From an uncultured Candidatus Saccharibacteria bacterium (GTDB lineage Bacteria > Patescibacteriota > Doudnabacteria > UBA920): a DNA stretch of 64,000 nucleotides. The notes under the pieces were generated by a model. That model had not been told where the DNA came from, searched no databases, and worked only from the letters and a program-made list of their open reading frames with translations. The position numbers and the translations under genes were made by a program. Every line of letters begins with the position of its first letter. The first letter of the stretch is position 1. Positions 1 through 64,000 of the stretch are shown here, one piece after another. The DNA lies in contig CAYGEJ010000003.1 of NCBI GenBank assembly GCA_964348935.1, positions 7,287-71,286 of the forward strand, given 5' to 3'.

Positions 1-162
1 CATATCACCAGTTTTATAGTAATCACAATTATAATTTAGGGAGATAATTATCCACAAGATAAACCACTTTCTCCCACTTACAACCACTTTTTACCATTAC
101 CTAAGTATTATACTCCACAATTCACCAAAAGTCAATGCAGGTCCTTAGACACCCAAATAACA

Positions 163-188
163 AAATACCGCTTTTTTAAGCGGTATTT
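163..188. terminator. Intrinsic terminator hairpin AAATACCGC-TTTTTT-AAGCGGTATTT, 3' of the minus-strand gene ending at 281
   Basis: Perfect inverted repeat with U/A tracts on both sides, read from the sequence. Confidence 0.5.
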
Positions 189-280
189 GACATATTTTTT
201 AGTATTTATTTTTAACTATCCACAAACTTTAATCAAATTCGTTTTTTTGTCGAAAAATAATTTTAATTCACACATAAATA

Positions 281-769
281 TTAAATAAACGAACTAATTT
301 TATATGCAGCAACTCCAAAAGCCACTGAAACATTTAAACTTTCCTTCTTCCCCTTCATTGGTATTTCAACAACTTTGTCACATTGCCTCAAAAGCCCCAT
401 ATTAATACCCCCAACCTCTTCCCCAAGTACCAAAACCAAAGGAAATACTGGTTTAAATTTATTTATATTAATAGCTTTGGTATTATTTTCTAAACCCACA
501 ATGGTTATTTTTTTGTTTAGCGCTTTAAGTTTCTTAATCACTTTCCCAGCGGATTTGTCATATTCCCAAGGCACCCATTCGTCAGCACCAAGTGCCGATT
601 TAGATATCTTATTTTTATGCACAAGATTCGCTGGTGTCCCGGTATACCCGGTTAAATAAATTTTAGTTACTCCAAAAGCATCTGCGCTCCTGAATACTGA
701 GCCAACGTTATACAGGGAACGCATATTATGCGCTATTACAAAAAAATCTTTGGTTTTATTTTTTGCCAT
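281..769 (-). CDS. SpoU/TrmH-family RNA 2'-O-methyltransferase
   Basis: 162 aa. Has the LVLGEEVGGI motif and C-terminal SpoU-like motifs. Size is typical of the family. Confidence 0.6.
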   Translation of the reverse strand: MAKNKTKDFFVIAHNMRSLYNVGSVFRSADAFGVTKIYLTGYTGTPANLVHKNKISKSALGADEWVPWEYDKSAGKVIKKLKALNKKITIVGLENNTKAININKFKPVFPLVLVLGEEVGGINMGLLRQCDKVVEIPMKGKKESLNVSVAFGVAAYKISSFI

Positions 770-1274
770 TGTTTGTTTTAAAGAATAAGAAAATTAGAAC
801 ATAAGCAAGAATAAGTGCTGAATAATTTGTTACCATAAATACTGGGTGCCCCCAAGACATACCATGTGTAAACTTATAGCCGGATAAAGGAAATAAAAAA
901 GGAGTCTCATAAAAACCTTTATGAGTAGGGATATCTATAATTATATGGAGTAGCCAGCCAAACATTGGCCAATAAAACTTTCTATTACGAAAAGCGTACA
1001 CACTTAATGCCACTAGAGCAAAAATCACAGCGCTATGTGTAAAATTATAAGAATAAGCAGCAAACTTAAAAACCCACAAATCGCTATTAAAAGCACTTGG
1101 ACCAAACTGATTCCCGGAAAAAAGCATATAAAAAAAAGCTGGTGTAAAACCAACCAAATCTGGGATAACTCCAAAAAATACCGCAAATAAACGGTCTTTT
1201 ACTTGATTCTGATATTTTTTATAATAGACCACATTGGTCCACAACATGTGAGCAAATACATCCATTGGTTGCAC
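756..1274 (-). CDS. Integral membrane protein, possibly a YdjM/DUF457-like membrane-bound metal-dependent hydrolase
   Basis: 172 aa, multi-TM, with conserved His residues (HIIIDIPTH). Confidence 0.35.
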   Translation of the reverse strand: MQPMDVFAHMLWTNVVYYKKYQNQVKDRLFAVFFGVIPDLVGFTPAFFYMLFSGNQFGPSAFNSDLWVFKFAAYSYNFTHSAVIFALVALSVYAFRNRKFYWPMFGWLLHIIIDIPTHKGFYETPFLFPLSGYKFTHGMSWGHPVFMVTNYSALILAYVLIFLFFKTNNGKK

Positions 1275-1283
1275 TAATTACTT

Positions 1284-1703
1284 CTACGATAGCAAGTTTA
1301 AATTAAAATCCGGATTCATAACTCTTTGTGCCGCCCCTTCAATTTTTTTAAATGAAACCTCTACGGTCACAGAAACAATTAATCTAAAAACATGGCCACC
1401 AATTAAAGTAAAATCATTTCTACCAAATACTCCATGACAATGAATTATTGGCACCCCATCTTTTAACGAACCGTTTCCAATTAAAGACACGACTTCCATT
1501 TCTTCCATAAACGGTTTTTTTCTATAATCCTTAATGTGTGGGTTGAAAAATGCAAGCTCCACTTCAGAGCAAGCGCCCAATCCTTGAAATGAAGAAGTAA
1601 AAATAGCTTGCTCCTTCATAAAATTAGCAAGACCTGAAATTACATCATCGCCTTTATCAAAACGCAGGACAAAATTACTTCCGTCCTCAATAATAACTTT
1701 CAT
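1284..1703 (-). CDS. PPC/DUF296-domain protein (predicted DNA-binding)
   Basis: 139 aa with SLIGNGSL...HCHGVFG...GGHV pattern, characteristic of DUF296. Confidence 0.5.
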   Translation of the reverse strand: MKVIIEDGSNFVLRFDKGDDVISGLANFMKEQAIFTSSFQGLGACSEVELAFFNPHIKDYRKKPFMEEMEVVSLIGNGSLKDGVPIIHCHGVFGRNDFTLIGGHVFRLIVSVTVEVSFKKIEGAAQRVMNPDFNLNLLS

Positions 1704-1713
1704 ATATTATTTT

Positions 1714-2097
1714 TTAACCAAGCTTAACGCTACGAGCTAAAACATCTTTTACTTTTTGGATTATATCATCTACAGACTGATCGGACTTAAGTAAGTAATC
1801 CACAGCACCAGCCTCGACAATCTTACTTATAGTTTCAACATCGCCAATATTAGTCAAAACAATAACTGGTATCTTTGCTGTAGCTGGATTGGCTTTAAGT
1901 TCCCATAAAACTGAAATACCATCTAATTTTGGCATCATTATGTCTAACAATATTAAATCAGGAATTATTTCCTTGGCCTTGGTTACGGCTTCTTCTCCAT
2001 CGTAAGCAGGAGTTGCTTCGTAGCCGGCTGTCTTTAAAGCGTCGCAGAGAGAATTTGAAATAAGTTTATCATCTTCTGCAGCAAGTATTTTAACCAT
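1714..2097 (-). CDS. Stand-alone response regulator receiver domain (CheY-like)
   Basis: 127 aa. LLDIMMPKLDG phospho-acceptor Asp region and conserved Lys near the C-terminus. Confidence 0.75.
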   Translation of the reverse strand: MVKILAAEDDKLISNSLCDALKTAGYEATPAYDGEEAVTKAKEIIPDLILLDIMMPKLDGISVLWELKANPATAKIPVIVLTNIGDVETISKIVEAGAVDYLLKSDQSVDDIIQKVKDVLARSVKLG

Positions 2098-2200
2098 AAT
2101 AAATATATTAATTATTTTAATAATCTCTCATTTCTATGAGGATTATCTCTTAAATTTATTATAACACTTAACAAATAAACAACCAAATTCTCCTTGATTA

Positions 2201-3868
2201 TTAAGGCTTAATTGGTATAGAGAAGCAAAAAATACTTCCCAAGCCTTCGCCTGCGCTTTCTGCCCAAATTTTACCGCCAGACGCCTCAATAATCCCTTTA
2301 CTAACCACAAGTCCTAAACCTGTTCCTTTCTTACTTCTGTCTCCGGTTTTCAACTGTTTAAACTTACTAAATAAGTCAGCTAAATCCTCTCTAGATACTC
2401 CAATTCCACTATCTTTAACCGAGACTACCGCACGCTTTTCTTCCAGTTCTACATTAAAATTTATGTCAATTTGTCCGGAGTCGGTATACTTAATCGCATT
2501 ACTTATTAAATTTCCCAAAACTTGTCCTATTCTAACCCGATCGAATTTAAGCTTATATTTCTCAGGAGCTAATACATTTATAGTTAAGTGTTTAACTTCT
2601 GCTTGCGGTCTAAATACTTTAGCTTGTTCATTTATCAACTCAATAATATCGTACTCCTGAATATTTAGTTCAAATTTTCCTGCTTCAATTTTGGCAACGT
2701 CCAATAAATCATTAACCAATTCCAGCATATTATTAGAAGCGGTTTCTATTGTTATCATTGTATCCTTCACCTTAGCCGCGTCCACACCAGAAGCAACACT
2801 AACATTCTTCAGTAAGCTTTCAGAAGACCACCGCACTGCGGTTAAAGGAGCGCGAAGTTCATGAACCATCATTGCTGTAAATTCTTGCCTAAGTTTTTCT
2901 AAAGATTTTTCAGTAGTTATATCGTGGAAGAGCACACTTGCGGCAATTATTTGCCCCAAACTGTCTTTAACTGGAGAAATTGACACTTCCAATGCTTTAT
3001 CTTTCAACACAACCTCAGGCAGAGTTATAACTTTAGCTTCGGAAATCGCTTGTTCAATTTTGGTCCGAATATCAAGCTTGCCGGCCAAACTATCCACCAC
3101 GTCATACATATTTAAACGCTTATCTGTGACAATTCCAAGAATATTTTTAACTACCGGATTATATACTGTAATTTGGTTTGCTAAGTCTACTGTAATAACC
3201 CCGTCAGTTAAAGAATATATAACAGCTTCTAATTTACCTTTTTCACTTTCTAAAACTTCCTGCAACTTCGATACTGCAGTAGCAGCCTGGTTTGTAATAG
3301 CATATAAAATAGAAGCCTGCTCTTCACCATACCTACCCTTTTCGCTGGATGCCACATTAATAATTCCAACTAATTTTTGTGAAATAACTACAGGTAGGTT
3401 AAAAAAAGACTCAACACCAACTCTTAAATTATCATCTAAAATATTCCCTGTTACACTTTCATCCAAACCTTTTGGGGTTACCGGTTTATCTAAAATCGCC
3501 TCAAAAGACATTAGCATCTTATGCTTCACTTCTTCAATAAAACTATGATTAACGGTTTTCTCTACATGACACTTAAAAAGGACCTGTCCATCTTCACCTA
3601 ATACCATATAAGAAACTGTATCGTATGCCAATAAATTACCCAAGCTACTGGTAATAATATCTACAATTTTAGAAGTATCCAAAGAATAACCAATACGTTC
3701 ACTAATTTCCTTTAAAACCTGCGCCTGATAAACTTTTTGTTGTAATTCTAAGGATTGCCCAGCTTCTGCTTTTAAGAATTTTCTCTCTCTAAGCGAAGCA
3801 TAGATATACGCGCTGACAACTATTGCCAGCATAATAAAATCTATTACGAGTAATATATTAATTATCAT
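2201..3868 (-). CDS. Sensor histidine kinase (N-terminal TM, GAF/PAS-like sensory region, HisKA + HATPase_c)
   Basis: 555 aa. H-box HELRAPLTAV, N-box NLISNAIKYT, G-boxes DSGIGV and GTGLGL. Confidence 0.8.
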   Translation of the reverse strand: MIINILLVIDFIMLAIVVSAYIYASLRERKFLKAEAGQSLELQQKVYQAQVLKEISERIGYSLDTSKIVDIITSSLGNLLAYDTVSYMVLGEDGQVLFKCHVEKTVNHSFIEEVKHKMLMSFEAILDKPVTPKGLDESVTGNILDDNLRVGVESFFNLPVVISQKLVGIINVASSEKGRYGEEQASILYAITNQAATAVSKLQEVLESEKGKLEAVIYSLTDGVITVDLANQITVYNPVVKNILGIVTDKRLNMYDVVDSLAGKLDIRTKIEQAISEAKVITLPEVVLKDKALEVSISPVKDSLGQIIAASVLFHDITTEKSLEKLRQEFTAMMVHELRAPLTAVRWSSESLLKNVSVASGVDAAKVKDTMITIETASNNMLELVNDLLDVAKIEAGKFELNIQEYDIIELINEQAKVFRPQAEVKHLTINVLAPEKYKLKFDRVRIGQVLGNLISNAIKYTDSGQIDINFNVELEEKRAVVSVKDSGIGVSREDLADLFSKFKQLKTGDRSKKGTGLGLVVSKGIIEASGGKIWAESAGEGLGSIFCFSIPIKP

Positions 3869-3915
3869 TTTTGTTTCTATTTGATTCTAAGTCCCTAAAT
3901 ATTTTTTGTGCCTGA

Positions 3916-4185
3916 TTATTGTAAATTTTTTACTTCTGGATATTTTTCCAGTAAAGAATTTAAAGTCATTTGAGCAATTTGACCGGAAAGGTTCATATAT
4001 TCATTCGCCACACCTTTTAAAACCATTTGTAAGTCACCAGAAACTTCAACAACGCTCCCGTCGTCACCAATTTTCAAACCTGCAACTTTTCTGGCTTTAT
4101 CCAAAGCAATATTAGGTCCTAGTACAACCATTTGTTTTTGAATTAAGTCAGTTAACATTTTTTTGTATTCGCCTTGATCCGGCAT
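3916..4185 (-). CDS. Hypothetical small protein
   Basis: 89-aa ORF on the same strand as its neighbours, with no recognisable motif. Confidence 0.3.
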   Translation of the reverse strand: MPDQGEYKKMLTDLIQKQMVVLGPNIALDKARKVAGLKIGDDGSVVEVSGDLQMVLKGVANEYMNLSGQIAQMTLNSLLEKYPEVKNLQ

Positions 4186-4248
4186 ATTTTTCTTGCTCCT
4201 TAAAATAAGTTTTTGTATAATTAATTATACCATATTTTAATTTAATCT

Positions 4249-4277
4249 AAAAGCCCACCAAATTATGGTGGGCTTTT
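4249..4277 (-). terminator. Intrinsic terminator AAAAGCCCACC-AAATTA-TGGTGGGCTTTT, 3' of the giant surface-protein gene
   Basis: Perfect 10-bp stem with flanking A/T tracts. Confidence 0.6.
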
Positions 4278-4294
4278 ATCGAGCTAAATTTACC

Positions 4295-7200
4295 TTAAGG
4301 AATTTCAATAATTATTGGTACGCCTTTTCCAGTGTTAAACAAGATTAAAGGGGTGGAGCTAATTGGAGTAGTGGCCGCAACTCCAGCGCTTCTATTATAA
4401 CCAATTATGAACGAGTTTTGGAATCTGGCGGTAGACTGTGTGTATCCGGTTGGTATTGCTAATTGAGCTTCAAAAGTTAAAGCTCTTCTTAGTCCACTTG
4501 GGACATTATTTGCTGTTCCGGTAAGATTAAATACCAAAGTCTGGTTTGGAACCGTTCCAAATGCACAATATCGATTATTACCACTAGGCGTACAAGAACT
4601 ACCAGCAACTGCTCCGTCGTAAGTTAACTTTATTCCATTATAATAGGCGTTAAAGTCGGACTTGGTTGAAGGTTTCACCAAATTTGTTAAGGTATCCCTG
4701 ATAGTAATATTGGAAGAAGTTCCAGTACCACCGTCATTACACAAGTTAATTTGGAAAGTTACCACGTCGTTAAGTTTCAAATTAACCCCACCTGATAACG
4801 GATCTGTGCCTCCACAATTATTACTAGAGTATGCTGTTCCATTTATTCCAATAATATCTTTATCGGAAGTATTTAAGTTACCTGAGCCACAAGCTAAAAC
4901 CGCAGTCGGATTAAGGTTAGCTCCGCTATTTGGCGCAACTTTGGCTGTCTCAACTCCGCCAACTACAGCAGAAACCCAATAGTAATAAATACCTGCAGAA
5001 ACTGAATTTGTCCAAGTTAATGAAGTTAAACCACTCTGTACTAAATCTCCAGCTACCGGCGCTGACCCGGTGGTATTTCTGTAGACGTTGTATGAGGTCG
5101 CACTCGATACTGCAGACCAATTTATAGTCATTTGTGCGCAGGTTGAATTATCCAAAGAAACAGTGGTTGGACCTGGACCCCCAGATGGTGCGGTAACCGT
5201 GTAGGTAACTGTTAAAGTTCGACTGGTTGGATTCGAAGCTGGATCAGTTACAGTAATTATACAAGTATGAGTACCTACACCTACCGTACTTGGGCTATCC
5301 ACAGTAATTGCAACAGGTGTATATTGACCGACCGGAGATGAAGGCACAGCTCCAGTAACTGCAGGACCGGCATTATTAACTCCATTTACCCTACACCAGC
5401 TTTGGTTGCTAATTTCAGAATGCCAGACATCCGCACTACCAGTACTAGTAATTTGCAAAATTTGCTGGGAAGGAGCTGGAGAACCCGTTACTCCACTGAA
5501 AGACATTGTAGTTGGATTAAGCACAAATGAAGCCTGTGGTGCAGCGGTAACATCAACCGTGTCAACAACATTGCTTTGAGCGCAGACATTTGAACCAGTT
5601 CCTGCATTTAAGCTACAGGTAACTGTTTGAGTTCCGACTGTTGCCCCAGCAGTACAGTTAAACACTGCGGTGGTTTTATCATAAGAAGCCCATGTACAAG
5701 TACCACCACCTGTGACACTTGCGGTAATAGCATCTATACCGCTGCTGTCGTAATCACAGCGTGTAGTAAACGCCCCTCCTGCGGTAACTGAGGATGGAGA
5801 AACACTGCTTCTGGTAGGATCCGGGTTGTAATGCAAAGGTTCGCAAACCGGACCACCTCCGGAAGCAGTGCAATAATAATGGATAGTTCCGTCCGAGTTT
5901 CTCTTGGTTTGCCATGTTCTATTATTTACATCTGTCCACCTAAAAGGCTGCCCCCATGACTTTGGCGAAACACCTAAGTTTGTCCATGTAATATCTGGTG
6001 CTGGTGGTACCCATCCTGTGTTGGTATTCCATTTCAAATAAGTATTATTGTCTGTACCATAGTGGTAAACACCCCAGGCTGCAGGCGTATCTGTAAATGG
6101 CGGGTAATTTGTTATACCATTTAGGAAATCATAAGAGGAATTCCAGACACAAGGATTACCTAGAGAATAATTACAAGATTGATAGTGTATATTATTTCCC
6201 CAACCCCTTACAACCACAGCGTTTGCCCAATTATTTTGAATATTAGGTGTATTTGGCAAATAAATTCCAACCGGCTGGCTTGGAGTAGAACCACCACCAG
6301 GAATCTCTCTCCAGGTACTGTCACAAATAGCTTGATAGGGATTTACAACAATATTCCTTGTAAAACTGTCATTGTTGGAAGTACTTCCACCCCCAAAACA
6401 AACTATTGAATGAGTATCAGAGGCGGTTACACCTCCCAAAGGAGCGCTTCCATTTGCAGGCCAAGTAGTACCCAAAGAAGTAGCACCTCTAAATATTTCA
6501 CAATTTGTAGCATTGGTAGATGTCCAGACAAGCCCGCCTGTACTATTAGCAACAACATTTATTGGTCCGTCTACTGGTGCGCTTTGAGGCACGGAATCTC
6601 CCCAACCTTTAATGTCTACAACGGGAGCAGGTGCAACATTATAATTAATTCCTGCATCTTGGGGGTTATTAGTTGCGTTGGAGTCTGAAATACGAATTCC
6701 GCAGTCGCTATGCGGACCCACACCCACTATATTTGGAGCGCTTACTGTAACTGTTACATTTTGCGAAGTCCCGGCAGGAACAGTACCAGAAACTGCGCTT
6801 AAATTACACCAAGTAGCAGCACCATTCCTACTAAAAGTCCAGTTTAAAGACGAGCTACCGGTATTGGCTATATTTAAAGTTTGACCTGCAGGAGCTGTAC
6901 CACCGAAAATTCCGTTGAATGTCAAGTTTGTTGGCGAAAGTACTATTGTAGGCTTAAGAATATTACGAGTAAAGCTATCGGTATTAGAGGTTAACCCAGT
7001 AGAGCCTGTACAAACTATAGAATGCGTGTCTGACGAACTTACACCTCCCAAAGGAGCACTTCCATTTGCAGGCCAAGTAGTGCCCAAAGAAGTAGCACCT
7101 CTAAATATTTCACAACTTGAGGCATTGGACGTCCATATCAGACCTCCGGAAGTCATAGGATTAACATTAATTGGTCCGTCTACTGGTGCGCTTTGAGGCA

Positions 7201-8752
7201 CAGAATCTCCCCAACCTTTAATGTCTACAATAGGGGCGCCTACAATATTACGAGTAAAGCTATCGGTATTAGAGGTTAACCCAGTAGAGCCTGTACAAAC
7301 TATAGAATGCGTGTCTGACGAACTTACACCTCCCAAAGGAGCACTTCCATTTGCAGGCCAAGTAGTGCCCAAAGAAGTAGCACCTCTAAATATTTCACAA
7401 CTTGAGGCATTGGACGTCCATATCAGACCTCCGGAAGTCATAGGATTAACATTAATTGGTCCGTCTACTGGTGCGCTTTGAGGCACAGAATCTCCCCAAC
7501 CTTTAATGTCTACAATAGGAGGACATGCAGAAAGAGCAACTGGAGCACTTGCTCGAGTTGCAGAAAAGTTTCCAGAGGGGTTATGTAAGGAGTCTACCCA
7601 ATAATAATAAGTAGCTCCCGTAGGAGGATTGTCTACAAAACTTGTTACGTTTCCAACAACAGCAAAGGGCGTTGCAGGCTGCGCATTAGTAGTATGTCTA
7701 TAAAGCCTATAAGCATTTGCGTCCTGACCAGTGCCCCAAGTTAAAGTAATAGTTCTACTTGGGCAAATCCCTGTTATTGTATTTAAAAATGCAGGAACAC
7801 CTGTAATAACACGTAAAACCGGGTAAACAGTTGCGGTAGGCCCGGCGGCATAACCAACCCCAGTAACCGTAATTGAATAGTTACCAACACCAAGACCTGA
7901 AGTATTATTAACGGTTAGGGTGGCGGTATCATGTCCAAATGTAGTTGGGTCAACTACATTTGGCTCTGGGTCGCCATCTGAATCATAACTTGTTAGGGTT
8001 GGAGTAATAGTACAGTTTGCTCCCGCAGGACATACTGCCGACAAAGTTACCTTATTATAAAATCCTCCAAGCATTCGTACAGTTAAAAAATAAGATGTAC
8101 TACCGCCTCTTGTAATTGTTCTTGAAGAAGGGTCAACTATTATTTGAATACCGGGAACTACAACTGGAGGACAATCGCTTGAACAGTTGGCATTATTTTC
8201 TCCGGAAGAACAATAGGAATCACCACAGTATGGACCAACACCACTAGTGGTACTGCAAGTAGGATCTACCGGTTGGCAACTTCCCGGCGAACCAGCAGAC
8301 AAATCACAGAAAGTGTCACAAACAATGCTAGGAGGATGTGGACAATCTGCATTAGTTGAACAACCGCTTACAGGGGCAGAAGAGCAGGTATTTTCCTGTA
8401 AGGTTTTTGCACAAACCGCTCCTGGAGCAGACTGGGTTCCAGTAAAAACGCCCGTTACATCATCGTAACAATTCAACGATGCTATTGCATATGAGTAGCT
8501 GCAAGACTCGCATGTAGAATAAATTTGCTGTCCTGCGGGAGTAAAAGTGCAAACACCAGTTAGCTCTCTGGTACTAGCATTAGGATCAGGACCAGAACCA
8601 CAACCTGTAGGGAGCCCTGAAATACAGTATGCATTTACTTGAAAAACATAAAAAAAAGAAAAAATAAATAAAAATACAACTAGAAATTTAAAATTAAATA
8701 TATAATTATTTAAGAATAAAAAACTGCTTCTTATTAAATTTTTAAAATTCAT
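4295..8752 (-). CDS. Giant secreted/cell-surface protein: signal peptide, Cys-rich N-terminal region, then Thr/Ser/Gly-rich beta-domain repeats (Fn3/Ig-like)
   Basis: 1485 aa. N-terminal hydrophobic segment ends ...QVNA. More than 40 Cys fall in the first 200 residues. A 95-aa module occurs 3 times. Confidence 0.7.
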   Translation of the reverse strand: MNFKNLIRSSFLFLNNYIFNFKFLVVFLFIFSFFYVFQVNAYCISGLPTGCGSGPDPNASTRELTGVCTFTPAGQQIYSTCESCSYSYAIASLNCYDDVTGVFTGTQSAPGAVCAKTLQENTCSSAPVSGCSTNADCPHPPSIVCDTFCDLSAGSPGSCQPVDPTCSTTSGVGPYCGDSYCSSGENNANCSSDCPPVVVPGIQIIVDPSSRTITRGGSTSYFLTVRMLGGFYNKVTLSAVCPAGANCTITPTLTSYDSDGDPEPNVVDPTTFGHDTATLTVNNTSGLGVGNYSITVTGVGYAAGPTATVYPVLRVITGVPAFLNTITGICPSRTITLTWGTGQDANAYRLYRHTTNAQPATPFAVVGNVTSFVDNPPTGATYYYWVDSLHNPSGNFSATRASAPVALSACPPIVDIKGWGDSVPQSAPVDGPINVNPMTSGGLIWTSNASSCEIFRGATSLGTTWPANGSAPLGGVSSSDTHSIVCTGSTGLTSNTDSFTRNIVGAPIVDIKGWGDSVPQSAPVDGPINVNPMTSGGLIWTSNASSCEIFRGATSLGTTWPANGSAPLGGVSSSDTHSIVCTGSTGLTSNTDSFTRNILKPTIVLSPTNLTFNGIFGGTAPAGQTLNIANTGSSSLNWTFSRNGAATWCNLSAVSGTVPAGTSQNVTVTVSAPNIVGVGPHSDCGIRISDSNATNNPQDAGINYNVAPAPVVDIKGWGDSVPQSAPVDGPINVVANSTGGLVWTSTNATNCEIFRGATSLGTTWPANGSAPLGGVTASDTHSIVCFGGGSTSNNDSFTRNIVVNPYQAICDSTWREIPGGGSTPSQPVGIYLPNTPNIQNNWANAVVVRGWGNNIHYQSCNYSLGNPCVWNSSYDFLNGITNYPPFTDTPAAWGVYHYGTDNNTYLKWNTNTGWVPPAPDITWTNLGVSPKSWGQPFRWTDVNNRTWQTKRNSDGTIHYYCTASGGGPVCEPLHYNPDPTRSSVSPSSVTAGGAFTTRCDYDSSGIDAITASVTGGGTCTWASYDKTTAVFNCTAGATVGTQTVTCSLNAGTGSNVCAQSNVVDTVDVTAAPQASFVLNPTTMSFSGVTGSPAPSQQILQITSTGSADVWHSEISNQSWCRVNGVNNAGPAVTGAVPSSPVGQYTPVAITVDSPSTVGVGTHTCIITVTDPASNPTSRTLTVTYTVTAPSGGPGPTTVSLDNSTCAQMTINWSAVSSATSYNVYRNTTGSAPVAGDLVQSGLTSLTWTNSVSAGIYYYWVSAVVGGVETAKVAPNSGANLNPTAVLACGSGNLNTSDKDIIGINGTAYSSNNCGGTDPLSGGVNLKLNDVVTFQINLCNDGGTGTSSNITIRDTLTNLVKPSTKSDFNAYYNGIKLTYDGAVAGSSCTPSGNNRYCAFGTVPNQTLVFNLTGTANNVPSGLRRALTFEAQLAIPTGYTQSTARFQNSFIIGYNRSAGVAATTPISSTPLILFNTGKGVPIIIEIP
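6959..7528. repeat. Two perfect tandem copies of a 285-bp unit (95 aa) inside the giant gene; a diverged third copy lies at roughly 6390-6690
   Basis: Identical text from 6959 and from 7244. The overlapping plus-strand ORFs 6915..7196 and 7221..7481 translate identically. Confidence 0.85.
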
Positions 8753-8881
8753 ATTTTTATTTCAATTATACTTATTTTTTATATAATAATATTATAACAC
8801 ATTTTTTAACAGTACATAAGTAAACACAAGTTGATAACTTTACTAATTATAAAAAATACATTAGCCGATAAATTTAAAGCT

Positions 8882-8915
8882 TTGTCAACTTGCTTTTTTA
8901 GTCATTTTATGTAAT
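8882..8915 (+). promoter_or_regulatory. Candidate sigma70-type promoter in AT-rich DNA upstream of the TIG-like gene
   Basis: TTGTCA / TTGCTT -35-like elements are spaced from a TAATAAT -10-like element. This is a weak call. Confidence 0.3.
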
Positions 8916-8958
8916 AATCTTGGTAGATCCTTACCAAGTCCAAGGAGGACTTGAAGCG

Positions 8959-11124
8959 ATGACAAAACTAACTCAATTGTTAGTGGTTTTGGCATTTGCA
9001 ACAACCGTTGCCCTTGCTCAACCCACCATAAAAGTGAGCGGATTGTTGGGGGAAGTTACCCCCATTCGGATGCTTACAAACAGCCGAGGAGACACTGTCG
9101 TTTCGGCAAGAACGAATACAAGCGCTGTTCTATTGTTGAAGCTAGCCAATCAAAGCGATTTCACAGTCGCCTACAATGACCAAGGCAAAACCGACAAGAT
9201 TGCACTGGGCGGGTCTGGTAACCCGTTTACAAATGACCTAAACATCCAGAATTTTGCCGTCTACTTCACCACGCTGGACAGCCTGGGAACACAACGAAAA
9301 ACTTGGGAAATGCCTTTATCGAGCGGGCCTGCGAAAATGCTCGGCGAATTGGGTATGGATGTAAAAGTCCTACTAGTAAATTTTAACTACAGTCCAGTCG
9401 TGAAAAAACTGGAACTGGTGTCTGCGGTCAGGGAAGATTCCAGTGGTCGAAAGCTGATGTATGCAATTATCACTGGATATCTCGGATACTTTTCTCTTCA
9501 ACCCGATGGCAGCTTCCGAGAAGTAATGCTTACCGGTCACAATCAGTATATTTTTCCACCATTTGGCGTCAAAGTCGGATCGACCGACATAGACTTCACC
9601 ATAATTGGTGGTGCGGGTATATTGGAGCTAAGTAATTACAACCTCCAAACCAAGACCCAAAAACTGGTCGCCAAAACAGGTAGCAGCGTCGGGAACGAAA
9701 GCTTGCAAACAATGGCGGCAAGTATGGACAGCTGGAAAAAAACGACATTCCGCTACAAAACTGCCAACGGCGGTCGGGTGGCACAGGTCGTGGACGGTCA
9801 GACGACTGTCCTTTACGCCAGCAGTCAAGCAGTCGACGACCACGCGGTCAACATCGCGCACCTCTTCGTGCGCCAAGGGAACCGTGTTCTCATGGTCGAC
9901 GGCTTGAACTCCGCAATCCCAATCGCCTCGGTCGGCGACACGTTCGCCGGCAAGACGATTCGGGAGTTCTCTCTTCCAACACTAACCGCGCACGGGTGCT
10001 CGGTGAACTTCATGGCAAAAACCGACACTACTTCAGTGTCCGGCTCGCCGCATCTGTTTACGACTGCCCTCCCCTGTGTTTTGCAGGTACCGACAACTGA
10101 AGTAAAAGTTGGCGAAGCGGTAATTCTTTATGGTCAGAACCTTGGAACGGTCAACGACACGAAAATCGTTGACGCCGATAATGGCAATGTGTATACTCCA
10201 AACCTCATTACAAATGATACGGTAGTGTTCACGGCGCCTCGAATTGGCACCCGGTTCAAGGTAAAGACTAAAGGTCTTACCAGCAACACCTTTACGGTGA
10301 GAATTAACTCTGCTGTCGTACCGGTGATTGACAAGATCACAACGGCAACCGGCACCACCGGCGCAGTAGCTCCGAATGGGTTGTTCACTGTTTGGGGACA
10401 GAATTTGTCTCCTATCGTGTCAACCCGGTTCAACTACTACAACCCTGGCATCACGGTAGCCACTCGGCTACCCCTGCCTCGGCTTCTCGCCGGTGCAAAA
10501 GTGCTTGTAAACGGAGCAGAAATTCCGCTCCTGTTTGGTACCTGCTACGAGAGTGGCATCTGTCAATTCAACGCACAAGCACCAAGCACGCTCTTTGGCA
10601 CCACCGCTACGGTGGAGGTCCAGCGCTACACCGACGTTAACGGACGAGCACTTGAGGCCACAAGCCAAAAGTTCACCGTCGCCGTCCAACCCGTTGCCCC
10701 TGTAGTGTTCAGCTTTCCGAAAAATGAAGAAACACCTGACATTTCGGAACTGACTGTAATGCAAAATGGCGACAAAGCCTACCAGCTTGTAACCAGAAGT
10801 ACGCCCATGAAAGGTGGGCAAACCGTCGTATTGTATTCTACTGGTTTCGGACTAACCAGTCCTGAAATTCCTGTCGGCGAAGCTGCTGGAGAAACCTACG
10901 CTCCAGTTACTAGCCAAGTGAAGACTTGGCTCAAGTACAGGACCGGAGGCAATGAGAAGACTGAAGAGGCGGGCAATGTGGCAGTAGCATCACCACAGTT
11001 TCCTGGGGTAAACCAGGTAAACGTCAAATTGCCTGTTGTCCTTCCCGACCCTGGCACCAAGACGTTTCTCGTCGTAAAAGTTGGAGAGGAGTATGTTCCT
11101 GATATAGAACTCCCTTACAACTAG
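8959..11124 (+). CDS. Secreted IPT/TIG-like repeat protein, compositionally foreign
   Basis: The start was moved to ATG 8959, which follows an AAGGAGGA Shine-Dalgarno. The signal peptide is MTKLTQLLVVLAFATTVALA. Motifs VILYGQNLGT and LFTVWGQNL repeat. The C-terminal ...GNVAVASPQFPGVNQVNVKLP resembles acidobacterial TIG-protein C-termini. A 60-nt spot count gives about 52% GC. Confidence 0.6.
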   Translation: MTKLTQLLVVLAFATTVALAQPTIKVSGLLGEVTPIRMLTNSRGDTVVSARTNTSAVLLLKLANQSDFTVAYNDQGKTDKIALGGSGNPFTNDLNIQNFAVYFTTLDSLGTQRKTWEMPLSSGPAKMLGELGMDVKVLLVNFNYSPVVKKLELVSAVREDSSGRKLMYAIITGYLGYFSLQPDGSFREVMLTGHNQYIFPPFGVKVGSTDIDFTIIGGAGILELSNYNLQTKTQKLVAKTGSSVGNESLQTMAASMDSWKKTTFRYKTANGGRVAQVVDGQTTVLYASSQAVDDHAVNIAHLFVRQGNRVLMVDGLNSAIPIASVGDTFAGKTIREFSLPTLTAHGCSVNFMAKTDTTSVSGSPHLFTTALPCVLQVPTTEVKVGEAVILYGQNLGTVNDTKIVDADNGNVYTPNLITNDTVVFTAPRIGTRFKVKTKGLTSNTFTVRINSAVVPVIDKITTATGTTGAVAPNGLFTVWGQNLSPIVSTRFNYYNPGITVATRLPLPRLLAGAKVLVNGAEIPLLFGTCYESGICQFNAQAPSTLFGTTATVEVQRYTDVNGRALEATSQKFTVAVQPVAPVVFSFPKNEETPDISELTVMQNGDKAYQLVTRSTPMKGGQTVVLYSTGFGLTSPEIPVGEAAGETYAPVTSQVKTWLKYRTGGNEKTEEAGNVAVASPQFPGVNQVNVKLPVVLPDPGTKTFLVVKVGEEYVPDIELPYN

Positions 11125-11175
11125 CCTGTCATCGCTTCGACCTCCTTTTCCCCGCACATCGCGCAGGGATGAAAC

Positions 11176-11222
11176 AAACAAGCTAGACTTTCCCAACCAG
11201 GGATCGCTTAGCTTGTTTTTTA
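11176..11222 (+). terminator. Intrinsic terminator for the TIG-like gene
   Basis: AACAAGCTAG...CTTAGCTTGTT stem followed by TTTTTT. The loop contains TCCCAACCAGGGA. Confidence 0.6.
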
Positions 11223-11282
11223 TTCCCTTTTAATTACAGATATTTTGACAAAAATCCAGGACTAAATAGCTGTGCAAGATAA

Positions 11283-11330
11283 TTAAAAAACACCATACTA
11301 TTTATCCCCAACCAGGGATAGAATGGTGTT
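11283..11330 (-). terminator. Intrinsic terminator for the minus-strand gene 11345..11842
   Basis: AACACCAT...ATGGTGTT stem preceded by an A-tract. The loop contains TATCCCCAACCAGGGATA. Confidence 0.55.
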
Positions 11331-11344
11331 TAGTGATTTTTACT

Positions 11345-11842
11345 TTAGTTAGCAGGAATTGTACTGGAAAGGTTTTGCACTACGGTTACATCTATTGTAA
11401 CTTTTTTAGATAAATCATTTTGGTCAACCAAAATATACGCACGACCTGCATCTTTAGTTGCGTTTATGGTAAAAATTTTAGCTTGTTTATTTTCAACCAA
11501 AGTTGTTGCCCACCCCATATTAATCAAAAACTTCTCATACTCAATAGCAGCAGTTTTTTGAGCTAATTTACTTTCATAAATTAAAGTTCCCTGCACCGTA
11601 CCACTGGTAGCATTACTATTACTTGAAGACCTCGATATTACATTAGCACCAGGCTCTAATATCCATTCGGCGGTTATTCCCGGTGGATACATCTCTGCTA
11701 GAACAACTGTTTGTGATTCTTTTTTGTCTTCAATTATAGTTTGTGTAAACTTTTTATTCAAATATCCTCTTAAATAAAAAATTATTCCACTAACGAAAAT
11801 TAAAACTAGTATAAGATATATAAATTTTTTTTGGTTTGTCAT
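11345..11842 (-). CDS. N-terminally membrane-anchored hypothetical protein
   Basis: 165 aa, with a single TM followed by a Ser/Thr-rich soluble domain. Confidence 0.4.
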   Translation of the reverse strand: MTNQKKFIYLILVLIFVSGIIFYLRGYLNKKFTQTIIEDKKESQTVVLAEMYPPGITAEWILEPGANVISRSSSNSNATSGTVQGTLIYESKLAQKTAAIEYEKFLINMGWATTLVENKQAKIFTINATKDAGRAYILVDQNDLSKKVTIDVTVVQNLSSTIPAN

Positions 11843-11887
11843 TTGTTTATTATTAAAATTCTCTTATATAACAATTATAACACAAGG

Positions 11888-12268
11888 TTAATGCTTATTA
11901 TGACTAGCGTGCCTAACATGAATATGCCTAATTTTATGAAACAAAAAAGCGGAAATCCCCAAAATTAGCACACCTATCCAATATTGCATTGAGCCAAACA
12001 TAGAAACCCCTGTAAGTGGACTTAACCATAATAAATCGAACAGCAAATTAAAAATAGTCCAGAGAAATAATATAAAAATAACCTCTAAATAACTTAACAC
12101 ACCAAACCTTCTAATCATTGCAGTAACAACAACCCCAGTTAATACCCAAAAAACAATTTCCTGAATACCAGGGTCGGAAAAAATAGTGTAACTAAAAAAC
12201 CAGTACTTCAACAAGGCTAGAATTATCCACTGTATAAATGTAAAAAGTAGAAGTTTTTTGCCTGTCAT
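11888..12268 (-). CDS. Small polytopic membrane protein
   Basis: 126 aa with 3-4 TM segments. Confidence 0.4.
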   Translation of the reverse strand: MTGKKLLLFTFIQWIILALLKYWFFSYTIFSDPGIQEIVFWVLTGVVVTAMIRRFGVLSYLEVIFILFLWTIFNLLFDLLWLSPLTGVSMFGSMQYWIGVLILGISAFLFHKIRHIHVRHASHNKH

Positions 12269-12277
12269 AATTTAAAA

Positions 12278-12751
12278 TTACTTAACCGTGTTCAACTTTT
12301 TTGGCGCTCTCTTCCTAACTACGCGGCGAATTTTTGGTGCCGGACTAACCTCCACTGAAGTAACTGTATCCTTCGCCAAGCTTTCCAATTGCCATAAATC
12401 CTTTTCTAAATTTTCCTTTACTGAAGCTAACTTAATTCCAATACTTTTTGGGCTTCTATGTGGCCAGTAATGCCTGACCAAATGATCTGCTAATCCCCCA
12501 TGACTACCTTCTTCATAAATCCTGGAATACCAGTATAAACCCAGCCAAATACCATACCAAGCTCCTCCCATTAATGCAAAAGCTAAAGTAAAATAGTCTA
12601 TAGCTAAAAAGCGCCAATAAACAAACGTATCTACTAAATACCCGGAATCTACTAAATACAAATAAGTAAAAATTGCTGTTCTATGTAAAATAAAAAACAG
12701 AAAAACCCCAAGCATAGAACTCAAGAAAAGATAGAGCGATTTTTTTGCCAT
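12278..12751 (-). CDS. Small polytopic membrane protein with a basic C-terminal tail
   Basis: 157 aa with 4 TM segments and a KIRRVVRKRAPKK tail. Confidence 0.4.
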   Translation of the reverse strand: MAKKSLYLFLSSMLGVFLFFILHRTAIFTYLYLVDSGYLVDTFVYWRFLAIDYFTLAFALMGGAWYGIWLGLYWYSRIYEEGSHGGLADHLVRHYWPHRSPKSIGIKLASVKENLEKDLWQLESLAKDTVTSVEVSPAPKIRRVVRKRAPKKLNTVK

Positions 12752-12820
12752 ACATTTTTGTTTCTATAATATTTGTTGATTTTATTTATTATAGAATGTT
12801 TTTTATTTTAGTGCAAGTAT

Positions 12821-13828
12821 TTATTTTATACTCAATATACTCTTTTTATAACTATCCAAATTATCCAGTGCTATTCCAGTACCTTTTGCAACACACAGCA
12901 ACGCCTCTTCTGCAACATAACAAGGCACTCCAACGCTTTGGGAAATGTAATGATCTAAATTTCTTAATAATGCAGTTCCGCCAGTCATAACCATACCCTT
13001 ATCAATAATATCACTTGCCAATTCCGGTGGGGTTTCCTGGAGCACAGTTTTTACTGCTTTTGCTATCTCTGTTAGATCCTCGGAAATAGCTTGGACAATT
13101 TCGTTAGTGGTAATTGTAATTGTTTTAGGCAATCCTGAAACCATATCCCTGCCTTTTATCTCCATAACTTCTTCCTCACTCAAACCCAGAGCGCTACCAA
13201 TTGTAATTTTAATTTCTTCTGAAGTCCTATCCCCAATTGCCAAACCATGTCTTTTTTTTACAAAATCGATTATTGATTGATCAAGTCTATTACCGGCAAC
13301 TCGAACAGAAGTTGAATTTACAATTCCACCCAAAGAAAGCACTGCTACATCGGTTGTGCCCCCACCAATATCAATAATTAAATTACCTCTGGCTTCTGCA
13401 ATAGGAATACCCGCACCAATTGCCGAGGCAACCGTTTCTTTAATAACATAAGCAGATTTAGCACCGGCAGCCACAGCTGCATCTATAACTGCCCTTCTTT
13501 CGGTTGAAGTAATTCCGCCAGGAACGGAAATCATAACTTCCGGTCTAAAAAAACGTACGTTACCCAAGGCTTTATTAATAAAATATCTAAGCATAGCCTC
13601 AGTAACACGATAATCCGCAATAACCCCGTCTTTCATTGGACGACTAGCAACAATAGTCTCAGGAGTTCGACCCAACATTTCTTTAGCTTCTTGACCAACG
13701 GCTAAAACCCTATTATCCAGCAATGAAATTGCTACAACAGTAGGCTCGTTTATAATAATCCCTCTTTTTGGCACATAAACCAAAGTATTTGCCGTGCCAA
13801 GATCTATACCAATTTTAGTTTCGAACAT
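12821..13828 (-). CDS. mreB: Rod-shape-determining actin homologue MreB
   Basis: 335 aa. IGIDLGTANT phosphate-1, DIGGGTTD phosphate-2 and GGTALL adenosine motifs. Confidence 0.9.
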   Translation of the reverse strand: MFETKIGIDLGTANTLVYVPKRGIIINEPTVVAISLLDNRVLAVGQEAKEMLGRTPETIVASRPMKDGVIADYRVTEAMLRYFINKALGNVRFFRPEVMISVPGGITSTERRAVIDAAVAAGAKSAYVIKETVASAIGAGIPIAEARGNLIIDIGGGTTDVAVLSLGGIVNSTSVRVAGNRLDQSIIDFVKKRHGLAIGDRTSEEIKITIGSALGLSEEEVMEIKGRDMVSGLPKTITITTNEIVQAISEDLTEIAKAVKTVLQETPPELASDIIDKGMVMTGGTALLRNLDHYISQSVGVPCYVAEEALLCVAKGTGIALDNLDSYKKSILSIK

Positions 13829-13950
13829 ATTTTATATGTATTTACTACCTATTATCTATAACTTCATACCTTAATACCTAAGTCGTACTCTATTATAACA
13901 AAGGTTATGGATTTGTGAAAGACAATAAAATACTATAAAATATAGCTATT

Positions 13951-15243
13951 ATGCGTAAACGAACCCGATATCTACTACTCTTAGTTGGCTTTATATTCTT
14001 TCTCATTTTTGCACCTATTATTGTGCTTTATGTCAGAGGTGTCGCCTACGATTTTAAACAAGGAAGATTTGTTAAGACCGGTATTTTTGCAATTAAAACC
14101 AACCCAACCCACCTGGATGTTTTTATTAATGGCGAACTCAAGCAAAAAAAGGAAGGCGACATAAAATTCCTACTACCCGGCGAATATGAACTCCAATTAC
14201 ATAAAGAAGGTTATTTTAATTGGCAAAAAAGATTAACCATATACGAAGGTAAAGTTACCTGGGCAAGCCCACAACCTTACAAGATACATTTACTTAAACA
14301 AAATTCTCCGACCAACTTAGCTCAAGACGTATTAGATTTTTACCTTAATGACTTTAAGCTAGTCTATCTAACTAAAAACAGTATTAACATAGGGAGTATT
14401 AATGGCGAACGAGCAGACTTGATACTGCCAAAGTCAGTTAATACAATTCTTACCTCAGACAATAATAATTCATTCCTTTTAACAAATTCCGATTCCACAA
14501 CCAATAAACCTGTTGTATTATTTTTTAACACAGACACCAAACTTTTTAAAGACTTAAGTGACGTATTTATTTCTATTCCCAAATATTTGACCCTCGACGA
14601 AAACCAAGTCTACTATTTAGACGATTCTTCTCTTATTGCTTACGACATTTTAACCAAATCTAAAAAAATACTTCTCGAGAATATTAAAGCCTTCAACTTT
14701 GAGAATAATTCACTTTACTACGTTCAACAAAAAAATAACATAAATTCACTAAATATTAGTAACTCCTCTTTTACTCAAAATCAAGTCTTGGTAATCAACT
14801 TACCAGAATTTTCATCAGGACAAATAATTATCACTTTTGATAAACAAATACTTATATTGGCTGATGGTAATTTATACAAGGCCAACAACACTCTAGAAAA
14901 AATTGCTGACAACATTATAAATTTTAACTTTGACCAATTAAATTCCAATACCTCAATTTTACATTTAGGACAATTTGATTACTACAACCCATCATCACAA
15001 AACCTAAGCTTTGTCACTAGAACAAGCGAAGAAATTAAAAACTTAGTGGTTAAAAACAATATCGGCTACGCTTTCTTTATAAATAATACCGGGCTTAATG
15101 CCATAGAACTGGATACAAGGGATAAACAAAATCAGTATCTCTTAAGCCAAGGTACTGAAATAAAAAAGTTTCGTATTTATAATTCAGAACAAAATTTAAT
15201 ATTTTTAGACCAAACTTCGCTTAAAAATCTTGAGTTGCGATAA
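13951..15243 (+). CDS. Membrane-anchored protein with an N-terminal PEGA-like domain
   Basis: 430 aa. N-terminal TM, then LPGEYELQLHKEGYFNWQKRL (PEGA-like). Asn-rich beta-rich remainder. Confidence 0.45.
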   Translation: MRKRTRYLLLLVGFIFFLIFAPIIVLYVRGVAYDFKQGRFVKTGIFAIKTNPTHLDVFINGELKQKKEGDIKFLLPGEYELQLHKEGYFNWQKRLTIYEGKVTWASPQPYKIHLLKQNSPTNLAQDVLDFYLNDFKLVYLTKNSINIGSINGERADLILPKSVNTILTSDNNNSFLLTNSDSTTNKPVVLFFNTDTKLFKDLSDVFISIPKYLTLDENQVYYLDDSSLIAYDILTKSKKILLENIKAFNFENNSLYYVQQKNNINSLNISNSSFTQNQVLVINLPEFSSGQIIITFDKQILILADGNLYKANNTLEKIADNIINFNFDQLNSNTSILHLGQFDYYNPSSQNLSFVTRTSEEIKNLVVKNNIGYAFFINNTGLNAIELDTRDKQNQYLLSQGTEIKKFRIYNSEQNLIFLDQTSLKNLELR

Positions 15244-15246
15244 TCT

Positions 15247-15654
15247 TTAATTAATGCGCTCGTCTATGGCTTCATTCACTAATTTATCAGCTTCTTTGTT
15301 ATACTCGCGTCTGACGTGATGAAATACCACTTGCTTAAACTGACTTCTTAATTTAATCACTTCTCCGGCCAACATCTGCAATGTTGGCTCTTTTATTTTA
15401 TACCTACCCTGCATTTGCCTCACAATCAATTCACTGTCCATTCGAATCTCTAATTCCGCCTCAGGAAACAATTTTAAAACCTCTTCTAAAGCTAAAATTA
15501 AAGCTTTATACTCAGCCACATTATTCGTCACCTCACCCACATACTTTTTATATTTGTGTAATATTATTCCAGTAGCGTTTGCTACCACTACACCAATGCC
15601 TGCCGGGCCAGGATTCCCTCTCGCTCCACCATCTGTATTGATTATTAATTTCAT
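15247..15654 (-). CDS. rnhA: Ribonuclease HI
   Basis: 135 aa. INTDGGARGNPGPAGIGVV N-terminus and a conserved DEDD arrangement. Confidence 0.8.
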   Translation of the reverse strand: MKLIINTDGGARGNPGPAGIGVVVANATGIILHKYKKYVGEVTNNVAEYKALILALEEVLKLFPEAELEIRMDSELIVRQMQGRYKIKEPTLQMLAGEVIKLRSQFKQVVFHHVRREYNKEADKLVNEAIDERIN

Positions 15655-15670
15655 TCGAAATTTTGATTAA

Positions 15671-17392
15671 TTACCTATTAACTTGATGCTTAAAATCTAC
15701 TAATCTCATTTTAAACTCATTCCTACCATTCCAGTTATCTACCATTAACTCCACCGCAACATCTATAGTATCACCAACTTTTATATTTTTTTCAAGAGCG
15801 TTAAAACTAAAAGCAATTGAAGGTATACTTTTACCGGCCACACTTAAAACAAGCTGTGCATGTTGTTTTTTTTGACCAACCTGTCTTATACTTACAACTT
15901 CTAAGCCGTTCACTAAAAACTTCGGCTTAACATTATCTACTCCGAAAGGTTCCAACAAAAGCAATAAATTATAGGTATCAACTGTTAAGTCTGCGCTTTC
16001 TAACTCTGCTTCCAATAGCAATTTCGGAATTAAGTCATCTGGATTTAAATTAGTTTCGGCAAATTCTAAAATTTTTTCATAAAACTTTTCAAAATTTTCT
16101 GTTTTTAAAGTAAGCCCTGCCGCTTGTTTGTGCCCTCCAAATCTGACCAGATACTCAGAAGCATGCTTTAAAGATTCCACCACATCAAAATTACCAATAG
16201 TTCTGGCCGACCCCGTAGATTCAGATTCACCTTTTTCTAAAACAATAACCGGTTTTTTAAATTCTTCTACCAGTCTACCTGCCACCAAACCTACAATTCC
16301 CTTTGACCAATTTTCATTAGATAAAATTAAAATTTTTCTATCCAAAATACTCATTGCCTGATCCTTAGCTTCACTAACAATTCTTAACGTTTGATCCTGT
16401 CTTCTTTTATTAATTTCCTCTAACACATTTGCTCTTTCCAAAGCCCTTCCTGGATCATTTTCCATTAAAAGATGTAAGGCAGTGTCTGCATGTTCCAGTC
16501 TACCCGCAGCATTTAACCTTGGAGCTATAACAAATCCTAGAGTATGAGTATCTGCCGGCTTTTTAACAAAGTCAATATTTGCAACCTCCATAAGCGCTCG
16601 TAAACCAACCCACTTAGTTTTTTGCAAAACCTTTAATCCATACTTAACTAAAATCCGATTTTCACCCACTAATGAATGACAGTCCGCCACAGTGCCAATA
16701 GCTACTAAATCCAAAAGCCATTTTTCATAACCTTCTACGTATTTTTGACTTTTTTCTTTACACTTTTCACTAGATAATATTCCACAAGCAAGTTTAAAAG
16801 CCACCCCCACCCCGACTATATTTTCATAAGGATATTTATCCTTTCTATTTTTAGGATTAATTACCGCAAAAGCCTCGGGTAATTCACCAATAACTTCGTG
16901 GTGATCAGTAATTATAAAATCTATGTCATTATTCTTACAAAATTCTCCGGCATCTATAGCATTCGTTCCGCAATCTACCGTAATTAAAACACTACAACCC
17001 TGCTCCTTAATTTTAGCTAAAGCTTCCAAATTAATTCCATAACCCTCAGCAAATCTATCTGGAATATAAGAGTTTACTTCTACTCCCAAATACTTAAAAG
17101 TTTGTTGCAATACCGCATTGGCGGTCACTGCATCGGCATCATAGTCACCATAAATATAAATTACCTCTTTATTTTCAATAGCTTGCCAGATTCTATCTAC
17201 AGCTTTCTGCATATCGTTAAATAAAAAAGGACTATTAAGTTTAGAATATTCCGGGGCAAGAAATAAATTAATATCTTCTGCATTTAATAATCCTCGATTA
17301 GAGAGCAAACTTGCCAAAAACTTCGGATATTTCTGCAAGTCCGTGGTTATTCCGTCTAAATTTTTACTTTTTATTTCCCAATTCTTTAGCAT
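15671..17392 (-). CDS. recJ: Single-stranded-DNA-specific exonuclease RecJ
   Basis: 573 aa. DHH motifs (GDYDADAV, ITDHH) and GGHKQAAGL in the DHHA1 domain. Confidence 0.85.
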   Translation of the reverse strand: MLKNWEIKSKNLDGITTDLQKYPKFLASLLSNRGLLNAEDINLFLAPEYSKLNSPFLFNDMQKAVDRIWQAIENKEVIYIYGDYDADAVTANAVLQQTFKYLGVEVNSYIPDRFAEGYGINLEALAKIKEQGCSVLITVDCGTNAIDAGEFCKNNDIDFIITDHHEVIGELPEAFAVINPKNRKDKYPYENIVGVGVAFKLACGILSSEKCKEKSQKYVEGYEKWLLDLVAIGTVADCHSLVGENRILVKYGLKVLQKTKWVGLRALMEVANIDFVKKPADTHTLGFVIAPRLNAAGRLEHADTALHLLMENDPGRALERANVLEEINKRRQDQTLRIVSEAKDQAMSILDRKILILSNENWSKGIVGLVAGRLVEEFKKPVIVLEKGESESTGSARTIGNFDVVESLKHASEYLVRFGGHKQAAGLTLKTENFEKFYEKILEFAETNLNPDDLIPKLLLEAELESADLTVDTYNLLLLLEPFGVDNVKPKFLVNGLEVVSIRQVGQKKQHAQLVLSVAGKSIPSIAFSFNALEKNIKVGDTIDVAVELMVDNWNGRNEFKMRLVDFKHQVNR

Positions 17393-17505
17393 ATGCTCTA
17401 TTCTACCAAGTAAACAGCAAAATAAAAAGAGCGGATACTAAAATTCCGCTCAAATAATCTTCTATGGCACCACAATCTAGCAATACAGCATTTTAATAAC
17501 TAACA

Positions 17506-19125
17506 CTAATGTTTTTTAGGAACCTCGTCAATAACTCCAAGCAAGCTGACACCAGTCATCTCCTCAGGTTTAGGCAGGTTAAAAAACTCTAAGACCGTTG
17601 GAGCAATATCCGAAATAATCCCCGCTGGCACCCTGGAAGACAAAAATACATAACCATGTTCTATAGGTTTTGGAAACTTGTATTCATTTGCAATTAAAAG
17701 CAAAGGTACTGGATTAGTAGTATGATCTTTATCTATATCTCCAGTTTTAGAATGAATCATTTGCTCTACATTCCCATGGTCTGCGGTTATCATTAGTACC
17801 GCATCTCCCAACAAACAAGCATCCATAATCTTTTTTAAACATTTATCTATAAATTCCAAAGCTAACACTGCGGCTCGCAAACTGCCGGTATGGCCTACCA
17901 TATCCGGATTGGCAAAGTTTGCAAGAAAAAAATTAGTTTCTGTTTTAGATATTTTCTGAACCAAACTTTCGGTAAGTTTCTCTGCAGACATTTCGGGATG
18001 GTCGACATAATTACTACTGTTATTTGCCGGGCTGGTTACTATTTCCCTATCCTCACCAGGATATTTTTCGGTTCGTCCGCAATTAAAAAAAGCAGTGACG
18101 TGTGCATATTTCTCGCTTTCTGCTATATGGAATTGAGTAAATTTATTAGCCGACAAAACTTCGGCTAAATTATTTTTTAAATCCGTTGAGGTAAAAGCTA
18201 CATGTGCAGGCAACTTCGACGAATATTCTGTCATACTTGCAAAATATAAATTATTTAACACTGGTCTTCTGTACTCCTCTGGTAAATTTTGCGGAGCAAT
18301 AAAACATTCGGTAAGCTGAATAGCCCTGTCAGAACGAAAGTTGATAAAAATAATAGCATCATTCTCCTGAATTTTACCAACAGCCTCACTATTAGCATCC
18401 ACCATAACGGAAGGCTTAATCATTTCATCAAAAATCTGTGCTGAATAATTTTGCCTTATGCATTCCTCTGGTGAAGTATATTTCTCACCTTTACCTTCCA
18501 CCAATGCCTGATAGGTTAACAAGGTTTGCCCCCAATGTCCGCCCCTATCCATACCATAAAAACGTCCTGCTATAGTGGCTACAATACCAACCCCAGCTCG
18601 AGCTATTCGCTCGTTAAGTTTAGCTATGTCCATTAATGCTACTTTCGGCTCAGTATCCCTGCCGTCAGTAAACATATGTATATACACTTTTTTTAAACCC
18701 TTTTCACCAGCCAAAGAAAGCAAGGCATATAGATGTTCGTCAAAACTATGAACACCGCCAGCACTGACCAAGCCCAACAAGTGCAACGAGGACTTATTTT
18801 TTAAAGAGTGTTCAACTGCCTCTAAAAAAACCGGGTTCTTAAAAAAATCCCCGCTTTGAATTGAACTGGTAATTCGTGGTAAATCTTGTCCTACAATTCG
18901 ACCAGCACCAATATTCAAATGTCCGACTTCGCTATTGCCCATTTCTCCCCAAGGAAGCCCTACTAACGGTCCACTTGCTTGAAGAGTCAAACTAGGAAAA
19001 TTTTGAACAATATAATCCAAATGTGGCATTTTGGATACTGAAATAGCGTTACCGTGACTTGCTGGAGCAACGCCAAAACCGTCTAAAATTACTAACACAA
19101 CTTTTTTATACTGCTTATGATGCAT
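17506..19125 (-). CDS. gpmI: 2,3-bisphosphoglycerate-independent phosphoglycerate mutase
   Basis: 539 aa. VLVILDGFG N-terminus and ADHGN metal site. Confidence 0.85.
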   Translation of the reverse strand: MHHKQYKKVVLVILDGFGVAPASHGNAISVSKMPHLDYIVQNFPSLTLQASGPLVGLPWGEMGNSEVGHLNIGAGRIVGQDLPRITSSIQSGDFFKNPVFLEAVEHSLKNKSSLHLLGLVSAGGVHSFDEHLYALLSLAGEKGLKKVYIHMFTDGRDTEPKVALMDIAKLNERIARAGVGIVATIAGRFYGMDRGGHWGQTLLTYQALVEGKGEKYTSPEECIRQNYSAQIFDEMIKPSVMVDANSEAVGKIQENDAIIFINFRSDRAIQLTECFIAPQNLPEEYRRPVLNNLYFASMTEYSSKLPAHVAFTSTDLKNNLAEVLSANKFTQFHIAESEKYAHVTAFFNCGRTEKYPGEDREIVTSPANNSSNYVDHPEMSAEKLTESLVQKISKTETNFFLANFANPDMVGHTGSLRAAVLALEFIDKCLKKIMDACLLGDAVLMITADHGNVEQMIHSKTGDIDKDHTTNPVPLLLIANEYKFPKPIEHGYVFLSSRVPAGIISDIAPTVLEFFNLPKPEEMTGVSLLGVIDEVPKKH

Positions 19126-19162
19126 TTTGTTTTGGTTTCTGATTAGAGGTTTACACTATTTT

Positions 19163-20404
19163 TTAAATTAAAGTCTCTATTTCCAATAACCGATTATACT
19201 TTGCTACTCTTTCTCCCCGTGATGGTGCTCCAGCTTTAATATATTCCGCATTTACCGCCACGGCTAAATCTGAAATAAAGGTGTCACATGTTTCTCCGCT
19301 TCGGTGAGAAATAATAATTTTATATTTATTTTTTTGTGCTAATTTTATAGCAGAAATCGTTTCTGTAAGCGTACCAATTTGGTTCAACTTAATTAAAACC
19401 GAATTGGCAATTTTTTGAGTAACTCCCATTTGGATTCTAACTGGGTTCGTAACAAATAAATCATCGCCAATTAACAATGTTTCATTCCCTAGATTCTGAG
19501 TCAAAAACTTCCAACCCAGAAAATCATCTTCTGCACAGCCGTCTTCAATTGCCATAATTGGGTATTTTGACATCCATTTTTTATAAATTTGAAATATATT
19601 TGAAGGCTTAGCGGAAATTTTTGAAGCCTTAAGTTCATAAGTACCGCTTTTGGAATTGAAAAATTCACTAGAAGCTGCGTCTATACCCAAGGCAAATTCT
19701 GTTTCTAATTTATAACCTGCAGTTTTTATTGCCTGCTCAAGCTGTTTAAAAGCTTCTTCATTACTAGCAAGTTTGGGTGCAAATCCACCTTCATCGCCTA
19801 CAGATGTTGCCAACTTTTTATTTGCTAATTGCACTTTTAAAATATGAAACACTTCCGCACCCATTCTCAACTTGTTTGCAAAACTGCCTTTGAGTGGAAT
19901 AATAAAAAATTCTTGAATATCTAAACCACTGTCGGCGTGTACACCACCATTTATAACGTTAAAAAATGGTGTGGGAAGAGTTTTTTTCTCATAACCATAC
20001 TTATTGCTCAAGTATTCAAATAGTTCTTGTTTTTGAAGTTTTGCACCCAAACGAGCAACAGCCATAGAAACAGATAAAATAGCATTCGCACCAAGTTTTG
20101 CTTTATTTTCTGTACCATCAAGTTCCAACATAGCTTTATCCACAACTTCTTGGTCCGTTGCACTTAAGCCTACCACTACTTTGGAAATTTTATCGTTTAC
20201 ATTTTTACACGCTTTAAGAACACCCAATCCACCATATCGTTTTTCATCGCCATCTCTAAGCTCTAAAGCCTCGTGAACACCAGTAGAAGCACCACTGGGA
20301 ACACTCGCGGTTGCGTATGCATCCCCTACCCAAATCGTGGTTTGCACAGTTGGGTTACCCCTGCTGTCTAACACCTCCGAAGCGTAGATTTTAGTAATTT
20401 TCAT
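19163..20404 (-). CDS. eno: Enolase
   Basis: 413 aa. EVLDSRGNPTV, SHRSGETED-like and IKLNQIGT signatures. Confidence 0.95.
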   Translation of the reverse strand: MKITKIYASEVLDSRGNPTVQTTIWVGDAYATASVPSGASTGVHEALELRDGDEKRYGGLGVLKACKNVNDKISKVVVGLSATDQEVVDKAMLELDGTENKAKLGANAILSVSMAVARLGAKLQKQELFEYLSNKYGYEKKTLPTPFFNVINGGVHADSGLDIQEFFIIPLKGSFANKLRMGAEVFHILKVQLANKKLATSVGDEGGFAPKLASNEEAFKQLEQAIKTAGYKLETEFALGIDAASSEFFNSKSGTYELKASKISAKPSNIFQIYKKWMSKYPIMAIEDGCAEDDFLGWKFLTQNLGNETLLIGDDLFVTNPVRIQMGVTQKIANSVLIKLNQIGTLTETISAIKLAQKNKYKIIISHRSGETCDTFISDLAVAVNAEYIKAGAPSRGERVAKYNRLLEIETLI

Positions 20405-20472
20405 GGAGTTTGATAATTAATTCACCTTAATTATAACATAAAAATCCCGTTTTAACGGGATTTAACTTACTC

Positions 20473-21153
20473 TTAATCTTTAATCCTACGACCTGTAATA
20501 AAATCATAGAAAGGACCTACCATTGTACCAAATGCAAACGCCCACCACAATTCCTCAATAGGAATTTTAAATACAAATAAACCTGTTAAATTTTGTAACA
20601 TCCACCAACGATTAAACACATCAGGAAACATTTTAATAAACAAAGTATAAAACAAAATAATTAAAATTAGCATGCTTACCCCCCCACCCAAGGCTTCTGC
20701 TGTTAAATCTGTACGATAAAATAATATAAATAAACTAATAATGCCGAATAAAAAGATACTCGCGTAAATAGAGTTTACACCCAAAGATATTAAGCTACCC
20801 AAAATTAAAATTGCGACTACTACACTTGCTGGAACAAACCACATCCAATTATGGCTCTTATCTTTTCTTTTGCTAAAGAATTTATGGAAAATTTCCTTAT
20901 AAACCACACAGGCAATCCCCCCAATAAAAAAACCAAACAAGAAATCTTCAATTCCTATTGAATTACCAAAAAGTAAATCAGGCCTCCAATAATCTCGTAA
21001 ATAAATAATTTGTGATATAGGACCGCATACACCAAACACAAAACTTGTTACCAGTAATTCATGCCTTAAATCTTTTCTGTAAAAATATAAAAATAACCAA
21101 AAAGATCCGAGCAATAAATCTCCAATTAAATATGCATAAGTATAAGAAAACAT
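20473..21153 (-). CDS. Polytopic membrane protein of unknown function
   Basis: 226 aa, about 6 TM segments, Trp-rich. Confidence 0.4.
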   Translation of the reverse strand: MFSYTYAYLIGDLLLGSFWLFLYFYRKDLRHELLVTSFVFGVCGPISQIIYLRDYWRPDLLFGNSIGIEDFLFGFFIGGIACVVYKEIFHKFFSKRKDKSHNWMWFVPASVVVAILILGSLISLGVNSIYASIFLFGIISLFILFYRTDLTAEALGGGVSMLILIILFYTLFIKMFPDVFNRWWMLQNLTGLFVFKIPIEELWWAFAFGTMVGPFYDFITGRRIKD

Positions 21154-21156
21154 ATT

Positions 21157-22386
21157 TTATTTTAAAGCTTCTATCCCAGGAAGTTTTTTACCGGCTAAAT
21201 ATTCGAGCATTGCCCCACCTCCAGTGGATACATGATCTATATGGCTAAATTGATGAGAAAGCCTAATTGCATTAACAGTTTCACCTCCTCCGGCAACCAC
21301 AAAGGCTTTTCTACTTGCCACCGCGCCAACAATCCTAGAAAGCGACATAGTAGCCATATCAAACGGTTTAACTTCAAATAAACCCAATGGGCCGTTCCAA
21401 ACAATAGTCTTGGCTATTTTCAATTCCTTTGCATAAGTCATTATAGTCTTCGGCCCGGCATCTAAAATAATTTCCTTTTTGCCCACTTCATAAGGAGCGC
21501 AACATCTAATTGAATGCCTTTCCATTTTCTCGTTACTCACCACAACGTCTAAAGGTAGGACTATTTTTTGTTTAAAATTCTTTTCTAAAATCCACGCGGT
21601 TTTTACCGCTTCTTTTTCCACTTTAGACAAACCTATTTCATATCCCTTGCTTAAGAATAACAAGTTGGCAATTCCACCCCCAAGCAAAATTTTAGTGGCT
21701 TTTTCTCCTAAATTTTTTATTGTTTCAACCTTGTCCGATATTTTTATCCCACCAACCATTAATACAAACGGATTTTTATGCTTATGTAAAACCGAGTCTA
21801 AAAATTTAATTTCTTTTTCCAACAGTAAACCACAATAGGAAGGTAAATATTTGGTAATAGCCGAAATTGAACTTGCCTTTCTATGATCTACTCCAAAAGC
21901 GTCATTTACATAAACCTCCGCAAGTGCGGATAATTTTTTTGCAAAAGTTAAATCATTTTCTTCTTCACCTTCATAAAAGCGAAGATTTTCCAATAAAACC
22001 ACGTCTTTACTTTCTAAAGTTTCTAGTTGTTTTCGGTTTTTTTCTTCAACAATATTCCCGGTATAAAAAACCAAATGAGGAGTCGGATAGCTTGGAACCT
22101 TAGATCCAGATTCTACAAATTTTAAATTCAATAAATGCGACAATAATTCGGCAACAGGTTTTAAAGAATATTTTTTGTCTCTTTTGCCTTCCGGTCTGCC
22201 CAAATGACCACAAACAATAACTTTATTTCCGTTACCCCTTAAATATTCAATTGTAGGAATAACTTGCTCAATTCTAAAAGCATCACCCACCTTGCCGGTT
22301 TTTTTATCCAAAGGGACATTTACATCCACCCTCAGGAGTACGGTTTTATTTTTGATATTTGATTTTGATAAATATTTAATTGCCAT
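21157..22386 (-). CDS. pgk: Phosphoglycerate kinase
   Basis: 409 aa. LLRVDVNVPLD N-terminus and GGGA...STGGGA C-terminus. Confidence 0.9.
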   Translation of the reverse strand: MAIKYLSKSNIKNKTVLLRVDVNVPLDKKTGKVGDAFRIEQVIPTIEYLRGNGNKVIVCGHLGRPEGKRDKKYSLKPVAELLSHLLNLKFVESGSKVPSYPTPHLVFYTGNIVEEKNRKQLETLESKDVVLLENLRFYEGEEENDLTFAKKLSALAEVYVNDAFGVDHRKASSISAITKYLPSYCGLLLEKEIKFLDSVLHKHKNPFVLMVGGIKISDKVETIKNLGEKATKILLGGGIANLLFLSKGYEIGLSKVEKEAVKTAWILEKNFKQKIVLPLDVVVSNEKMERHSIRCCAPYEVGKKEIILDAGPKTIMTYAKELKIAKTIVWNGPLGLFEVKPFDMATMSLSRIVGAVASRKAFVVAGGGETVNAIRLSHQFSHIDHVSTGGGAMLEYLAGKKLPGIEALK

Positions 22387-22388
22387 TT

Positions 22389-23423
22389 TTATTTCTGACC
22401 TATCAGAATTGTTTCCTCTACTAATCTATTACTATAACCAAATTCATTATCATACCAAGCAATTACTTTTAAGAAGTTCCCGTCCACCACTTGTGTTAAA
22501 CCTAAATCCACAACGCAAGAAGCGGGATTCCCTACTATATCTGCTAAAACCAATTGTTCATTACTCGCTTCTAAAATACCTTTGTATTTCGGACTTGAGG
22601 CAGCATCTATAAACGCTTGATTAACTTCTTCTTTAGTGACATTTTTTTTCATTAACAAAGTAAAGTCCGACAAAGAGCCTACTGGAGTAGGTACTCGAAA
22701 TGACACCCCGTCAAACTTCCCCTTTAATTCAGGGATAACTTGGGCTGCAGAAATAGCCGCACCTGTGGTAGTTGGAATAATATTTACAGCCGCTGCTCTG
22801 GCACGTCGCAAATCATTCGCCTTACCACCCGGTGGTGGCCCGTCTACCAAATTTTGTTCTGCTGTATAACTGTGAATAGTAGACATAAATGCTTTTTCAA
22901 TACCAAATTTATTTTGCAAAACGTCTAATACCGGAGCAATACAGTTGGTTGTGCAAGAAGCATTACTTACAATTGGCTGACCATTATAATTACCTGCATT
23001 CACACCGAGGACTATTGTTGGAGTTACGCCTTCGTCTTTAGCAGGTGCAGAAATAACTACGTGCTTGGCTCCGGCTTTAATATGTGCAGAAGCGGAAGCA
23101 CTATCGGTGAACCTACCGGTACTCTCAATTACTACATCCGTATTAAACTTTCCCCATGGAAGATTAACCGGGTCTTTTTCGGCTGTAACTGGATATTTTT
23201 TTCCATCCACAATTATATTTGTTTCGTCAAAACTAATTTCGTGATGAAATCTGCCGTAGTTACTGTCATACTTTAACAAGTGTGCTAATACGGATGTAGC
23301 TGATAAATCATTTATTCCAACAATTTCAATTTCCGGTTTATCCATAGCAATCTTAAAAGCCTGTCTGCCAATTCGTCCAAAACCATTTATGCCTACTTTT
23401 ACTTTTTTTGCTCCGCCGAACAT
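22389..23423 (-). CDS. gap: Glyceraldehyde-3-phosphate dehydrogenase
   Basis: 344 aa. INGFGRIGR Rossmann motif and the ASCTTNC active-site Cys. Confidence 0.95.
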   Translation of the reverse strand: MFGGAKKVKVGINGFGRIGRQAFKIAMDKPEIEIVGINDLSATSVLAHLLKYDSNYGRFHHEISFDETNIIVDGKKYPVTAEKDPVNLPWGKFNTDVVIESTGRFTDSASASAHIKAGAKHVVISAPAKDEGVTPTIVLGVNAGNYNGQPIVSNASCTTNCIAPVLDVLQNKFGIEKAFMSTIHSYTAEQNLVDGPPPGGKANDLRRARAAAVNIIPTTTGAAISAAQVIPELKGKFDGVSFRVPTPVGSLSDFTLLMKKNVTKEEVNQAFIDAASSPKYKGILEASNEQLVLADIVGNPASCVVDLGLTQVVDGNFLKVIAWYDNEFGYSNRLVEETILIGQK

Positions 23424-23480
23424 AAATTATAATCTCCTTGTGTATTAATTTTATTGGTAAATCTTCTTTTATTTTCTATT

Positions 23481-23717
23481 CTAATTTTCTGCTTGATTCT
23501 TTAATAAATTTGTTGTTATTTTCTGCTGTTTTAGTTTATTTTCTTTCTTTATTCTAATCTGTTCGTGAGTTACTGGCAAATCTTGATATTCTGCAACGAA
23601 CAACAACTGACTTTTCCAAAATAATACCGAAGAAAATAAAATTATCCCAATAAATACAATAATACTAAACCTTAAGACGAAATTTGGATCACGAACTCCG
23701 GACCCAGAAATTGGCAT
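23481..23717 (-). CDS. Small membrane protein
   Basis: 78 aa with one TM. Confidence 0.3.
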   Translation of the reverse strand: MPISGSGVRDPNFVLRFSIIVFIGIILFSSVLFWKSQLLFVAEYQDLPVTHEQIRIKKENKLKQQKITTNLLKNQAEN

Positions 23718-23728
23718 AATGCAAAAAA

Positions 23729-24745
23729 TTAATCTTTTTTCTTTTCAATCAAATCCATAACATGCTTTTTCGTTTTATCATTTTCTATAGAAATCACTTT
23801 AAATTTCTTTAATTTCTTCAAATTAGTTTCAATCTCGTGCCTTTTTAACAAACCAGCCTGTGGACCAATTTGCTTCACCACACTCCCAGCATTCACCGGA
23901 CCCCACTGCAAAGCTTCCTCGTGAGTTTTACCATAAACTAAGGCAGCTATATAAGCCGTGGTAAAACCATCACCAGCTCCTGTAGCCTCTACTCGTGGTC
24001 CTGGGTATTCCGGAATATAATAAAAGCCCTCAGCACTGTAACTATAAGCCCCTTTACGACCGTCAGTTAAGGCAACCGCCTTTGGTCCAAGCTTGGAAAG
24101 TTTTCTACATAATTCTTCAGGATCACGGTCGCAATCACCGACCCAGCCTTGGGCTTCCTCAACATTAACCGAAAGCAAATTTGTACGTTTTAAAATTTCC
24201 AAATTGGCTTTTACACCAGCTCGGAGCTGGAAAGTCCCAGGATTGAAACCAAGCTTTACATTATATTTATCCAAATATTTACATAAATCTTTATAAATAG
24301 CCTCAAAACCTTCGCCCATACTTGTTAAATAAACCCACTGTGAAGACGAAAAAGAAGGCAACTTATATTTTCTATGTTCGTGATAAACTAAAATTGTCCG
24401 TTCACCTTTAAAAGAGATAACAGTAGATGCGTTAGTTGGATGCCTGTCATTCTTTTGAATATATTTGGTAGAGACGCCCTCTTTTTCCATTTTATGATAT
24501 ATTTCTCTTCCACCGGTATCATGAGCAAAGACCGTATAAAAAGCAGTTGTCAGTCCAAGCCGAGAAGAACCCACAGCATTATTTGCAGCATTCCCTGCAA
24601 CAGTACGATAAAATTTATCTACTGGTAATTTATCACCCCAATTAATCATTGCTTTTTTTACACCTTTAACCTCCACAACTTCAATGTCATGAATGAGTAA
24701 AAATGTGTCTATGGTAGCATCACCTATTGATATTATGTCGAACAT
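23729..24745 (-). CDS. PfkB-family carbohydrate kinase (ribokinase or 6-phosphofructokinase-2-like)
   Basis: 338 aa. ATGAGDGF motif and N-terminal GG region. Sits between gap and transketolase. Confidence 0.7.
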   Translation of the reverse strand: MFDIISIGDATIDTFLLIHDIEVVEVKGVKKAMINWGDKLPVDKFYRTVAGNAANNAVGSSRLGLTTAFYTVFAHDTGGREIYHKMEKEGVSTKYIQKNDRHPTNASTVISFKGERTILVYHEHRKYKLPSFSSSQWVYLTSMGEGFEAIYKDLCKYLDKYNVKLGFNPGTFQLRAGVKANLEILKRTNLLSVNVEEAQGWVGDCDRDPEELCRKLSKLGPKAVALTDGRKGAYSYSAEGFYYIPEYPGPRVEATGAGDGFTTAYIAALVYGKTHEEALQWGPVNAGSVVKQIGPQAGLLKRHEIETNLKKLKKFKVISIENDKTKKHVMDLIEKKKD

Positions 24746-24756
24746 TGAATTAGTGC

Positions 24757-25746
24757 TTAGTTATTAGATATTTTTTGTTTTCTTGCAATAACTTTCCTTA
24801 CTGCTTCTATAACGGCTTTTTTATCCATTTTATATTTTTCTAAAAGTTCTTCCGGTTTACCACTTTCTCCAAAACTATTTTGCATACCAACCATTTCCAC
24901 AGGCACTGGATAGTTTTGAGCTAGCACCTCGCACACCGCACTACCACAACCACCCATAACTTGATGCTCTTCTAAAGTTACCACAGCCCCGCATTTTTTA
25001 GCAGCATGTATTATCGTTTCCGAATCTATTGGTTTAATAGTGTGATTATTTACAACCATAACACTTATACCTTCTTTTTCCAATTCTATAGCAGCAAGCA
25101 TAGCGTTATACAATACCGGACCACTCCCAATTACCGCTACATCAGTACCTTCCCGAAAAATTATAGCTTTGCCAATTTCAAAAGGTGTTGTTCCGGTAGT
25201 CATAACCGGAGTTTTTTCCCGGGCAAATCTGAAATATGCCGGACCCTGCATTTTCCCTAATGCCAATGTGGCTTTTTTAGTTTCTATGCTGTCACAGGGC
25301 ACAACCACAGTTAAATTTGGTAAAGTTCTGGTTATGGCAATATCCTCTAGGGCTTGGTGAGTGGCTCCATCCGGTCCAACAGATATACCGGTATGCGCTC
25401 CAGCGACTTTAACATTCGCTTTACTATAACAAACACTTACCCGCAACTGATCCCAATTTCGGCCTGGTGAAAATACTGCATAACTTGAAACGAATGGGGT
25501 TTTCCCATAAAGCGCCAACCCCGCAGCAATGCCCATCATATTCTGCTCCGCAACTCCACATTCCACAAATTGATCAGGAAATCTTTTAGCAAAATCTAAT
25601 ACCCGAGTACTTTCTGCTAAGTCTGCTGTTAAAACTACCACATTTTTATCCGCTTCACCCAATTCCAAAAGCGCCTCACCGTAGCCATTTCTGGTCGGCA
25701 CTTGTTCAATATCTGCCTGTCCAATTTTTGGATTTAGACTGTTCAT
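24757..25746 (-). CDS. Transketolase, C-terminal (pyrimidine-binding) subunit
   Basis: 329 aa, starting at the Pyr domain (VPTRNGYGEAL...). Confidence 0.85.
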   Translation of the reverse strand: MNSLNPKIGQADIEQVPTRNGYGEALLELGEADKNVVVLTADLAESTRVLDFAKRFPDQFVECGVAEQNMMGIAAGLALYGKTPFVSSYAVFSPGRNWDQLRVSVCYSKANVKVAGAHTGISVGPDGATHQALEDIAITRTLPNLTVVVPCDSIETKKATLALGKMQGPAYFRFAREKTPVMTTGTTPFEIGKAIIFREGTDVAVIGSGPVLYNAMLAAIELEKEGISVMVVNNHTIKPIDSETIIHAAKKCGAVVTLEEHQVMGGCGSAVCEVLAQNYPVPVEMVGMQNSFGESGKPEELLEKYKMDKKAVIEAVRKVIARKQKISNN

Positions 25747-25749
25747 ATT

Positions 25750-25968
25750 TTATTCTTGTAGTTTTGCAATTTCCCATTTATCTGCCAATCCGTACATTTG
25801 CTCAATTGTCTTAGCAGTTGAAATCTCAGTTAAATACTTGCCCAATTTTTCTTCCATATTTAGTCCTTTCAATTTGGTATAGATTTTATCAGACAAATAA
25901 CTTTCATATTTCACTAATAAATCTTTTTCACTACTACCCCCTCCAAATTCTTCTTTTCTATATTCCAT
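25750..25968 (-). CDS. Small hypothetical ORF between the two transketolase halves
   Basis: 72 aa, charged, no motif recognised. Confidence 0.3.
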   Translation of the reverse strand: MEYRKEEFGGGSSEKDLLVKYESYLSDKIYTKLKGLNMEEKLGKYLTEISTAKTIEQMYGLADKWEIAKLQE

Positions 25969-25992
25969 AATTCTAAATTCAATATTCTAGTG

Positions 25993-26841
25993 CTATTGAT
26001 GTTCACTTGTTATCTTCCCTCGCATTGTCCTAAGTTCATCAAGCGCGATTTTTGATTGTTCTTTATTTGGCGGATTACCGTGCCACTTATAGTCGCCTTC
26101 CATAAAATCTACCCCCTTACCGGCAATTGTATGAGCTATAATAATCGTTGGTTTTTCGTAAATTGCTTTCGCCTCCATACAGGCATCTATAATTGATTGG
26201 ATGTTATGTCCGTCAACTTCCAAAACATGCCAACCAAAAGCTTTGTACTTTGCAGACAAGTCTTCTAAAGGCATAATATCTTCCGTGTATCCGTCTATCT
26301 GAATATTATTCCTATCCATTATTGCGGTAATATTGTTGAGTCTGTTATTTCCTGCAAACATTATTGCTTCCCAAATCTGCCCTTCTTGTTGTTCCCCATC
26401 TGACATAATTAAATATACGCGATTATGTTTATGATCCATTTTCAAACCCAATGCCTGACCAACCGCCTGACTAGAACCTTGAGAAAGCGGACCGCTAGTG
26501 TTTTCTATTCCAGGCAAAGCTAAATTATGTGGATGACCTTGTAACCTAGTATCTAATTTCCTTAAAGTTTTTAATTCCTCTTTTGGAAAGTACCCTGCTT
26601 CCGCCATAGTCGCATAAAGTACCGGGCAAATATGTCCGCAAGACAATATTAACCTGTCCCGACCTTCCCATTTTGGATCTTCTGGTTTATGATTCATTAC
26701 ACTAAAATATAATGCCGAAAAGACATCTGCCATATCAAGCGGACCCGCACTATGACCGCTCCCTGCGGTAACCAACATTTCTATAATATCTTGGCGAATA
26801 CTATTGGCTTTAAATTGTACTTCGTTTGATGATAATTTCAT
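25993..26841 (-). CDS. Transketolase, N-terminal (TPP-binding) subunit
   Basis: 282 aa. GSGHSAGPLDMADV and GDG...EG...N TPP motifs. Confidence 0.85.
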   Translation of the reverse strand: MKLSSNEVQFKANSIRQDIIEMLVTAGSGHSAGPLDMADVFSALYFSVMNHKPEDPKWEGRDRLILSCGHICPVLYATMAEAGYFPKEELKTLRKLDTRLQGHPHNLALPGIENTSGPLSQGSSQAVGQALGLKMDHKHNRVYLIMSDGEQQEGQIWEAIMFAGNNRLNNITAIMDRNNIQIDGYTEDIMPLEDLSAKYKAFGWHVLEVDGHNIQSIIDACMEAKAIYEKPTIIIAHTIAGKGVDFMEGDYKWHGNPPNKEQSKIALDELRTMRGKITSEHQ

Positions 26842-26896
26842 TTTGCGCTCTCCTAATTCAGAGAGTTTTAATTTATTTTTGTTTCAAAATTAAATT

Positions 26897-27535
26897 TTAA
26901 TTCACCAGCTGTTTTAATTTCTCATAATTTTCCGCCGGATTCCCTTCGTTGACAATTGCACTCCCCGCCACAATTAAATCCGCTCCAGCTTGAGAAACTT
27001 CCTTAACAACACTTAAATTAACCCCACCATCTATTTCTATTATAGCATTTGGAATAAGCTTTCTCAATTCTTTTATACGTGCTATTGTTGCCGTTATAAA
27101 ACTTTGACCTTGTTTACCAGGCACTACACTCATAATCAAATATTGGTCCGCCTCGACATCTTTCAAAATATTAATAGGTGTGGTTGGATTAATGGCAACC
27201 CCAGTCTTAAAACCCATTTTTTTAATCTCATCCAAAGTAAAATTAAGACTTTGTAAATTTTCAAACGCTTCGTAGTGCACAACTATTGTACTAAAACCTG
27301 AAAGTTGATAGTCTAAAAAATCCTTGGGATTACGAACCATTAAGTGAGCCTCCCATATAATTGCCGGATTCAAAACATCCATATCAGCAGCAGAAAGCAA
27401 CTGAGTGGTAATAAATTCCCCATCACCAAAATCTACCTGAACTCTTTCTACACCTGGGATTCTACTTATTAAAGACAGCTTTTGTTCAAAGCCTTCTTTG
27501 GTTGATTCTAATATTGCCGGAATGATTATAGACAT
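26897..27535 (-). CDS. rpe: Ribulose-phosphate 3-epimerase
   Basis: 212 aa. PAIL...HLMV...IDGGV pattern. Confidence 0.85.
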   Translation of the reverse strand: MSIIIPAILESTKEGFEQKLSLISRIPGVERVQVDFGDGEFITTQLLSAADMDVLNPAIIWEAHLMVRNPKDFLDYQLSGFSTIVVHYEAFENLQSLNFTLDEIKKMGFKTGVAINPTTPINILKDVEADQYLIMSVVPGKQGQSFITATIARIKELRKLIPNAIIEIDGGVNLSVVKEVSQAGADLIVAGSAIVNEGNPAENYEKLKQLVN

Positions 27536-27979
27536 TTATTTTTCTAGTTGGCTAATTTTATCTATTCTTCTCTGGTGCCTTCCACCGTCAAAACCTGTTT
27601 CAATAAATAAGTCTATTGCTCTTTGGACTTCTGCTTGGCTTAAAAACTTCGCCCCCAAAGATAACACATTGGCATTATTATGTTGTCTTGCAAGCGTAAT
27701 AACATCTTCATGACCACCATAATACAATACCGCTCTCACACCTTTAACCTTATTAGCAACAATTGCTTCGCCATTTCCACTCATCCCAATTACAATTCCC
27801 ATACTTCCAGGATTCTGCGAGACTTTTACAGCACATGGATAAATATAATCCGGATAGTCATCTTCTGGTTCAAATACGTGAGGTCCGCTATCCTCTACCA
27901 TTTGTCCAGTATTTTTTAAATGTTCGACAATTTTATTTTTTATTTCAAATCCTGCGTGATCAGATGCTATATAAATCAT
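27536..27979 (-). CDS. rpiB: Ribose-5-phosphate isomerase B
   Basis: 147 aa. IYIASDHAGFE N-terminus. Confidence 0.85.
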   Translation of the reverse strand: MIYIASDHAGFEIKNKIVEHLKNTGQMVEDSGPHVFEPEDDYPDYIYPCAVKVSQNPGSMGIVIGMSGNGEAIVANKVKGVRAVLYYGGHEDVITLARQHNNANVLSLGAKFLSQAEVQRAIDLFIETGFDGGRHQRRIDKISQLEK

Positions 27980-28049
27980 ATGGTAGGTTATAAGTTATAG
28001 GTGTTAAGTTTTCGCTTTAAACTACAAGCTATTAGCTAACAGCTATAAG

Positions 28050-28736
28050 CTACATATTAATTATTTGATTAAATTCTTCTGCTTTCAAACTCGCACCTCC
28101 AATTAATAGACCATCTACACTTCTTTGCTGTAAAAAAGATTTAGCGTTTTGCAAATTTACACTCCCTCCGTATAAAACTTTGTCTACTTTATACCTATTT
28201 TTTATAAATAAAGCAATTTGCTCAGCATGTTCAGGACTTGCATTCTTGCCAGTACCTATTGCCCAGACAGGCTCGTAAGCTACAATAACCTTACCGGCAT
28301 CTACACCTGCTAAACTTGCTTCCAACTGCTTTTTTAATACATCCACAACTTCCAAATCATCTTGTTCTACTGAAGTTCCAAATCCAACGCATAAAATAGG
28401 ACTTATTTTATTGACAAGCAGTGCTTTAATTTTTGCATTTATCATTTGATCAGTGTCACCTAATATACGTTTTTCACTGTGACCAACAATGGAATATTTT
28501 ATTTTTAAATCTTTTAACTGTAATGGGGAAACCTGCCCGGTAAAAGCACCCTTTTCATACCAATAACAATCTTGTGCCCCAAGATTTGGATATTTAACTT
28601 GAGAAAGATAAATAGTCGGCGGGCAAATTACAACTTTATTTTTTGCTTTTTGCAATATTGAACCAGTGAGCTTTATCGTCTCTTTTAAAGTTACAGGATT
28701 CAGTTTCCAATTAGCAACAATTAACTTCTTTGCCAT
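28050..28736 (-). CDS. tpiA: Triosephosphate isomerase
   Basis: 228 aa. VANWKLN, VGHSEKR and GGAS motifs. Confidence 0.9.
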   Translation of the reverse strand: MAKKLIVANWKLNPVTLKETIKLTGSILQKAKNKVVICPPTIYLSQVKYPNLGAQDCYWYEKGAFTGQVSPLQLKDLKIKYSIVGHSEKRILGDTDQMINAKIKALLVNKISPILCVGFGTSVEQDDLEVVDVLKKQLEASLAGVDAGKVIVAYEPVWAIGTGKNASPEHAEQIALFIKNRYKVDKVLYGGSVNLQNAKSFLQQRSVDGLLIGGASLKAEEFNQIINM

Positions 28737-28739
28737 AAA

Positions 28740-29741
28740 TTATTCTTCTCCTTTTAAGAATTTAGTACTAACCTCTGGTGGGATTGGGTTTACCGGAATA
28801 CCGGTTGCATATTCAAATCCAGCCCAAATGGTAATGCGTGGAAATATGGTCAGATGCCAATGATAAGCTTCTTCTTCGTGAGCACTGTGACGCTTGTCAG
28901 CAGCTCTTCTTAAAGGCATGTTATGAATATAAAAATTAAGTGGAGGATCGGATAGTTTGGTATAAAGCTGACCCAAGGTCACCTTGAGCACAAAAGAAAG
29001 ATGTTTAATTTCAACATCGGTCATATCTTCAAATCTCGCCCCGTGTTTTTTAGGTAATACCCAAGTTTCAAAGGGAGAACGCGAAGCATATGCCGAAATC
29101 ACTATAAAATGCTCACTTTCGTAGACAACACGTTCCTTTACGCTTATCTCCTCTTTAATAATATCACAGTATATACAACTTTTGTGGGTTTGAAAATAAT
29201 GATAGCACCCCATAATCTCACTATGAATATGAGGAGGGACAATAGGTGTGGCAATAATTTGATAATGAGGGTGAATAATACTTGCTCCGGCATCTCGTCC
29301 ATGATTATGGAAAATTTGTACGTAGGATAATTCCTGATGTTTTTCCATCTCCCCAATACGTTCAATAAAAGTTCTAATTGTTAATTCCACAATTCCAATT
29401 GACTGCAAAGCAACTGGTTCGTTGTGTGCCCGAGTTATAACCACTTCATGATCTCCATCTCCACTGTGCGAAATATAAAATTCTTTATGTCTATAAACAG
29501 TAGTGTGCTCCAGGCTGGCAAACTTATTTGGAATAATTCTAATATTCCAATTCTTACCATTTGGAGTTTTTAAAATTTCCGGATTTATATGTTCATTCCC
29601 AGGACAAAATACGCATTTCGCATCCACCTCGGGTACACCATGCATGACACTATAAGTTTTATACTGATCAGGTCTTTTACCTCGACTTGGGGCAATAAGT
29701 ACCCAGTTTTTGGTAATTGGATTTTGACGAAATTCAGACAT
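28740..29741 (-). CDS. galT: GalT-like HIT-superfamily hexose-1-phosphate nucleotidyltransferase
   Basis: 333 aa. CVFCPGNEH zinc site and HPHYQI (HxHxQ) active site. Substrate specificity cannot be set from sequence. Confidence 0.7.
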   Translation of the reverse strand: MSEFRQNPITKNWVLIAPSRGKRPDQYKTYSVMHGVPEVDAKCVFCPGNEHINPEILKTPNGKNWNIRIIPNKFASLEHTTVYRHKEFYISHSGDGDHEVVITRAHNEPVALQSIGIVELTIRTFIERIGEMEKHQELSYVQIFHNHGRDAGASIIHPHYQIIATPIVPPHIHSEIMGCYHYFQTHKSCIYCDIIKEEISVKERVVYESEHFIVISAYASRSPFETWVLPKKHGARFEDMTDVEIKHLSFVLKVTLGQLYTKLSDPPLNFYIHNMPLRRAADKRHSAHEEEAYHWHLTIFPRITIWAGFEYATGIPVNPIPPEVSTKFLKGEE

Positions 29742-30125
29742 TTATTGTATTTTATTTTTATCTAAATAATTTTGTAATAATATTTGCGCTGCTAAACTAT
29801 CTATGTTTTTTTTACCACCTGGAAGATTCTGTGCCATTTGGCTGGAGAATCTTTCATCTATTATTTCCACGGGTAATCCGGTTTTACTGCTAACCTGGTC
29901 TTTAAAGCTTCCAACTTCTCTAGTTTTATCTGTCTCCTGTCCATTCATATTTAAAGGCCAGCCTAGGACTATTAACCCAATTGAATTATTTAAAATTAAA
30001 ATATCAAGGCTTGCCCAAAATTCATTTGGTGAAAGTATGTCTAATTCTCTGGCAAAAGTCAGACTTTCGTCCGAAATCGCAAGTCCAATTCTTTTTTCAC
30101 CGTAATCTATTCCAAGTATCTTCAT
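29742..30125 (-). CDS. ruvX: Putative pre-16S rRNA nuclease / Holliday-junction resolvase-like YqgF
   Basis: 127 aa. ILGIDYGEKRIGLAISD N-terminus. Confidence 0.8.
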   Translation of the reverse strand: MKILGIDYGEKRIGLAISDESLTFARELDILSPNEFWASLDILILNNSIGLIVLGWPLNMNGQETDKTREVGSFKDQVSSKTGLPVEIIDERFSSQMAQNLPGGKKNIDSLAAQILLQNYLDKNKIQ

Positions 30126-30129
30126 TATA

Positions 30130-31407
30130 TTATTTACTTTCTCCCAAAGTCACGTTTATATTTTTTTCGCCACCTTTATGATAAACTTTTAAAACTATCA
30201 TATCATCTACTTTAAACTCTTTTAATAAATCTGACAAAGAATTTTGCTCGTCCAGTTTTTTACCATTAACTTCCAAAATAATATCATTTTCTACCAAGCC
30301 CGCTTTATCTGCAGGACTACCCGGAAGAACCGCAAAGTCCGCAGTAGATTGTCCTCTAACTATTAAAGCTCCATAACTTCTGGGTAATTTTTGATCTTCG
30401 GCTAAGCTTTGAGTTAAATTAATATACCTAACCCCTAAAAATACCCGTGTAATTTTTCCATTTTTCTTAAAACTTTCCAATGCTTTAATAGCTTCGTTTG
30501 ATGGAATGGCAAAACCAACCAACTGACCTTGTTGGTCAATTGCGGTATTTATACCAACAACTTCCCCAACAATGTTAAGTAAAGGCCCTCCGCTATTACC
30601 AGGATTAATTGCCGCGTCTGTTTGAATTACACCAGATAGTTCTTCCGTGCCGTCTTGTCCACCGGCTGTTATTTTTCTACCTATGCCGGAAATTATTCCG
30701 GTAGTAACAGTATTTTGGTATTGTCCCAAAGAATTTCCTATTGCTACCACACGCTGTCCAATTTGTACTTTGCTGGAATCTGATAAATTCAAAAAAGGAA
30801 CTCCTTTAACTTCAATTTTTACAAAAGCCAAATCTCCTACCGGATCCTTAGACAGAACTTTGGCTTCATATTTTTTCCCATCTTGAGTTAGGACTGTATA
30901 ACTGGCACTACTGTCTTCCACTACGTGCTTATTCGTTAAAATTAAGCCGTCCTCAGAAATAAAAAACCCGCTTCCGGCACCAATCTGCTGAATATTTGGC
31001 TTGTTAGAATTATCTGTCTGATATTGACTACCATAAAAAAAGTTAAAAAATGGATCTTCGCTAAATGGTCTAAGCCCATAACCCGGAATTTTACTCAAAT
31101 CTTTGGAAACCACAATAGACACTACTGCGTCTTTTGTTTTATTTACAACATCTATAACTGCAGAATCTTCGGTCAAAGTAACTCGCTGACCCGCACCTAC
31201 ACTTATAGAATTTTGCATTAATTTTTGAAAACCTGGCTTTTGCATTAAATACAAGCTACCAAAAGCTCCCCCTAATCCACCAAAAAACACACTTAATATA
31301 ATTACCGGAATTATAAATCTGGAGGTCAAATACTCACTCCCTCCTCCAATATTTACTAAATTATGATCTGCAACTTTATCTACGTGATTATTATTGATTT
31401 CTTGCAT
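30130..31407 (-). CDS. htrA: HtrA/DegP-family serine protease with PDZ domain
   Basis: 425 aa. N-terminal TM, catalytic triad context and GNSGGPLLN. Confidence 0.85.
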   Translation of the reverse strand: MQEINNNHVDKVADHNLVNIGGGSEYLTSRFIIPVIILSVFFGGLGGAFGSLYLMQKPGFQKLMQNSISVGAGQRVTLTEDSAVIDVVNKTKDAVVSIVVSKDLSKIPGYGLRPFSEDPFFNFFYGSQYQTDNSNKPNIQQIGAGSGFFISEDGLILTNKHVVEDSSASYTVLTQDGKKYEAKVLSKDPVGDLAFVKIEVKGVPFLNLSDSSKVQIGQRVVAIGNSLGQYQNTVTTGIISGIGRKITAGGQDGTEELSGVIQTDAAINPGNSGGPLLNIVGEVVGINTAIDQQGQLVGFAIPSNEAIKALESFKKNGKITRVFLGVRYINLTQSLAEDQKLPRSYGALIVRGQSTADFAVLPGSPADKAGLVENDIILEVNGKKLDEQNSLSDLLKEFKVDDMIVLKVYHKGGEKNINVTLGESK

Positions 31408-31532
31408 AAATTCCTATAGTTTGAACCCTATTAATGCTTTATTTATGAATATTTTGGATTCCTAAACCTAATTTATTATATCACAAAATAACTCTTCTAA
31501 ATACGATTTAGAAGAGTTATTAAATACGTTAA

Positions 31533-33047
31533 TTATGGTGCTGGCTCCAAACTAACCCCACTTAAAAGCTTAACTTGAGGAATTGCTATGCAAGTTTTTT
31601 GTTCTTGAAGCACCACTCCTTTAAATACAAATTTATTCAAAAAGGTTTGAGTAATTTGACTAGTAACTTTTTCTACCACAGTAGATTGTTGATCAGAGCG
31701 TCCTTCAGATAAATATCTAACAAATATACCCTGCATTGCACTAACACTGACCGCAACTGGAGTAATGATATTTCCAATAGGATCTCTGGCAGCTTTTTGA
31801 CCCGGACTATTCAACTCAATTCCTGCGGCTTTTTCCGCTGCGACTTGGGCTTGTATGGCAATATCTTTATAGTATAATTCCCACCCACGAGGGTCTGACA
31901 AAAAATTACCCACCCGAGCCATTTTTATATAATAGTCAGGGTCATTCGTATCCAAACTGGCTGGGTCAAACCCTAAATACGTATCGGCTTTGCCTTTAAA
32001 AGCATTGGCGTAGTCAATATTACTCCCACAATTAATTTGCGGTATAAAATTCTTAATCATTACCCTGTCAATTGGATCCTGAACATATTTATTTAAATAA
32101 TCGTTGGCATACTGACCGCTAATTAAAGCATCGGAGTAATACAAAAAATTGGATATCCTATAAGCTTCTTCAATTTTATTGGCCAGCTGGTCTAAAAATG
32201 CCAGCATAAATCTGGCAATTGCCGTAGCAACAATCTCATTTAAAGCTTCCTTAGCTTTTGCCCAAATATCTATTGTGGCCAGTTGCGCATTAGCCACCGG
32301 TATAAACCACTGCTGGTTATCATTTTTCGAAGCTACCAAACGATACTTGATGTTTAAAGTGTTAAATTCATCTTCTGCTACTCTATTAGCTTCAGAAATT
32401 ATTGTATAATTTTTGTACATATTTGACCAAGGATTTTCAACCGAACCAGACATATACTGTTTTGAAGTCTGGAGCAAATCCAGATAGGAATACAGGCCAA
32501 TCAATATCTGTTTATGGAAATTTACCGCCTCTTTAGGGACTGGGGTATTGGTAAATTGTTTTGTGGCTATGGTAATATCGGCAATTAAAACTTCTAGCTT
32601 ATTTTTATTTCCGGACAAGTTAAAAACATCATCTACACCTGCATCTGTAGCATTTTTAATTTTGTCGATAATTGGCGAACTGGATGAAATGTATTTTTCC
32701 AAAGCCACTTTGCCAGTTTCAGAAGTTATTTTTAATTGAGTATTGGCAATAACTGGAATGACAATTTTCTGCTTTATATTCAATTGCTCTTCCACTGCCA
32801 TCCGAACTTCTGACTCGGGTACTATTTCTTTGAATAATTTTTCCTGAGCTTCCGGTGTTGTATTAATTGAGGCTAAATATTTTTTATAAGCTTCTTGGTT
32901 TTTTACAAAGGCATCCTCAATTGCCTGTCTGTTAGTAGGGTCTTCAAAGCCAAATTGGGGCTTACTCCAAAAAGAAACCAGTCCTAATATAATAATTAGG
33001 ACTAGTACGGTTACTAAAGATTGTTTTTGTTGTTTTGTTTCTAACAT
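31533..33047 (-). CDS. Membrane-anchored hypothetical extracytoplasmic protein
   Basis: 504 aa. N-terminal TM and no recognisable motifs. Confidence 0.4.
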   Translation of the reverse strand: MLETKQQKQSLVTVLVLIIILGLVSFWSKPQFGFEDPTNRQAIEDAFVKNQEAYKKYLASINTTPEAQEKLFKEIVPESEVRMAVEEQLNIKQKIVIPVIANTQLKITSETGKVALEKYISSSSPIIDKIKNATDAGVDDVFNLSGNKNKLEVLIADITIATKQFTNTPVPKEAVNFHKQILIGLYSYLDLLQTSKQYMSGSVENPWSNMYKNYTIISEANRVAEDEFNTLNIKYRLVASKNDNQQWFIPVANAQLATIDIWAKAKEALNEIVATAIARFMLAFLDQLANKIEEAYRISNFLYYSDALISGQYANDYLNKYVQDPIDRVMIKNFIPQINCGSNIDYANAFKGKADTYLGFDPASLDTNDPDYYIKMARVGNFLSDPRGWELYYKDIAIQAQVAAEKAAGIELNSPGQKAARDPIGNIITPVAVSVSAMQGIFVRYLSEGRSDQQSTVVEKVTSQITQTFLNKFVFKGVVLQEQKTCIAIPQVKLLSGVSLEPAP

Positions 33048-33093
33048 AGAGACTTATTGTTATTATTATAACACAATATTCTCTTGCTAAATA

Positions 33094-34707
33094 TTATTCA
33101 ATAATCTCTCCACCAAAGACTTTTAAAGCTTCTCCAATCGCATCACTCGCACTAATTGTTAATTTCTCGTCTTTTGCAATAACCTTAGCTAATAAACCAA
33201 TTTTTTCTCCACTAATACTTTCTACAATTGTTTTAATTAAAGCGGTATTTTTTGGGCTTTCTAAATTTTGCTTATCAAAATTAAATTTCGACTGTAATAC
33301 AATTCTGCCTCGCTCCACCCCAATTAACGGGGAGTTCTTTAACAAACTTGCGAGTGGTCCATTTGCCTCTTTGACTTTCGCAATAACTTTTGGCCAAATA
33401 GCTTCAACTTGAGCTAAAGTTAAATTAGAGGTCTCCACCTCTTCTTGCACAGACTCCATTTCTAAAAACTCTGACTCTTGCTTTGTAGGTTTAATTACTG
33501 ACTCTAAAATAGGCTGTTCAACTTTTACTTGCACAGACTCTTGCCCGGCTGGGTTTACAATTACCTGACTTGCCAACAAATTTGCTGGCCGGGATAATAA
33601 ATTAACTTTTTTAAGTGCGCCTTCTAAACTCGCAACCAAAAGTGGCACCTGTGGATCCGGAGAATTCTGCAAGTCCTTATAGGATTTTAAAAATAACCTA
33701 ATTACGTACATTATATCCGTCGCCGAATAACCTTCAGTAAACTTATTTAAGTTAGCGTTTCGTTCTGCACTCAAACCAAAATTTGTGTTATTTTCAGTAA
33801 TTTTAAAAATTAAGGCTTTACGCAAATACTCCAAAAAATCTCGATTGAAAATTACATAATCCAAACCTTTCTCAGTAATACCATTAAAAAAAACTGGAAT
33901 TTCTTTGGCTTGCCCGGTTACAATTAACTCAAGTAATTTTTCGCAAAAACCAATATCTGTCACACCTAAAAGAAGTTGGCATTCTTCAATAGTAACATCT
34001 GCACCCAAAGTTAAAACTTTATCTAATAAAGATAAGGAGTCACGCACGCTACCTTCTGCATTCTGAGCGACCAGCTCTAAAATACTATTATCTAGCTTAA
34101 CTCCTTCTTCCTCACATAATTTTTCCAAATGACTAACTAGGTCGGCCTGGGATAAAGCTTTAAAATCAAACTTTTGTGTTCTGGAAATAATAGTTGCAGG
34201 AACCTTGTTTATTTCGGTGGTGGCTAAAATAAAAATTACATGTTTTGGAGGTTCTTCCAAAGTTTTTAACAGTGCATTAAACGCACTCTTTGAAAGCATA
34301 TGGACTTCGTCAATGATAAATACTTTAAATTTTCCAATTGACGGAGCGAATCTCACATGCTCAATTAAATCTCTAACGTTTTCAACACTGGTATTTGAAG
34401 CGGCATCTATTTCAACCAAATCTATAAAATTCCCTTGTTCCACTGCTTTGCAAACTTCACAAGCACCACACGCATCCCCACTCTCATGCTTATCAACCCC
34501 CGAATCTGATAAAAAACCCTTACAATTAACAGCTTTTGCTAAAATCCTAGCAATTGAGGTTTTTCCAACCCCCCTACTACCTGTAAACAAATATGCATGA
34601 GCAACACCCCCGGACATAACCTGGTTTTTTAAGGTCTGAATAATGAATTTTTGGTTTAAAACATCAGCAAAAGTTTGCGGTCGATATTTCCTATAAAGAA
34701 CAGCCAT
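33094..34707 (-). CDS. dnaX: DNA polymerase III subunit gamma/tau
   Basis: 537 aa. YRPQTFADV, GSRGVGKTS Walker A, Zn module CGACEVC, DEVHML Walker B. Confidence 0.9.
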   Translation of the reverse strand: MAVLYRKYRPQTFADVLNQKFIIQTLKNQVMSGGVAHAYLFTGSRGVGKTSIARILAKAVNCKGFLSDSGVDKHESGDACGACEVCKAVEQGNFIDLVEIDAASNTSVENVRDLIEHVRFAPSIGKFKVFIIDEVHMLSKSAFNALLKTLEEPPKHVIFILATTEINKVPATIISRTQKFDFKALSQADLVSHLEKLCEEEGVKLDNSILELVAQNAEGSVRDSLSLLDKVLTLGADVTIEECQLLLGVTDIGFCEKLLELIVTGQAKEIPVFFNGITEKGLDYVIFNRDFLEYLRKALIFKITENNTNFGLSAERNANLNKFTEGYSATDIMYVIRLFLKSYKDLQNSPDPQVPLLVASLEGALKKVNLLSRPANLLASQVIVNPAGQESVQVKVEQPILESVIKPTKQESEFLEMESVQEEVETSNLTLAQVEAIWPKVIAKVKEANGPLASLLKNSPLIGVERGRIVLQSKFNFDKQNLESPKNTALIKTIVESISGEKIGLLAKVIAKDEKLTISASDAIGEALKVFGGEIIE

Positions 34708-34819
34708 ATGGTATGAATTTAAGTCATTTTATTATATCATCTACCAAGTAAAAAACAAACAGGAACACTTATGTTCCTGCGTTTTATACTAATATTTTTA
34801 ACCAATATGGCTCTAAGCT

Positions 34820-35491
34820 TTATTTCTTAAATACCACCACTTTATAACCAATAAAATTCCAAAATAAGGAAACTCCGGTAGCTAAAATTACAGCAATATT
34901 TTTATTTAAATCCGGGTTAGCAATTGGTTGCCAGTAAGTAGAAATAACTCCGACCAAAGATGAATTAATCCCAAGGCCAATTAATGTGACGGCAAAAAAC
35001 ACTAAAAATGAATGTCCTTGATGATCCCAATCGGAAAGATGAAATCCAAAACGCTTCCATAACACTGTTTCTAAAATCAAATAGACCCCAAGCACTCCGA
35101 CATAATAAATTGGTGGAGCCTGTTGACTAGCGCCTAATAACACAAAAAAAACACCTAAAGTGCCCAAAATTCCCACCTGGATTAAACGAAGAAAATTTTT
35201 AAATATACTTATCCCTTGTTCAGATCCAAAGGTCCAAGTTTTGTTCCATAAATAGCTCTGCAACACTGCAGCTGAAAAACCCACCACCGATACCGCACTT
35301 AACCTTATCCCTTGGTTAATTCCAAGAGCTTTTGATACACCGTTTAAAATTAAAAAATTTAACCCGGTATTTAAAACCCCAATACAACCAAATCTTAAAA
35401 ATTGATAAACAACTGGGTATCTTTCCAAAAAACTGGTCACTTTAAAAGCAATTCCTTTATTCTCAACAACTTGATTGCTATCTATATTCAT
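34820..35491 (-). CDS. GtrA-like polytopic membrane protein
   Basis: 223 aa. The N-terminal FGCIGVLNTGLNFLILN resembles GtrA family. Confidence 0.4.
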   Translation of the reverse strand: MNIDSNQVVENKGIAFKVTSFLERYPVVYQFLRFGCIGVLNTGLNFLILNGVSKALGINQGIRLSAVSVVGFSAAVLQSYLWNKTWTFGSEQGISIFKNFLRLIQVGILGTLGVFFVLLGASQQAPPIYYVGVLGVYLILETVLWKRFGFHLSDWDHQGHSFLVFFAVTLIGLGINSSLVGVISTYWQPIANPDLNKNIAVILATGVSLFWNFIGYKVVVFKK

Positions 35492-35515
35492 AATTCTAAA
35501 TTCAATATTCTAATT

Positions 35516-36136
35516 TTATAATTCTTCATCAACATCCATAATAATTTTACCACTGCCTGCACCCTCACCTAATTCTACATCTGCGTATTTAGTACCTGAC
35601 CCTTTTTTGATTACATTTTCTACCGCTGCCCATTCAGATACGTGACTTTGTGGCACGACAATAGTAACTTCGTCACCAGCTTCGGCTTTAAAATAAGTGA
35701 GCGAAGCTAATAAAACTTTATAAGTTTTGCCTTCGGCTATAACTTTAAAATCACCTTTTTCATCAACCAAAAGAATACCTAATTTTTTAACTCTTTCCAC
35801 AGGTCCAATTTGTTTATAAATAAACGAACCGTCTTCAGAAATTGTAAGTTTAAGAACATCACCTTCAATAAGTTTAGATTTTGAAGCATAATTTGCTGGT
35901 ACAGGGTACTGTTTCTTGTCTGGGCCTATCATATTCTGACCATCAAAGACCCCTTCAATAACTTTCCCGCCTTCAGAAACGCTAAAAGTCATAGCTTTTT
36001 CGGAAAGCTGACTCAAGTTGGCCTTAGTTGCATTTCCACCCATTAATTCGCGCATTATTTGTTTGGCGGATTGAATATTTTTCTCAGCCGAATCTATCAT
36101 TTGCGCCAAAAGCGCTAAATTTGAAATTTTATCCAT
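35516..36136 (-). CDS. Hypothetical protein (first of six co-oriented genes around the T4CP-like ATPase)
   Basis: 206 aa, no motif recognised. Confidence 0.35.
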   Translation of the reverse strand: MDKISNLALLAQMIDSAEKNIQSAKQIMRELMGGNATKANLSQLSEKAMTFSVSEGGKVIEGVFDGQNMIGPDKKQYPVPANYASKSKLIEGDVLKLTISEDGSFIYKQIGPVERVKKLGILLVDEKGDFKVIAEGKTYKVLLASLTYFKAEAGDEVTIVVPQSHVSEWAAVENVIKKGSGTKYADVELGEGAGSGKIIMDVDEEL

Positions 36137-36226
36137 ACTTTTTATTTTATTTTTGTTTCGAGATATTAAATTAAATCTTAACTATTATAACAGCAATCCC
36201 AAAAAGAAGCAAATATACTGAAAATA

Positions 36227-36673
36227 CTACTTAATTCTTAATTCTGGCAATAACTTTGCCTTTTCAGAATTAGAAAGTAAATAATCACAAAATTTTGGGT
36301 ACTTTATACATAACTGCTGAATAGTCATACCGGGCAAGGCGGCTTCCTCCAGGAAATCTGCAGAAGCTTTTAAGTCTTCAGAAATAATTTTAGATGCATA
36401 CTCTTTAATTTCTTTTTCAAAAACTTTTAGATCATTAGCCTCATAACCAAAGTGTAGAGCTTGTTTTAAAGTACTTATTTCCTCAAAATCCTTTTCAATA
36501 TCGGTTAGCATAGACAAAGTCTGATTCTCGTCTCTGCAATTTTTAATTTTAGAAATAACCCTCTGAGAAATCTCGGCTGCACGAGGCAAAGAAGTTCGGC
36601 GGGAACGAATTGCTTCCGCTAAAAACAATGCGACTAAATTATTAAAATTTTGTCCGGGGTATACTGCTTCCAT
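36227..36673 (-). CDS. Hypothetical protein
   Basis: 148 aa, no motif recognised. Confidence 0.35.
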   Translation of the reverse strand: MEAVYPGQNFNNLVALFLAEAIRSRRTSLPRAAEISQRVISKIKNCRDENQTLSMLTDIEKDFEEISTLKQALHFGYEANDLKVFEKEIKEYASKIISEDLKASADFLEEAALPGMTIQQLCIKYPKFCDYLLSNSEKAKLLPELRIK

Positions 36674-36682
36674 AATTTTTAT

Positions 36683-36979
36683 TTAATGATGCCCTCCGCC
36701 ATGGCCGTGCCCATGACCTCCCCCGTGCCCTCCACCATGACCTCCTCCACCACTTGCGCCAAAAAATTCTGCAATTGAATTTTGTGGCTCAGTTACCGCT
36801 CCCACTCCAGCTTCCCAGGCAGAATCAGACAAATTCTCTATCCAGTCGCGCAAACCATTTTTTGCATATATATTTGCAAGGCTAATTACTGGCATTCCCA
36901 CATCAATAATAAATGACTCATCATTACCATGATGATGCGAGTGCGATTCTACATGATGCCCTCCGCCAAGTGCTGACAT
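36683..36979 (-). CDS. His/Gly-rich small protein (candidate metal-binding)
   Basis: 98 aa. N-terminus GGGHHVESHSHHHG, C-terminus GGGGHGGGHGGGHGHGHGGGHH. Confidence 0.5.
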   Translation of the reverse strand: MSALGGGHHVESHSHHHGNDESFIIDVGMPVISLANIYAKNGLRDWIENLSDSAWEAGVGAVTEPQNSIAEFFGASGGGGHGGGHGGGHGHGHGGGHH

Positions 36980-36982
36980 AAG

Positions 36983-37222
36983 TTAAATCTGATAGTTAAA
37001 AATATAATCTCTATCGTTGAGCTTAAACTTCAACTCCTCTAAAAAAGTATAATTCAACGTGTGCTTATTTATAAAAGCTATTAAATCTGCTCTGGTAGTA
37101 ACGTTATCACACACAGCGTAAAATTCTTTTAACAAGAAAACTATATCCTTTTTGGTAACCGTGCGGTTCATAAAGCTAAATGCCAAGAAAGCACAAAATA
37201 TATGAATGTAATTCTCTTCCAT
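36983..37222 (-). CDS. Small hypothetical protein
   Basis: 79 aa. Its start is 4 nt from the upstream neighbour's stop. Confidence 0.3.
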   Translation of the reverse strand: MEENYIHIFCAFLAFSFMNRTVTKKDIVFLLKEFYAVCDNVTTRADLIAFINKHTLNYTFLEELKFKLNDRDYIFNYQI

Positions 37223-37275
37223 AATTAAATCTTATAATAAAACCAAGCTAAATGCAATATTCCCAAATTAAAATT

Positions 37276-39831
37276 CTAAAGCCCTCGTTCAATATCTGGT
37301 AAGGCTTTACTCATATTTTCCGCAACTGCACTGGCCTTCATAATTTCTTCTTCTACCTCCGCTCTTGGCCTGCCGTGTTTTACTCGGGACAATTGACGTA
37401 TTGCTTTTGCCTGTTCCTCGTTACCATTTCTCAAAAGTGGATAAGTGGATACATTAAACGGCTTACTAGCTGTACCATTGATCATTAACTTCATATACGC
37501 GTTATAACGGTCAATATTTACTAGATCAAACTCATTAAAAGTCGGTTTGAATTCCTTTGCCATAACTTCACTGTCTTCCGCACCAATTCGAAAACAAACC
37601 ATACTGCCGGCGTTACCAAATACCGCATCTCTCAAATCTTTACTTGCCGCGCCTTGAGCCCCTGCTGCCTGTTCTAGTTGTCCTAAATATTGATGGGCAA
37701 CAATTAAATTCAACCTGTACTTTCTCGCTTCAGAAAGAATAGAAGAAAAAGCATCAGTTATAAAATTTTGGAACTCATCAACATATAAGTAAAAGTCTGG
37801 GCGGTCTGCTTCTTTAGTATCAGCACGGGACAACGCTGCCATTTGTAGCTTGGAAACTATAATTAAACCGAGTAGTTTAGCATTAATTTCTCCAACTTTT
37901 CCTTTAGCTAAATTAATAAGCAAAATTTTTCGATTATCCATTACTTCTCTAAAATTAAAAGCGGATTTGGATTGACCGACGATGTTGCGCATCATGGAAT
38001 TTTCAACAAACCTACCGACTTTGGATATTAAATAACCGAGCATTTCACTTTTGTGAAAATCGGAAGTTTTTGCCATTTCTTTTTCCCAAAATAATTTTAC
38101 CACCGGATCTTTAAGCTTGCTGACTTTATACTTTTGAAATTCCGTATCGGTAAAAATCCTTGGAATATCTGTAATTGTTCCAGGATGCTCTTCGTCCGCC
38201 ATTAAAGTAAGCATTGCGTTTCTCATATTATGCTCAAACATTGGCCCAAGCATAGCCGGGTCAGTCACTAATTTGTAGAAAATAGAAATCATTTCCTGTA
38301 CTGCAAAATCTTTCTGCTCTTCACTATCCACTTCGAGCATATTCAATCCTAAAGGTCTATCCATATCAAAAGGTTCAAACAGAATAACATCTTCTGCCCG
38401 CTCTTTCGGAATATGCGGTAAAATATCTTCAATAAAATCACCGTGAGGGTCTATAATACAAAGACCCTCACCGTTCTTAATATCCTGAACCGACATATAC
38501 TTCATAATTTCCGTTTTACCACTACCCGTACGCCCAATCACATACATATGACGCCTGCGATCATCCCTCTGCATAAAAACTTTAGTTTCCTGTCCCCGAT
38601 AAATATTTCTACCGAGCAGTAACCCCTCGCTTGGTAAGTTTACTGGTGGCGATGCTTTTTTACTAACCAACCACTTAATATTCGGGGTTTCTATATACGG
38701 AGTTGGTAAGTGCCATAATGAAGCCAGCTCCTCAGTATTAAAAATACTTTTACTGCCATAGTCTCGAAATACTCTAAAGATATAATCTTTTAAAACATCA
38801 TTTTTATCCCGTCTCTTTGTTTTCAATCCGTTAAACGGAGGCATATTGTATTGTAAAAATGAAGATAATAAATTACGCATATGCACATCTGCACTTCCAG
38901 GAATAGAAGATGAAGTAATAATTCTTATATTTGTTTTAAATCCAGGACGACTGGCCTTTTCTTCCAATTTTTTTACTATCTCCTGTTGCATTGGTGTTAA
39001 CTGAATCGGCGAAGAATATCCGGACAGGTCTTTATGCGCATGCGAACCTTGTTGATTGTTTCCACTACCAACACCCGCCAAAGCTTTGCCCAAACTTCTC
39101 ATAAAACCAATAAAAAAACGATAAAAATGTCCCTTCTCAACCATTTCCGGATTCTTACCCTGCTGAATTTCCAAAGCCATATGTCTGGGCCTACCCTGCC
39201 AAGAAGTTCCAGCAGGGCTAATAATATACTGAATTACCGCACCTTCGTTTTCTGCTAATTTACTCATTGCATTGGTCAGTGAATTCAGAGGATCACTTTC
39301 CGTAGTTTTATATGTACGAAATGGATACACTGACTGCTTACTTAACTCCAATTCTGCAACTTCAACTTTACCGTCTTTTTGAAACGGATTATACCCGGGC
39401 ACTTCTTCAATAAAAGCATGCGGATACTGTGCTTGAATTTGTTTTTCCACTAATTGCTGTAAATGCCTTGGGCAATTTACATAAAAAGCAATTTTTTTGT
39501 CGGTACAAGCAATTTCAAAACTAAAATAATCCTTACCTAAAAGCCAGCCCTTATAATGACCACTTTCTGAAAGCGAGGTAAATAATTGCTCTGCTACTGA
39601 AATTAAAAGCTTTTTCTCTTCTTCATTTTTTGGCCGACTATCATCTTTGTCAGGTGAGCCATCTTTTGGCATTTGAATTTCCAAAAATACCCAGTCCTGA
39701 ATTCTTGGTACTATATGTTTGGTATGATACCTATGGATTTTGTAGTAATAAAAAAGAACAGCAAAAAATATTGCTGTCAGTCCAATTAAAACTAGCACTG
39801 TTATATTGAATGTGCTTAACTCAAAAATCAT
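37276..39831 (-). CDS. Membrane-anchored VirD4/TraG/TraD-like (type IV coupling protein-like, FtsK/HerA superfamily) P-loop ATPase
   Basis: 851 aa. N-terminal TM, Walker A VIGRTGSGKT, Walker B FYLYVDEFQNF. The NLIVAHQYLGQLEQAAG...VFGNAGSMVCFRIG segment resembles the TraG-D C-terminal motif. Confidence 0.55.
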   Translation of the reverse strand: MIFELSTFNITVLVLIGLTAIFFAVLFYYYKIHRYHTKHIVPRIQDWVFLEIQMPKDGSPDKDDSRPKNEEEKKLLISVAEQLFTSLSESGHYKGWLLGKDYFSFEIACTDKKIAFYVNCPRHLQQLVEKQIQAQYPHAFIEEVPGYNPFQKDGKVEVAELELSKQSVYPFRTYKTTESDPLNSLTNAMSKLAENEGAVIQYIISPAGTSWQGRPRHMALEIQQGKNPEMVEKGHFYRFFIGFMRSLGKALAGVGSGNNQQGSHAHKDLSGYSSPIQLTPMQQEIVKKLEEKASRPGFKTNIRIITSSSIPGSADVHMRNLLSSFLQYNMPPFNGLKTKRRDKNDVLKDYIFRVFRDYGSKSIFNTEELASLWHLPTPYIETPNIKWLVSKKASPPVNLPSEGLLLGRNIYRGQETKVFMQRDDRRRHMYVIGRTGSGKTEIMKYMSVQDIKNGEGLCIIDPHGDFIEDILPHIPKERAEDVILFEPFDMDRPLGLNMLEVDSEEQKDFAVQEMISIFYKLVTDPAMLGPMFEHNMRNAMLTLMADEEHPGTITDIPRIFTDTEFQKYKVSKLKDPVVKLFWEKEMAKTSDFHKSEMLGYLISKVGRFVENSMMRNIVGQSKSAFNFREVMDNRKILLINLAKGKVGEINAKLLGLIIVSKLQMAALSRADTKEADRPDFYLYVDEFQNFITDAFSSILSEARKYRLNLIVAHQYLGQLEQAAGAQGAASKDLRDAVFGNAGSMVCFRIGAEDSEVMAKEFKPTFNEFDLVNIDRYNAYMKLMINGTASKPFNVSTYPLLRNGNEEQAKAIRQLSRVKHGRPRAEVEEEIMKASAVAENMSKALPDIERGL

Positions 39832-39859
39832 TTATTTTTGTTTTTATATATTTCTAGCT

Positions 39860-40249
39860 CTAACCACCCTTAGACTTTTCCTTAGCGTGTTTTATAAGGG
39901 CTTCCATTGCCTCATAACCGGCTCCTAACTCACTAGCTTTAATCAGATCTATATCACCACTTAACGCACCGGCTAAAACTTCTGGAGAAATGTCTTTATT
40001 CGGAATTGAATTTATGTTTTCTTGACTTCCTGAGTACAAATTTTCTTCAGACACAGGCGCTACCACTACCCCACTATCTATGGCTTTTATTTGTTCTCGT
40101 ATGTCCTCTGCTCGTTTCGGATCTAAATTTTTATCTCCCAACAATATCTCTAAATTTCTTTTTGTCTCATTTTGTTTAGCATTATCAACAAAACCTTCGG
40201 GTACAGGTTGGATTTCAATATTTTGTTGTTTAGATAATTCTGAAGCCAT
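39860..40249 (-). CDS. Hypothetical acidic protein
   Basis: 129 aa, 28 nt upstream of the ATPase. Confidence 0.35.
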   Translation of the reverse strand: MASELSKQQNIEIQPVPEGFVDNAKQNETKRNLEILLGDKNLDPKRAEDIREQIKAIDSGVVVAPVSEENLYSGSQENINSIPNKDISPEVLAGALSGDIDLIKASELGAGYEAMEALIKHAKEKSKGG

Positions 40250-40398
40250 AAATTACTTAACTATTATACCATATAATAACTAAATATTATACACCTTTTT
40301 TAACATTTTGTCAACCATTTTAGAAAAAATACTATAGCTATACATAATATAACTAAACAATGAAGATTTAATAAGTTTAATTTAAAGGGTCACTACTA

Positions 40399-40788
40399 TT
40401 ACTTATTAACGATCTTTAGCATAGCGTACTTTTCATTATTAAAAGTGTTAAAGCCGACCGCTTCAAAAAGATCAACCGCACTCGTTACACTCAATACCTC
40501 AAAAATTTGTAGTTTCTTAGCTTTCTTTAAACAAAGTAAAATTAACTTTTTTCCAATTCCTTGGTGCTGGTACTCTTCTTTCACAACCAAGCTCCTAATT
40601 TCTGCAAGACGCTTTGAATAAACCTCCAAGGCACAACACCCCACCACTTCCCCGTCTGCCAAAGCAACAAAAAACTCCTCAACTTGGGGAAAAAACTTTT
40701 GTACTAACTGTTTTGGATAAAGCTTAATTAACTTTTGAATATTTACCCAATCTGCTTTGGTTGCAGGTCTATAAGTTACTTTCTTCAT
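40399..40788 (-). CDS. GNAT-family N-acetyltransferase
   Basis: 129 aa. QHQGIGKKL acetyl-CoA-binding motif. Confidence 0.7.
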   Translation of the reverse strand: MKKVTYRPATKADWVNIQKLIKLYPKQLVQKFFPQVEEFFVALADGEVVGCCALEVYSKRLAEIRSLVVKEEYQHQGIGKKLILLCLKKAKKLQIFEVLSVTSAVDLFEAVGFNTFNNEKYAMLKIVNK

Positions 40789-41708
40789 CTTCTATCAAGA
40801 TCGTTTAAAGCTTTAACACTACCCGACAAAGTTTTCAATGTTTTGCTTAATTTATCTGTAATAAAATCACCAAGAGCAAATAGTTTTTCGATTTTAGCCT
40901 TGTTTGTTAAATACTTAGGGGTATATATGTAGACTTGATTTCCTATAAATTCCAAATTACAATTCGGCCAATTTTCTAACATCTTAGAAATAAAATCGGG
41001 AGTAAATAATTGCAAAGTTTCTATTTCATACTGCTCTTTGGTATATAAATCAAATTTATTATCTAATTTTTTATCAGTTTTTATTTTTACTGAATTATTA
41101 AAAGTAGCCCTTATACCACCAAAATACTGGCTATCCACCACAAGTAATACTGGAGGTAAACTAAAATTATAAGTTAATCGAATTAAGGTAAATCGTTTAA
41201 ACTCTTTGTGCTTACCGCTACCAATGGTATAAATATAATTAAATAGTTTTACTGGTATTTTATGTAATTCACCACTAAATACATTGGAAACATAAGGACT
41301 ATGGCCAATATTAAACAATGCACACTCTTTATCTTTTATAACCTCTGTTTTTGAATAGGTCAGATTATGGTTTTGAGCAAATTGTTGAAAAAATAAATTT
41401 TCAAATAATAAAGTATACCTTCTATTTACTATTGCAACCAATGTAATTGGTATTCCTAAAATAACCACAAATACACCAATTAAATCTTCCTCAGTCATCT
41501 TAAAATTAGGCATATACCACCAATAAAAAAATAGACTGGTTATCAAGAGCCATGAAAATAAAACAAACCAAAAAAGTCTTTTTTCGTCCAAAGTATAACT
41601 TCCAATAAAAGCTTTATGTGCATCACTGTCCACATCCTCAACTACAAAACCTTCAGGAAGCACAGGCTTTCTGGTGAACATTGAATATATTGTTTTAAAA
41701 AAGCTCAT
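40785..41708 (-). CDS. Membrane protein of unknown function
   Basis: Trimmed to the internal Met (MSFFKT...) to remove a 95-nt overlap with the upstream gene. Has 2 TM segments. Confidence 0.4.
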   Translation of the reverse strand: MSFFKTIYSMFTRKPVLPEGFVVEDVDSDAHKAFIGSYTLDEKRLFWFVLFSWLLITSLFFYWWYMPNFKMTEEDLIGVFVVILGIPITLVAIVNRRYTLLFENLFFQQFAQNHNLTYSKTEVIKDKECALFNIGHSPYVSNVFSGELHKIPVKLFNYIYTIGSGKHKEFKRFTLIRLTYNFSLPPVLLVVDSQYFGGIRATFNNSVKIKTDKKLDNKFDLYTKEQYEIETLQLFTPDFISKMLENWPNCNLEFIGNQVYIYTPKYLTNKAKIEKLFALGDFITDKLSKTLKTLSGSVKALNDLDRR

Positions 41709-41712
41709 TCTT

Positions 41713-42078
41713 TTATATTTTATTTTCTTTTGTCCATTTTTCTTCGAGTCTCCTAACACCCGCTTCGTCAAAGCCAAAATGATGCCCAATTTCATGCCAG
41801 ACCACACGGCGAACTAAATTTGGAATATTAGGTTCTCCACCAGAAAATTTTTCTATAGTTCCTTTCCAAATTGTAATTTTATCTGGTAAAGTTGGCATAA
41901 TCCCATAACTACTTCCGCGGTTAAGCTGAGAAACGCCATGATACAGCCCAAACAAACTATTATTCGGACTTTCCCCTTCCTCTACTATAATTGCTACGTT
42001 ATTAAGCTTGTTTTGAATAGCCTCAGGCAAAGCCTCTACCGACTGAGTTACCAAACTTTCAAAGTCTTCTAGTTGCAT
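41713..42078 (-). CDS. Small zincin-like metallopeptidase-fold protein (DUF1025-like)
   Basis: 121 aa. HEIGHHFG HExxH motif. Confidence 0.5.
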   Translation of the reverse strand: MQLEDFESLVTQSVEALPEAIQNKLNNVAIIVEEGESPNNSLFGLYHGVSQLNRGSSYGIMPTLPDKITIWKGTIEKFSGGEPNIPNLVRRVVWHEIGHHFGFDEAGVRRLEEKWTKENKI

Positions 42079-42680
42079 TATAGATTATATTTAACCATTT
42101 GTTGTTTAAAATCTGGGAAATTTGTATAAAATTCGGCATTAAAACCAAATTCCTTAGCCGAATCTATTGCTGATTGCTCATCATCCAGCACCAACACCTC
42201 GCTCTTTTCTACTTTAGGAATTCTATTATAAGCTTCTTGCCAGAAATTTATATCTGGTTTTAAGTAGCCAAGTTCTGCTGATGGTAATTTATCGTCTAAT
42301 ATATTTTTTAATCCTGCTACTTTCCATAAATATTCAACCCTATATTTTTCATTATTGGTAGAGAGGTAACACTTAATGCCTTTACTTCGCAAACCTAAAA
42401 TATATTCTTTCATTTCTAAATCCACAGTCGCTTCACCACTAAACCAGTAATCCATTATTTCTTCTACTGTGCCAGGCCAGTTCCAAACCGGTATCCACTT
42501 TACAAGCTGTTCTCTTAAATCTTTTTTTCCTAATTCACAGTCAATAAAATCTGTTTTAAAAAAAGATGTTATATTTTCAGGGTCAACTATAATTCCACGA
42601 TCTTCTTTTAACCTTTGACTAAAATATTTAACTCTTTTAATAATAGGCCCATCGCAGTCAAATAATATAACTTTTAACAT
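42078..42680 (-). CDS. HAD-superfamily hydrolase
   Basis: 200 aa. N-terminal ILFDCDG DxD motif and C-terminal LVLDDE motif IV. Confidence 0.6.
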   Translation of the reverse strand: MLKVILFDCDGPIIKRVKYFSQRLKEDRGIIVDPENITSFFKTDFIDCELGKKDLREQLVKWIPVWNWPGTVEEIMDYWFSGEATVDLEMKEYILGLRSKGIKCYLSTNNEKYRVEYLWKVAGLKNILDDKLPSAELGYLKPDINFWQEAYNRIPKVEKSEVLVLDDEQSAIDSAKEFGFNAEFYTNFPDFKQQMVKYNL

Positions 42681-42696
42681 AAATATTTAATTAAAA

Positions 42697-42741
42697 AACC
42701 TGCCACCGCCAGCTGGCGGTATTATGGCAGGTTTTTATCTT
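42697..42741. terminator. Bidirectional intrinsic terminator 3' of secY
   Basis: CCTGCCACCGCCAGCTGGCGG...TGGCAGG stem flanked by A- and T-tracts. Confidence 0.6.
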
Positions 42742-42814
42742 CGAGTAAAATATATAACTTAGCAAATTAGCACACTATATCTGTATTATCAGTTTTTATC
42801 TGTGTATCTGTGGT

Positions 42815-44095
42815 CTAAAAGCCTTCGTAATCATGCATGGTTAATTGGGCTTCAACTTTCTTGATTATTTCTATAACCACAGAAACCACAATGAGCAAAC
42901 TAGTACCTCCAAAAGTTAAGGAAGTCGTACCAGTATAATTTTGCATCACCAAAGGCAAGATAGCAATTACCGCCAAAAAGAAAGCACCAGCTAGGGTAAT
43001 TCTACTTAGAACCATACTTAGAAAATCTGCTGTCTGACCACCAGGTCTAAGACCCGGGACAAAACCGCCATTCTTTTGTACATTGTCGGCAATCTCAGTT
43101 GGATTAAACACAACAGCAGTGTAAAAATATGTAAAAGCCATAACCAATACAAAATAAGTTACGCCATAAAACAATCCTTGAGAGTTAAACAAGGCAATAG
43201 TCTTAGTTGCTAGGTTTGCCAAAACTGGACTCTTTGCACTCAAGAAAAATTGCGCTATCATTGCTGGAAAAAGCATAACAGAAATAGCAAAAATAATAGG
43301 AATTACACCGGCTTGGTTTAATCTTAAAGGCAAATGGGTATTAACACCACCAAAAAGTTTATTTCCTCGAACACGTTTGGCGTACGCAATAGGTATATTC
43401 CTCTGAGCCTCGGTCACCAGCACCACTCCGGCAATCACAATTAACACCATCGCAGCAAAAGCTAAAACCATTGGGAGTTTTGTTGGGTCATACCAGCTTG
43501 TAATAAAACCAAAATTAGCAGGAAGAGAAGCCACAATACCTGCAAAAATAATTAAGGAAACACCGTTTCCGATATCAAATTCCGACATAATTTCACCAAG
43601 CCACATCATTAACATAGTTCCGGCAGTTACAGAAATTAACACTGTAAACCATTGAAAAGGAGTAAAAACACCTAATACCGAAGCACCGCCCTGGCTTTGT
43701 AAAAGTCTAATTGTACCAAAAGCCTGAAGTGGTGCCAAGGCTATGGTTAAATAGCGAGTATATTGATTTATTTGAGTACGTCCGGCTTCGCCACCTTCTT
43801 TTTGCATTTCTACTAAAGATGGTATAACAATAGTTAACAATTGCATTATAATAGAGGCCGTAATATAAGGACCAACGCCTAACATGGCAACTGAAAAGTT
43901 GGTTAGACCACCACCGGAAAAAATATCCAATAAATTAAAAAATTGGCTTTGGGCAAAATAACTCTTAAGTCCGCTAACATCTATACCCGCAATCGGCACA
44001 TGGGCCAAAACTCGGGTTAAAAATAAAAGACCCAACACAATTAAAATTTTATTGCGAAGGTCTTTAGTTTTCCAAATTAAAGAAATTTTGTTCAT
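42815..44095 (-). CDS. secY: Preprotein translocase subunit SecY
   Basis: 426 aa, 10 TM segments, typical N-terminus and order after rplO. Confidence 0.95.
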   Translation of the reverse strand: MNKISLIWKTKDLRNKILIVLGLLFLTRVLAHVPIAGIDVSGLKSYFAQSQFFNLLDIFSGGGLTNFSVAMLGVGPYITASIIMQLLTIVIPSLVEMQKEGGEAGRTQINQYTRYLTIALAPLQAFGTIRLLQSQGGASVLGVFTPFQWFTVLISVTAGTMLMMWLGEIMSEFDIGNGVSLIIFAGIVASLPANFGFITSWYDPTKLPMVLAFAAMVLIVIAGVVLVTEAQRNIPIAYAKRVRGNKLFGGVNTHLPLRLNQAGVIPIIFAISVMLFPAMIAQFFLSAKSPVLANLATKTIALFNSQGLFYGVTYFVLVMAFTYFYTAVVFNPTEIADNVQKNGGFVPGLRPGGQTADFLSMVLSRITLAGAFFLAVIAILPLVMQNYTGTTSLTFGGTSLLIVVSVVIEIIKKVEAQLTMHDYEGF

Positions 44096-44166
44096 TTTGA
44101 TAGCGATTAGTATTTAGTAATTAGCGATTAGCCACTATTCCCTATTCGCTTATCGCTATAGGCTTT

Positions 44167-44601
44167 TTATAAAATTTTACCGCCGGCTTTTTCAACAGCT
44201 TCTTTAACAGAGGCTGAAACCGGAAGTTTAATAGAAAGCTTCTTTTTGATTTCACCTTTAAGAACTTTAACTTTAGTAACAGCACCATCCACAATTCCTT
44301 TAGATTTTAAGGATTGCAAGTTAACTGTATCACCATCGTTAAAAATATTCAAACTTGAAAGATTAACAGCGGTAGCTTTGACATTCAAACCTCTAAAACC
44401 GCGGGATTTAGGCAACTGCCTTACAAGTGGTTGGCGTCCACCTTCAAAAGTCGCTGGCATTTTACTGTGACCAGTACGTTTGGTTTGACCCTTGTTACCA
44501 CGAGTGGAATAAGTACCTTTTCCGCTACCCAAACCACGACCGACAACTTTACGGCGATGTACTGATTTTGGATTTTTCTTGAGTTGATGTAATTTGATCA
44601 T
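44167..44601 (-). CDS. rplO: 50S ribosomal protein L15
   Basis: 144 aa. GRGLGSGKG motif. Confidence 0.9.
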   Translation of the reverse strand: MIKLHQLKKNPKSVHRRKVVGRGLGSGKGTYSTRGNKGQTKRTGHSKMPATFEGGRQPLVRQLPKSRGFRGLNVKATAVNLSSLNIFNDGDTVNLQSLKSKGIVDGAVTKVKVLKGEIKKKLSIKLPVSASVKEAVEKAGGKIL

Positions 44602-44692
44602 AAATGTTACGAATACGAATTATTACGAACTTACGAATTTTGCACAAACTTAGTTTCGTAAGTTCGTACATGTTCGTACTTCGTAAAGTTAA

Positions 44693-45193
44693 TTACTTTC
44701 TCATCTTTGCTAAGGTTTCTCTGCTCTTCATTTTACTAAAAGCAGCGAATACAGCTTTAACATTGTTAACTTTGTTGTTAGAACCAAGCATTTTTACCAC
44801 TACGTTCTTCACACCGGCTAACTCCATAACAGAGCGAACCGCACCTCCGGCAATAACACCAGAACCAGGTTTAGCAGGTTTCATCATTAAACTGCTGGAC
44901 TTATACTTGATATTTAATAAATGAGGTATAGTCTCGTTAACCAAAGGAAGGGTGACCATGTTTTTCTTAGCAGCATTTACAGCTTTATTCACACTTTCAG
45001 AAACATCAGCTCCTTTTTTTAAGCCCATTCCTACTTTACCTTTGTGGTCACCAATAACAACTAACGCACGAAAACGCATACGTTTACCACCAGCTACGAC
45101 ACGGGTAACACGCTTAACTTCCACCACTTTCTGGTCGAATTCGCTTTTTTCTCGGCCTTCGCCTTCACGTTGTTGTCTTCTTCGTTTTTCCAT
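44693..45193 (-). CDS. rpsE: 30S ribosomal protein S5
   Basis: 166 aa. Conserved VVAGGKRMRF region. Confidence 0.95.
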   Translation of the reverse strand: MEKRRRQQREGEGREKSEFDQKVVEVKRVTRVVAGGKRMRFRALVVIGDHKGKVGMGLKKGADVSESVNKAVNAAKKNMVTLPLVNETIPHLLNIKYKSSSLMMKPAKPGSGVIAGGAVRSVMELAGVKNVVVKMLGSNNKVNNVKAVFAAFSKMKSRETLAKMRK

Positions 45194-45215
45194 AAAATAT
45201 AGTTGTAAGTTCTAA

Positions 45216-45569
45216 TTAAAATTCAAGTCCGCCTTCACGGGCGCCTTCTGCTAAAGATTTAACTCTTCCATGATATGGGAAACCACCGCGGTCAAACTTT
45301 ACAGCTTTAATGTTCTTTACCATGGCTTTGGTAGCGATCATTTTACCAACTTCTTTCGCAACATCGCTCTTCTTACCCTTGGTCTTTACCTCGGCACTGG
45401 AAGCGGCGACTAAAGTTTTACCAGCTGTATCATCTATTAACTGAGCGTAAATATGCCTGTTTGCTTTAAAAACTGCAAGTCTTGGTCTCTCGGCAATACC
45501 AACTACCCTGCTACGAACTCTTTTGTGGCGGATTGCAAGTTTTAAATTTTTCTGCTTGTTCTTGTTCAT
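45216..45569 (-). CDS. rplR: 50S ribosomal protein L18
   Basis: 117 aa. [14 protein letters not shown] region. Confidence 0.9.
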
Positions 45570-45651
45570 ATGTTTTAGTTAAAAGTTCTAAGTTGTAAAG
45601 TTCTAAGTTGTAAGTACTTACTACTTACCAACATACAACTTACTACTTGAT

Positions 45652-46206
45652 TTATTTTCCGCCTCCGACCACTTTCACTACTTTACCAGCTTTTCTTAAA
45701 ATGACTTCGTCGGAATATTTAATACCTTTTCCTTTGTATGGCTCAGGTTTTTTGAGTTCGCGAATTTCAGCAGCGAACTGTCCGACCTGTTGCTTATCTG
45801 CTCCTGTAATAGTAATAGTATTTTTATCTACAACAACAGTTATTCCAGTTGGAATATCAACTTCTACCGGGTGAGAAAAACCTAATGCCATAACAATCTT
45901 GGTTCCTTGAGTGGCTACCTTAAAACCTACCCCAACAACTTCCAACTTTTTTTCAAAACCTTTAGTTACTCCTTCAACCAAGTTCTGAATTAAAGCGCGG
46001 AATAAACCCCAAAGAGCTTTCTCCTTCTTGTTTTCCTTACCTTTGACATCTACTAAAATTTCTTTTTCATTTACAACAACTTCCACTTTTTCATGGATAG
46101 GCAATATTAAAGTTCCTTTAGGACCAGTTACGGTTAAGGTAAGATCTTTCTTCACAGCAGTGACTCCGGAAGGAAGCATTACAGGTTTTTTTCCAACTCT
46201 AGACAT
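45652..46206 (-). CDS. rplF: 50S ribosomal protein L6
   Basis: 184 aa. MSRVGKKPV N-terminus. Confidence 0.95.
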   Translation of the reverse strand: MSRVGKKPVMLPSGVTAVKKDLTLTVTGPKGTLILPIHEKVEVVVNEKEILVDVKGKENKKEKALWGLFRALIQNLVEGVTKGFEKKLEVVGVGFKVATQGTKIVMALGFSHPVEVDIPTGITVVVDKNTITITGADKQQVGQFAAEIRELKKPEPYKGKGIKYSDEVILRKAGKVVKVVGGGK

Positions 46207-46293
46207 AAATGTAATTTAGGGACTATAACTATAATTTATAACGATAACAATTAATTGTTAGAGTTATGTTTATTGTTATTGTTAATTAATATT

Positions 46294-46686
46294 TTACCAA
46301 ATCTGACAAACGACTTCTCCACCAACCTTAGACTTGCGGGCTTGTCTATCTGTCATTAAGCCTTTAGAAGTAGAAACCACAGTTACTCCATATCCGCTGT
46401 TCGTTCGAGGAATTTTATCTGAAGCCAAATAAATTCTTTGACCGGGCTTACTCACTCTTTTAATACCTGCTATTACAGACTCACCACTTTCAGTATATTT
46501 TAAGTTAACTTGAAGCATTTTATGGGTACCGGTTACTTCATTAACACCAGCCACAAAACCTTCTTTAAATAGCAATTGAGCTAAGTTAGCTTTGAATTTT
46601 GAAAATGGTAAAACTAGCTCAGTTTTCTGGGCAGCGGCCGCATTGCGGATGCGAGTTAACATGTCGGCTATTGGGTCTGTGAACAT
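46294..46686 (-). CDS. rpsH: 30S ribosomal protein S8
   Basis: 130 aa. DPIADMLTRIRNA N-terminus. Confidence 0.95.
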   Translation of the reverse strand: MFTDPIADMLTRIRNAAAAQKTELVLPFSKFKANLAQLLFKEGFVAGVNEVTGTHKMLQVNLKYTESGESVIAGIKRVSKPGQRIYLASDKIPRTNSGYGVTVVSTSKGLMTDRQARKSKVGGEVVCQIW

Positions 46687-46710
46687 AGTATTAGTTAAAA
46701 TTTAAATTAA

Positions 46711-46905
46711 TTACCAGGAAGCTTTTACAACGCCGGGAATTTCTCCCTTACTTGCCAGCTCTCTAAAACATATACGGCACATATCGAAATCTCTCATATA
46801 GGCAGCTTTACGTCCACACTTCCAACATCTTCTAATAAGCCTAGTTGAAAATTTAGGTTTAATTCTGCTTCGCTTGGATTTTGCAATTTGTGCTTGTGTA
46901 GCCAT
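46711..46905 (-). CDS. rpsN: 30S ribosomal protein S14, short zinc-binding type (S14Z)
   Basis: 64 aa. CxxC...CxxC zinc motif. Confidence 0.9.
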
Positions 46906-46911
46906 ATTTTT

Positions 46912-47451
46912 TTACTTCTTAAAAGGAAATCCCATTTGTGTTAATAATTCTCTTGCTGGCTCATCTTTACCAGCGTTTGTTACTATCGATACTTCTAGAC
47001 CAAATACATTTTCTAAACTTTCTGAGGAAATTTCAGGGAAGAACAATTGTTCTTTAAGTCCCAAGTGGTAGTTACCGCGTCCGTCAAAACTGTTCTTTGG
47101 CACTCCTTGAAAATCTCTGACGCGAGGAAGTGCAATATTGATTAACTTATCCAAAAAGCTATACATTCTATATCCTCGGAGCGTGCAAACCACACCAACA
47201 ATTTGATTCTCTCTGACTTTAAATCCGGCAATTGATTTTCTGGCTTTAGTCTTTACAGGAGTTTGTCCGGTAACCTTCTTTATATCTTCAACAATCAATT
47301 CAATCTTTTTCTTATCGTCTTTGAATTTACCAACGCCAACAGTAACCATGACTTTAACAATTTTTGGCACTTCCATAACATTCTTAAAGCCAAACTTCTG
47401 TTTTAAAGCTGGTGCAATCTTAGTATTAAATTGTTCCTGTAATCTTTCCAT
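46912..47451 (-). CDS. rplE: 50S ribosomal protein L5
   Basis: 179 aa, conserved L5 core. Confidence 0.95.
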   Translation of the reverse strand: MERLQEQFNTKIAPALKQKFGFKNVMEVPKIVKVMVTVGVGKFKDDKKKIELIVEDIKKVTGQTPVKTKARKSIAGFKVRENQIVGVVCTLRGYRMYSFLDKLINIALPRVRDFQGVPKNSFDGRGNYHLGLKEQLFFPEISSESLENVFGLEVSIVTNAGKDEPARELLTQMGFPFKK

Positions 47452-47474
47452 AAATCTATTCTATAAAAATTATT

Positions 47475-47798
47475 TTATACTGCTTTACCGCTGGCTTTTG
47501 CAATTCTTTGCTTATTACCATTTTCCAAAAAAGTATAGTTAACACGGGAAGGATTTCCGGAATGCGGGTCAACAAGCATAACTTTCGATATTGGTAAACC
47601 GCCAAAGAAAGTTACCTTTTTGCCTTTTTCACCAGCTTTTTTTGCACGTTCAAACTTGGTGTGCAAATTTACGTTCTCAACCACAAGCTTGCCAATCTTA
47701 GGCATAACTTTTATAACTTTACCTGTTTTACCCTTATCTTTTCCGGAGAGAATTTTAACGGTATCGCCTGTCTTAATTTTTAGTCTAATGTTATTCAT
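47475..47798 (-). CDS. rplX: 50S ribosomal protein L24
   Basis: 107 aa, KOW motif. Confidence 0.9.
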   Translation of the reverse strand: MNNIRLKIKTGDTVKILSGKDKGKTGKVIKVMPKIGKLVVENVNLHTKFERAKKAGEKGKKVTFFGGLPISKVMLVDPHSGNPSRVNYTFLENGNKQRIAKASGKAV

Positions 47799-47799
47799 A

Positions 47800-48192
47800 T
47801 TAAATTACTTCAGGGGCTAATGATACAATCTTTTTAAATCCGTCCTCAAAAGCACCTTTAGCTTTTTCACGAATTTCACGAGGAATAGGTCCGAATATAC
47901 GAGTACCTTTTGGTTCACCTTTTTCTTTATCCACCAATACACCGGCATTTTCATCAAAGCGAATGTAAGAACCATCTTTTCTACGAATTTCTTTGCGCAA
48001 TCGAACAATTACAGCATAAACCTTATCACCTTTTTTCAATGTGGAAGTTGGAGATACTTGCTTTACAGATCCTGCTACTACGTCACCAATACGAGCAAAA
48101 CGGTTGCTATTTTTTCCGTTAACAGAAAAAACGTTGACGATTTTTACGCCGGTGTTATCTGCTATTTTAATCCATGATCGTACTTGTAACAT
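47800..48192 (-). CDS. rplN: 50S ribosomal protein L14
   Basis: 130 aa. IRFDENAGVL...GTRIFGPI...IVSLAPEV. Confidence 0.95.
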   Translation of the reverse strand: MLQVRSWIKIADNTGVKIVNVFSVNGKNSNRFARIGDVVAGSVKQVSPTSTLKKGDKVYAVIVRLRKEIRRKDGSYIRFDENAGVLVDKEKGEPKGTRIFGPIPREIREKAKGAFEDGFKKIVSLAPEVI

Positions 48193-48277
48193 ATTGTTTT
48201 AAATTTATCAGCTTGTCAGCTATTCAGTAAATCAGTATTACTGATTCGCTGAGCAGCTGACGAGCCTATTTTCTATA

Positions 48278-48526
48278 TTAAGCTTTGCTAATTACTTTAA
48301 ACTTCTTATCTTTGCTAATAGGTCTAGTAGATTCAATAATAACCCTGTCTCCTTTGTGGTATTCATTGGTCTCGTCATGTGCCTTAAACTTCTTGGAAAC
48401 AGTATAAGATTTCTTATATTTATTATGACGCTTTCTCATATCAACTTTAACCACAACGGTCTTATCCATTTTATCGGATGTAACCAAGCCGGTCATTTGT
48501 TGTTTTTTAGGGGTTGTTGTTGTCAT
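48278..48526 (-). CDS. rpsQ: 30S ribosomal protein S17
   Basis: 82 aa, conserved core. Confidence 0.9.
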   Translation of the reverse strand: MTTTTPKKQQMTGLVTSDKMDKTVVVKVDMRKRHNKYKKSYTVSKKFKAHDETNEYHKGDRVIIESTRPISKDKKFKVISKA

Positions 48527-48530
48527 ATTC

Positions 48531-48725
48531 TTACTTGCTATTTACTGTTTGATGAAGATAAGTCATGGCTCTGGCAATATCTTTCTTAACTGCTTTGAGC
48601 TCGTTAGTATTCTTTAATTGATTCAACTTTATTTTAACTGCTAAATCATGAGCCTTCCCTCGAAGTTCAGTAATCATATGCTTGATTTCGGATTCAGATT
48701 TAGATTTAAATTCTTTAAATTCCAT
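48531..48725 (-). CDS. rpmC: 50S ribosomal protein L29
   Basis: 64 aa helical protein in the expected position. Confidence 0.85.
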   Translation of the reverse strand: MEFKEFKSKSESEIKHMITELRGKAHDLAVKIKLNQLKNTNELKAVKKDIARAMTYLHQTVNSK

Positions 48726-48814
48726 ATGTATTAGTTACTAGTTTCTAGTTGCTAGTGATTAGTAAAAAGTTGCTAAGATTCTAGCCACTTATCACTAACC
48801 ACTAGTCACTTGTC

Positions 48815-49231
48815 TTAACCTCTGTGTTCCTTTACTAAAAATCTTGATTTCACTGGTAATTTGTAACTGGCGAGCCTCATAGCTTCCTGTGCCTGTTCTT
48901 TAGTTACGCCATCCATTTCAAATAAAATTCTACCTTTTTTTACAACGCTGACAAAGTGGTCAACTGCACCTTTACCTCCACCCATAGGGCTTTCGTTACC
49001 GTGTAAAGTTACAGGCTTGTCTGCAAAAATTCTAATCCAAATTTTTCCACCCCTTTGAACATAACGTGTCATTGCTCTTCTAGCTGCTTCAATTTGACGA
49101 GCAGTAACCCAAGAGCTTTCCATGGCTTTAAGAGCAAATGTACCGAAGGCAATCTCTTGCCCGGCAGTTGCTTGACCATAGGTATGACCGCGGTGATGTT
49201 TGCGGTGTTTAAGTTTTTTAGGGATGAACAT
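48815..49231 (-). CDS. rplP: 50S ribosomal protein L16
   Basis: 138 aa, typical N-terminus. Confidence 0.95.
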
Positions 49232-49253
49232 ATAGTAATATTAAAATCTACAA

Positions 49254-49934
49254 TTATTTAACTTTTTCTTCTTTAACTACTTTTCCATTTGGAATTCTTC
49301 TTTCAAAGATATCCCCTTTATAAATCCAAACTTTAATTCCGACTGTGCCATATGTGGTAAATGCTGTACTTCTGGCAAAATCTATATTAGCTCTTAAAGT
49401 ATGTAATGGAATTTTACCTAAAGACAAATGCTCAGTTCTGGCAATATCAGCTCCGTTCAAACGTCCGCCAATAGCGACTTTAGCACCTTTTGCTCCAGCA
49501 TTCATTATTTGCTCCAAGCTTTGCTTCATCAATCTTCTAAAGGCTACGCGTTTTTCCAACTGCTCAGCTATTCCGTTTGCAATAACCAGGGCCTGTAAAT
49601 TAACATCTCTTATTTCTTCTATGTTTACTTTCAATTCCTGTTTAATTCCAAGCTTGGTCTTAATCTTCTTTTTTAACTCTTCAATCCCAGCTCCACCTTT
49701 ACCAATAATTATACCAGGTTTGGTGGTCTTAATAATTACAGTGATTGTTCCGTCATTAAGTCTTTCAATATCAATTCTAACTAAACCGGCCTTCTTTAAA
49801 TGCAATTCCAAGTACTCTCGGATTCTTACATCTTCTTTTAATTGCTTAGCGTAACCATTCTTAGAAAACCACTTGGATTTCCAGGTATCAGTAATCTTTA
49901 CGCGTAATGAAGTTGGATTTATCTTATGTCCCAT
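49254..49934 (-). CDS. rpsC: 30S ribosomal protein S3
   Basis: 226 aa, KH domain. Confidence 0.95.
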   Translation of the reverse strand: MGHKINPTSLRVKITDTWKSKWFSKNGYAKQLKEDVRIREYLELHLKKAGLVRIDIERLNDGTITVIIKTTKPGIIIGKGGAGIEELKKKIKTKLGIKQELKVNIEEIRDVNLQALVIANGIAEQLEKRVAFRRLMKQSLEQIMNAGAKGAKVAIGGRLNGADIARTEHLSLGKIPLHTLRANIDFARSTAFTTYGTVGIKVWIYKGDIFERRIPNGKVVKEEKVK

Positions 49935-49990
49935 AATTTAGTTAGTTTAGTTAGTTAGAGAACAGGTTCTCTAATAATCTCTGCTGTTGT

Positions 49991-50566
49991 TTATTCTCCG
50001 GTTTTTCTATTAAATAATCTTCTCTTATTGGCTACTTTATTCATTTTCATCTGTTCATCAGTTTTGAATACCTGACTCTTCTTTTTCTCGTCGCTAGCAG
50101 CCCTCTTATTTACAGCTTCCTTGCTATCAACGCTTACTTCAGCAGGCTCTTCTTTTGCTTTATTTAAGAATCCAAGTTTGGCCTTACTAGCCTTACCAGC
50201 CTTGCGTTCTTCTAAAACTAAATTAATATGGCACATTTTTCGCTTTATTTCGAAAGCGCTCCCACGTGCTCTAGGGAAATACCTTTTCATAACTTTTCCC
50301 ATATCTGCTGTTACATCTTTAACAAAAAGGAATTGAGTGTCATATGAAAAATTATTTTTTGCATTGGCAATTGCGGATTCAAGCAACTTTATCAACATTG
50401 GAGCAGCTTTTTTATTTGCGTGCTGAAGCTGGACAATAGCATCCTGTGCATTCATACCCTTAATTAGGTTAGTTACCAAGCGCATTTTTCTTGGAGCAAT
50501 ATGAAGATGCCTTGCAGTAGCATGTACTAATTTAGGTGATTCAGTTTTTGTAGTTGCTTTATTCAT
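49991..50566 (-). CDS. rplV: 50S ribosomal protein L22 with a roughly 75-aa Lys/Glu-rich C-terminal extension
   Basis: 191 aa. L22 core in the first 115 aa, then a charged low-complexity tail. Confidence 0.9.
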   Translation of the reverse strand: MNKATTKTESPKLVHATARHLHIAPRKMRLVTNLIKGMNAQDAIVQLQHANKKAAPMLIKLLESAIANAKNNFSYDTQFLFVKDVTADMGKVMKRYFPRARGSAFEIKRKMCHINLVLEERKAGKASKAKLGFLNKAKEEPAEVSVDSKEAVNKRAASDEKKKSQVFKTDEQMKMNKVANKRRLFNRKTGE

Positions 50567-50627
50567 AATTCAGTTGCTAAGTAACTTATATACTTATTCG
50601 CTTATTTACTCATATGCTTGTTTTAAA

Positions 50628-50960
50628 CTACTTCTTTGCTGGTTCCTTTGTGGCTGTCATTTTGGCTTTTTCTGCTTCAGCTTTTGCCATTTCTTGCTCT
50701 TTAGCCATCTTACCACCATGCCTAATGAATTTGCGAGTAGGAGAGAATTCACCTAATTTGTGACCAACCATGTTGTCGGTAACAAATACAGGCGTGTGTG
50801 CCCTGCCGTTATGCACCAAGAAGGTAAAGCCTACAAATTCCGGAGCAATAGTACAGGAACGAGACCAGGTTTTAATCTGGGTTTGTCCGGCTTTGCCGTT
50901 TTGCACTTTCTTTAAGACTCTTGGGTCTACGTATGGTCCTTTTTTAAGTGATCTAGACAT
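50628..50960 (-). CDS. rpsS: 30S ribosomal protein S19
   Basis: 110 aa. Has a C-terminal Lys/Ala-rich tail. Confidence 0.95.
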
Positions 50961-50963
50961 AAA

Positions 50964-51800
50964 TTACTTAGCTCTTCTCTTTATTATCATTTGATTAGAA
51001 TACTTTTTCTTACTTCTGGTCTTCACTCCGAGTGCGTGTCTGCCCCAAGGAGTTTTTGGATATTTCATACCAATTGGGTTATGACCTTCTCCTCCACCAT
51101 GAGGGTGATCTACTGGGTTCATAGCTTTACCACGTACACTTGGTCTCCAACCCATCAATCTCTTTCTTCCGGCTTTTCCAATTCTGACATTCATCCAGTC
51201 ACTGTTAGCAAGTTGTCCAATTGTAGCTAAACAAGTATCTTTAACTTTTCTAATTTCACTGCTAGGAAGCTTAAGTAAGGAATAGCCTGCTTCTGTAGTT
51301 TGCAATGTTGCGTATGCGCCTGCACTTCTAGCCATTCTGCCACCTTGTCCAGGTGCTAACTCTATATCGTGAACCAAAGTACCTACAGGTATATTCTTTA
51401 AAGCTAAACGGTTTCCAGGTAAAATTTCTGCTGTTTCGCCGTACATTACTCTGTCGCCAACTTTAAGCCCTTGTGGGGTTAAAATATATTGCTTGTCTCC
51501 GTTAGAATATGCTAATAAAGAAATAAAAGCAGTTCTGGTTGGATCGTATTCAATAGTAGTAACTATAGCAGGAATATTCTTTTTATTCTCTCTGGAAAAA
51601 TCTACAATTCTGTATTTGCGTCTGGCTCCACCACCCTGGTGTCTAACAGTAATTTTACCGCTGTTGTTGCGACCTGCTGGCTTAGCCTTGCTGACAATTA
51701 AACCTTTAGGGGTTTTAGTCTTTTTATGCAATACCGAATAATCGGTCACACTATGAATGCGCCTTCCAGGAGATGTTGGTTTGTATAATTTTACGGCCAT
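50964..51800 (-). CDS. rplB: 50S ribosomal protein L2
   Basis: 278 aa. C-terminal GGGEGHNP... region conserved. Confidence 0.97.
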
Positions 51801-51818
51801 ATAATAAATCTAAATATT

Positions 51819-52187
51819 TTATACTACGTCGGTTAATCCTTCAATCTTGTCGCCTTTTCTAAGTGTAACGATTGCTTTTTTAAAGGCTTGTGTCTTTCCT
51901 TTTGTTTTACCAAAAGTCCTGACTTTGCCTTTGTTATTAATCATATTCACTTGAACAACCTTCACTTTATAAAATGCTTCTACAGCTTTCTTAACTTCTA
52001 CTTTATTGGAAGCTTTTAAAACTTTAAAAACATATTTATTTAATGCAGACAAATGTCCGGATTTTTCAGAAATTCGTGGTTGGATTAAAACAGTAGGAAT
52101 TCTAATTTCAGGTGCGGATGAAGAAGAAGCTTCTGCTACTGCAGCCTTCTCTTTCTTTTCTTCAGTTTTACTCTTTAGAATGGCCAT
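51819..52187 (-). CDS. rplW: 50S ribosomal protein L23 (with N-terminal extension)
   Basis: 122 aa. L23 core in the C-terminal two-thirds. Confidence 0.85.
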   Translation of the reverse strand: MAILKSKTEEKKEKAAVAEASSSSAPEIRIPTVLIQPRISEKSGHLSALNKYVFKVLKASNKVEVKKAVEAFYKVKVVQVNMINNKGKVRTFGKTKGKTQAFKKAIVTLRKGDKIEGLTDVV

Positions 52188-52212
52188 ATGTATGGAAAAT
52201 TATCTTCTGGAA

Positions 52213-52869
52213 TTATTTCTTCTCTTTAATCTTTAAATAAGTTTTTTCAATTACTCCAAGACTGTCTTTTAACACAATCATGCTATCAGCCTTTAAAACA
52301 TCAACGAGGTTCAAGCTACTAGCCAATACGGCTGTTACAAAAGGAAGGTTTCTGGTGCCTCTGACCAATTTGTCGTCTTTCTTAGGCATAACCAACAACT
52401 GCTTTTTGCCGATAGTATTTACCGAGGCTTTTAAACCTTGTAAAACCTTCAACATATCTTTAGTTTTTGGTTGATCTAAGTTAATTTGGTCAACAACGAT
52501 AAATTGATTGTCTTTAGCTTTATCGGAAAGGGTCATAAACAAAGCCTGAGTTTTAGCCTTCTTGTTTATTTTTAATTCCCAGTTGCGAGTAGATCTTGGA
52601 CCAAAGGTAACTCCACCATGTCTCCAAATAGGACTTCGTGTAGAACCAGCGCGAGCTCTTCCAGTACCTTTTTGCTTCCAAGGCTTTTTACCACCACCAC
52701 TTACTTCACCTCTGGTTTTGGTATTAGAGCTTCCCTGACGGGAGTTAGTCATATGAATTCTAGTTGCTTCAGCGAGTAAATGAGCGTTTGGCTTAACATC
52801 AAAAATCTTTGAGTTTAACTCAATATCGCCAATGGCTTCTGCTTTCTGGTTGTAAAGTTTGACTTTCAT
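52213..52869 (-). CDS. rplD: 50S ribosomal protein L4
   Basis: 218 aa, KPWKQKGTGRAR motif. Confidence 0.95.
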   Translation of the reverse strand: MKVKLYNQKAEAIGDIELNSKIFDVKPNAHLLAEATRIHMTNSRQGSSNTKTRGEVSGGGKKPWKQKGTGRARAGSTRSPIWRHGGVTFGPRSTRNWELKINKKAKTQALFMTLSDKAKDNQFIVVDQINLDQPKTKDMLKVLQGLKASVNTIGKKQLLVMPKKDDKLVRGTRNLPFVTAVLASSLNLVDVLKADSMIVLKDSLGVIEKTYLKIKEKK

Positions 52870-52890
52870 AGTGTTAGATACTCAACTAGT

Positions 52891-53556
52891 TTATTTCTTC
52901 TTCTTAACTTCTTTTTCCTTTTCAACTCTTACCAAATCCTTTACTTTTCCGGTCGAAACAATTTTTACTAAACCGTTTCTGTGTCCTGGAACAGCACCTT
53001 TTAAAGTAATTAGGTTATTCTTGGCGTCCACTTCAACAACTTGCAAATTCTTAACAGTAACTTGTTCTACACCAAAGTGACCAGCCATTCTCATACCTTT
53101 TCTGACGTGCTGAGGAAAACGTTGTCCAATAGAACCAACACTGCGTGGCTTATCGTGACCGTGACTAGCAGGAAAACCAGCGAAACCATGTCTTTTCATA
53201 GCACCAGCGAAACCTCTACCTTTACTTACACCTATTATATCTACCACTTCTCCAGGGACGAAACCAGAAATATCAACATTTTGTCCTTTGGTATATTTTT
53301 CAGCATCTTCTACTCTAAATTCAGATAAAACGGCAAAACTTCCCAAATCCTTTAAGTGACCTTGTAAAGATTTAGAAAGCTTTTTCTTTTTTCCCGTACC
53401 AATTTGTACTGCGCTATATTTGTCTTTTCCGGAAATAGTCTTAACCTGAGTCACAACCATTTTACCAGCTTTTACCACAGTAACAGGAATAACTTCACCA
53501 GTGGCGGAGTCAAAGTACTGAGTCATATTCAATTTGTGTCCAACTAAGAAGTTCAT
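52891..53556 (-). CDS. rplC: 50S ribosomal protein L3
   Basis: 221 aa, GFAGAMKRHGFAG motif. Confidence 0.95.
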   Translation of the reverse strand: MNFLVGHKLNMTQYFDSATGEVIPVTVVKAGKMVVTQVKTISGKDKYSAVQIGTGKKKKLSKSLQGHLKDLGSFAVLSEFRVEDAEKYTKGQNVDISGFVPGEVVDIIGVSKGRGFAGAMKRHGFAGFPASHGHDKPRSVGSIGQRFPQHVRKGMRMAGHFGVEQVTVKNLQVVEVDAKNNLITLKGAVPGHRNGLVKIVSTGKVKDLVRVEKEKEVKKKK

Positions 53557-53701
53557 GTTCTAGAAAATTAAAAATACGGGCCGATTTGCCCGCATGAATA
53601 AAAATAGATTAGTCTATCCTTACTTATGTGAGTAAATCGTTTTCTATTTCCTTGATCTGCCAGCTGGCAAATTTGGGGTAATAGAACTAATTTACAATTA
53701 T

Positions 53702-54025
53702 TTAACTCATCTTGATTTCTACATCTACTCCTGCCGGTAAGCTCAAATTTGTTAGAGCGTCTATTGTCTTTGGAGTTGCGGAGACTATATCTATTAATCT
53801 CTTATGGACACGCATTTCAAATTGCTCTCTACTGTCTTTGTGTACGAAAGTGGAACGAAGTACAGTGTACTTTGTTTTTTCGGTTGGCAATGGAATGGGC
53901 CCAGAAATAGTAGCGCCAGTTCGCTTGGCTGTTTCCACAATCTGTTTAGCACTTTGATCAATAAGCTTATGGTCATAAGCTCTTATCTTTATGCGGATTT
54001 TTGGTACTGCTACTTCCTTGTCCAT
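53702..54025 (-). CDS. rpsJ: 30S ribosomal protein S10
   Basis: 107 aa, [15 protein letters not shown]-terminus. Confidence 0.95.
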
Positions 54026-54105
54026 TTTGTTAAGGATCTTATTTATATTTAATTAAATTATGCGCTTTTTAAAAGGCTTTTATTCTTTTTCGAAGCACTT
54101 GCAAT

Positions 54106-54134
54106 ATTTTATACGATGTTTGTATATTTGTCAA
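54106..54134 (-). promoter_or_regulatory. Candidate sigma70-type promoter of the S10 operon (minus strand)
   Basis: The reverse complement gives TTGACA, a 17-nt spacer, then TAAAAT, about 80 nt upstream of rpsJ. Confidence 0.45.
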
Positions 54135-54171
54135 ATGGTTTATACCACAATTTCATATACAACTAACAACC

Positions 54172-54200
54172 TTGACAAAAGGCTTGAAAAGGTGTATAAT
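54172..54200 (+). promoter_or_regulatory. Near-consensus sigma70-type promoter driving the plus-strand island genes
   Basis: TTGACA (54172-54177), a 17-nt spacer, then TGtTATAAT with TATAAT at 54195-54200. Confidence 0.55.
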
Positions 54201-54316
54201 AAATATCTTAGTGTCAAAATTTAGTGAATATTTATTTGGATTTAATGGCTTTCCTATGCGGGAAAAACTATAAAATCTTAATCTGGTGCTCGCTAAACAA
54301 TCTCCTGGAGGAGAAA

Positions 54317-54487
54317 ATGAAACAAGACCACTCGAACCTTGATTGGTTCGTAAGGGATTTCATGACAGTGATCATAATCCTTTTCGTGTTGTTTGCCCCG
54401 ACCGTCTGGCTGACACTGGATACGGCCAACATTAAAGGAAATCCATCGGCCTACGTTTGGGAGCGAACCGTCGTCGCAATTAAATAG
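54317..54487 (+). CDS. 56-aa small membrane peptide (one TM)
   Basis: A GGAGGAG Shine-Dalgarno lies 6 nt upstream. Hydrophobic core VIIILFVLFAPTVWLTL. This is the shorter in-frame start within track ORF 54224..54487. Confidence 0.45.
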   Translation: MKQDHSNLDWFVRDFMTVIIILFVLFAPTVWLTLDTANIKGNPSAYVWERTVVAIK

Positions 54488-54509
54488 CGATGGCGAATAA
54501 AACAAAAAT

Positions 54510-54557
54510 GGAAGCGTGTCGGCTCCCCCCACGCGCTTCCACCAATTTTCTTTTTTT
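54510..54557 (+). terminator. Intrinsic terminator after the small peptide gene
   Basis: GGAAGCGTG...CACGCGCTTCC stem followed by a T7 run. Confidence 0.6.
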
Positions 54558-54671
54558 ACTACTTACTACACAAGCTAATATTTCTTCTAGCAAAATTGTT
54601 TACAAATCCTTGTAACCAGTTTTGTCAGAAGGATAGCAGTATCAAATTCTTCGACAACAGGGAGAATCCCC

Positions 54672-54968
54672 ATGCAAATAGTTCTGGACCAAAAAGGCTT
54701 CTACGAAGCCGCACTGCTCGGCCTCGAGGCGCAAAAAACGCGCATCGAGAAAATGATCACCGGCATTAAGCAACTCGCCGGCAAAAAACCGGTAACGACG
54801 AACATCGCCGAGGCGGCCAAAGTCGCCATCGGCGCCCGCAAAAAGCACGCCAACGGTGCCGGCGCCAAACGCAAAAAACGGAACCTGAGCCCCGAAGCTC
54901 GCCAGCGTATCGCCGATGCGCAAAAGAAGCGCTGGGCGGCGTTCCGGAAGGACGGCGCGGCGGCCTAA
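54672..54968 (+). CDS. 98-aa basic Lys/Arg/Ala-rich protein, possibly nucleic-acid-binding
   Basis: Spot counts of about 55% GC. AGGGAGA Shine-Dalgarno. Helical N-terminus, then GARKKHANGAGAKRKKRNLSPEARQRIADAQKKRWAAFRK. Confidence 0.5.
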   Translation: MQIVLDQKGFYEAALLGLEAQKTRIEKMITGIKQLAGKKPVTTNIAEAAKVAIGARKKHANGAGAKRKKRNLSPEARQRIADAQKKRWAAFRKDGAAA

Positions 54969-55013
54969 AGGAGGAATATAGCGAAATATGATGTTTCGCT
55001 CAAACAAACACAC

Positions 55014-55050
55014 GCGGTAGAAGACACTATGTCTTTTACCGCTATTTTTT
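55014..55050 (+). terminator. Intrinsic terminator after the basic-protein gene; its stem overlaps the stop of a 10-codon mini-ORF
   Basis: GCGGTAGAAGACA-CTA-TGTCTTTTACCGC stem followed by a T-run. Confidence 0.5.
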
Positions 55051-55109
55051 ATATTTGCTAAATTTCTATAAAATCTCTAGACTACTATAAAATCACTAAG
55101 GGGGAAACG

Positions 55110-55484
55110 ATGCCTAAACACACCGTCTTCTTTATTTTTTTCGCCCTAGGCCTTAATGCCCAGCAAGCGAGCGAGAGTAAGTTCCGTTGTAGCGACGGGA
55201 ACGTAACTTGGAAACCCGGCAACACGCCGAGCACAAAGGATCAAGGGTCCGCGCAAACGGAGTGCTGCAAGCTCCGCACCAACTACCAAAACTACGGCAA
55301 AGACCAAAAAGACCTGGAGGCATGCAAAAATATACCTCCGGACAAAGAACGTCTTGACCTGTTCTATGTAGAGTGTCGTATGTTCAATATGCCGTGGTGC
55401 TCCTATCTACTCCCCAAATCAATGGGAAAGGACTACTCCACCAAACCCAAACCTCCTGCAAAGGCCACAAAGAAACTCAAGTAA
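55110..55484 (+). CDS. Small secreted Cys-rich protein (8 Cys), Lys-rich C-terminal tail
   Basis: 124 aa. AAGGGGG Shine-Dalgarno. Signal peptide MPKHTVFFIFFALGLNAQQA. The GC is elevated. Confidence 0.5.
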   Translation: MPKHTVFFIFFALGLNAQQASESKFRCSDGNVTWKPGNTPSTKDQGSAQTECCKLRTNYQNYGKDQKDLEACKNIPPDKERLDLFYVECRMFNMPWCSYLLPKSMGKDYSTKPKPPAKATKKLK

Positions 55485-55491
55485 ATCCACC

Positions 55492-55530
55492 GGTCGGGAT
55501 ACCTCTCAGGTTCCCCGACCGCATTTTTTT
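55492..55530 (+). terminator. Intrinsic terminator after the Cys-rich protein gene
   Basis: GGTCGGG...CCCGACC stem followed by a T8 run. Confidence 0.6.
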
Positions 55531-55606
55531 AATTAAACTATTTTTCTCAATGCTAATTGCATTCTCTCCTCTATGTATAAATAGAAATTTTATTTACACA
55601 TCTGCC

Positions 55607-55647
55607 AAAACAAAACTCCTCCCGATAAAATCGGGAGGAGTTTTTCT
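55607..55647. terminator. Bidirectional intrinsic terminator, serving tuf on the minus strand
   Basis: AAACTCCTCCCGAT-AAAA-TCGGGAGGAGTTT with flanking A/T tracts. Confidence 0.65.
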
Positions 55648-55673
55648 ATAAACTATTAGCTAACAGCTATAAG

Positions 55674-56855
55674 CTATTTTAAAATTTTTGTTACAACACC
55701 AGCACCTACAGTGTGCCCACCTTCTCTGATGGCGAATTTACCTTTTTCTTCTAAAGCTACTGGGGTAATTAACTTAACTACCAATTTTACAGTATCTCCA
55801 GGCATAACCATTTCTTGGCCTTCTGGCAAAGTAATGTCACCGGTAACGTCGGTTGTTCTAATGTAGAATTGTGGCTTATAACCTTTAAAGAATGGAGTAT
55901 GACGTCCGCCTTCTTCTTTGGTCAAAACATAAATTTCAGTTTCAAATTCTGTATGTGGGTTAATGGAACCTGGTTTACATAATACTTGTCCGCGTTCTAC
56001 TTCATCTTTCTTAGTACCACGAAGCAAAATACCAGCATTGTCCCCTGCCATACCGCTATCTAACTGTTTATTGAACATTTCAATACCAGTTACAACAGTT
56101 TTTGCTGTTGGCTTAAGACCAACGATTTCAATTTCTTCGTTAATCTTAATTTGACCTCTTTCAATTCTACCTGTGACTACAGTTCCTCTTCCTTCAATTG
56201 AGAAAATGTCTTCGATAGGCATTAAGAAAGGTTGATCAACTTCACGAGTAGGATCAGGGATGTAAGTATCTAAAGTATCAACCAATTTTAAAATAGTTGC
56301 TTCATATTCAGCATCGCCTTCCAAAGCTTTCAAAGCAGAACCACGAATAATTGGAGTATCTTTTCCAGGGAAATCATACTTTGTCAAAAGATCTCTAATT
56401 TCTTCTTCTACTAAGTCCAACAGTTCAGCATCCTGAACCATATCACACTTGTTCATATAAACAACAATGAACTTAACACCTACCTGGTTAGCAAGCAAAA
56501 TATGCTCACGAGTTTGAGGCATTGGACCGTCAGCGGCGGATACCACCAAAATAGCACCATCCATTTGAGCAGCACCAGTTATCATGTTTTTGATATAGTC
56601 AGCGTGACCAGGACAGTCTACGTGAGCGTAGTGTCTCTTGGCGCTTTCGTATTCAACGTGAGCGGTGTTAATGGTAATACCACGGGCTTTTTCTTCAGGA
56701 GCGTTATCGATAGAATCGTATGCTCTTGCTTTTGCTCCTCCAGTTTTGGAAAGCACAGTAGTAATAGCAGCTGTCAAAGTGGTTTTACCGTGGTCAACGT
56801 GACCAATGGTTCCAACGTTGACGTGTGTCTTACTACGGTCAAATTTATCAGCCAT
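55674..56855 (-). CDS. tuf: Elongation factor Tu
   Basis: 393 aa. [14 protein letters not shown] and NKCD G-motifs. Confidence 0.97.
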
Positions 56856-57040
56856 TTGTTTTAGCCTTTCTTTCTCCTGCCTAGGCAGGAGGATTTGCTC
56901 GAGAAACCCTAGGTCTTAAGCCCTGTAGATATTTGGCACAAGACCAAGGGTTTATCTCTTTTTTCCCTTACGGAATCCAGAGCAAAAATTAATTATTTAC
57001 ATAAATATCCGCCAAAATGTTATTAAGGCGAACAAGATAT

Positions 57041-57069
57041 ATTTTAAAGATATTTAATCTAATTGTCAA
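57041..57069 (-). promoter_or_regulatory. Candidate sigma70-type promoter for tuf with a roughly 185-nt leader
   Basis: The reverse complement gives TTGACA (57064-57069), a 17-nt spacer, then TAAAAT (57041-57046). Confidence 0.4.
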
Positions 57070-57077
57070 ACCGGAGC

Positions 57078-57665
57078 TTATTTCGTAAATTTAAAAGTAT
57101 TTAAAATTTGCTCTAAAACTTCCATTGGCTTTGTTTGGTCTATTTCTGTTTTTGTACCTGGCTCATAATTAGAAATATTGGCAGTATGAATGGTTAAAGC
57201 CAACTCAAAGCAACTGTTACCGTTAAGTGTTCTATAAATTGTGGCATCGTATAAATTTCCAGCTCCTACACCAGAAGTTTGACCTACATAATAGGTAATG
57301 CCGTTAATTACCTTCGTAGATGTCATTGGCTTGCCAGTATCCTGGTTCATAAAACACAGCGCACTATCTTTAGCATAGGCAGTACTTATTGTAAAAGCTG
57401 AATCTATAAAATTAGTTTCTGGATAACTATTTTTTAAAGGTTGAATTTGGACAATTGGCTCAGAAAGGGTTGCGTAAGATGCTTGGGTAAAGCCAAAGTC
57501 TTGTGGATACTTAAATTCAAAGCTATACGGAATAAAAATATAAGTAGACCAATTATCTATTAGTTCTTGATTATTAATTGGCGTTGGATTTTCTACGACT
57601 GGCGATGTTTTATTACAACTTACTGCTAAAAACGCAACTGCTAGTAACAAATATATTTTTTTCAT
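57078..57665 (-). CDS. Putative lipoprotein
   Basis: 195 aa. Signal peptide with lipobox LAVSC. Confidence 0.5.
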   Translation of the reverse strand: MKKIYLLLAVAFLAVSCNKTSPVVENPTPINNQELIDNWSTYIFIPYSFEFKYPQDFGFTQASYATLSEPIVQIQPLKNSYPETNFIDSAFTISTAYAKDSALCFMNQDTGKPMTSTKVINGITYYVGQTSGVGAGNLYDATIYRTLNGNSCFELALTIHTANISNYEPGTKTEIDQTKPMEVLEQILNTFKFTK

Positions 57666-57721
57666 ATTTTTTTCTTTAATGATTTATCTGCGTTATCTGT
57701 CTTAATCTGCGTATCTGTGGT

Positions 57722-58120
57722 TTATATATCATCTAAATCTAATTTTGGACCTTCAAAGTCAAAAGAAGGGTCTATAACTTCTTCTCTCAAATCAACCGCT
57801 CCGGGACGCGTGATTGGATGACCGTCAAACCGAGTAAGATCTGGCGGATGACTAATAACAGTTGGTCCTTTTTCTACTTGTTTATTTGAAATTGCAATAT
57901 CTGATACTACCGGAGTAATATCTTCAGTTAATTGCGCGTTTAATATTTCCTTATTAATTTTTTCAACATCTAGCATTTGCTTCTGTAGTTTACCAATAAG
58001 TAGTTTTTGATACTCCTCTACAGGCATAATTACCAAACTTGCATTCCCCTGCTCGTCCAATATAAAAAACTTTCCTCCATCCGCCTTCGCTAAATTAATA
58101 AGGTCATTTAAATTGTTCAT
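57722..58120 (-). CDS. Hypothetical acidic protein
   Basis: 132 aa, no motif recognised. Confidence 0.35.
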   Translation of the reverse strand: MNNLNDLINLAKADGGKFFILDEQGNASLVIMPVEEYQKLLIGKLQKQMLDVEKINKEILNAQLTEDITPVVSDIAISNKQVEKGPTVISHPPDLTRFDGHPITRPGAVDLREEVIDPSFDFEGPKLDLDDI

Positions 58121-58533
58121 AAGTTTATAAATATTAAGCGTGTCATTCCAGACTCGCCTGCCCTCCTTTGGAGAGATCCGGAATCCATGAATATTCTATA
58201 TTAAGTTTCCCTCCACCAGCTGGCGGATTATCGAGAATGACAAATCAATAACCTCCCTTAATCCCTCCTCTGCAAGGAGGGAAATTACTGCAGTTGCAGT
58301 TATTCCTCTCCCTTTTAGGGGAGAAGGTTAGCCTGCCCGCCGTAGCCTTGGCGAAGGAGGGGTGAGGGTACTTAATCCTCTAACTCTCTTAATTATACTC
58401 GCCCGCTCGGGCATTTACAACTACTATAATTTTTGATATTCTACAGTGTCGTCACTAGCGCCGGCTAAACGACCCAATGCAAACCCGCTTTGAAGTTATT
58501 GGACTAGAATGACCGGTTGAGAGAGGAGGAAAT

Positions 58534-58755
58534 ATGGCACTTGAAGATTCAACAGCTAACACACCCCAAGACGAATCAGATCAAGCAAAACAAGCAAGGA
58601 GAATGCTTCTCCAAGAATTCTTGCTTGCATCAACAGAAAACCCAAGTCTCATCGCTGGGTTTTTTACCGAACCTATCCTTCAAGAAATAGTTGATCGAAT
58701 AACAAAGCGATCAAGACTTCTTACACAGCTGAAAACGGCCTTAAAACGCCGCTAG
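58534..58755 (+). CDS. 73-aa acidic/helical small protein
   Basis: A GAGGAGGA Shine-Dalgarno lies 5 nt upstream. Elevated GC. Followed by a T-rich terminator-like tract. Confidence 0.4.
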   Translation: MALEDSTANTPQDESDQAKQARRMLLQEFLLASTENPSLIAGFFTEPILQEIVDRITKRSRLLTQLKTALKRR

Positions 58756-58913
58756 CACTCTCGCCCAACGTCTACCGACCGCGGGCTTTTTTATTTGCCT
58801 ATTTACATTGCATAATTAATTTGTTATTCTGTACTGTCATCCTGGAACCGGCAGGATAGATACGTCCCAATGTAGGACGGAGTTAGTTTAGTACCGATAG
58901 TTAGGAGGAAACT

Positions 58914-59141
58914 ATGAGAAGATACATCATACCTTTGTCAGGGTTAGTGGTTTGCCTTGAATTATTGTATTGGGAGGCAACCCATAGAGACATGATTCCA
59001 CAGTTGTCTGACGGCATCAAAATAACGATGCTGATCATGACTCTCTTGGGGATGGGGGTGTTCGTATTCGGCATTGCCAAACCGCTGTGGAATGACTCCT
59101 GGAAGTACTGGGAGAAACGATTGAGAGGAGCGACGAAATGA
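58914..59141 (+). CDS. 75-aa two-TM membrane peptide
   Basis: TAGGAGGAA Shine-Dalgarno. Hydrophobic helices LVVCLELLYW and ITMLIMTLLGMGVFVFGIA. Its stop overlaps the next start (ATGA). Confidence 0.45.
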   Translation: MRRYIIPLSGLVVCLELLYWEATHRDMIPQLSDGIKITMLIMTLLGMGVFVFGIAKPLWNDSWKYWEKRLRGATK

Positions 59142-59359
59142 CCGCACGACACAAGTGCACTGTCTCCGGAAGAGTGCCTGTTATGCAAGCACGACGGAAT
59201 TCAAACATTATCCCATTTGGGGAAACCGTCGGTCTAGAAGGACCCACATGGAAAGGAGTACGCAAGACCGTCCCCATTCTACTATACGAAGGGAAAGATA
59301 AGTACGACACTGCATCTATCCCCATCGCATTCTGCCCGTTCTGCGGGAAAAAACTCTAA
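59138..59359 (+). CDS. 73-aa zinc-ribbon-like small protein (CxxS...CPFC)
   Basis: Start ATGA coupled to the upstream gene, preceded by GAGAGGAG. The Cys pair FCPFCGKK is at the C-terminus. Confidence 0.4.
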   Translation: MTARHKCTVSGRVPVMQARRNSNIIPFGETVGLEGPTWKGVRKTVPILLYEGKDKYDTASIPIAFCPFCGKKL

Positions 59360-59377
59360 CCAAAACCTCGGCGCAGT

Positions 59378-59436
59378 GCCCAGAGCCAGCGGTTCAATTA
59401 ATACCTGAACTTCTGGCGCTGGGCTTTTTTATTTTT
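59378..59436 (+). terminator. Intrinsic terminator after the coupled pair
   Basis: GCCCAGAGCCAG...CTGGCGCTGGGC stem followed by a T6AT5 run. Confidence 0.6.
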
Positions 59437-59463
59437 AATTCTGGTTGATCACGATTTTGATAT

Positions 59464-59502
59464 AAAAAAATTTGAGCCGTCCACCTAAAAGGCAGACGGC
59501 TC
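59464..59502 (-). terminator. Intrinsic terminator for the minus-strand gene 59514..60065
   Basis: GAGCCGTC...GACGGCTC stem preceded by an A7 run. Confidence 0.5.
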
Positions 59503-59513
59503 ATGCGCCAGGA

Positions 59514-60065
59514 TTAATCGAGAGTGATTTTTGACAGGGGGTAGGGATGTACGTATCGGTAACCTTCCTTAACATCTAAGAATTCGAACCTGACCCAGCT
59601 GCCTTTGAACCAACCACTACTTGTGGATAGGAATGTTCTGCTGGAATCGCCAATTCCCACCGTTCCGCAAGAAATCTCACAACGGGAATTCAGGGGTGGC
59701 CAAGGCAAACCATTTTCTGTGAACTCGACGCTGTTTTGGTTAGGTTCTTGTTGTTCCCATTCTAAGATGGTGCATACAACCGGAAACCGAGCTTCCAGGA
59801 TCCTTACCACAACCCTATCAAGATTACCCGGCACATCAAAAAGAAATTCGACGCGTTGTCCCACCTTCAAGTTGTGTGGGTAAATACCTCTATCCCTAAC
59901 CACCTTGGGCGTCTTATCCGAAGACGTAAGCACCAACCACAACCCTTGCAACCCAATAATGCTTTTGCATGGCTTAAATGGGAAAATTATAATAAAAAAC
60001 CCTGCAGCTAAAATAGAAAGGACAGCGACTACAATCATCACGATAGCCTGACTTAAAATCTTCAT
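59514..60065 (-). CDS. N-terminally membrane-anchored extracytoplasmic protein
   Basis: The start was set at the internal Met (MKIL...), which follows a GGAGGAGAAGAG Shine-Dalgarno; the track ORF begins 8 codons earlier at a non-ATG start. One TM. The body has moderately elevated GC. Confidence 0.45.
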   Translation of the reverse strand: MKILSQAIVMIVVAVLSILAAGFFIIIFPFKPCKSIIGLQGLWLVLTSSDKTPKVVRDRGIYPHNLKVGQRVEFLFDVPGNLDRVVVRILEARFPVVCTILEWEQQEPNQNSVEFTENGLPWPPLNSRCEISCGTVGIGDSSRTFLSTSSGWFKGSWVRFEFLDVKEGYRYVHPYPLSKITLD

Positions 60066-60130
60066 CTCTTCTCCTCCAGTTTGTATCAAAAAAACACTTT
60101 ATAACAATTTCGCGCTTATGTCAATTGTAA

Positions 60131-60162
60131 AAGGGCTAACCCCATATGGGGTTAGCCCTTTA
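60131..60162 (-). terminator. Hairpin 3' of fusA
   Basis: AAAGGGCTAACCCC-ATAT-GGGGTTAGCCCTTT is a perfect 14-bp stem. The T-tract on the minus strand is short. Confidence 0.45.
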
Positions 60163-60239
60163 TCTGTTTTATCTGTTTTAATCCGCGCCTGCCTGCCAAA
60201 GATTGAGGCATAACCGCTTGCGGGCAGGCATCCGCGGTC

Positions 60240-62363
60240 TTACATACCTTTTCTTACGTTGATACCCGCGCGAGATTCAATAATCTTAGCAGCAACGTTC
60301 TTTGGTACTTCTGCGTAATGGTCAAATTCCATAGTGTAGGAAGCTTGACCTTGAGTCATAGAGCGAAGTGCTGTAGCGTATCCGAACATTTCGGAAAGCG
60401 GAACAAAACTGTCTATAACTTTCAAATGCAAGCGGTCTGTCATTTCGTTAATTTGAGCTCTCTTAGAGTTCAAGTCACCAATAACATCACCCATGTTTGT
60501 TTCTGGAGTTATAACTTCAACTTTCATTATAGGTTCCAAAATAATTGGGTCGGCACGCTTAATGACTTCTTGCAAACCTTTAGAAGCAGCAATTTTGAAA
60601 GCCATTTCGCTAGAGTCAACATCGTGGTAAGAACCGTCGTAAAGAGCAATTCTAAAGTCTACAAGTGGGTAACCGGCAATAACACCGTTAGCTGCAGATT
60701 CTTGAATACCTTTGTCGACTGGTTTAATAAATTCTTTTGGAATAGCTCCACCAACAATTTCGTCGACGAATTCATAACCTTTACCGCGTTCAAGAGGTTC
60801 GGCACGTAAGTAAACGTGTCCGTATTGACCTTTACCACCAGACTGACGAATATATTTACTTTCAGCAGTTGCAGTATTCTTGATGGTTTCTTTGTAAGCT
60901 ACTTCTGGTTTACCAACATTAGCCTCTACTTTAAACTCGCGCTTCATACGGTCAACAATAATTTCAAGGTGCAATTCACCCATACCGGAAATAATTGTTT
61001 GTTGAGTTTCTTCGTCACCGCGAATACGGAAAGTTGGGTCTTCTTCGGCAAGCTTAGACAAAGCAATACCCATTTTTTCTTGGTCAGCTTTGGTCTTAGG
61101 CTCAATAGACATAGAAATAACTGGCTCAGCGAATTTAATGCGTTCAAGCATCATTGGTTTGTCTACGTCGCAAAGAGTATCTCCAGTAAATGTGTTTTTA
61201 GGTCCCACAAGAGCACAAATGTCTCCAGCAAAAACTTCTTTAACTTCGTCGCGTTCGTCGGCACGCATACGAACAATACGTCCTACGCGTTCCTTGTCGC
61301 CAGTTCTGGCGTTAAGTACATAACTCCCAGCTTCAAGTTTTCCAGCGTAAACGCGGAAGAAACAAAGTCTACCTACGAATGGGTCGGTAGCAATTTTAAA
61401 AGCCAAAGCTGTAAATGGCTCTTCATCGCTTGGTTTGCGCTCTAATGGCTCACCGGATTTTAATTCAGTTCCTTTAGTATTTCCTCTGTCAATTGGACTT
61501 GGTAGAAAATTTACAACGGCATCCAACACTGTTTGTACAATAATACCGCGTCCGTCTCCGCCAAGTACTGGAAAGAATTTTCCACCTTGAACAGACTTAC
61601 GAATCGCCCCTAAAAATTCTTGTTCAGTTAATTCTTGTCCGCCCAAATACTTCTCCATTAATACATCATCAATCTCAACTACTTTTTCAAGCAATCTTTG
61701 ACGATATTCTTTACACTTTTCTACCATATCGGCAGGCACTTCACCAACAGTAAATTCCTTATCAGTAAAATCTTTATAGGTATAAGATTTCATACCAACA
61801 AGATCTACTACTCCGTTTATTTCTTTTTCAAAACCAATTGGTAATTGAATTGGAAAGGCATTTGGTGAGAGGCGTTTTAAAATGGAGTCTAAGGACTTAT
61901 AAAAATCTCCTCCAGTTTGGTTTATTTTGTTAATAAAACAAATACGAGGAACATTATACTTGTCGGCTTGGCGCCATACAGTCTCAGACTGTGGCTCCAC
62001 ACCCATTTTACCGTCGAATACAGTAACAGCACCGTCTAGCACACGTAAAGAACGCTCTACTTCTACTGTAAAGTCTACGTGACCTGGAGTATCTATAATG
62101 TTAATTTTGTGTTTAACATCTCCAGCTAATTTAATAAATTTTGGCGCCCAGTAACAAGTAACAGCGGCAGCAGTAATTGTAATACCGCGTTCACGTTCTT
62201 GTTCCATCCAATCGGTTGTGGTCTCACCTTCGTGAACCGCGCCAATTTTGTGGGTCATACCGGTGTTGTATAAAACACCTTCAGTAACAGTGGTCTTACC
62301 AGCGTCAATGTGAGCGATAATACCAATATTACGGGTAACTTCTATGGGATATTCTCTTGGCAT
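60240..62363 (-). CDS. fusA: Elongation factor G
   Basis: 707 aa. [14 protein letters not shown] and NKID G-motifs. Confidence 0.97.
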
Positions 62364-62411
62364 AGTTATTAGTTGTTAGTAATAGTGTTTAGTTTGTTTT
62401 TATCTGTAAAA

Positions 62412-62960
62412 TTAACGTCGATTGAAACGGGCAAAGTGAGCAAAAGCTTTGTTAGCTTCAGCCATTCTGTGTACATCTTCACGTTTCTTCATAGCTCCGC
62501 CGGTCTTGTTAAAGGCGTCAAAAATTTCAGAGGCTAAACGTTCAGCCATTCTAATCCCTTTTTTACCGCGGGAAGCAATAAGTAACCAGCGCATAGCTAG
62601 AGTTGTTTTGCGAGGTTCCATAACTTCCATAGGAACTTGGTAATTAGCTCCGCCAATTCTGCGGGACTTAAGTTCCATAATTGGAGCAATATTTTTTAAT
62701 GCAATATCGAATACTGCACGTCCGTCTAATTTTTTGTCAGTCTTTTCTTTTTCACCTTCAGCTTTTTTCTCGGAAGGAGCAACTGGCATGTCTTTTACTT
62801 TTTCACCAACAATATCTAAAGCATCGTAAAAGATTTTGCGAGCAACATTCTTTTTCCCGCGCTCCATAATATAGTTTATAAACTTGGCATATTTAACGGA
62901 ACCATACTTTGGGTCTGGTTCTGGTACGTGTTTATCGTAACTTCTTGATTTTCTTGGCAT
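62412..62960 (-). CDS. rpsG: 30S ribosomal protein S7
   Basis: 182 aa, conserved S7 core. Confidence 0.95.
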   Translation of the reverse strand: MPRKSRSYDKHVPEPDPKYGSVKYAKFINYIMERGKKNVARKIFYDALDIVGEKVKDMPVAPSEKKAEGEKEKTDKKLDGRAVFDIALKNIAPIMELKSRRIGGANYQVPMEVMEPRKTTLAMRWLLIASRGKKGIRMAERLASEIFDAFNKTGGAMKKREDVHRMAEANKAFAHFARFNRR

Positions 62961-63044
62961 ATTTTTAGCTTTTAGGTTATAGGTTTTAGCTTATAGAACT
63001 GCCGGTTTCCCTAACAGCTATAAGCTATTAGCTATAAGCTTGAA

Positions 63045-63458
63045 TTACTTTCTCTTTGCTCCATATTTGGATCTTGAGCGTTTACGACCTTCAACGCCTA
63101 ATGTGTCTAGTTTACCTCTAACAATGTGGTAACGAACACCCGGTAAATCTTTTACTCTTCCACCGCGGATCATTACTACACTGTGCTCTTGCAAGTTGTG
63201 ACCAATACCTGGAATATAAGCAATAACTTCCATACCGTTGGTTAACTTAACCTTAGCAACTTTACGCAAAGCTGAGTTTGGTTTCTTAGGTGTAGTTGTA
63301 TAAACCTTTAAACAAACTCCGCGCATAAAAGGTGCGCCAGTTTTTATGAACAATGTCTTGTTCTTAATTAAGTTCTGGCGACGCATAAGTGCAGGGCTCT
63401 TGCTCTTGTACTTAAAGGCGTGCCTTCCCTTTCTTACCAATTGATTAATTGTTGGCAT
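63045..63458 (-). CDS. rpsL: 30S ribosomal protein S12
   Basis: 137 aa. [13 protein letters not shown]-terminus. Confidence 0.95.
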
Positions 63459-63828
63459 TTTGTTAGTTCCTAGTTTCTAGTCGCTAGTGACTAGTTATTT
63501 ATAAATTTGAATAAGTGCGATGTTTTTGACTAGTATCTAGCAACTAGCCACTCGCAACTAACTTTGAGCAATAAAAAACTGACAAAAGATGTCAGATCTT
63601 CTGCTTTCGCCTAATTGGTACTCATCAGAAACCTCTTGATGTATCCCTGCATTTACTCCTCTCCCCTTGCGGAAGAGGTTAGATGAGGGGTTTGTTTCCC
63701 AAAACTAGCGACCGATAAAGGTAAATCCCATATTAACTTAATTTATAATGTTTTCAAATCCTAAATCTGAAATCTTATATCTTAAATCTTTCTGGGGGTT
63801 TCTTATTCAATTAAAGTTATTTTACAAC

Positions 63829-63858
63829 ATTGACAAGATTATGTCAATTTGGTAATTT
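63829..63858 (+). promoter_or_regulatory. Candidate promoter overlapped by the operator-like palindrome ATTGACA-AGATTA-TGTCAAT
   Basis: TTGACA (63830-63835), a 17-nt spacer, then TAATTT. The palindrome spans 63829-63848. Confidence 0.4.
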
Positions 63859-63889
63859 TATAACCTAAAACCTTACAGGAGAGGAATAA

Positions 63890-64000
63890 ATGAAGACTGC
63901 CTGGTTGATTTGTAGCAACTACAGGATTCGTATGGGTCTTGCTCAAGCCTTGGGCATGGCTAATTACACTGTTGAGTTTGTCGTTTCTGAATTTGAACTC
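63890..64000 (+). CDS. Partial ORF (5' end only) running off the window
   Basis: An AGGAGAGG Shine-Dalgarno lies 6 nt upstream of the ATG. MKTAWLICSNYRIRMGLAQALG... It is not in the ORF track because it is truncated. Confidence 0.3.
   Translation, partial: MKTAWLICSNYRIRMGLAQALGMANYTVEFVVSEFEL

Follow-up and report, generated by a model that had tools for sequence, protein, structure and literature searches.

The window analysed here is a 64-kb stretch of DNA that contains a giant gene, two conserved neighbours and their putative signals. The reading frame of the giant gene, placed beforehand at 4295-8752, was borne out, and the gene lies on the minus strand, a detail absent from that earlier placement; the same 1485-aa protein is present in an NCBI record (P0175, 75,035-nt contig). 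The genes and signals of the locus are as follows:

4248-4278, minus strand: intrinsic-terminator-like hairpin, AAAGCCCACC-ataattt-GGTGGGCTTTT, 17 nt past the stop codon, as read from the sequence
4295-8752, minus strand: surface-protein ORF, a single complete frame (1485 aa plus stop), monocistronic
8791-8800, minus strand: extended -10 promoter-like site, TGtTATAAT, a consensus match in the divergent intergenic region (18% GC)
8959-11124, plus strand: divergent partner gene for a secreted Soli_cterm protein of 721 aa (734 aa from TTG at 8920; TIGR03437, 9.7e-29)
11345-11842, minus strand: syntenic 165-aa protein with an N-terminal membrane anchor (homologues of 46-50% identity in the equal position in L009 and L010)

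The giant gene has its own promoter-like site and its own terminator. Its GC3 of 0.267 represents native codon usage, with the raised GC confined to second positions (GC2 0.567), and the protein is high in Thr, Ser, Gly, Val and Asn, in agreement with the Thr/Ser/Gly richness noticed earlier. The GC3 of the partner gene is anomalous (0.535), and it was unexpected that the GC-rich third codon positions of the Soli_cterm partner are kept in four AT-rich genomes. A homologue of the partner adjoins a homologue of the giant gene in all five loci compared, and the three-gene neighbourhood composed of the giant gene, the Soli_cterm partner and the 165-aa membrane protein is conserved. The wider surroundings are core chromosomal genes (mreB, recJ, the dcw cluster, glycolysis genes and ribosomal operons), and the 90% cluster of the MreB protein holds members of Candidatus Doudnabacteria and Patescibacteria, which supports the previous assignment of a beta-rich, multi-domain exported protein to a reduced-genome lineage. 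A sub-threshold match to PF19190, the "Viral BACON domain", could be taken to indicate a receptor-binding, tail-fibre-like protein of a prophage or mobile element; however, this reading is extremely improbable given the native GC3 of the gene, its core chromosomal neighbours, the retention of the gene block in five chromosomal contexts and the PHROG search, in which the giant protein and its neighbours had no match save a marginal one of the partner (E=7.9e-4) to a function-unknown family.

The giant protein was divided from its N- to its C-terminus into the following parts, all encoded on the minus strand:

8630-8752, minus strand: signal peptide, residues 1-41, predicted cleavage VNA↓Y; the sole hydrophobic segment, aligned with the AXA-type signal peptides of P0002, P0003 and P0004
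8153-8629, minus strand: N-terminal disulfide-rich domain, residues 42-200, with 18 Cys
7805-8152, minus strand: Ig-like domain S3, residues 201-316, assigned from sequence pattern only and kept in P0002, P0003 and P0004
7523-7804, minus strand: FN3-like domain a, residues 317-410, a paralogue of FN3-like domain b (BLASTP 2e-7) with a YYYW motif and sub-threshold Pfam matches
7244-7519, minus strand: module copy 1 (A1), identical core, residues 412-503 (276/276 nt equal to copy 2)
7235-7243, minus strand: unique 9-nt linker between the copies, GTAGGCGCC (Val-Gly-Ala), missing from L001
6959-7234, minus strand: module copy 2 (A2), identical core, residues 507-598 (276/276 nt equal to copy 1)
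6635-6952, minus strand: BACON/HYDIN-VesB-like Ig domain A, residues 601-706, paralogous to domain B (2e-14)
6344-6628, minus strand: module copy 3 (A3), diverged, residues 709-803 (82% aa and 81% nt identity with A1)
5825-6343, minus strand: Trp-rich orphan domain, residues 804-976, known only here and in P0002 (64-65% identity)
5519-5824, minus strand: Cys-containing Ig-like domain S9, residues 977-1078 (77% identity with P0002; Pfam search without significant match)
5183-5518, minus strand: BACON-like Ig domain B, residues 1079-1190, paralogous to domain A (67% identity with P0002)
4892-5182, minus strand: FN3-like domain b, residues 1191-1287 (match to PDB 3mpc, an Fn3-like protein, over residues 1187-1272, E=1.3e-4)
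4298-4891, minus strand: C-terminal DUF11-like domain, residues 1288-1485, with the tail ...TPLILFNTGKGVPIIIEIP-COOH and resemblance to TIGR01451

The preliminary description had credited the first roughly 200 residues with more than 40 Cys in CxxC/CxC spacing. This count was too high, as residues 43-200 hold 18 Cys and the whole protein 48; the spacing was right as regards one CxxC, but CxC does not occur, and the remaining close spacings are CxxxC and CxxxxC. The core motif of this head, DCPHPP...C.DT.C...CG..C..GE....C..DC, is invariant across four homologues, and no match for the domain was obtained in a Pfam search at E<=10. The sole Pfam match of S3 was a weak one to DUF5979 (E=0.0087). 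For BACON_2 (PF19190), residues 605-670 reached 22.4 bits, below the gathering threshold of 25, and the orthologous stretch of P0002 clears the cut-offs of both HYDIN_VesB_CFA65-like_Ig and BACON_2, the latter with 38.9 bits. Pfam fn3 (PF00041; gathering threshold 25), which is sub-threshold for FN3-like domain b, scored 14.5 bits, so that an FN3 fold is likely from the sequence match to 3mpc, while membership of PF00041 is unproven. The DUF11 repeat model TIGR01451 gave 21.8 bits (E=1.4e-4) with a cut-off of 24, and P0176 gave 22.3 bits. Overall, two internal domains and the C-terminal domain resemble BACON_2 (PF19190), HYDIN-VesB-CFA65-like Ig (PF22544) and DUF11 (TIGR01451), but all three matches of the window protein fall under the curated cut-offs; these families denote folds, not function. 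Three module copies, two BACON-like and two FN3-like domains make up the beta-sandwich repeats, none of which clears a Pfam cut-off. Further homology searches with the Trp-rich domain returned no relative besides P0002, and its AF2 model was unreliable (pLDDT 37). The constituent domains are not catalogued, and the protein is otherwise of an ordinary variable surface type. All seven homologous C-terminal domains end in E[VIQ]P (the window protein in ...GVPIIIEIP), and such invariance of the extreme C-terminal tail, ...E-x-P, among the relatives was unexpected.

The structure prediction proposed earlier for the 95-aa module was obtained for a single module, AF2 giving a seven-strand beta-sandwich with pLDDT 93.6. 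The best PDB matches of this model were Ig and FN3 domains, such as Tyro3 D1 (TMq 0.72) and CbhA Fn3; as modelled, the module is a generic Ig-like sandwich with a confidently predicted fold. No Pfam family matches it. It is one of an uncurated family of repeats, for which 383 representative proteins were counted, a single protein having at most 21 matched stretches. Conservation within the giant protein is highest in the central cassette: module identity with the P0002 homologue is 72-79% (79% for A3), against 36-49% at the two ends of the protein. Moreover, the codon differences between A1 and A3 are synonymous in 24 cases and non-synonymous in 16, which indicates purifying selection. So, the diversifying selection supposed in the preliminary description finds no support in a module that ranks with the most conserved regions of the protein.

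At the DNA level, a tandem repeat with a period of 285 and 2.0 copies (100% matches) occupies 6959-7519 and is the sole tandem repeat scoring >=80 within the window. The two nucleotide-identical copies of 285 bp described before are a true tandem pair, but exact identity covers 276 nt (6959-7234 equal to 7244-7519), and the linker at 7235-7243 differs from 7520-7528 at five of nine positions. The third copy reported at roughly 6390-6690 with scattered divergence does exist in diverged form, its actual bounds being 6344-6628. P0002 conserves the junction from A2 into the following domain (TRNILKPTIVLSP) as TRTMLQPTISLNP. No DNA repeat of >=60 nt was found in any of four homologous genes, so that variable length is not a trait conserved in the family; the high-identity repeat is confined to the window lineage.

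An independent ENA assembly (ERZ27247837, 74,922-nt contig, protein P0001) equals the window DNA over 18.7 kb, save for a single synonymous SNP and the number of modules; its gene has a single module copy and encodes 1390 aa, against two copies and 1485 aa in the window. The comparison of copy number comprises these two alleles and a maximum of two adjacent copies. The SNP (GAT vs GAC) lies inside the repeat, at the equal repeat offset of 7178 and 7463, and its variant in the single ENA copy is found in neither window copy. A single recombination event, or a single collapse in assembly, would suffice to turn the two-copy form into the one-copy form. Perfect tandem repeats are a classic site of mis-assembly, and the two copies are seen in one assembly only; nevertheless, that the two-copy form is an expansion artefact of a gene with one true module is very improbable, since the linker GTAGGCGCC has the repeat on both sides and occurs nowhere in the one-copy allele. 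An assembler cannot create it, reads or k-mers across repeat end, linker and repeat start must exist, and the reading frame is intact.

A purely technical difference in the opposite direction, in which both samples have two copies and the single ENA copy results from collapse of the repeat during short-read assembly, so that there would be no biological length variation but a fixed, homogenised pair of domains, has to be weighed more seriously, though it is still rather unlikely. The ENA contig was made by MEGAHIT (record k141_813485), whose largest k-mer of 141 is shorter than the 276-nt perfect repeat, and the sequence outside the repeat is identical between the assemblies. At the same time, a de Bruijn contig would usually be interrupted at a loop of equal coverage, whereas the ENA contig is continuous, and the SNP found in neither window copy indicates that the two assemblies were not derived from identical sequence. 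Repeat-number variation as foreseen earlier is seen as one versus two copies in otherwise identical assemblies, with a MEGAHIT collapse at k141 as a possible source of the ENA form. The proposal of a very recent simple duplication does not hold, because no 285-nt segment of the one-copy allele duplicates into the linker GTAGGCGCC, and any junction formed by simple duplication of that allele would differ from it at at least five of nine positions. Judging by this private 9-nt linker, the two-copy allele is probably the parent, from which the one-copy allele would have been derived by a single crossover.

The cleavable-looking signal peptide noticed earlier corresponds to the sole hydrophobic segment, located N-terminally (residues ~11-45) and ending in VNA↓Y, where cleavage is predicted; at this position, TEA↓Q, VSA↓Q and VEA↓Q occur in the homologues. 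The giant protein is presumably exported by the Sec pathway. With regard to the sortase and S-layer anchors considered beforehand, a regular-expression and hydropathy scan found neither LPXTG nor a C-terminal hydrophobic segment with a basic tail, no SLH domain appeared in the scans, and hydropathy revealed no membrane anchor besides the N-terminal signal peptide, so the protein might be released instead of being surface-bound. No known adhesive domain emerged when the entire protein and ten segments of it were scanned against Pfam and NCBIfam at E up to 10; the Rib domain (PF08428) had no match in the Pfam scans, and no catalytic domain was detected. Retention at the surface, anchoring and adhesion are presented here as putative properties, as are the rod shape of the protein and a binding role of its Cys-rich head and Trp-rich domain.

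The lack of an adhesive domain and of an anchor in these scans also fits a protein that is not an adhesin, being instead a structural part of the envelope, either S-layer-associated or a sheath protein, or else a secreted protein that binds glycans, in either case with an extra module that is neutral and due to duplication and gene conversion. BACON-type and FN3-type domains often accompany carbohydrate-active proteins, FN3-like cellulase modules are among the fold matches of the module, the conserved partner and small membrane protein suggest a multi-protein envelope assembly, and the repeat is lineage-private. However, no catalytic or S-layer homology domain was found, and a distal Cys-rich head followed by a stalk and a conserved C-terminal domain fits fibrillar surface proteins. 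The non-adhesin alternative is possible, if less than probable, and is not sharply separable from a fibrillar surface protein.

Several described systems resemble the giant protein in part. With Periscope Proteins (SasG/Aap G5-E, Rib/alpha-C, Sgo_0707 SHIRT, CdrA; Whelan et al. 2021, PMC8201768), it shares the exported multi-domain design with adjacent folded domains encoded by near-identical DNA (here a minimal array of two copies), a repeat number that apparently differs among very close genomes, presumably via intragenic recombination, and a putative functional domain at the N-terminus with a conserved end at the C-terminus. It differs in having two adjacent identical copies (one or two by allele) instead of 3 to >40, in its uncurated Ig-like module, which is not G5/E, Rib, SHIRT, Big_6 or MBG_2, in the absence of a detected LPXTG or other anchor, in a repeat not common to its homologues, and in its host, an uncultured Patescibacterium and not a pathogen. 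Like fibrillar adhesins (Monzon et al. 2021/2022, PMC8286594, PMC9210967), it is presumably exported, has fast-evolving ends and combines a long stalk chain of beta-sandwiches with non-stalk domains that possibly bind ligands; in contrast to them, no catalogued stalk, adhesive or anchor Pfam family is above threshold, and the candidate binding domains (Cys-rich head and Trp-rich) are orphans. Large Cys-rich extracellular proteins with strain variation are known from CPR bacteria (Peribacteria; Anantharaman et al. 2016, PMC4736985), and this descriptive class shares with the window protein the CPR lineage, large size, signal peptide, Cys-rich region, proposed attachment and apparent strain-level variation, but its Cys content is 7.2 +/- 2.4%, against 3.2% overall and 11% in residues 43-200 here, and it comes from another phylum-level lineage.

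We consider it probable that the giant gene encodes a Sec-exported, Periscope-like fibrillar surface protein of a Patescibacteria (Doudnabacteria-like) cell, with a stalk of varying length. Behind the signal peptide, a disulfide-rich head would be followed by a chain of beta-sandwich domains and by the DUF11-like C-terminal domain with its invariant tail; the chain would comprise about ten beta-sandwich domains (Ig-like, FN3-like and BACON/HYDIN-like) and the three 95-aa Ig-like modules, with the Trp-rich orphan embedded in it. The adjacent module copies, held identical over 276 nt, may serve as a substrate for RecA-type recombination or replication slippage, which would yield alleles with two modules (window) or one (ENA) in the population. 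By analogy with other Ig domains, such an allele switch would alter the length of the chain by one domain, or ~4 nm, a change via repeat number that corresponds to the mechanism described for Periscope Proteins.

The giant protein may co-operate with the Soli_cterm partner and the small membrane protein. A farther-reaching and rather speculative proposal is that the three together constitute a conserved surface module, not described before, of Patescibacteria, in which the invariant C-termini (...P.I.E[VIQ]P-COOH after the DUF11-like domain; ...LLYQEF-COOH in sister architectures) would act as a new retention or assembly signal that requires no membrane segment, and in which the GC-rich third positions of the partner would be actively maintained in AT-rich genomes by selection on rare codons or mRNA. 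If such a conserved three-protein surface module exists, duplication of the Ig-like module would tune the reach of the apparatus.

The putative surface protein is encoded by a single 1485-aa open reading frame on the minus strand (4295-8752), and the tandem duplication asserted for it was borne out: Tandem Repeats Finder reported an array with a period of 285 nt, 2.0 copies and 100% matches at 6959-7519, the sole tandem repeat scoring ≥80 in the 64-kb window. The repeat had been described as perfectly identical over 285 bp, and two copies are indeed present, but direct comparison limited the exact identical tract to 276 nt (6959-7234 = 7244-7519), the other 9 nt of the period differing between the copies at 5 positions; the repeat finder likewise returned two 276-nt copies at 100% identity and a third at 76-89%. 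This diverged third copy, also anticipated in the preliminary description, was located at 6344-6628 (residues 709-803; 82% protein and 81% DNA identity). More than 40 Cys in CxxC/CxC spacing had been claimed for the first 200 or so residues, which does not hold, as 18 Cys were counted in residues 43-200 and 48 in the whole protein, with one CxxC and no CxC. The feature is real and its earlier description partly wrong in detail, while a duplicated module is in itself a familiar phenomenon.

The architecture of the giant protein is given below, with identities measured against its closest full-length homologue, P0002.

Domains of the giant protein (residues; identity to P0002; remarks)
1-41; signal peptide
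42-200; disulfide-rich (Cys-rich) head; 49% across its final 68 residues; DCPHPP...CG..C..GE....C..DC core invariant in four homologues
201-316; Ig-like S3; 39%
317-410; FN3a; 49%
411-600; modules A1 and A2 (modules, 72-79%)
601-706; BACON/HYDIN-like A; 56%; 22.4 bits, the P0002 orthologue passing PF22544 and PF19190
709-803; module A3
804-976 (5825-6343, minus strand); Trp-rich domain; 64%
977-1078; Ig S9; 77%
1079-1190; BACON-like B; 67%
1191-1287; FN3b; PDB 3mpc, E=1.3e-4
1288-1485; DUF11-like C-terminal domain; 36%; TIGR01451, 21.8 bits vs cut-off 24

Searches of Pfam, NCBIfam and PHROGs with the whole protein and ten segments gave no family above cut-off, the PDB sequence search returned an Fn3-like match only, and a contig profile scan with the N-terminal alignment produced FN3-level matches only and no true relatives. 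The protein carries neither an LPXTG motif nor a second hydrophobic segment. The Trp-rich domain, which has two short Cys loops and three [GDV]NN..[YW] motifs resembling hairpins, occurred in no protein of the searched collections other than this one and P0002; nothing was retrieved by two metagenome scans with different patterns or by a word-indexed protein search that did not recover even the query itself, and its AlphaFold2 model, from a 2-sequence alignment, was unusable (pLDDT 37). The giant gene is probably monocistronic, since it is provided with an extended -10 site resembling a promoter and ends in a clean hairpin of the terminator type.

The distribution of identities along the protein is the opposite of the diversifying selection suggested earlier, with a conserved centre and diverged ends. 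Of 92 codons, 24 show synonymous and 16 show non-synonymous differences between A1 and A3, which indicates purifying selection on the module.

Variation in repeat number, by comparison, received some support from a second assembly. A search of 5.8 billion proteins revealed P0001 (1390 aa), which carries a single module in place of the window's pair and is otherwise identical; it derives from the 74,922-nt ENA contig ERZ27247837:k141_813485, and the 1485-aa form is on record at NCBI as P0175, on a 75,035-nt contig. The window and ENA sequences are identical across 18.7 kb except for copy number and two mismatches, 7178 and 7463, which occupy the same offset within the repeat; at this offset both window copies and copy 3 read GAC (Asp) and the ENA copy GAT, a synonymous difference. 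In gene sense, the window allele has the order U-R-J-R-D, where J is GTAGGCGCC (Val-Gly-Ala), and the one-copy allele is U-R-D. An origin by simply duplicating 285 nt of the one-copy allele was ruled out, as J matches any junction so generated at 4 of 9 nt at best, i.e. with ≥5 mismatches at every possible junction. Under a clean duplication followed by random substitutions, 5 changes in 9 nt and 0 in 552 nt would arise with a chance of ~1e-9 by our own calculation, so the pair would be either old, with its core homogenised by gene conversion, or born as a duplication with a non-templated linker. Compared with A3 and P0002, A1 and A2 share derived changes, one of them the deletion of a single residue. 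Under both origins, one crossover or slippage event between the identical cores is enough to turn the two-copy allele into the one-copy allele, and no such step leads in the opposite direction. The two-copy form could not have been created by an assembler, because J sits between the repeat sequences and occurs nowhere else; the one-copy form could be a collapse in short-read assembly, the repeat exceeding k=141 in length, and the private SNP of the ENA copy argues that the two assemblies at least differ in sequence.

The module had no Pfam match even at E=10. A profile built from four copies and searched against 1.84 billion representative proteins retrieved 383 proteins at E≤1e-3, of which 78 reached E≤1e-10, and many of the proteins contain 5-21 matched stretches. 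The general consensus is PTVDIKANGSDGPITI.YNT.ATLSWTS.NATSC.ASG.WSG.K..SGS.STGNLT.S.TYTITCTG.GG.A.DSVTVNV, and the window-type module belongs to a subfamily with a GWG..VPQS.P insertion that is common to P0002, P0003/P0028, P0034, P0040 and P0042. The multi-repeat members P0037 and P0038 had no Pfam match either, and cluster look-ups of the family yielded hardly any names. AlphaFold2 modelled the module as a seven-strand beta-sandwich (56-sequence alignment; pLDDT 93.6, pTM 0.83), for which Foldseek against the PDB found generic Ig/FN3 domains only, e.g. Tyro3 D1 (TMq 0.72, E=1.6e-3) and the CbhA Fn3-like modules, with no match at E≤1e-3. One Trp is invariant in the alignment, ≥90% of sequences retain one Asn and two Cys, and the two Cys probably form an intradomain disulfide. 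This uncurated Ig-like repeat family of 383 representative proteins, which has no Pfam model, is a reusable observation.

More unusual leads than the repeat are provided by the gene neighbourhood and by the C-terminal tails. A secreted protein of 734-797 aa is encoded upstream of the giant-gene homologue, on the opposite strand, in all five loci holding a homologue (5/5).

Partner genes
8920-11124, plus strand; partner in the window
L006:281-2653; partner at the locus of P0002
L009:4345-6735; partner at the locus of P0004
L010:1618-3987; partner at the locus of P0003
L007:2032-4425; partner at the locus of P0006

The C-terminal half of the window partner matches TIGR03437 'Soli_cterm', the other four having been assigned by BLASTP to the window copy rather than by a TIGR03437 scan. 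Pairwise identity among the five partners is 29-59%, and the pairing with the giant gene is, by this divergence, old. Synteny in three loci extends to a 165-aa protein (11345-11842, minus strand) that matches no family and has a membrane anchor at its N terminus; its counterparts in L009 and L010, at 46-50% identity, are likewise placed beside the partner gene. The GC3 of the partner is 0.46-0.55 in the four AT-rich loci vs 0.27-0.30 for the giant gene, and nearly all checked genes around it in these loci lie at 0.24-0.34, the exceptions being the small downstream gene and the flanking oxidoreductase gene in L009/L010 (0.41-0.45). The excess spans the whole partner gene with sharp edges. A strand effect was ruled out, as the other plus-strand gene (13951-15243) has a GC3 of 0.30, and so was a recent transfer private to this genome, because the same contrast recurs in L006, L009 and L010, i.e. 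in diverged lineages. As this syntenic partner has retained codon usage of foreign appearance in divergent lineages, GC3 outliers should be taken only with caution as signs of recent horizontal transfer.

The second lead concerns the extreme C termini. All eight proteins with the DUF11-like domain (8/8) end in ...TP[LFY][IL]P[FV]Y.G...P.I.E[VIQ]P-COOH (window 4298-4354; also P0002, P0006 and P0176-P0179), and six module-subfamily proteins with another, InlB-B-repeat-like last domain (P0003, P0004, P0028, P0034, P0040 and P0042) end in ...[LD]Y[QK]EF-COOH (..LLYQEF). Neither tail type is followed by a membrane segment. An invariant terminus in exported proteins suggests, speculatively, that the tails serve as a signal for retention, processing or assembly; they may represent a previously undescribed retention/sorting signal, and a conserved tail may mark a sorting class.

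The giant gene itself is native in codon usage. Its GC3 is 0.267 and its higher overall GC comes from second positions, in Thr, Ser, Gly, Ala and Pro codons, which ruled out recent horizontal transfer; a prophage origin was ruled out by the lack of any PHROG match and by the core chromosomal context (histidine kinase and response regulator, mraZ-rsmH-ftsI, recJ, mreB, glycolysis and pentose-phosphate genes, dnaX, htrA, secY, tuf and fusA). At 90% identity, the window MreB clusters with proteins of Candidatus Doudnabacteria and the Patescibacteria group. Nearly all window genes lie on the minus strand, and plus-strand GC skew is steadily negative; no tRNA genes and no Rfam families at gathering score were found in the 64 kb. 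Several further features were observed in the window.

37276-39831, minus strand; 851-aa protein matching the VirD4/TraG-type coupling families T4SS-DNA_transf and TrwB_AAD_bind, in an otherwise housekeeping region
54400-55450; GC-rich island, reaching 0.60 GC and lying between rpsJ (53702-54025) and tuf (55674-56855), resembling an insertion into the ribosomal-protein operon region
54672-54968, plus strand; 98-aa Lys/Ala-rich ORF in this island
55110-55484, plus strand; 124-aa ORF in this island, with signal peptide and several Cys
55467-55646; weak, sub-threshold Rfam match (ncr1575), the only one in the island area
58100-60100; second stretch rich in GC (0.43-0.51), lying between a 132-aa ORF and fusA (60240-62363); its part at 58120-59514 lacks ORFs ≥100 aa on both strands and gave no Rfam match at E≤0.1

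Beyond the observed sequence, allele pair, fold and synteny, we infer a location, shape, binding and anchoring as follows. The giant protein would be exported by Sec, with the signal peptide probably cut after VNA; the chain of beta-sandwiches would form an extended filament presenting the Cys-rich head and the Trp-rich/Ig cassette; and the C-terminal domain and tail would hold it at the envelope, possibly via the partner proteins. One Ig module would be lost, or in principle gained, by recombination between the two identical 276-nt tracts, with a consequent change in reach. Such recombination-altered stalk length agrees with the Periscope Protein concept (PMC8201768), and the scheme agrees with the large, Cys-rich, strain-variable extracellular proteins reported earlier for CPR genomes (PMC4736985).

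The giant protein is a putative length-variable fibrillar surface protein, of a known type and built from uncurated domains. To our knowledge, host attachment in Patescibacteria is largely unknown beyond type IV pili. The conserved three-gene block, putatively of the cell surface, in which the stalk probably varies in length and two orphan domains are candidates for binding, offers defined starting points for work on enrichment cultures by proteomics, cryo-ET and binding assays.

Follow-up and report, generated by a model that had tools for sequence, protein, structure and literature searches.

Gene 8959-11124 differs sharply in composition from the rest of the window (the entire 64,000-nucleotide stretch of DNA analysed here). 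The same odd composition recurs at the same spot in many diverged relatives, which argues against a recent import. Nor is there support for a recent transfer from a donor of high GC. We tentatively read the gene as an old surface-protein cassette that is laterally exchanged, with selection on the transcript as a possible contributor; this is the reading we prefer, at somewhat less than even confidence. Atypical GC content and codon usage are routinely taken as signs of recent horizontal transfer, and the anomaly here is as strong as that of a textbook island. Since it is common to same-locus orthologues in synonymously saturated genomes, the standard transfer inference fails.

Composition, relatives and divergence

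The GC content of the gene is 0.504 (0.54, 0.43 and 0.539 at the first, second and third codon positions). GC3 of the other 61 open reading frames of the window averages 0.294 (sd 0.067), which places the gene at z = 3.7 (0.54 versus 0.29 +/- 0.07) and bears out its description as compositionally foreign in GC and codon usage. Measured in 200-nt intervals, GC changes from 0.16 (8600-8899) to 0.44-0.60 (8900-11200) and returns to about 0.33. Base use at four-fold sites is nearly flat (A.24, C.30, G.22, T.24), compared with A.30, C.14, G.12 and T.45 in the background of the window, and it also differs from acidobacterial genes, where four-fold G+C is 0.78-0.92. In every locus of AT-rich context, the GC-rich block is coextensive with the transcript. 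The whole unit, 5' UTR and terminator included, acts as a cassette whose synonymous composition is its own and nearly unbiased.

Selection of optimal codons at translation was rejected as a cause: EF-Tu and EF-G prefer T-ending and shun G-ending codons, which the target gene does not (four-fold G 0.22, versus 0.03 in the highly expressed genes of the host). A strand or replication-orientation effect was rejected because another plus-strand gene, 13951-15243, has a GC3 of 0.30, and amino-acid composition as the sole cause because GC3 itself is shifted. For the divergent neighbour 4295-8752 (GC 0.43), amino-acid composition alone accounts for the raised GC, since its codon use is native (GC3 0.27).

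The nearest relatives, at 37-60% identity, are on AT-rich contigs of candidate-phyla-radiation (CPR) type; the one exception among relatives above 37% identity is on a GC-rich contig, beside an integrase. GC-rich context was found for two of the 12 family loci, L121 and L124, and in L121 the homologue directly follows the C-terminus of a tyrosine recombinase. In the nine loci of AT-rich context (window, L001, L085, L088, L089, L122, L123, L125 and L126), GC3 of the target is 0.50-0.61; the neighbours have a GC3 of 0.12-0.40, or a flank GC of 0.22-0.31. A giant upstream surface-protein gene is homologous in six loci (window, L001, L085, L088, L089, L122) and weakly so in L123, and the convergent downstream gene of about 160 aa in three (window, L085, L088). 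The clade {P0001, P0002, P0005-P0009/P0154} received 100% bootstrap and is set apart with CPR-context proteins. The protein clade is small and nearly confined to contigs of CPR (Patescibacteria) type. The window itself belongs to the CPR, its MreB falling into a cluster of at least 90% identity with MreB of Candidatus Doudnabacteria and Patescibacteria; DnaJ of L088 clusters with Candidatus Parcubacteria.

Beyond these relatives, all 80 of the 80 kept matches of the GTDB scan were Acidobacteriota, mostly Bryobacterales. The acidobacterial proteins share 24-37% identity in the C-terminal domain only, and an ancient acidobacterial-type ancestry of this module is plausible. GTDB species representatives and JGI metagenomes held no relative closer than 37%, only distant ones of acidobacterial type. 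No relatives occurred in IMG/VR, so a phage reservoir is unsupported. A profile search of a 5.8-billion-protein index returned the gene and its one orthologue and nothing else; an alignment of 12 sequences proved too diverse to serve in scanning for loci.

We compared synonymous divergence at the locus with that of its flanks. Between L085 and L088, the four-fold identity excess is 0.236 in the target, 0.242 in DnaJ, 0.208 in HI0933 and 0.267 in a 148-aa gene, and all four have accumulated about 1.1 substitutions per site. The synonymous divergence of the target equals that of the flanking genes, and this pair has therefore descended vertically since its split. Four-fold G+C of the target is 0.48 in both, versus a background of 0.30. 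Deeper pairs are synonymously saturated (excess 0.02-0.10), and four-fold G+C of the target is still 0.46-0.57 there.

The window and L001 gave a different picture. Target four-fold G+C is 0.52 and 0.53, respectively, over backgrounds of 0.26 and 0.09, and the two genes form a mosaic: the N-terminal halves share 29% amino-acid identity and are essentially unalignable as DNA, while the C-terminal halves share 92% (88% at the nucleotide level). The breakpoints, at about 10060 and 11147, are sharp. In the big upstream neighbour, synonymous sites of the same pair are saturated. A target of a diversity-generating retroelement was rejected, as it is the C-terminus that is conserved and the N-terminal propeller that varies.

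Locus organization and predicted protein

The features of the locus are collected in Table 1.

Table 1. Features at and around gene 8959-11124 (positions in the window)
Feature	Position	Strand	Remarks
Divergent neighbour	4295-8752	-	1485 aa, secreted-type, Cys-rich, Ig/BACON-like repeats; weak BACON_2 match; first gene of the three-gene surface locus
Putative promoter block, AT-rich (TTGTCA ... TGTAATAAT)	8881-8918	+	conserved 40-nt block, 3 mismatches (92%) between window and L001
5' arm of helix	8942-8964	+	SD AAGGAGG, spacer, AUG, codon 2 (3 nt)
Coding sequence	8959-11124	+	721 aa; four predicted parts (signal peptide, propeller, TIG-like, Soli_cterm)
Putative signal peptide	8959-9021	+	residues 1-21; read by eye, helix predicted at residues 2-18
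Predicted beta-propeller	9028-10068	+	residues 24-370; roughly 7-bladed, about 29 strands in AlphaFold model
High-identity tract	10060-11147	+	76-96% nucleotide identity to L001; spans TIG-like segment, Soli_cterm and 3' arm
IPT/TIG-like beta-sandwich	10084-10308	+	residues ~376-450; aligns with the Pfam TIG region of homologues
Soli_cterm (TIGR03437)	10342-11100	+	residues 462-714 of 721; NCBIfam HMM
3' arm of helix	11127-11147	+	anti-start and anti-SD TGTCATCGCTTCGACCTCCTT; begins 3 nt past the stop codon
Intrinsic terminator of target	11173-11221	+	long hairpin, then T-run; -28.7 kcal/mol, z = -3.3; GC-rich block ends here
Terminator of convergent gene	11281-11338	-	loop with 13-nt motif CCCAACCAGGGAT, also in the terminator of the target
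Convergent downstream gene	11345-11842	-	165 aa, membrane-anchored, third locus member; GC3 0.22; 46-56% identity to downstream genes of L085 and L088

The initial annotation had described the target as the only plus-strand gene in a long minus-strand run. This holds between 281 and 13828 and is not absolute, the next plus-strand gene being 13951-15243. The textbook Shine-Dalgarno sequence was confirmed (AAGGAGGA at 8942-8949, 9 nt 5' of the ATG at 8959), as was the AT-richness of the promoter region (GC 0.16-0.25 upstream of the gene). A simple sigma-70 consensus scan did not call the promoter block, which we infer to be a putative promoter from its conservation; the intergenic DNA around it aligns poorly between the window and L001. 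The N-terminal ~400 aa of the divergent neighbour's product are 36-58% identical to the upstream gene in L001, L085, L088, L089 and L122.

Three further assemblies, from different runs, carry an identical gene 8959-11124 with identical flanks (0-2 substitutions relative to the window). A chimeric assembly was rejected because the junctions are identical in these independent assemblies. The annotated flanks contain no mobility genes, and neither a tRNA scan nor an Rfam scan of the whole 64-kb window gave a match. The gene is single-copy within the window. Elsewhere in the window, a second GC-rich island gene (54672-54968) has a homologue in Bryobacteraceae with 53% identity; the presence of two separate Bryobacterales-like islands is a hint that this CPR lineage may have an ecological partner.

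Read by eye, the N-terminus of the product (MTKLTQLLVVLAFATTVALA, followed by QP) has the n- and h-regions and the AXA motif of a Sec signal, with MTK, LTQLLVVLAFATTV and ALA (before QP) as n-, h- and c-regions. The protein would thus be secreted, as the initial annotation had suggested, and we predict a Sec-exported surface protein. The proposed TIGR03437-type C-terminus was recovered by HMM scan with the NCBIfam model (a paralog_domain) at 100.8 bits (cut-off 29.05; E 9.3e-29), and the match spans profile positions 3-218 of 225.

The proposal of multiple IPT/TIG domains failed. Pfam TIG (PF01833) had no match in the product at E <= 0.1, residues 24-370 are predicted to form a propeller instead, and a single TIG-equivalent segment precedes Soli_cterm. 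In homologues, the region aligned to this segment scored 25.3 (P0006), 22.7 (P0008), 24.3 (P0012) and 30.4 bits (P0013) with Pfam TIG, whose gathering threshold is 20.9 bits. Among the 47 aligned family members, 14 have a Pfam TIG match, and many match propeller families. The AlphaFold model was computed from this 47-sequence alignment (pLDDT 88.4) and replaced an earlier, unusable one from two sequences (pLDDT 36). Its top Foldseek matches were propeller-plus-Ig proteins (ROS1, plexins, MET, integrin alpha, sialidase). A PDB sequence search found no family member with a solved structure, and the propeller sequence has no detectable relative beyond its own orthologue. The variable propeller is likely the ligand- or host-binding part of the predicted protein.

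Structure of the transcript

We tested mRNA structure against synonymous shuffles inside 150-nt blocks. Eight of the nine orthologues in AT-rich context had mean z values of -1.1 to -2.5 (L126, -0.76), and the effect on the sense strand was about twice that on the antisense strand. Among 29 genes of the window, EF-Tu ranked first (-1.69) and the target second (-1.53); the 28 genes other than the target, EF-Tu included, averaged -0.17 (sd 0.49). Structure excess as a unique trait of the target was rejected, as EF-Tu equals it, and EF-Tu does so at a GC3 of 0.28, so high GC is not required. Because the excess equals that of the EF-Tu mRNA, it suggests that the target message may be stable and well expressed.

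The Shine-Dalgarno sequence and start codon can pair with the sequence just past the stop codon in a helix of 21 bp, which contains a 12-nt perfect inverted repeat (I17). The duplex has -33.5 kcal/mol (the runner-up among 61 genes, -16.1), a value reached in 0 of 2,000 shuffles. It belongs to the minimum free energy structure of the full-length transcript (2.3 kb in the window), both here and in L001, and the 3' arm is unpaired if the 3' UTR is folded alone. In L001, the helix has -31.1 kcal/mol (1-2 of 2,000 shuffles), with one compensatory C-G to G-C pair and one broken pair; the distant member L126 has a helix of -23.8 kcal/mol (4 of 2,000 shuffles). It is absent from L085, L088, L089, L122 and L125. 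One G-U pair within the arms holds for the sense RNA only.

The pairing of the Shine-Dalgarno sequence and start codon with 21 post-stop nucleotides would close the mRNA while it is untranslated. In the closed state, initiation could be repressed, or a substrate for a double-strand-specific RNase could form. A terminating ribosome would cover the 3' arm, and the message would stay open.

Competing explanations and known systems

According to the initial annotation, the gene came from a high-GC donor, possibly the host or a neighbouring soil bacterium, and then captured a local promoter. The strongly atypical composition, the Soli_cterm domain and the GC-rich island gene 54672-54968 with its Bryobacteraceae homologue (53%) are in line with a recent, direct acquisition of this kind. 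However, homologues outside a CPR context are at most 37% identical and restricted to the C-terminal domain, diverged CPR genomes hold orthologues with the same flanks, L001 shares the promoter block and both UTRs in conserved form, neither a mobility gene nor a tRNA is nearby, and the synonymous composition is not donor-like. The best matches of the similarity search were largely CPR genes of the same composition, an outcome the annotation itself had counted against its proposal, and the nearest relatives are syntenic and in AT-rich CPR-type contigs. Recent acquisition is largely refuted by the syntenic orthologues and appears very improbable to us. Alternatively, the ancestor of the CPR clade might have received the gene once, long ago, from an acidobacterial-type donor of very high GC, with amelioration still incomplete; this would fit with the overwhelming occurrence of TIGR03437 proteins in Acidobacteriota. 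For L085/L088 alone, our own calculation indicates that about 0.5 substitutions per site and lineage could lower four-fold G+C from about 0.8 to 0.48. But synteny dates the insertion before the deepest, saturated splits (excess 0.02-0.10), so the back-calculated ancestral GC would exceed 1, which is impossible. In addition, all lineages share one value despite backgrounds of 0.09-0.30, and decay has gone no further in L001 than in the window, though the background of L001 is far more AT-biased; we regard this scenario as improbable. Hardly credible is the idea that the flanking inverted repeat forms no RNA helix and instead delimits, as terminal inverted repeats, a mobile DNA cassette. The arms do lie at both edges of the GC-rich block, yet the repeat is missing from syntenic orthologues that share the GC anomaly, no transposase or target-site duplication was seen, the arms hold the Shine-Dalgarno sequence, the start codon and the G-U pair valid only in sense RNA, and a compensatory change keeps the pairing.

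Selection on the transcript could also keep synonymous G+C at about 0.5 under clade-wide vertical descent, with an mRNA that is structured, RNase-resistant or slowly translated. The match of GC-rich block and transcription unit in every AT-rich-context locus favours this, as do the stationary composition over saturated divergence, the co-divergence of L085/L088 with their flanks and the sense-strand structure excess in most orthologues; the 5'-3' helix, strong Shine-Dalgarno sequence, promoter and terminator suggest a tightly controlled message. It conflicts with the comparable or partial structure excess that EF-Tu and EF-G achieve with native AT-rich codons, with the flat codon use, which lacks a preferred set, unlike the highly expressed genes of the host, with the native GC3 of the other secreted beta-rich neighbour, and with the window/L001 mosaic, which shows recombination at the locus. 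We know of no precedent for mRNA-level selection sustaining a GC3 shift of about 25 points. We consider this explanation unlikely; if true, it would represent an unusual mRNA-level constraint that overrides genomic mutation bias. In its strongest form, which is more doubtful still, transcript selection would have kept the gene in a compositional equilibrium of its own, with GC3 about 25 points higher than in the genome, throughout the history of the CPR clade, with an EF-Tu-like mRNA and, in some lineages, an end-to-end helix opened by terminating ribosomes; composition would then be a functional signature and not a record of transfer. Under lateral exchange of an old cassette, the reading we prefer, whole or partial cassettes would recombine among lineages of differing GC, and composition would stay atypical; selection on the transcript may add to its maintenance. 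Exchange is directly indicated in one pair, window/L001, for which housekeeping genes to calibrate L001 were lacking, whereas L085/L088, the pair with housekeeping flanks, looks purely vertical. Also against it, no GC-neutral reservoir population was seen among the 12 family loci, IMG/VR, GTDB representatives and JGI metagenomes, and exchange alone fails to explain why the edges of the GC-rich block match the transcript ends in every lineage. The part given to the transcript is in turn challenged by the structure excess that EF-Tu reaches at low GC3 and by the lack of the end-to-end helix in most other orthologues. If cassette exchange is true, the locus would be a recombining surface-recognition system of CPR bacteria and the hypervariable propeller a candidate host-attachment determinant.

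Like the TIGR03437 ('Solibacter uncharacterized C-terminal domain') proteins of Acidobacteriota (Bryobacterales, Solibacter), the product has a C-terminal ~250 aa far above the model cut-off and a predicted N-terminal beta-propeller of variable type, followed by an IPT/TIG-like domain and Soli_cterm. It differs from them in its CPR host and in an identity of just 24-37%; instead of the large paralogue expansion of Solibacter and other Acidobacteriota, one copy is present, at a conserved locus. A literature search found no paper mentioning the TIGR03437 family. The O-antigen (rfb) and capsule clusters of Enterobacteria are surface-antigen loci with persistently atypical GC. By analogy, the locus described here may share with them a hypervariable surface product, conserved flanks, mosaic alleles and a composition that is atypical across lineages. 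In contrast to these clusters, it is GC-rich in an AT-rich genome and encodes one protein instead of a polysaccharide pathway, and one pair indicates allele exchange. In the predicted model, the order of a propeller followed by Ig-like or IPT domains resembles Sema-PSI-IPT receptors (plexin, MET), ROS1, integrin alpha and propeller-plus-Ig sialidases. With TM-scores of 0.16-0.29 and 8-13% identity, this likeness concerns architecture only and implies neither homology nor a ligand.

The helix has counterparts in other bacteria. In icaR of Staphylococcus aureus, an anti-SD in the 3' UTR pairs with the 5' UTR (PMC3868564), hbs of Bacillus subtilis has a 5'/3'-UTR interaction (PMC5737220), and there is precedent for long-range anti-SD effects (PMC12697547). 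As in icaR and hbs, a pyrimidine-rich anti-SD past the stop codon is complementary to the gene's own Shine-Dalgarno region, and a block of initiation, a change in RNase access or both are predicted. Unlike those two, the present helix, with arms 2.2 kb apart, is known from computation alone, and it is much longer, with 21 bp over Shine-Dalgarno sequence, spacer, AUG and codon 2. While the icaR element is located far into a long 3' UTR, the 3' arm here begins 3 nt past the stop codon, within the footprint of a terminating ribosome. The helix is thus a candidate for translation-coupled closure of an mRNA and adds to the few known 5'/3'-UTR interactions.

Composition and domain architecture of the GC-rich gene

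The initial annotation had described the gene at 8959–11124 as compositionally foreign, and its base composition confirms this. GC content is 0.504 and GC3 0.539, versus a mean GC3 of 0.294 (sd 0.067) over the remaining 61 window ORFs, of which a few are GC-rich too. In 200-nt windows, GC rises from 0.16 upstream to 0.44–0.60 at about 8900–11200 and is about 0.33 thereafter. Four-fold degenerate sites use the four bases almost evenly (A.24, C.30, G.22, T.24), versus A.30, C.14, G.12 and T.45 in native genes. The big divergent neighbour (1485 aa) has a GC content of 0.43 too, but with GC2 0.57 and GC3 0.27, so its raised GC stems from amino-acid composition only. Three further assemblies from separate sequencing runs carry the same gene with identical junctions and 0–2 substitutions over 4–22 kb, which rules out an assembly chimera. 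As had been noted, a Shine-Dalgarno sequence (AAGGAGGA) lies 9 nt ahead of the ATG; the N-terminus reads by eye as a Sec signal. The gene does sit on the plus strand within a minus-strand run, but it is not the sole plus-strand gene nearby, as had been claimed (see table).

Across the window, the minus strand carries nearly all genes, and the plus strand has a negative GC skew all along; scans of the 64 kb found neither tRNA genes nor any Rfam family passing the gathering threshold. Within the giant neighbour, a unit of ~95 aa (PIVDIKGWGDSVPQSAPVDG...) is duplicated in tandem. In the ENA assembly of this strain the product is one copy shorter (1390 versus 1485 aa), a sign of either varying copy number or a collapsed repeat. 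Two GC-rich islands (GC 0.45–0.62) lie inside the AT-rich S10-tuf-fusA region. Their ORFs, most of them small and on the plus strand, have AT-rich promoters and terminators of their own and gave no convincing Pfam match.

Coordinates of the features discussed
Feature	Contig	Position	Strand	Remark
GC-rich gene	window	8959–11124	+	721 aa
Giant divergent neighbour	window	4295–8752	-	1485 aa
Duplicated unit in giant neighbour	window	around 6400–7520
Convergent downstream gene	window	11345–11842	-	165 aa
Further plus-strand gene	window	13951–15243	+
Helix, 5' arm	window	8942–8964		AAGGAGG, spacer, AUG, 3 nt
Helix, 3' arm	window	11127–11147		starts 3 nt past stop codon
13-nt motif, two copies	window	11192–11204, 11307–11319
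GC-rich islands	window	54300–55500, 58120–60240
Island ORF	window	54318–54487	+
Island ORF	window	54672–54968	+	98 aa; ~90 homologues at 45–62% identity, one named (Bryobacteraceae MAG)
Island ORF	window	55110–55484	+	secreted, Cys-rich
Island ORF	window	58534–58755	+
Island ORF	window	58914–59141	+
Island ORF	window	59138–59359	+
Island ORF	window	59514–60089	-
tuf	window	55674–56855	-
fusA	window	60240–62363	-
Family member, divergent neighbour and pilus genes	L086	10001–21606
Recombinase C-terminus and P0005 gene	L121	88–255, 488–2848
Shared promoter	L122	~1365–1425
Shared promoter	L089	~6855–6914

The proposed resemblance of the C-terminus to the Soli_cterm module was confirmed by a TIGR03437 match over residues 462–714 (100.8 bits, cut-off 29.05); a Pfam scan of the protein gave no significant match. 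A confident AlphaFold model built on a 47-sequence family alignment (mean pLDDT 88.4) comprised an N-terminal helix (residues 2–18), ~29 beta-strands across residues 24–370 and more beta-sandwich domains beyond residue 370. Top Foldseek matches in the PDB were propeller-plus-Ig/IPT proteins (ROS1, plexin A2, plexin A4, MET, integrin alpha and sialidases), with the low TM-scores expected for flexible multidomain chains; a PDB sequence search found no relative with a solved structure. Pfam TIG was matched in 14 of the 47 aligned family members and various beta-propeller families in many, and in the closest homologues TIG scored above threshold in a segment aligned to residues ~376–450. Given this single TIG-like segment, the propeller model and the family's Pfam matches, the architecture is not the multi-IPT/TIG array first proposed. 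The modelled order is putative signal peptide, propeller, one IPT/TIG-like domain and Soli_cterm. The gene adds a new member to the TIGR03437 protein family; our literature search found no paper mentioning TIGR03437.

A conserved locus in CPR contigs

Among 5.8 billion clustered proteins, the sole close protein besides the target itself was P0002 (60% identity). HMMER, run exhaustively against 1.84 billion cluster representatives, yielded 332 relatives, only 5 of which reached E <= 1e-30; in almost all relatives, the match spanned residues ~320–720 only. The 80 loci kept from a scan of GTDB species representatives all belong to Acidobacteriota, mostly Bryobacterales, and share 24–37% identity in the C-terminal domain, with 63% in one short 83-residue fragment. 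JGI metagenomes held no relative above 36% identity and IMG/VR none. Neighbour joining on the C-terminal 400 aa placed the target in one clade with P0002, P0005, P0006, P0007, P0008 and P0009/P0154 (bootstrap support 100%). P0005, encoded on contig L121, was nested within the CPR clade (88–99%).

The key result of our analysis is the locus context of these relatives, for which contigs of twelve family members were retrieved. A giant surface-protein homologue (36–58% identity over the N-terminal ~400 aa) adjoins the gene divergently in the window, L001, L085, L088, L089 and L122, and weakly in L123. The convergent gene of ~160 aa that follows is homologous in the window, L085 and L088 (46–58% identity). 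We assign the window to the CPR because its MreB falls into a cluster of at least 90% identity with MreB of Candidatus Doudnabacteria and Patescibacteria, and L088 because its DnaJ clusters with Candidatus Parcubacteria; L086 is annotated as Candidatus Paceibacterota. Nine loci (the window, L001, L085, L088, L089, L122, L123, L125 and L126) have an AT-rich context, with neighbours at GC3 0.12–0.40 and upstream DNA at GC 0.22–0.31. In all nine, the gene itself has a GC content of 0.49–0.535 and a GC3 of 0.50–0.61. A foreign composition is conserved across a CPR clade, which is one of the two unusual parts of this system; the other is a predicted helix joining the Shine-Dalgarno/AUG region to the sequence after the stop codon.

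Three members have other surroundings. The L086 member (26% identity, host-like GC3) lies beside a type IV pilus cluster. Together with its PKD/Ig-rich divergent neighbour it directly adjoins genes for pilins, a prepilin peptidase, PilC-, PilB- and PilT-like ATPases and PilO, an adjacency that hints at a functional link to pili or attachment. The P0005 gene lies in DNA of GC 0.5–0.6, immediately 3' of a tyrosine-recombinase C-terminus that includes LLGHSSITVTLDTYSHV; the usual neighbours are missing there, as is excess mRNA structure. The L124 member is likewise in GC-rich DNA. L122 and L089 have a conserved promoter with ATTTTGAATTTTCTGGTATAATAA in common, which in L122 forms a perfect TTGACA-N17-TATAAT. 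The promoter is conserved between them despite synonymous saturation of their coding sequences.

Age and origin of the atypical composition

The initial annotation had explained the composition by acquisition from a high-GC donor. As a measure of divergence we used four-fold-site identity in conserved codons, expressed as excess over chance expectation. Between L085 and L088 this excess was 0.236 for the target and 0.242, 0.208 and 0.267 for the flanking DnaJ, HI0933-like and 148-aa genes. Divergence of the target thus equals that of its housekeeping flanks, at ~1.1 substitutions per site after a Jukes-Cantor-type correction, and in this pair the gene descended vertically. Its four-fold G+C is nonetheless 0.48 in both, against a background of 0.30. 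Deeper pairs are saturated (excess 0.02–0.10), with target four-fold G+C still 0.46–0.57, and since the locus is syntenic, the insertion predates the deep splits. Syntenic CPR orthologues, stationary composition and co-divergence with the flanks thus speak against a recent import. Simple amelioration fails as well, because no possible starting GC leaves all lineages at the same value: four-fold G+C is 0.52 in the window and 0.53 in L001, on backgrounds of 0.26 and 0.09. Translational selection is excluded by the difference from the host's highly expressed genes, EF-Tu and EF-G, whose four-fold sites have T at.55–.58 and G at.03–.04. The anomalous composition is a stable property of the cassette, the target's transcription unit. 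An ancient link to Acidobacteriota is plausible, with indirect support from the second GC-rich gene with a Bryobacteraceae homologue (see table); the acidobacterial homologues have four-fold G+C of 0.78–0.92, unlike the target.

Window and L001 form a mosaic. Their propeller halves share 29% amino-acid identity and are hardly alignable as DNA, whereas from ~10060 to 11147 identity is 76–96% at the nucleotide and 92% at the amino-acid level, falling again past the 3' arm. Conservation extends to a putative promoter block of 40 nt and to ~30 nt past the stop codon. Four-fold excess was 0.589 for the C-terminal half, 0.234 for the N-terminal half (probably biased downward by alignment uncertainty) and 0.057 for the big neighbour. 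The mosaic and the large difference in background GC indicate an exchange, at minimum of the C-terminal module, later than the split of the two genomes. Movement of alleles among lineages of differing GC may have uncoupled the cassette's composition from that of the genome. Bin names in the NCBI taxonomy tentatively suggest a spread of about 41–52% GC within Doudnabacteria. The product would be a putative surface or host-recognition factor with a diversifying propeller and a retained TIG and Soli_cterm part.

mRNA structure and a predicted end-to-end helix

Target mRNAs were predicted to fold 4–8 kcal/mol per window better than controls in which synonymous codons were shuffled within 150-nt blocks, leaving protein and local codon content unchanged. 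Of the nine AT-context orthologues, eight had a mean z between -1.1 and -2.5 (79–100% of windows negative) and L126 a weaker one (-0.76); the antisense strand had about half the excess of the sense strand. Of 29 window genes, only EF-Tu (-1.69) ranked ahead of the target (z -1.53), with EF-G at -0.79; the other 28, EF-Tu included, averaged -0.17 (sd 0.49). Excess structure is a signature common to highly expressed genes and not unique to the target, and EF-Tu has it without elevated GC3. Excess local structure is significant in the tuf and fusA mRNAs (mean z -1.7 and -0.8); z is near zero in most other window genes. Transcript-level selection possibly assists in maintaining the composition.

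The two helix arms are complementary and are predicted to pair in segments of 7 and 14 bp separated by a 2-nt bulge. At -33.5 kcal/mol this helix compares with -16.1 for the best of 60 other genes and was reached by none of 2000 shuffles. When the full 2.3-kb transcript is folded, the minimum-free-energy structure contains it in both the window and L001. The L001 helix (-31.1 kcal/mol) differs by one compensatory C-G to G-C change (ATGAC/GTCAT against ATGAG/CTCAT), with one pair gained and one broken. The distant member L126 has an analogous element (-23.8 kcal/mol, 4 of 2000 shuffles); in the other orthologues no end-to-end helix was found. An anti-Shine-Dalgarno motif within 40 nt of the stop codon occurs in just 2 of 61 window genes. 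In a fold of the isolated 3' UTR, the 3' arm stays unpaired and the terminator hairpin forms further downstream. The loop regions of both convergent terminator hairpins, that of the target and that of the downstream gene, share an identical 13-nt motif, CCCAACCAGGGAT, which occurs nowhere else in the 64 kb; its count is not beyond chance (two or more matches with up to 2 mismatches in 22 of 100 shuffles).

Ongoing translation would hold the message open, because the 3' arm starts within the footprint of a terminating ribosome. Long-range anti-Shine-Dalgarno effects have been measured in B. subtilis (PMC12697547), and 5'/3' contacts can also govern RNase access, as in hbs (PMC5737220). The precedent for sequestration of a ribosome-binding site is icaR (PMC3868564), and in the same manner the predicted helix of the target would mask the ribosome-binding site of untranslated mRNA.

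Follow-up and report, generated by a model that had tools for sequence, protein, structure and literature searches.

The window (the whole stretch of 64,000 nucleotides analysed here) contains three GC-rich segments, islands A, B and C, which we think, with a probability of about 0.6, are independent, laterally acquired and self-contained cassettes of mixed cargo origin, placed at operon boundaries, in terminator-to-promoter gaps. The same estimate covers the view that two of these gaps, fusA–phd and tuf–rpsJ, are clade-wide hot spots that receive unrelated cargo of the same look in relatives. The process would be ordinary lateral transfer, its instructive feature being that the use of Shine-Dalgarno (SD) sequences tells acquired from native genes.

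Composition and ribosome-binding sites

The islands are small (1.4-2.3 kb, with one to four genes each) and lie in the giant-protein–TIG (A), tuf–rpsJ (B) and fusA–phd (C) gaps. They hold eight genes, not five as in a previous sequence-only reading; the five genes named there all exist, and three others had been missed (54672-54968, 58534-58755 and 59138-59359, all on the plus strand). The features are the following, with GC3 given for each island gene:

Island A
8882..8948, plus: AT-rich upstream block, promoter-like from its sequence (TTGTCAAC...TGTAATAAT)
8942-8948, plus: SD of the 721-aa gene, AAGGAGG
8959-11124, plus: gene of a 721-aa secreted protein ("TIG"), GC3 0.54
11173-11194 and 11200-11221, plus: arms of inverted repeat I3, an intrinsic-terminator-like hairpin with T-run, 3' of the gene

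Island B
54134-54106, minus: native rpsJ promoter, back-to-back with the island promoter
54172..54200, plus: island promoter, TTGACA-17-TATAAT, 12/12 consensus matches
54317-54487, plus: gene 1, 56-aa peptide with one transmembrane segment, SD GGAGGAG, GC3 0.61
54672-54968, plus: gene 2, 98-aa basic Ala/Lys-rich protein, SD GGGAG, GC3 0.73
55110-55484, plus: gene 3, 124-aa protein, SD AAGGGGG, GC3 0.60
about 55488-55530: hairpin with T-run after gene 3

Island C
58420-58392, minus: native phd-tuf promoter, overlapping island promoter 1, back-to-back
58414..58442, plus: island promoter 1, TTTACA-17-TATTCT with TG, consensus match
58534-58755, plus: gene 1, 73-aa soluble protein, SD GAGAGGAGG (-12.0 kcal/mol), GC3 0.31, native-like
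ending at 58796: terminator-like GC stem with T-run after gene 1
58802..58830, plus: island promoter 2, TTTACA-17-TATTCT, same architecture as promoter 1
58914-59141, plus: gene 2, 75-aa peptide with two transmembrane segments, SD TAGGAGG, GC3 0.61
59138-59359, plus: gene 3, 73-aa protein with C-terminus CPFCGKKL, GC3 0.50
about 59381-59434: terminator after gene 3
60124-60096, minus: own promoter of the 183-aa gene
59514-60065, minus: gene 4, 183-aa N-terminally anchored protein (N183), SD GGAGGAG, GC3 0.47
59503-59473, minus: terminator of the 183-aa gene

The existence of discrete GC3 and SD classes is confirmed, and the contrast is larger than previously stated. Native genes have a GC3 of 0.288 ± 0.040 (n = 69; range 0.21-0.41), against 0.47-0.73 in seven of the eight island genes and 0.31 in the exception (Mann-Whitney p = 1.4e-5). 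Strong SD sequences precede all eight island genes, with energies of -8.2 to -12.0 kcal/mol for the duplex to a 16S tail (the organism's own 16S anti-SD lies outside the window), whereas just four of the 69 native genes have one at -8 or below (Fisher p = 2e-8). Random native-strand 22-mers reach this value in 4.8% of cases and -6 or below in 15.8%, compared to 9% of native upstream regions at -6 or below; therefore, the native genes carry no SD signal at all, and the remark that many of them lack an SD was an understatement. Their start context is characterized by a G frequency of at most 0.10 from -8 to -1, 61-68% A at -4/-5 and 70% T at -1. The relatives are SD-poor too, with only 6-19% of their genes at -6 or below, and the anti-SD itself is absent from some Parcubacteria (PMC9297842). 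A GC-rich stretch at 4.5-8.5 kb, within a 1485-aa gene, was judged native, not foreign: its GC3 is 0.27 and its GC2 0.57, so that the GC excess is due to amino-acid composition.

All island ORFs have a properly spaced SD, and a terminator-like hairpin comes after most of them; promoter-like sites are present for all but the 73-aa gene at 59138, which is translationally coupled. Promoters and terminators of the window are consensus matches; the promoter-like sites of the TIG, 98-aa and 124-aa genes are putative ones without a hit in the consensus scan. At the island borders no integrase or mobility gene, tRNA, attC-like site, direct or shared repeat was found, nor any recombination tract, and the ends of the flanking genes have native GC3.

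Cargo of the islands

The 721-aa protein of island A starts with a signal peptide (MTKLTQLLVVLAFATTVALA/QP), is beta-rich in its N-terminal half and ends in a TIGR03437 (Soli_cterm) domain (E = 9.3e-29, 100.8 bits, cut-off 29.05). No TIG/IPT domain was detected by Pfam at E ≤ 0.1 in this "TIG protein"; TIGR03437, a family of paralogs that was defined in Solibacter usitatus, matched instead. As in other proteins of the family, the C-terminal 250 residues score well above the family cut-off and the ...FPGVNQVNVKLP motif is present; long N-terminal regions are likewise found in the distant relatives P0012 and P0013, where Pfam gives faint or weak beta-propeller matches. Unlike other members, it occurs in a CPR host and its N-terminal half is hypervariable between two CPR orthologs. 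Relatives outside CPR are only 22-30% identical, and the other members sampled adjoin outer-membrane beta-barrel genes on contigs of 63-64% GC. The only close homolog, P0011 (60% identity), is found at the syntenic site of L086, an AT-rich relative in which a host gene of GC3 0.12 adjoins a TIG gene of GC3 0.53. In L086 the upstream block recurs at the equivalent position with 79% identity over 87 nt, and both loci keep the SD core AAGGAGGACT.

Amino-acid identity between the two orthologs is 92% in the C-terminal half and 33% in the N-terminal half. The four-fold-site difference of the C-terminal half is 0.32 (saturation expectation 0.74), whereas that of the flanking giant-protein gene is 0.61 (saturation 0.64); the synonymous divergence of the TIG gene from its ortholog is about 0.42, while its neighbour is saturated. 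On this sequence comparison, such a far lower divergence points to lateral exchange within the clade, and the combination of 92% identity with a 0.32 four-fold-site difference shows purifying selection on the pair. The third-position bases of the gene (A.23, C.32, G.22, T.23) are like those of the core genes of two relatives, L006 and L097.

In island B, the neighbouring rpsJ promoter is conserved in L121, the nearest low-GC relative, and L006 has a perfect TTGACA-17-TATAAT in the equivalent place. The exact sequence of the 56-aa peptide is absent from the protein collection searched. The 98-aa protein, with the C-terminal motif KKRNLSPEARQRIADAQKKRWAA and neither signal peptide nor transmembrane segment, has a syntenic homolog in a 109-aa protein of L006 (30% identity, E = 3e-4), so that it and the TIG gene have homologs within related CPR. 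The closest sequence relatives of its family lie, however, outside CPR; members were seen on a flagellate non-CPR contig and on viral contigs of IMG/VR, 21 in number and with GC of 0.52-0.66; a portal protein (E = 8e-94) is encoded at one of these loci, and the match to phrog_1709 is weak (E = 0.0049). The 124-aa protein has a signal-peptide-like N-terminus and six Cys, and no match among the families, phage or viral contigs searched.

In island C, the native promoter GTTGTAAAKGC...TATAAT is kept in seven relatives. The terminator tail GGGCTTTTTTATTT (D6) is common to the gene 1 unit and the next one, in which the start of gene 3 overlaps the stop of gene 2 (ATGA). Only the C-terminal 13-21 residues of the gene 3 product match phage families or a viral contig. 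When the 183-aa protein was run with HMMER exhaustively against 1.84 billion representative proteins, it retrieved nothing but itself, and its AF2 model is confident only at the N-terminal helix (residues 3-27).

The other shared properties that had been proposed stand in part. Seven of the eight genes are on the plus strand, opposite to their neighbours, and the 183-aa gene is on the minus strand like the native genes around it; the bias is not significant per transcription unit (6/7) or insertion site (three), with p = 0.125. Secreted or membrane proteins are encoded by five of the eight, compared to 17 of 69 native genes, an enrichment that is marginal (Fisher p = 0.039 with a generous count, 0.20 with a strict hydropathy count); the three genes missed before look soluble, without signal peptide or transmembrane segment.

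The same gaps in related genomes

The gaps were compared across 43 related loci. The fusA-phd gap measures 9-1259 bp in relatives and 2120 bp in the window, the tuf-rpsJ gap 242-3192 bp in relatives, and the rpsG-fusA gap, of 49 bp in the window, extends up to about 990 bp. L121 lacks both islands B and C, and its gaps measure 242 bp (tuf-rpsJ) and 169 bp (fusA-phd). This absence, together with the atypical composition, the low divergence of the TIG gene, the occurrence of the 98-aa family in high-GC phage contigs and that of other TIGR03437 members on GC-rich contigs, bears out the claim that the segments are foreign. The str-operon gaps of relatives contain 14 antisense ORFs with an SD of -7 or below in 11 loci, and many of these ORFs look lipoprotein-like or have transmembrane segments; none is related to the window cassettes except the 109-aa protein of L006. 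No homologs in relatives were found for six of the eight island proteins; therefore, a within-clade donor is shown for the TIG gene only.

The GC3 of the cassettes (0.57 ± 0.09) is uncorrelated with that of the host core, 0.30-0.65 (r = 0.17, p = 0.41). Core GC3 in the whole clade spans 0.30-0.76, and the cassettes of the window stand out because it comes from the most AT-rich member sampled; the gap genes of L006 are SD-led, yet their GC3 is as in the host. The clade-wide cassette pattern is that of hand-inspected gaps; an automated ORF survey of the relatives' loci, with noisy ORF and start calling, gave no significant association among strand, SD and GC3.

Origin of the cassettes and comparable systems

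The sequence-only reading had attributed all segments to a single source of higher GC (the host bacterium of this episymbiont, or one mobile-element family), with one function at the envelope or host interface. This is suggested by the uniform SD (8/8), the mostly uniform GC3, the five membrane or secreted products, the TIGR03437 members beside beta-barrel genes on high-GC contigs, the presence of the 98-aa family in high-GC phages and a flagellate bacterium, and the promoter architecture and terminator tail shared by two island C units. We nevertheless think that it is unlikely. Codon usage differs among the islands (RSCU correlations of 0.36, 0.12 and -0.22), GC3 goes from 0.31 to 0.73, neither common border elements nor an upstream motif common to all islands was found, close or syntenic homologs are only in related CPR genomes, the same sites in relatives hold unrelated cargo, and the TIGR03437 relatives outside CPR are only 22-30% identical. 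No host bacterium need be invoked as donor, given the core GC3 range of the clade itself and the close or syntenic homologs in related CPR genomes, and the case for a common envelope function is weak, with three of eight proteins soluble and no function assignable to the small ones.

Still less probable, in our opinion, are vertically inherited, SD-dependent accessory genes whose higher GC is actively maintained, for example by mRNA selection or biased gene conversion. The synteny of the TIG and 98-aa genes in relatives, the conserved SD and upstream block of the former, the SD-led L006 genes at host GC3 and a cassette GC3 near 0.57 regardless of host composition would fit old residents, but islands B and C are missing in L121, other relatives have different cargo, N183 has no homolog anywhere searched, and the C-terminal half of the TIG protein shows about four-fold or more less synonymous divergence than its flank, which is unexpected under vertical descent. 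Moreover, we know of no mechanism by which a handful of short genes would stay at a GC3 of 0.5-0.7 when that of the genome is 0.29. GC-rich patches of AT-rich genomes are often RNA genes, and several ORFs are tiny and without detectable relatives; even so, structured RNA, chimeric joins or contaminating reads are a highly improbable and already largely refuted explanation. The islands are no assembly artefacts: independent assemblies from Logan and ENA have the same junctions with native DNA (100% identity), and all junctions are identical across three independent assemblies. Besides, there are no Rfam or tRNA matches, each ORF has an SD, promoter-like sites and hairpins accompany most units, and the TIG pair is under purifying selection.

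In the explanation that we prefer, independent acquisition, each cassette would bring its own promoter-like element, strong SD, ORF and terminator-like hairpin into a genome where translation of the native genes would start without SD on G-depleted, A/U-rich leaders. Given an AT-rich genome and SD-less native starts, any incoming gene of ordinary composition would therefore look uniformly foreign. The cargo would be of mixed origin, with a secreted protein of the TIGR03437 family passed between members of the clade at a syntenic site, a small basic protein whose family is present in high-GC phages, and several genes without detectable relatives, the proximate donors being probably mostly higher-GC relatives or their phages. 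GC-rich arrivals would be kept only if equipped with a strong SD and a promoter of their own, because the A/U-rich, SD-independent start context of the host would be unusable for them. Divergent placement beside native promoters, seen as back-to-back promoters in islands B and C, may avoid interference with ribosomal operons.

Phage morons are autonomous units of promoter, gene and terminator that differ in GC from the conserved genes between which they are inserted. The cassettes resemble them in having a promoter-like site, ORF, terminator-like hairpin and deviant GC, in leaving the flanking conserved genes undisrupted, and in products that are often membrane or secreted; unlike morons, they have no surrounding prophage, being flanked by fusA, tuf, rpsJ and a cell-surface gene, and of the eight proteins just one has family members in phages. 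The abstract and keyword-matched passages of Gios et al. (2025, mSystems, PMC12455944) attribute up to 13% of Patescibacteria genomes to islands plus transferred genes, with 83% of transfers within the phylum; transfers are mostly inferred within it, some coming from other bacteria and via phages. Those islands are likewise of atypical composition and patchy in streamlined CPR genomes, but the segments of the window are of only 1.4-2.3 kb, lack mobility genes and lie inside the str/S10 ribosomal region. The contrast between SD and no SD does not appear in the same passages, whose keywords did not include Shine-Dalgarno. In SD-blind Bacteroidia (PMC9976891, PMC13000453 and PMC13000457), native genes lack SD sequences as well, upstream regions are A-rich and G-poor, and SD genes are rare, rpsU being the exceptional one in Flavobacterium; here, by contrast, the lineage is CPR and the SD-bearing genes in the window are the acquired cassettes.

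Composition and translation starts of island and native genes

The window has a GC content of about 35% and nearly all of its genes lie on the minus strand. Read from high to low coordinates, the order is rpsL-rpsG-fusA, a Phd-like gene, a lipoprotein gene, tuf, and rpsJ with the S10/spc ribosomal genes, beyond which glycolysis and pentose-phosphate genes are found; the L30 gene is absent between rpsE and rplO in the window. The EF-Tu of the window shares 88% identity with its counterpart in a metagenome-assembled genome (MAG) labelled 'Candidatus Saccharibacteria' (locus L006) and 77-78% with those of other Patescibacteria MAGs. When metagenomes were scanned for the lineage-specific Phd-like protein, 43 related loci that keep this gene order were recovered, across which fusA is at most 97% and tuf at most 98% identical over the portions present. 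The EF-Tu identities and these same-order loci therefore assign the organism to the Patescibacteria (CPR).

Third-position GC (GC3) and Shine-Dalgarno (SD) energy were computed for each of the 77 genes called in the window, the latter as the best duplex between the 22 nt upstream of the start and the 16S tail CACCUCCUUA; the host 16S gene, like rpsU, lies outside the window. The genes of the three GC-rich segments, islands A, B and C, are the following.

Island genes of the window and their GC3
8959-11124, island A, "TIG" protein, 721 aa, GC3 0.54
Island B, first gene, 56 aa, GC3 0.61
54672-54968, island B, second gene, 98 aa, GC3 0.73
55110-55484, island B, third gene, Cys-rich protein, 124 aa, GC3 0.60
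At 58534, island C, 73 aa, GC3 0.31, native-like
Island C, 75 aa, GC3 0.61
At 59138, island C, Cys-motif protein, 73 aa, GC3 0.50
59514-60065, minus, island C, 183-aa protein, GC3 0.47

The sequence-only reading had proposed that the higher-GC segments form a compositional class with strong SD sequences. The class is borne out, since seven of the eight island genes are distinct from the host (GC3 0.47-0.73), whereas the 69 native genes have a GC3 of 0.288±0.040 (range 0.21-0.41). The strong SD holds even more widely than had been claimed, with energies of -8.2 to -12.0 kcal/mol in all eight island genes and of -8 or below in just 4/69 native ones. Among random 22-mers of the native coding strand, 4.8% reach -8 and 15.8% reach -6 kcal/mol; for the regions ahead of native starts the share at -6 kcal/mol is 9%, below the random rate, and thus the native genes are devoid of any SD signal. 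The background for -8 kcal/mol inside the islands is 7.6%, far too low for all eight genes to reach it by chance. Native starts (97% ATG) have a characteristic context, with G at or below 0.10 from -8 to -1, A at 61-68% at -4/-5 and U at 70% at -1. This SD-less context is clearest at 44000-63500, and the SD-poor pattern is also present in the relatives L006-L015.

Other parts of the proposed signature fared less well. The five genes named exist, but they are part of a set of eight. Location on the strand opposite to the neighbours does not hold for the 183-aa gene, since both it and they are on the minus strand. A membrane or secreted character, claimed for all segments, is predicted for 5/8 island proteins against 17/69 native ones, a marginal difference, and the three genes that had been missed have no hydrophobic segment. 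The five are made up of four proteins flagged by the hydropathy scan plus the 124-aa protein, with its short signal-peptide-like N-terminus.

Island borders and insertion sites across the clade

Each island lies in a gap from a native terminator to a native promoter.

Islands B and C and their adjoining sites
~54172-55650, island B, bounded by the tuf terminator (55612-55644) and the rpsJ promoter
54172-54200, plus, predicted island B promoter, perfect TTGACA-17-TATAAT (12/12 consensus)
54134-54106, minus, rpsJ promoter, back-to-back with the island B promoter and conserved in L121, a low-GC relative
~58414-60161, island C, between the fusA terminator (60130-60161) and the phd-lipoprotein-tuf promoter
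58420-58392, minus, phd-lipoprotein-tuf promoter, conserved in seven relatives

Island A is a single gene, divergent from the gene of a giant surface protein. Island B has three plus-strand ORFs, with a hairpin and T-run after the second and third; after the first, the scan flagged a minus-strand hairpin only (54527-54510). Island C contains two plus-strand units with a common TTTACA-17-TATTCT promoter design and a common terminator tail, besides the 183-aa gene with its own predicted promoter and terminator. Judging from consensus matches, putative promoters and terminators are at the expected places around the cassettes. No upstream motif is common to all of them, except between the two island C units.

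Window scans found no tRNA, border direct or inverted repeats, att or attC-like sites at the islands, and mobile-element borders were rejected on these grounds; neither is there an integrase- or transposase-like ORF inside or beside them. Recombination tracts into the flanking genes were not found, the GC3 of the flanking gene ends being native. An assembly chimera was ruled out by independent Logan and ENA assemblies, which are 100% identical at every island-native junction. Structured RNA as the cause of the GC patches was also discarded, with no Rfam match at the gathering threshold or E≤1 and no tRNA or tmRNA.

The same gaps vary greatly across the clade. The fusA-phd gap is 9-1259 bp in the 43 related loci and 2120 bp in the window, the tuf-rpsJ gap ranges over 242-3192 bp across related loci, and the rpsG-fusA gap, 49 bp in the window, reaches about 990 bp in relatives. 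L121 (core GC3 0.35) has fusA-phd and tuf-rpsJ gaps of 169 and 242 bp, and therefore lacks islands B and C. Presence is thus patchy, with near-empty gaps in L121 and unrelated cargo at the same sites elsewhere. The long gaps that were inspected hold small strong-SD ORFs, mostly antisense to the operon (14 ORFs in 11 loci), and in several of them the N-terminus is of lipoprotein or transmembrane type. None is related to the window cassettes, with the sole exception of a 109-aa protein of L006 that is a syntenic homolog of the 98-aa protein. An automated test of strand, SD and GC3 on all ORFs of the relatives' loci was not significant, being confounded by spurious ORFs and internal starts, and the clade-wide pattern therefore rests on the inspected gaps.

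Cassette GC3 (0.57±0.09) has no correlation with host core GC3 over 0.30-0.65 (r=0.17, p=0.41). Core GC3 goes up to 0.76 in other clade members and the window has the lowest of all, which is why the cassettes form so clean a class there. In L006 (core GC3 0.56) the GC3 of the two gap genes is unremarkable, and SD still marks them, as they are SD-led and the ribosomal genes are not. Where lineages are poor in SDs, as this CPR clade is, a strong SD is a cheap, composition-independent flag of recent acquisition. Moreover, the str/S10 region holds insertion hot spots in this clade, although it is commonly taken to be an invariant block of phylogenetic markers. Binning by markers and annotation by synteny of CPR genomes are affected by this.

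In several relatives (L098, L118, L091, L093, L096) fusA-phd gaps of 0.7-1.3 kb have no convincing SD-led ORF, and the GC of such gaps often exceeds the locus mean. L098:7204-8272 and L118:9332-10001 have common blocks with 83-95% DNA identity. These gaps may be non-coding elements or decayed cassettes.

Origin of the cassettes

The TIG label given to the island A protein did not survive, because Pfam PF01833 is not matched at E≤0.1 in the 721-aa protein, a faint match being recorded for the distant relative P0012 only. Its residues 462-714 match TIGR03437 (Soli_cterm) with 100.8 bits (E=9.3e-29), well above the curated NCBIfam cut-off of 29.05; the AF2 model (pLDDT 38.6) is too low for judging the fold. 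The neighbouring giant protein is native and accounts for the GC bump at 4.5-8.5 kb (GC3 0.27, GC2 0.57).

Neighbour of the island A gene
4295-8752, minus, giant surface protein, 1485 aa, signal peptide, rich in Cys/Thr/Ser/Gly/Pro, with internal tandem repeats

In another assembly of the same population the giant protein has 1390 aa and one 285-bp repeat fewer. The sole close homolog of the TIG protein, P0011 (60% identity), comes from a contig of another sample, locus L086. This locus carries orthologs of the TIG and giant proteins in the same divergent arrangement as the window, the latter with 49-54% identity and a GC3 of 0.12 next to a TIG ortholog of GC3 0.53, which means that both surface-protein genes move together in divergent orientation. 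The difference at four-fold sites is 0.61 for the giant-protein pair (0.64 expected at saturation), 0.32 for the C-terminal half of TIG (0.74 at saturation) and 0.54 for its N-terminal half (0.75 at saturation). With the giant pair saturated, the ancestor of the TIG genes, at least for the C-terminal half, is therefore much younger than the host split. The comparison indicates a probable lateral exchange of the TIG gene at a syntenic locus, and the evidence for divergence discordant with the host genome is confined to this gene. Between the TIG orthologs, amino-acid identity is 92% in the C-terminal module and 33% in the hypervariable N-terminal half, and in its third-position base spectrum the TIG gene is the same as higher-GC clade members. 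TIGR03437 relatives at a greater distance (22-30% identity) adjoin outer-membrane beta-barrel genes on contigs with 63-64% GC, and are therefore non-CPR. The locus looks like that of a surface protein exchanged between lineages, one half of which is a conserved anchor and the other hypervariable, and studies of host attachment could reasonably include it as a candidate.

A perfect 12-nt inverted repeat, GAAGCGATGACA / TGTCATCGCTTC (8953-8964 and 11127-11138), brackets this gene, one arm lying at its start codon and the other 3 nt past the stop; by chance, the region should contain about 0.25 repeats of this kind. The two arms are changed yet largely complementary in the L086 ortholog (ATGAG(A)C / GCTCAT), and the repeat could allow 5'-3' mRNA pairing. 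The 13-mer CCCAACCAGGGAT is common to the loops of two convergent terminator hairpins (11192-11204 and 11307-11319), one after the 721-aa gene and the other after a native 165-aa gene.

The 98-aa protein is one of a family that is marked by the motif K(K/R)R..S.E.R.RI..A.K.RW and whose members occur on one contig encoding FliM and on 21 IMG/VR viral contigs (GC 52-66%), in one of which a portal protein is 850 bp away. A NUMOD3-like DNA-binding motif in this protein was dropped, having no Pfam support. The 183-aa protein (model pLDDT 44, low confidence) has no homolog among 1.84 billion representative proteins in an exhaustive search, and the other small proteins gave no family, phage, plasmid or defence-system match. 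PADLOC gave no defence match for any island protein, PHROG matches were absent or weak, and a PDB sequence search found none. Nothing was found in phage and plasmid tblastn with the TIG, 183-aa, Cys-rich and 98-aa proteins, or in viral-contig scans with the TIG, 183-aa, Cys-rich and 58534 73-aa proteins; for the Cys-motif 73-aa protein the viral match is confined to the 13-residue motif. Word-indexed searches with concatenated island proteins missed self-matches, so their negatives are unreliable and only the 98-aa family matches were used.

We consider it somewhat probable, at roughly 60%, that the segments are laterally acquired, autonomous, moron-like cassettes of mixed origins in clade-wide insertion hot spots. 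A foreign, higher-GC origin, as proposed from the sequence, is supported. The further proposals of a common donor and of a common envelope function are not. Codon-usage correlations between the three islands are low or negative (0.36, 0.12, -0.22). The uniformity is best explained by the host, which is unusually AT-rich and SD-independent, and therefore any gene of ordinary composition and ordinary SD stands out twice. A strong SD and an own promoter might also act as a retention filter, because a GC-rich leader could not use the A/U-rich start context of the host. Divergent placement beside native promoters would minimise interference with the ribosomal operons, and the usual proximate donors would be higher-GC relatives and their phages. 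Patescibacteria carry many islands, with 83% of inferred transfers within the phylum, as outlined in PMC12455944, and the cassette interpretation agrees with the pattern outlined there.

Comparison with known systems gives partial likenesses. Phage morons have a promoter and terminator per unit, which here are consensus sites only, and a prophage location, whereas the flanks here are fusA, the phd-like gene, tuf, rpsJ, the giant protein and small membrane proteins. Integron cassettes are promoterless, while those of the window have promoter-like sites of their own and lack both an integrase and shared imperfect palindromes at the cassette ends. With horizontally acquired genomic islets the cassettes share a distinct composition and patchy presence, but not the mobility signatures (integrase, tRNA target, flanking direct repeats). 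For the native genes, the closest mechanistic analogue is the SD-blind initiation of Bacteroidia (PMC9976891, PMC13000453, PMC13000457); the native genes here are likewise without SD enrichment, in an A-rich, G-poor context. The Bacteroidia type has an anti-SD in the 16S rRNA that is sequestered by bS21, bS18 and bS6. Some Parcubacteria miss the anti-SD motif (PMC9297842). It is conceivable, though in our opinion improbable, that two initiation 'dialects' coexist in the clade, the core doing without SD pairing and SD/anti-SD being kept mainly to express or gate a lateral pool of small envelope and accessory genes; occlusion of the anti-SD by bS21, as described for Bacteroidia, would be the model for gating. 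If so, the strong SD would be a regulatory tag of an accessory regulon, not just a donor relic. As for the cassettes, lateral islets in CPR genomes are already known and nothing here is unexpected in kind; the split between SD-led acquired and SD-free native genes and the str/S10 hot spots are useful details, not a new kind of system.

RNA leaders and operon spacers

The tuf 5' UTR contains a structured RNA with covariation support.

RNA in the tuf leader
56897-56983, minus, structured RNA, ~85-125 nt across loci, between a conserved TTGACA-17-TTAAAAT promoter and tuf

In 21 related loci an equivalent precedes tuf (e.g., L098:8848-8956, L093:11541-11644, L006:185-273). After a closing stem (GCUC/GAGC) the layout continues with UGGAUUCC, which is conserved and single-stranded, then with a variable hairpin and an A-run. 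Next comes a long hairpin in two parts, with GAUCGAU as its usual loop. Over 21 pairs, 96.1% of cells are paired versus 84.0% in shuffles (0/500 reach 96.1%), the covariation score is 0.405 versus 0.178 shuffled and at most 0.11 with partners slid, and eight pairs have compensatory changes. It has no Rfam match at the gathering threshold or E≤1, and is a candidate for a new cis-regulatory leader conserved across the clade.

The phd-lipoprotein-tuf 5' leader (58121-58392, minus) is also unusual, with about 270 nt versus about 75-170 nt in relatives, 46% GC, and polypurine/polypyrimidine hairpins in which GGAGG and CCUCC motifs occur several times. It folds with a z-score of -4.16 (0/200 shuffles as good), and no DNA similarity to the relatives' leaders was found. 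Finally, spacers of the ribosomal operons (minus; 44602-44640, 45570-45610, 48726-48760, 49935-49960, 63459-63490) are short tandem repeats of 7-13 nt, such as TTCGTAA x4 before rplO, AACTTAGAACTTT x2 before rplR and ACTAGnAACTAG before rpmC and rpsL. Such repeats also occur in L006, and stop codons are abundant in them in all frames.
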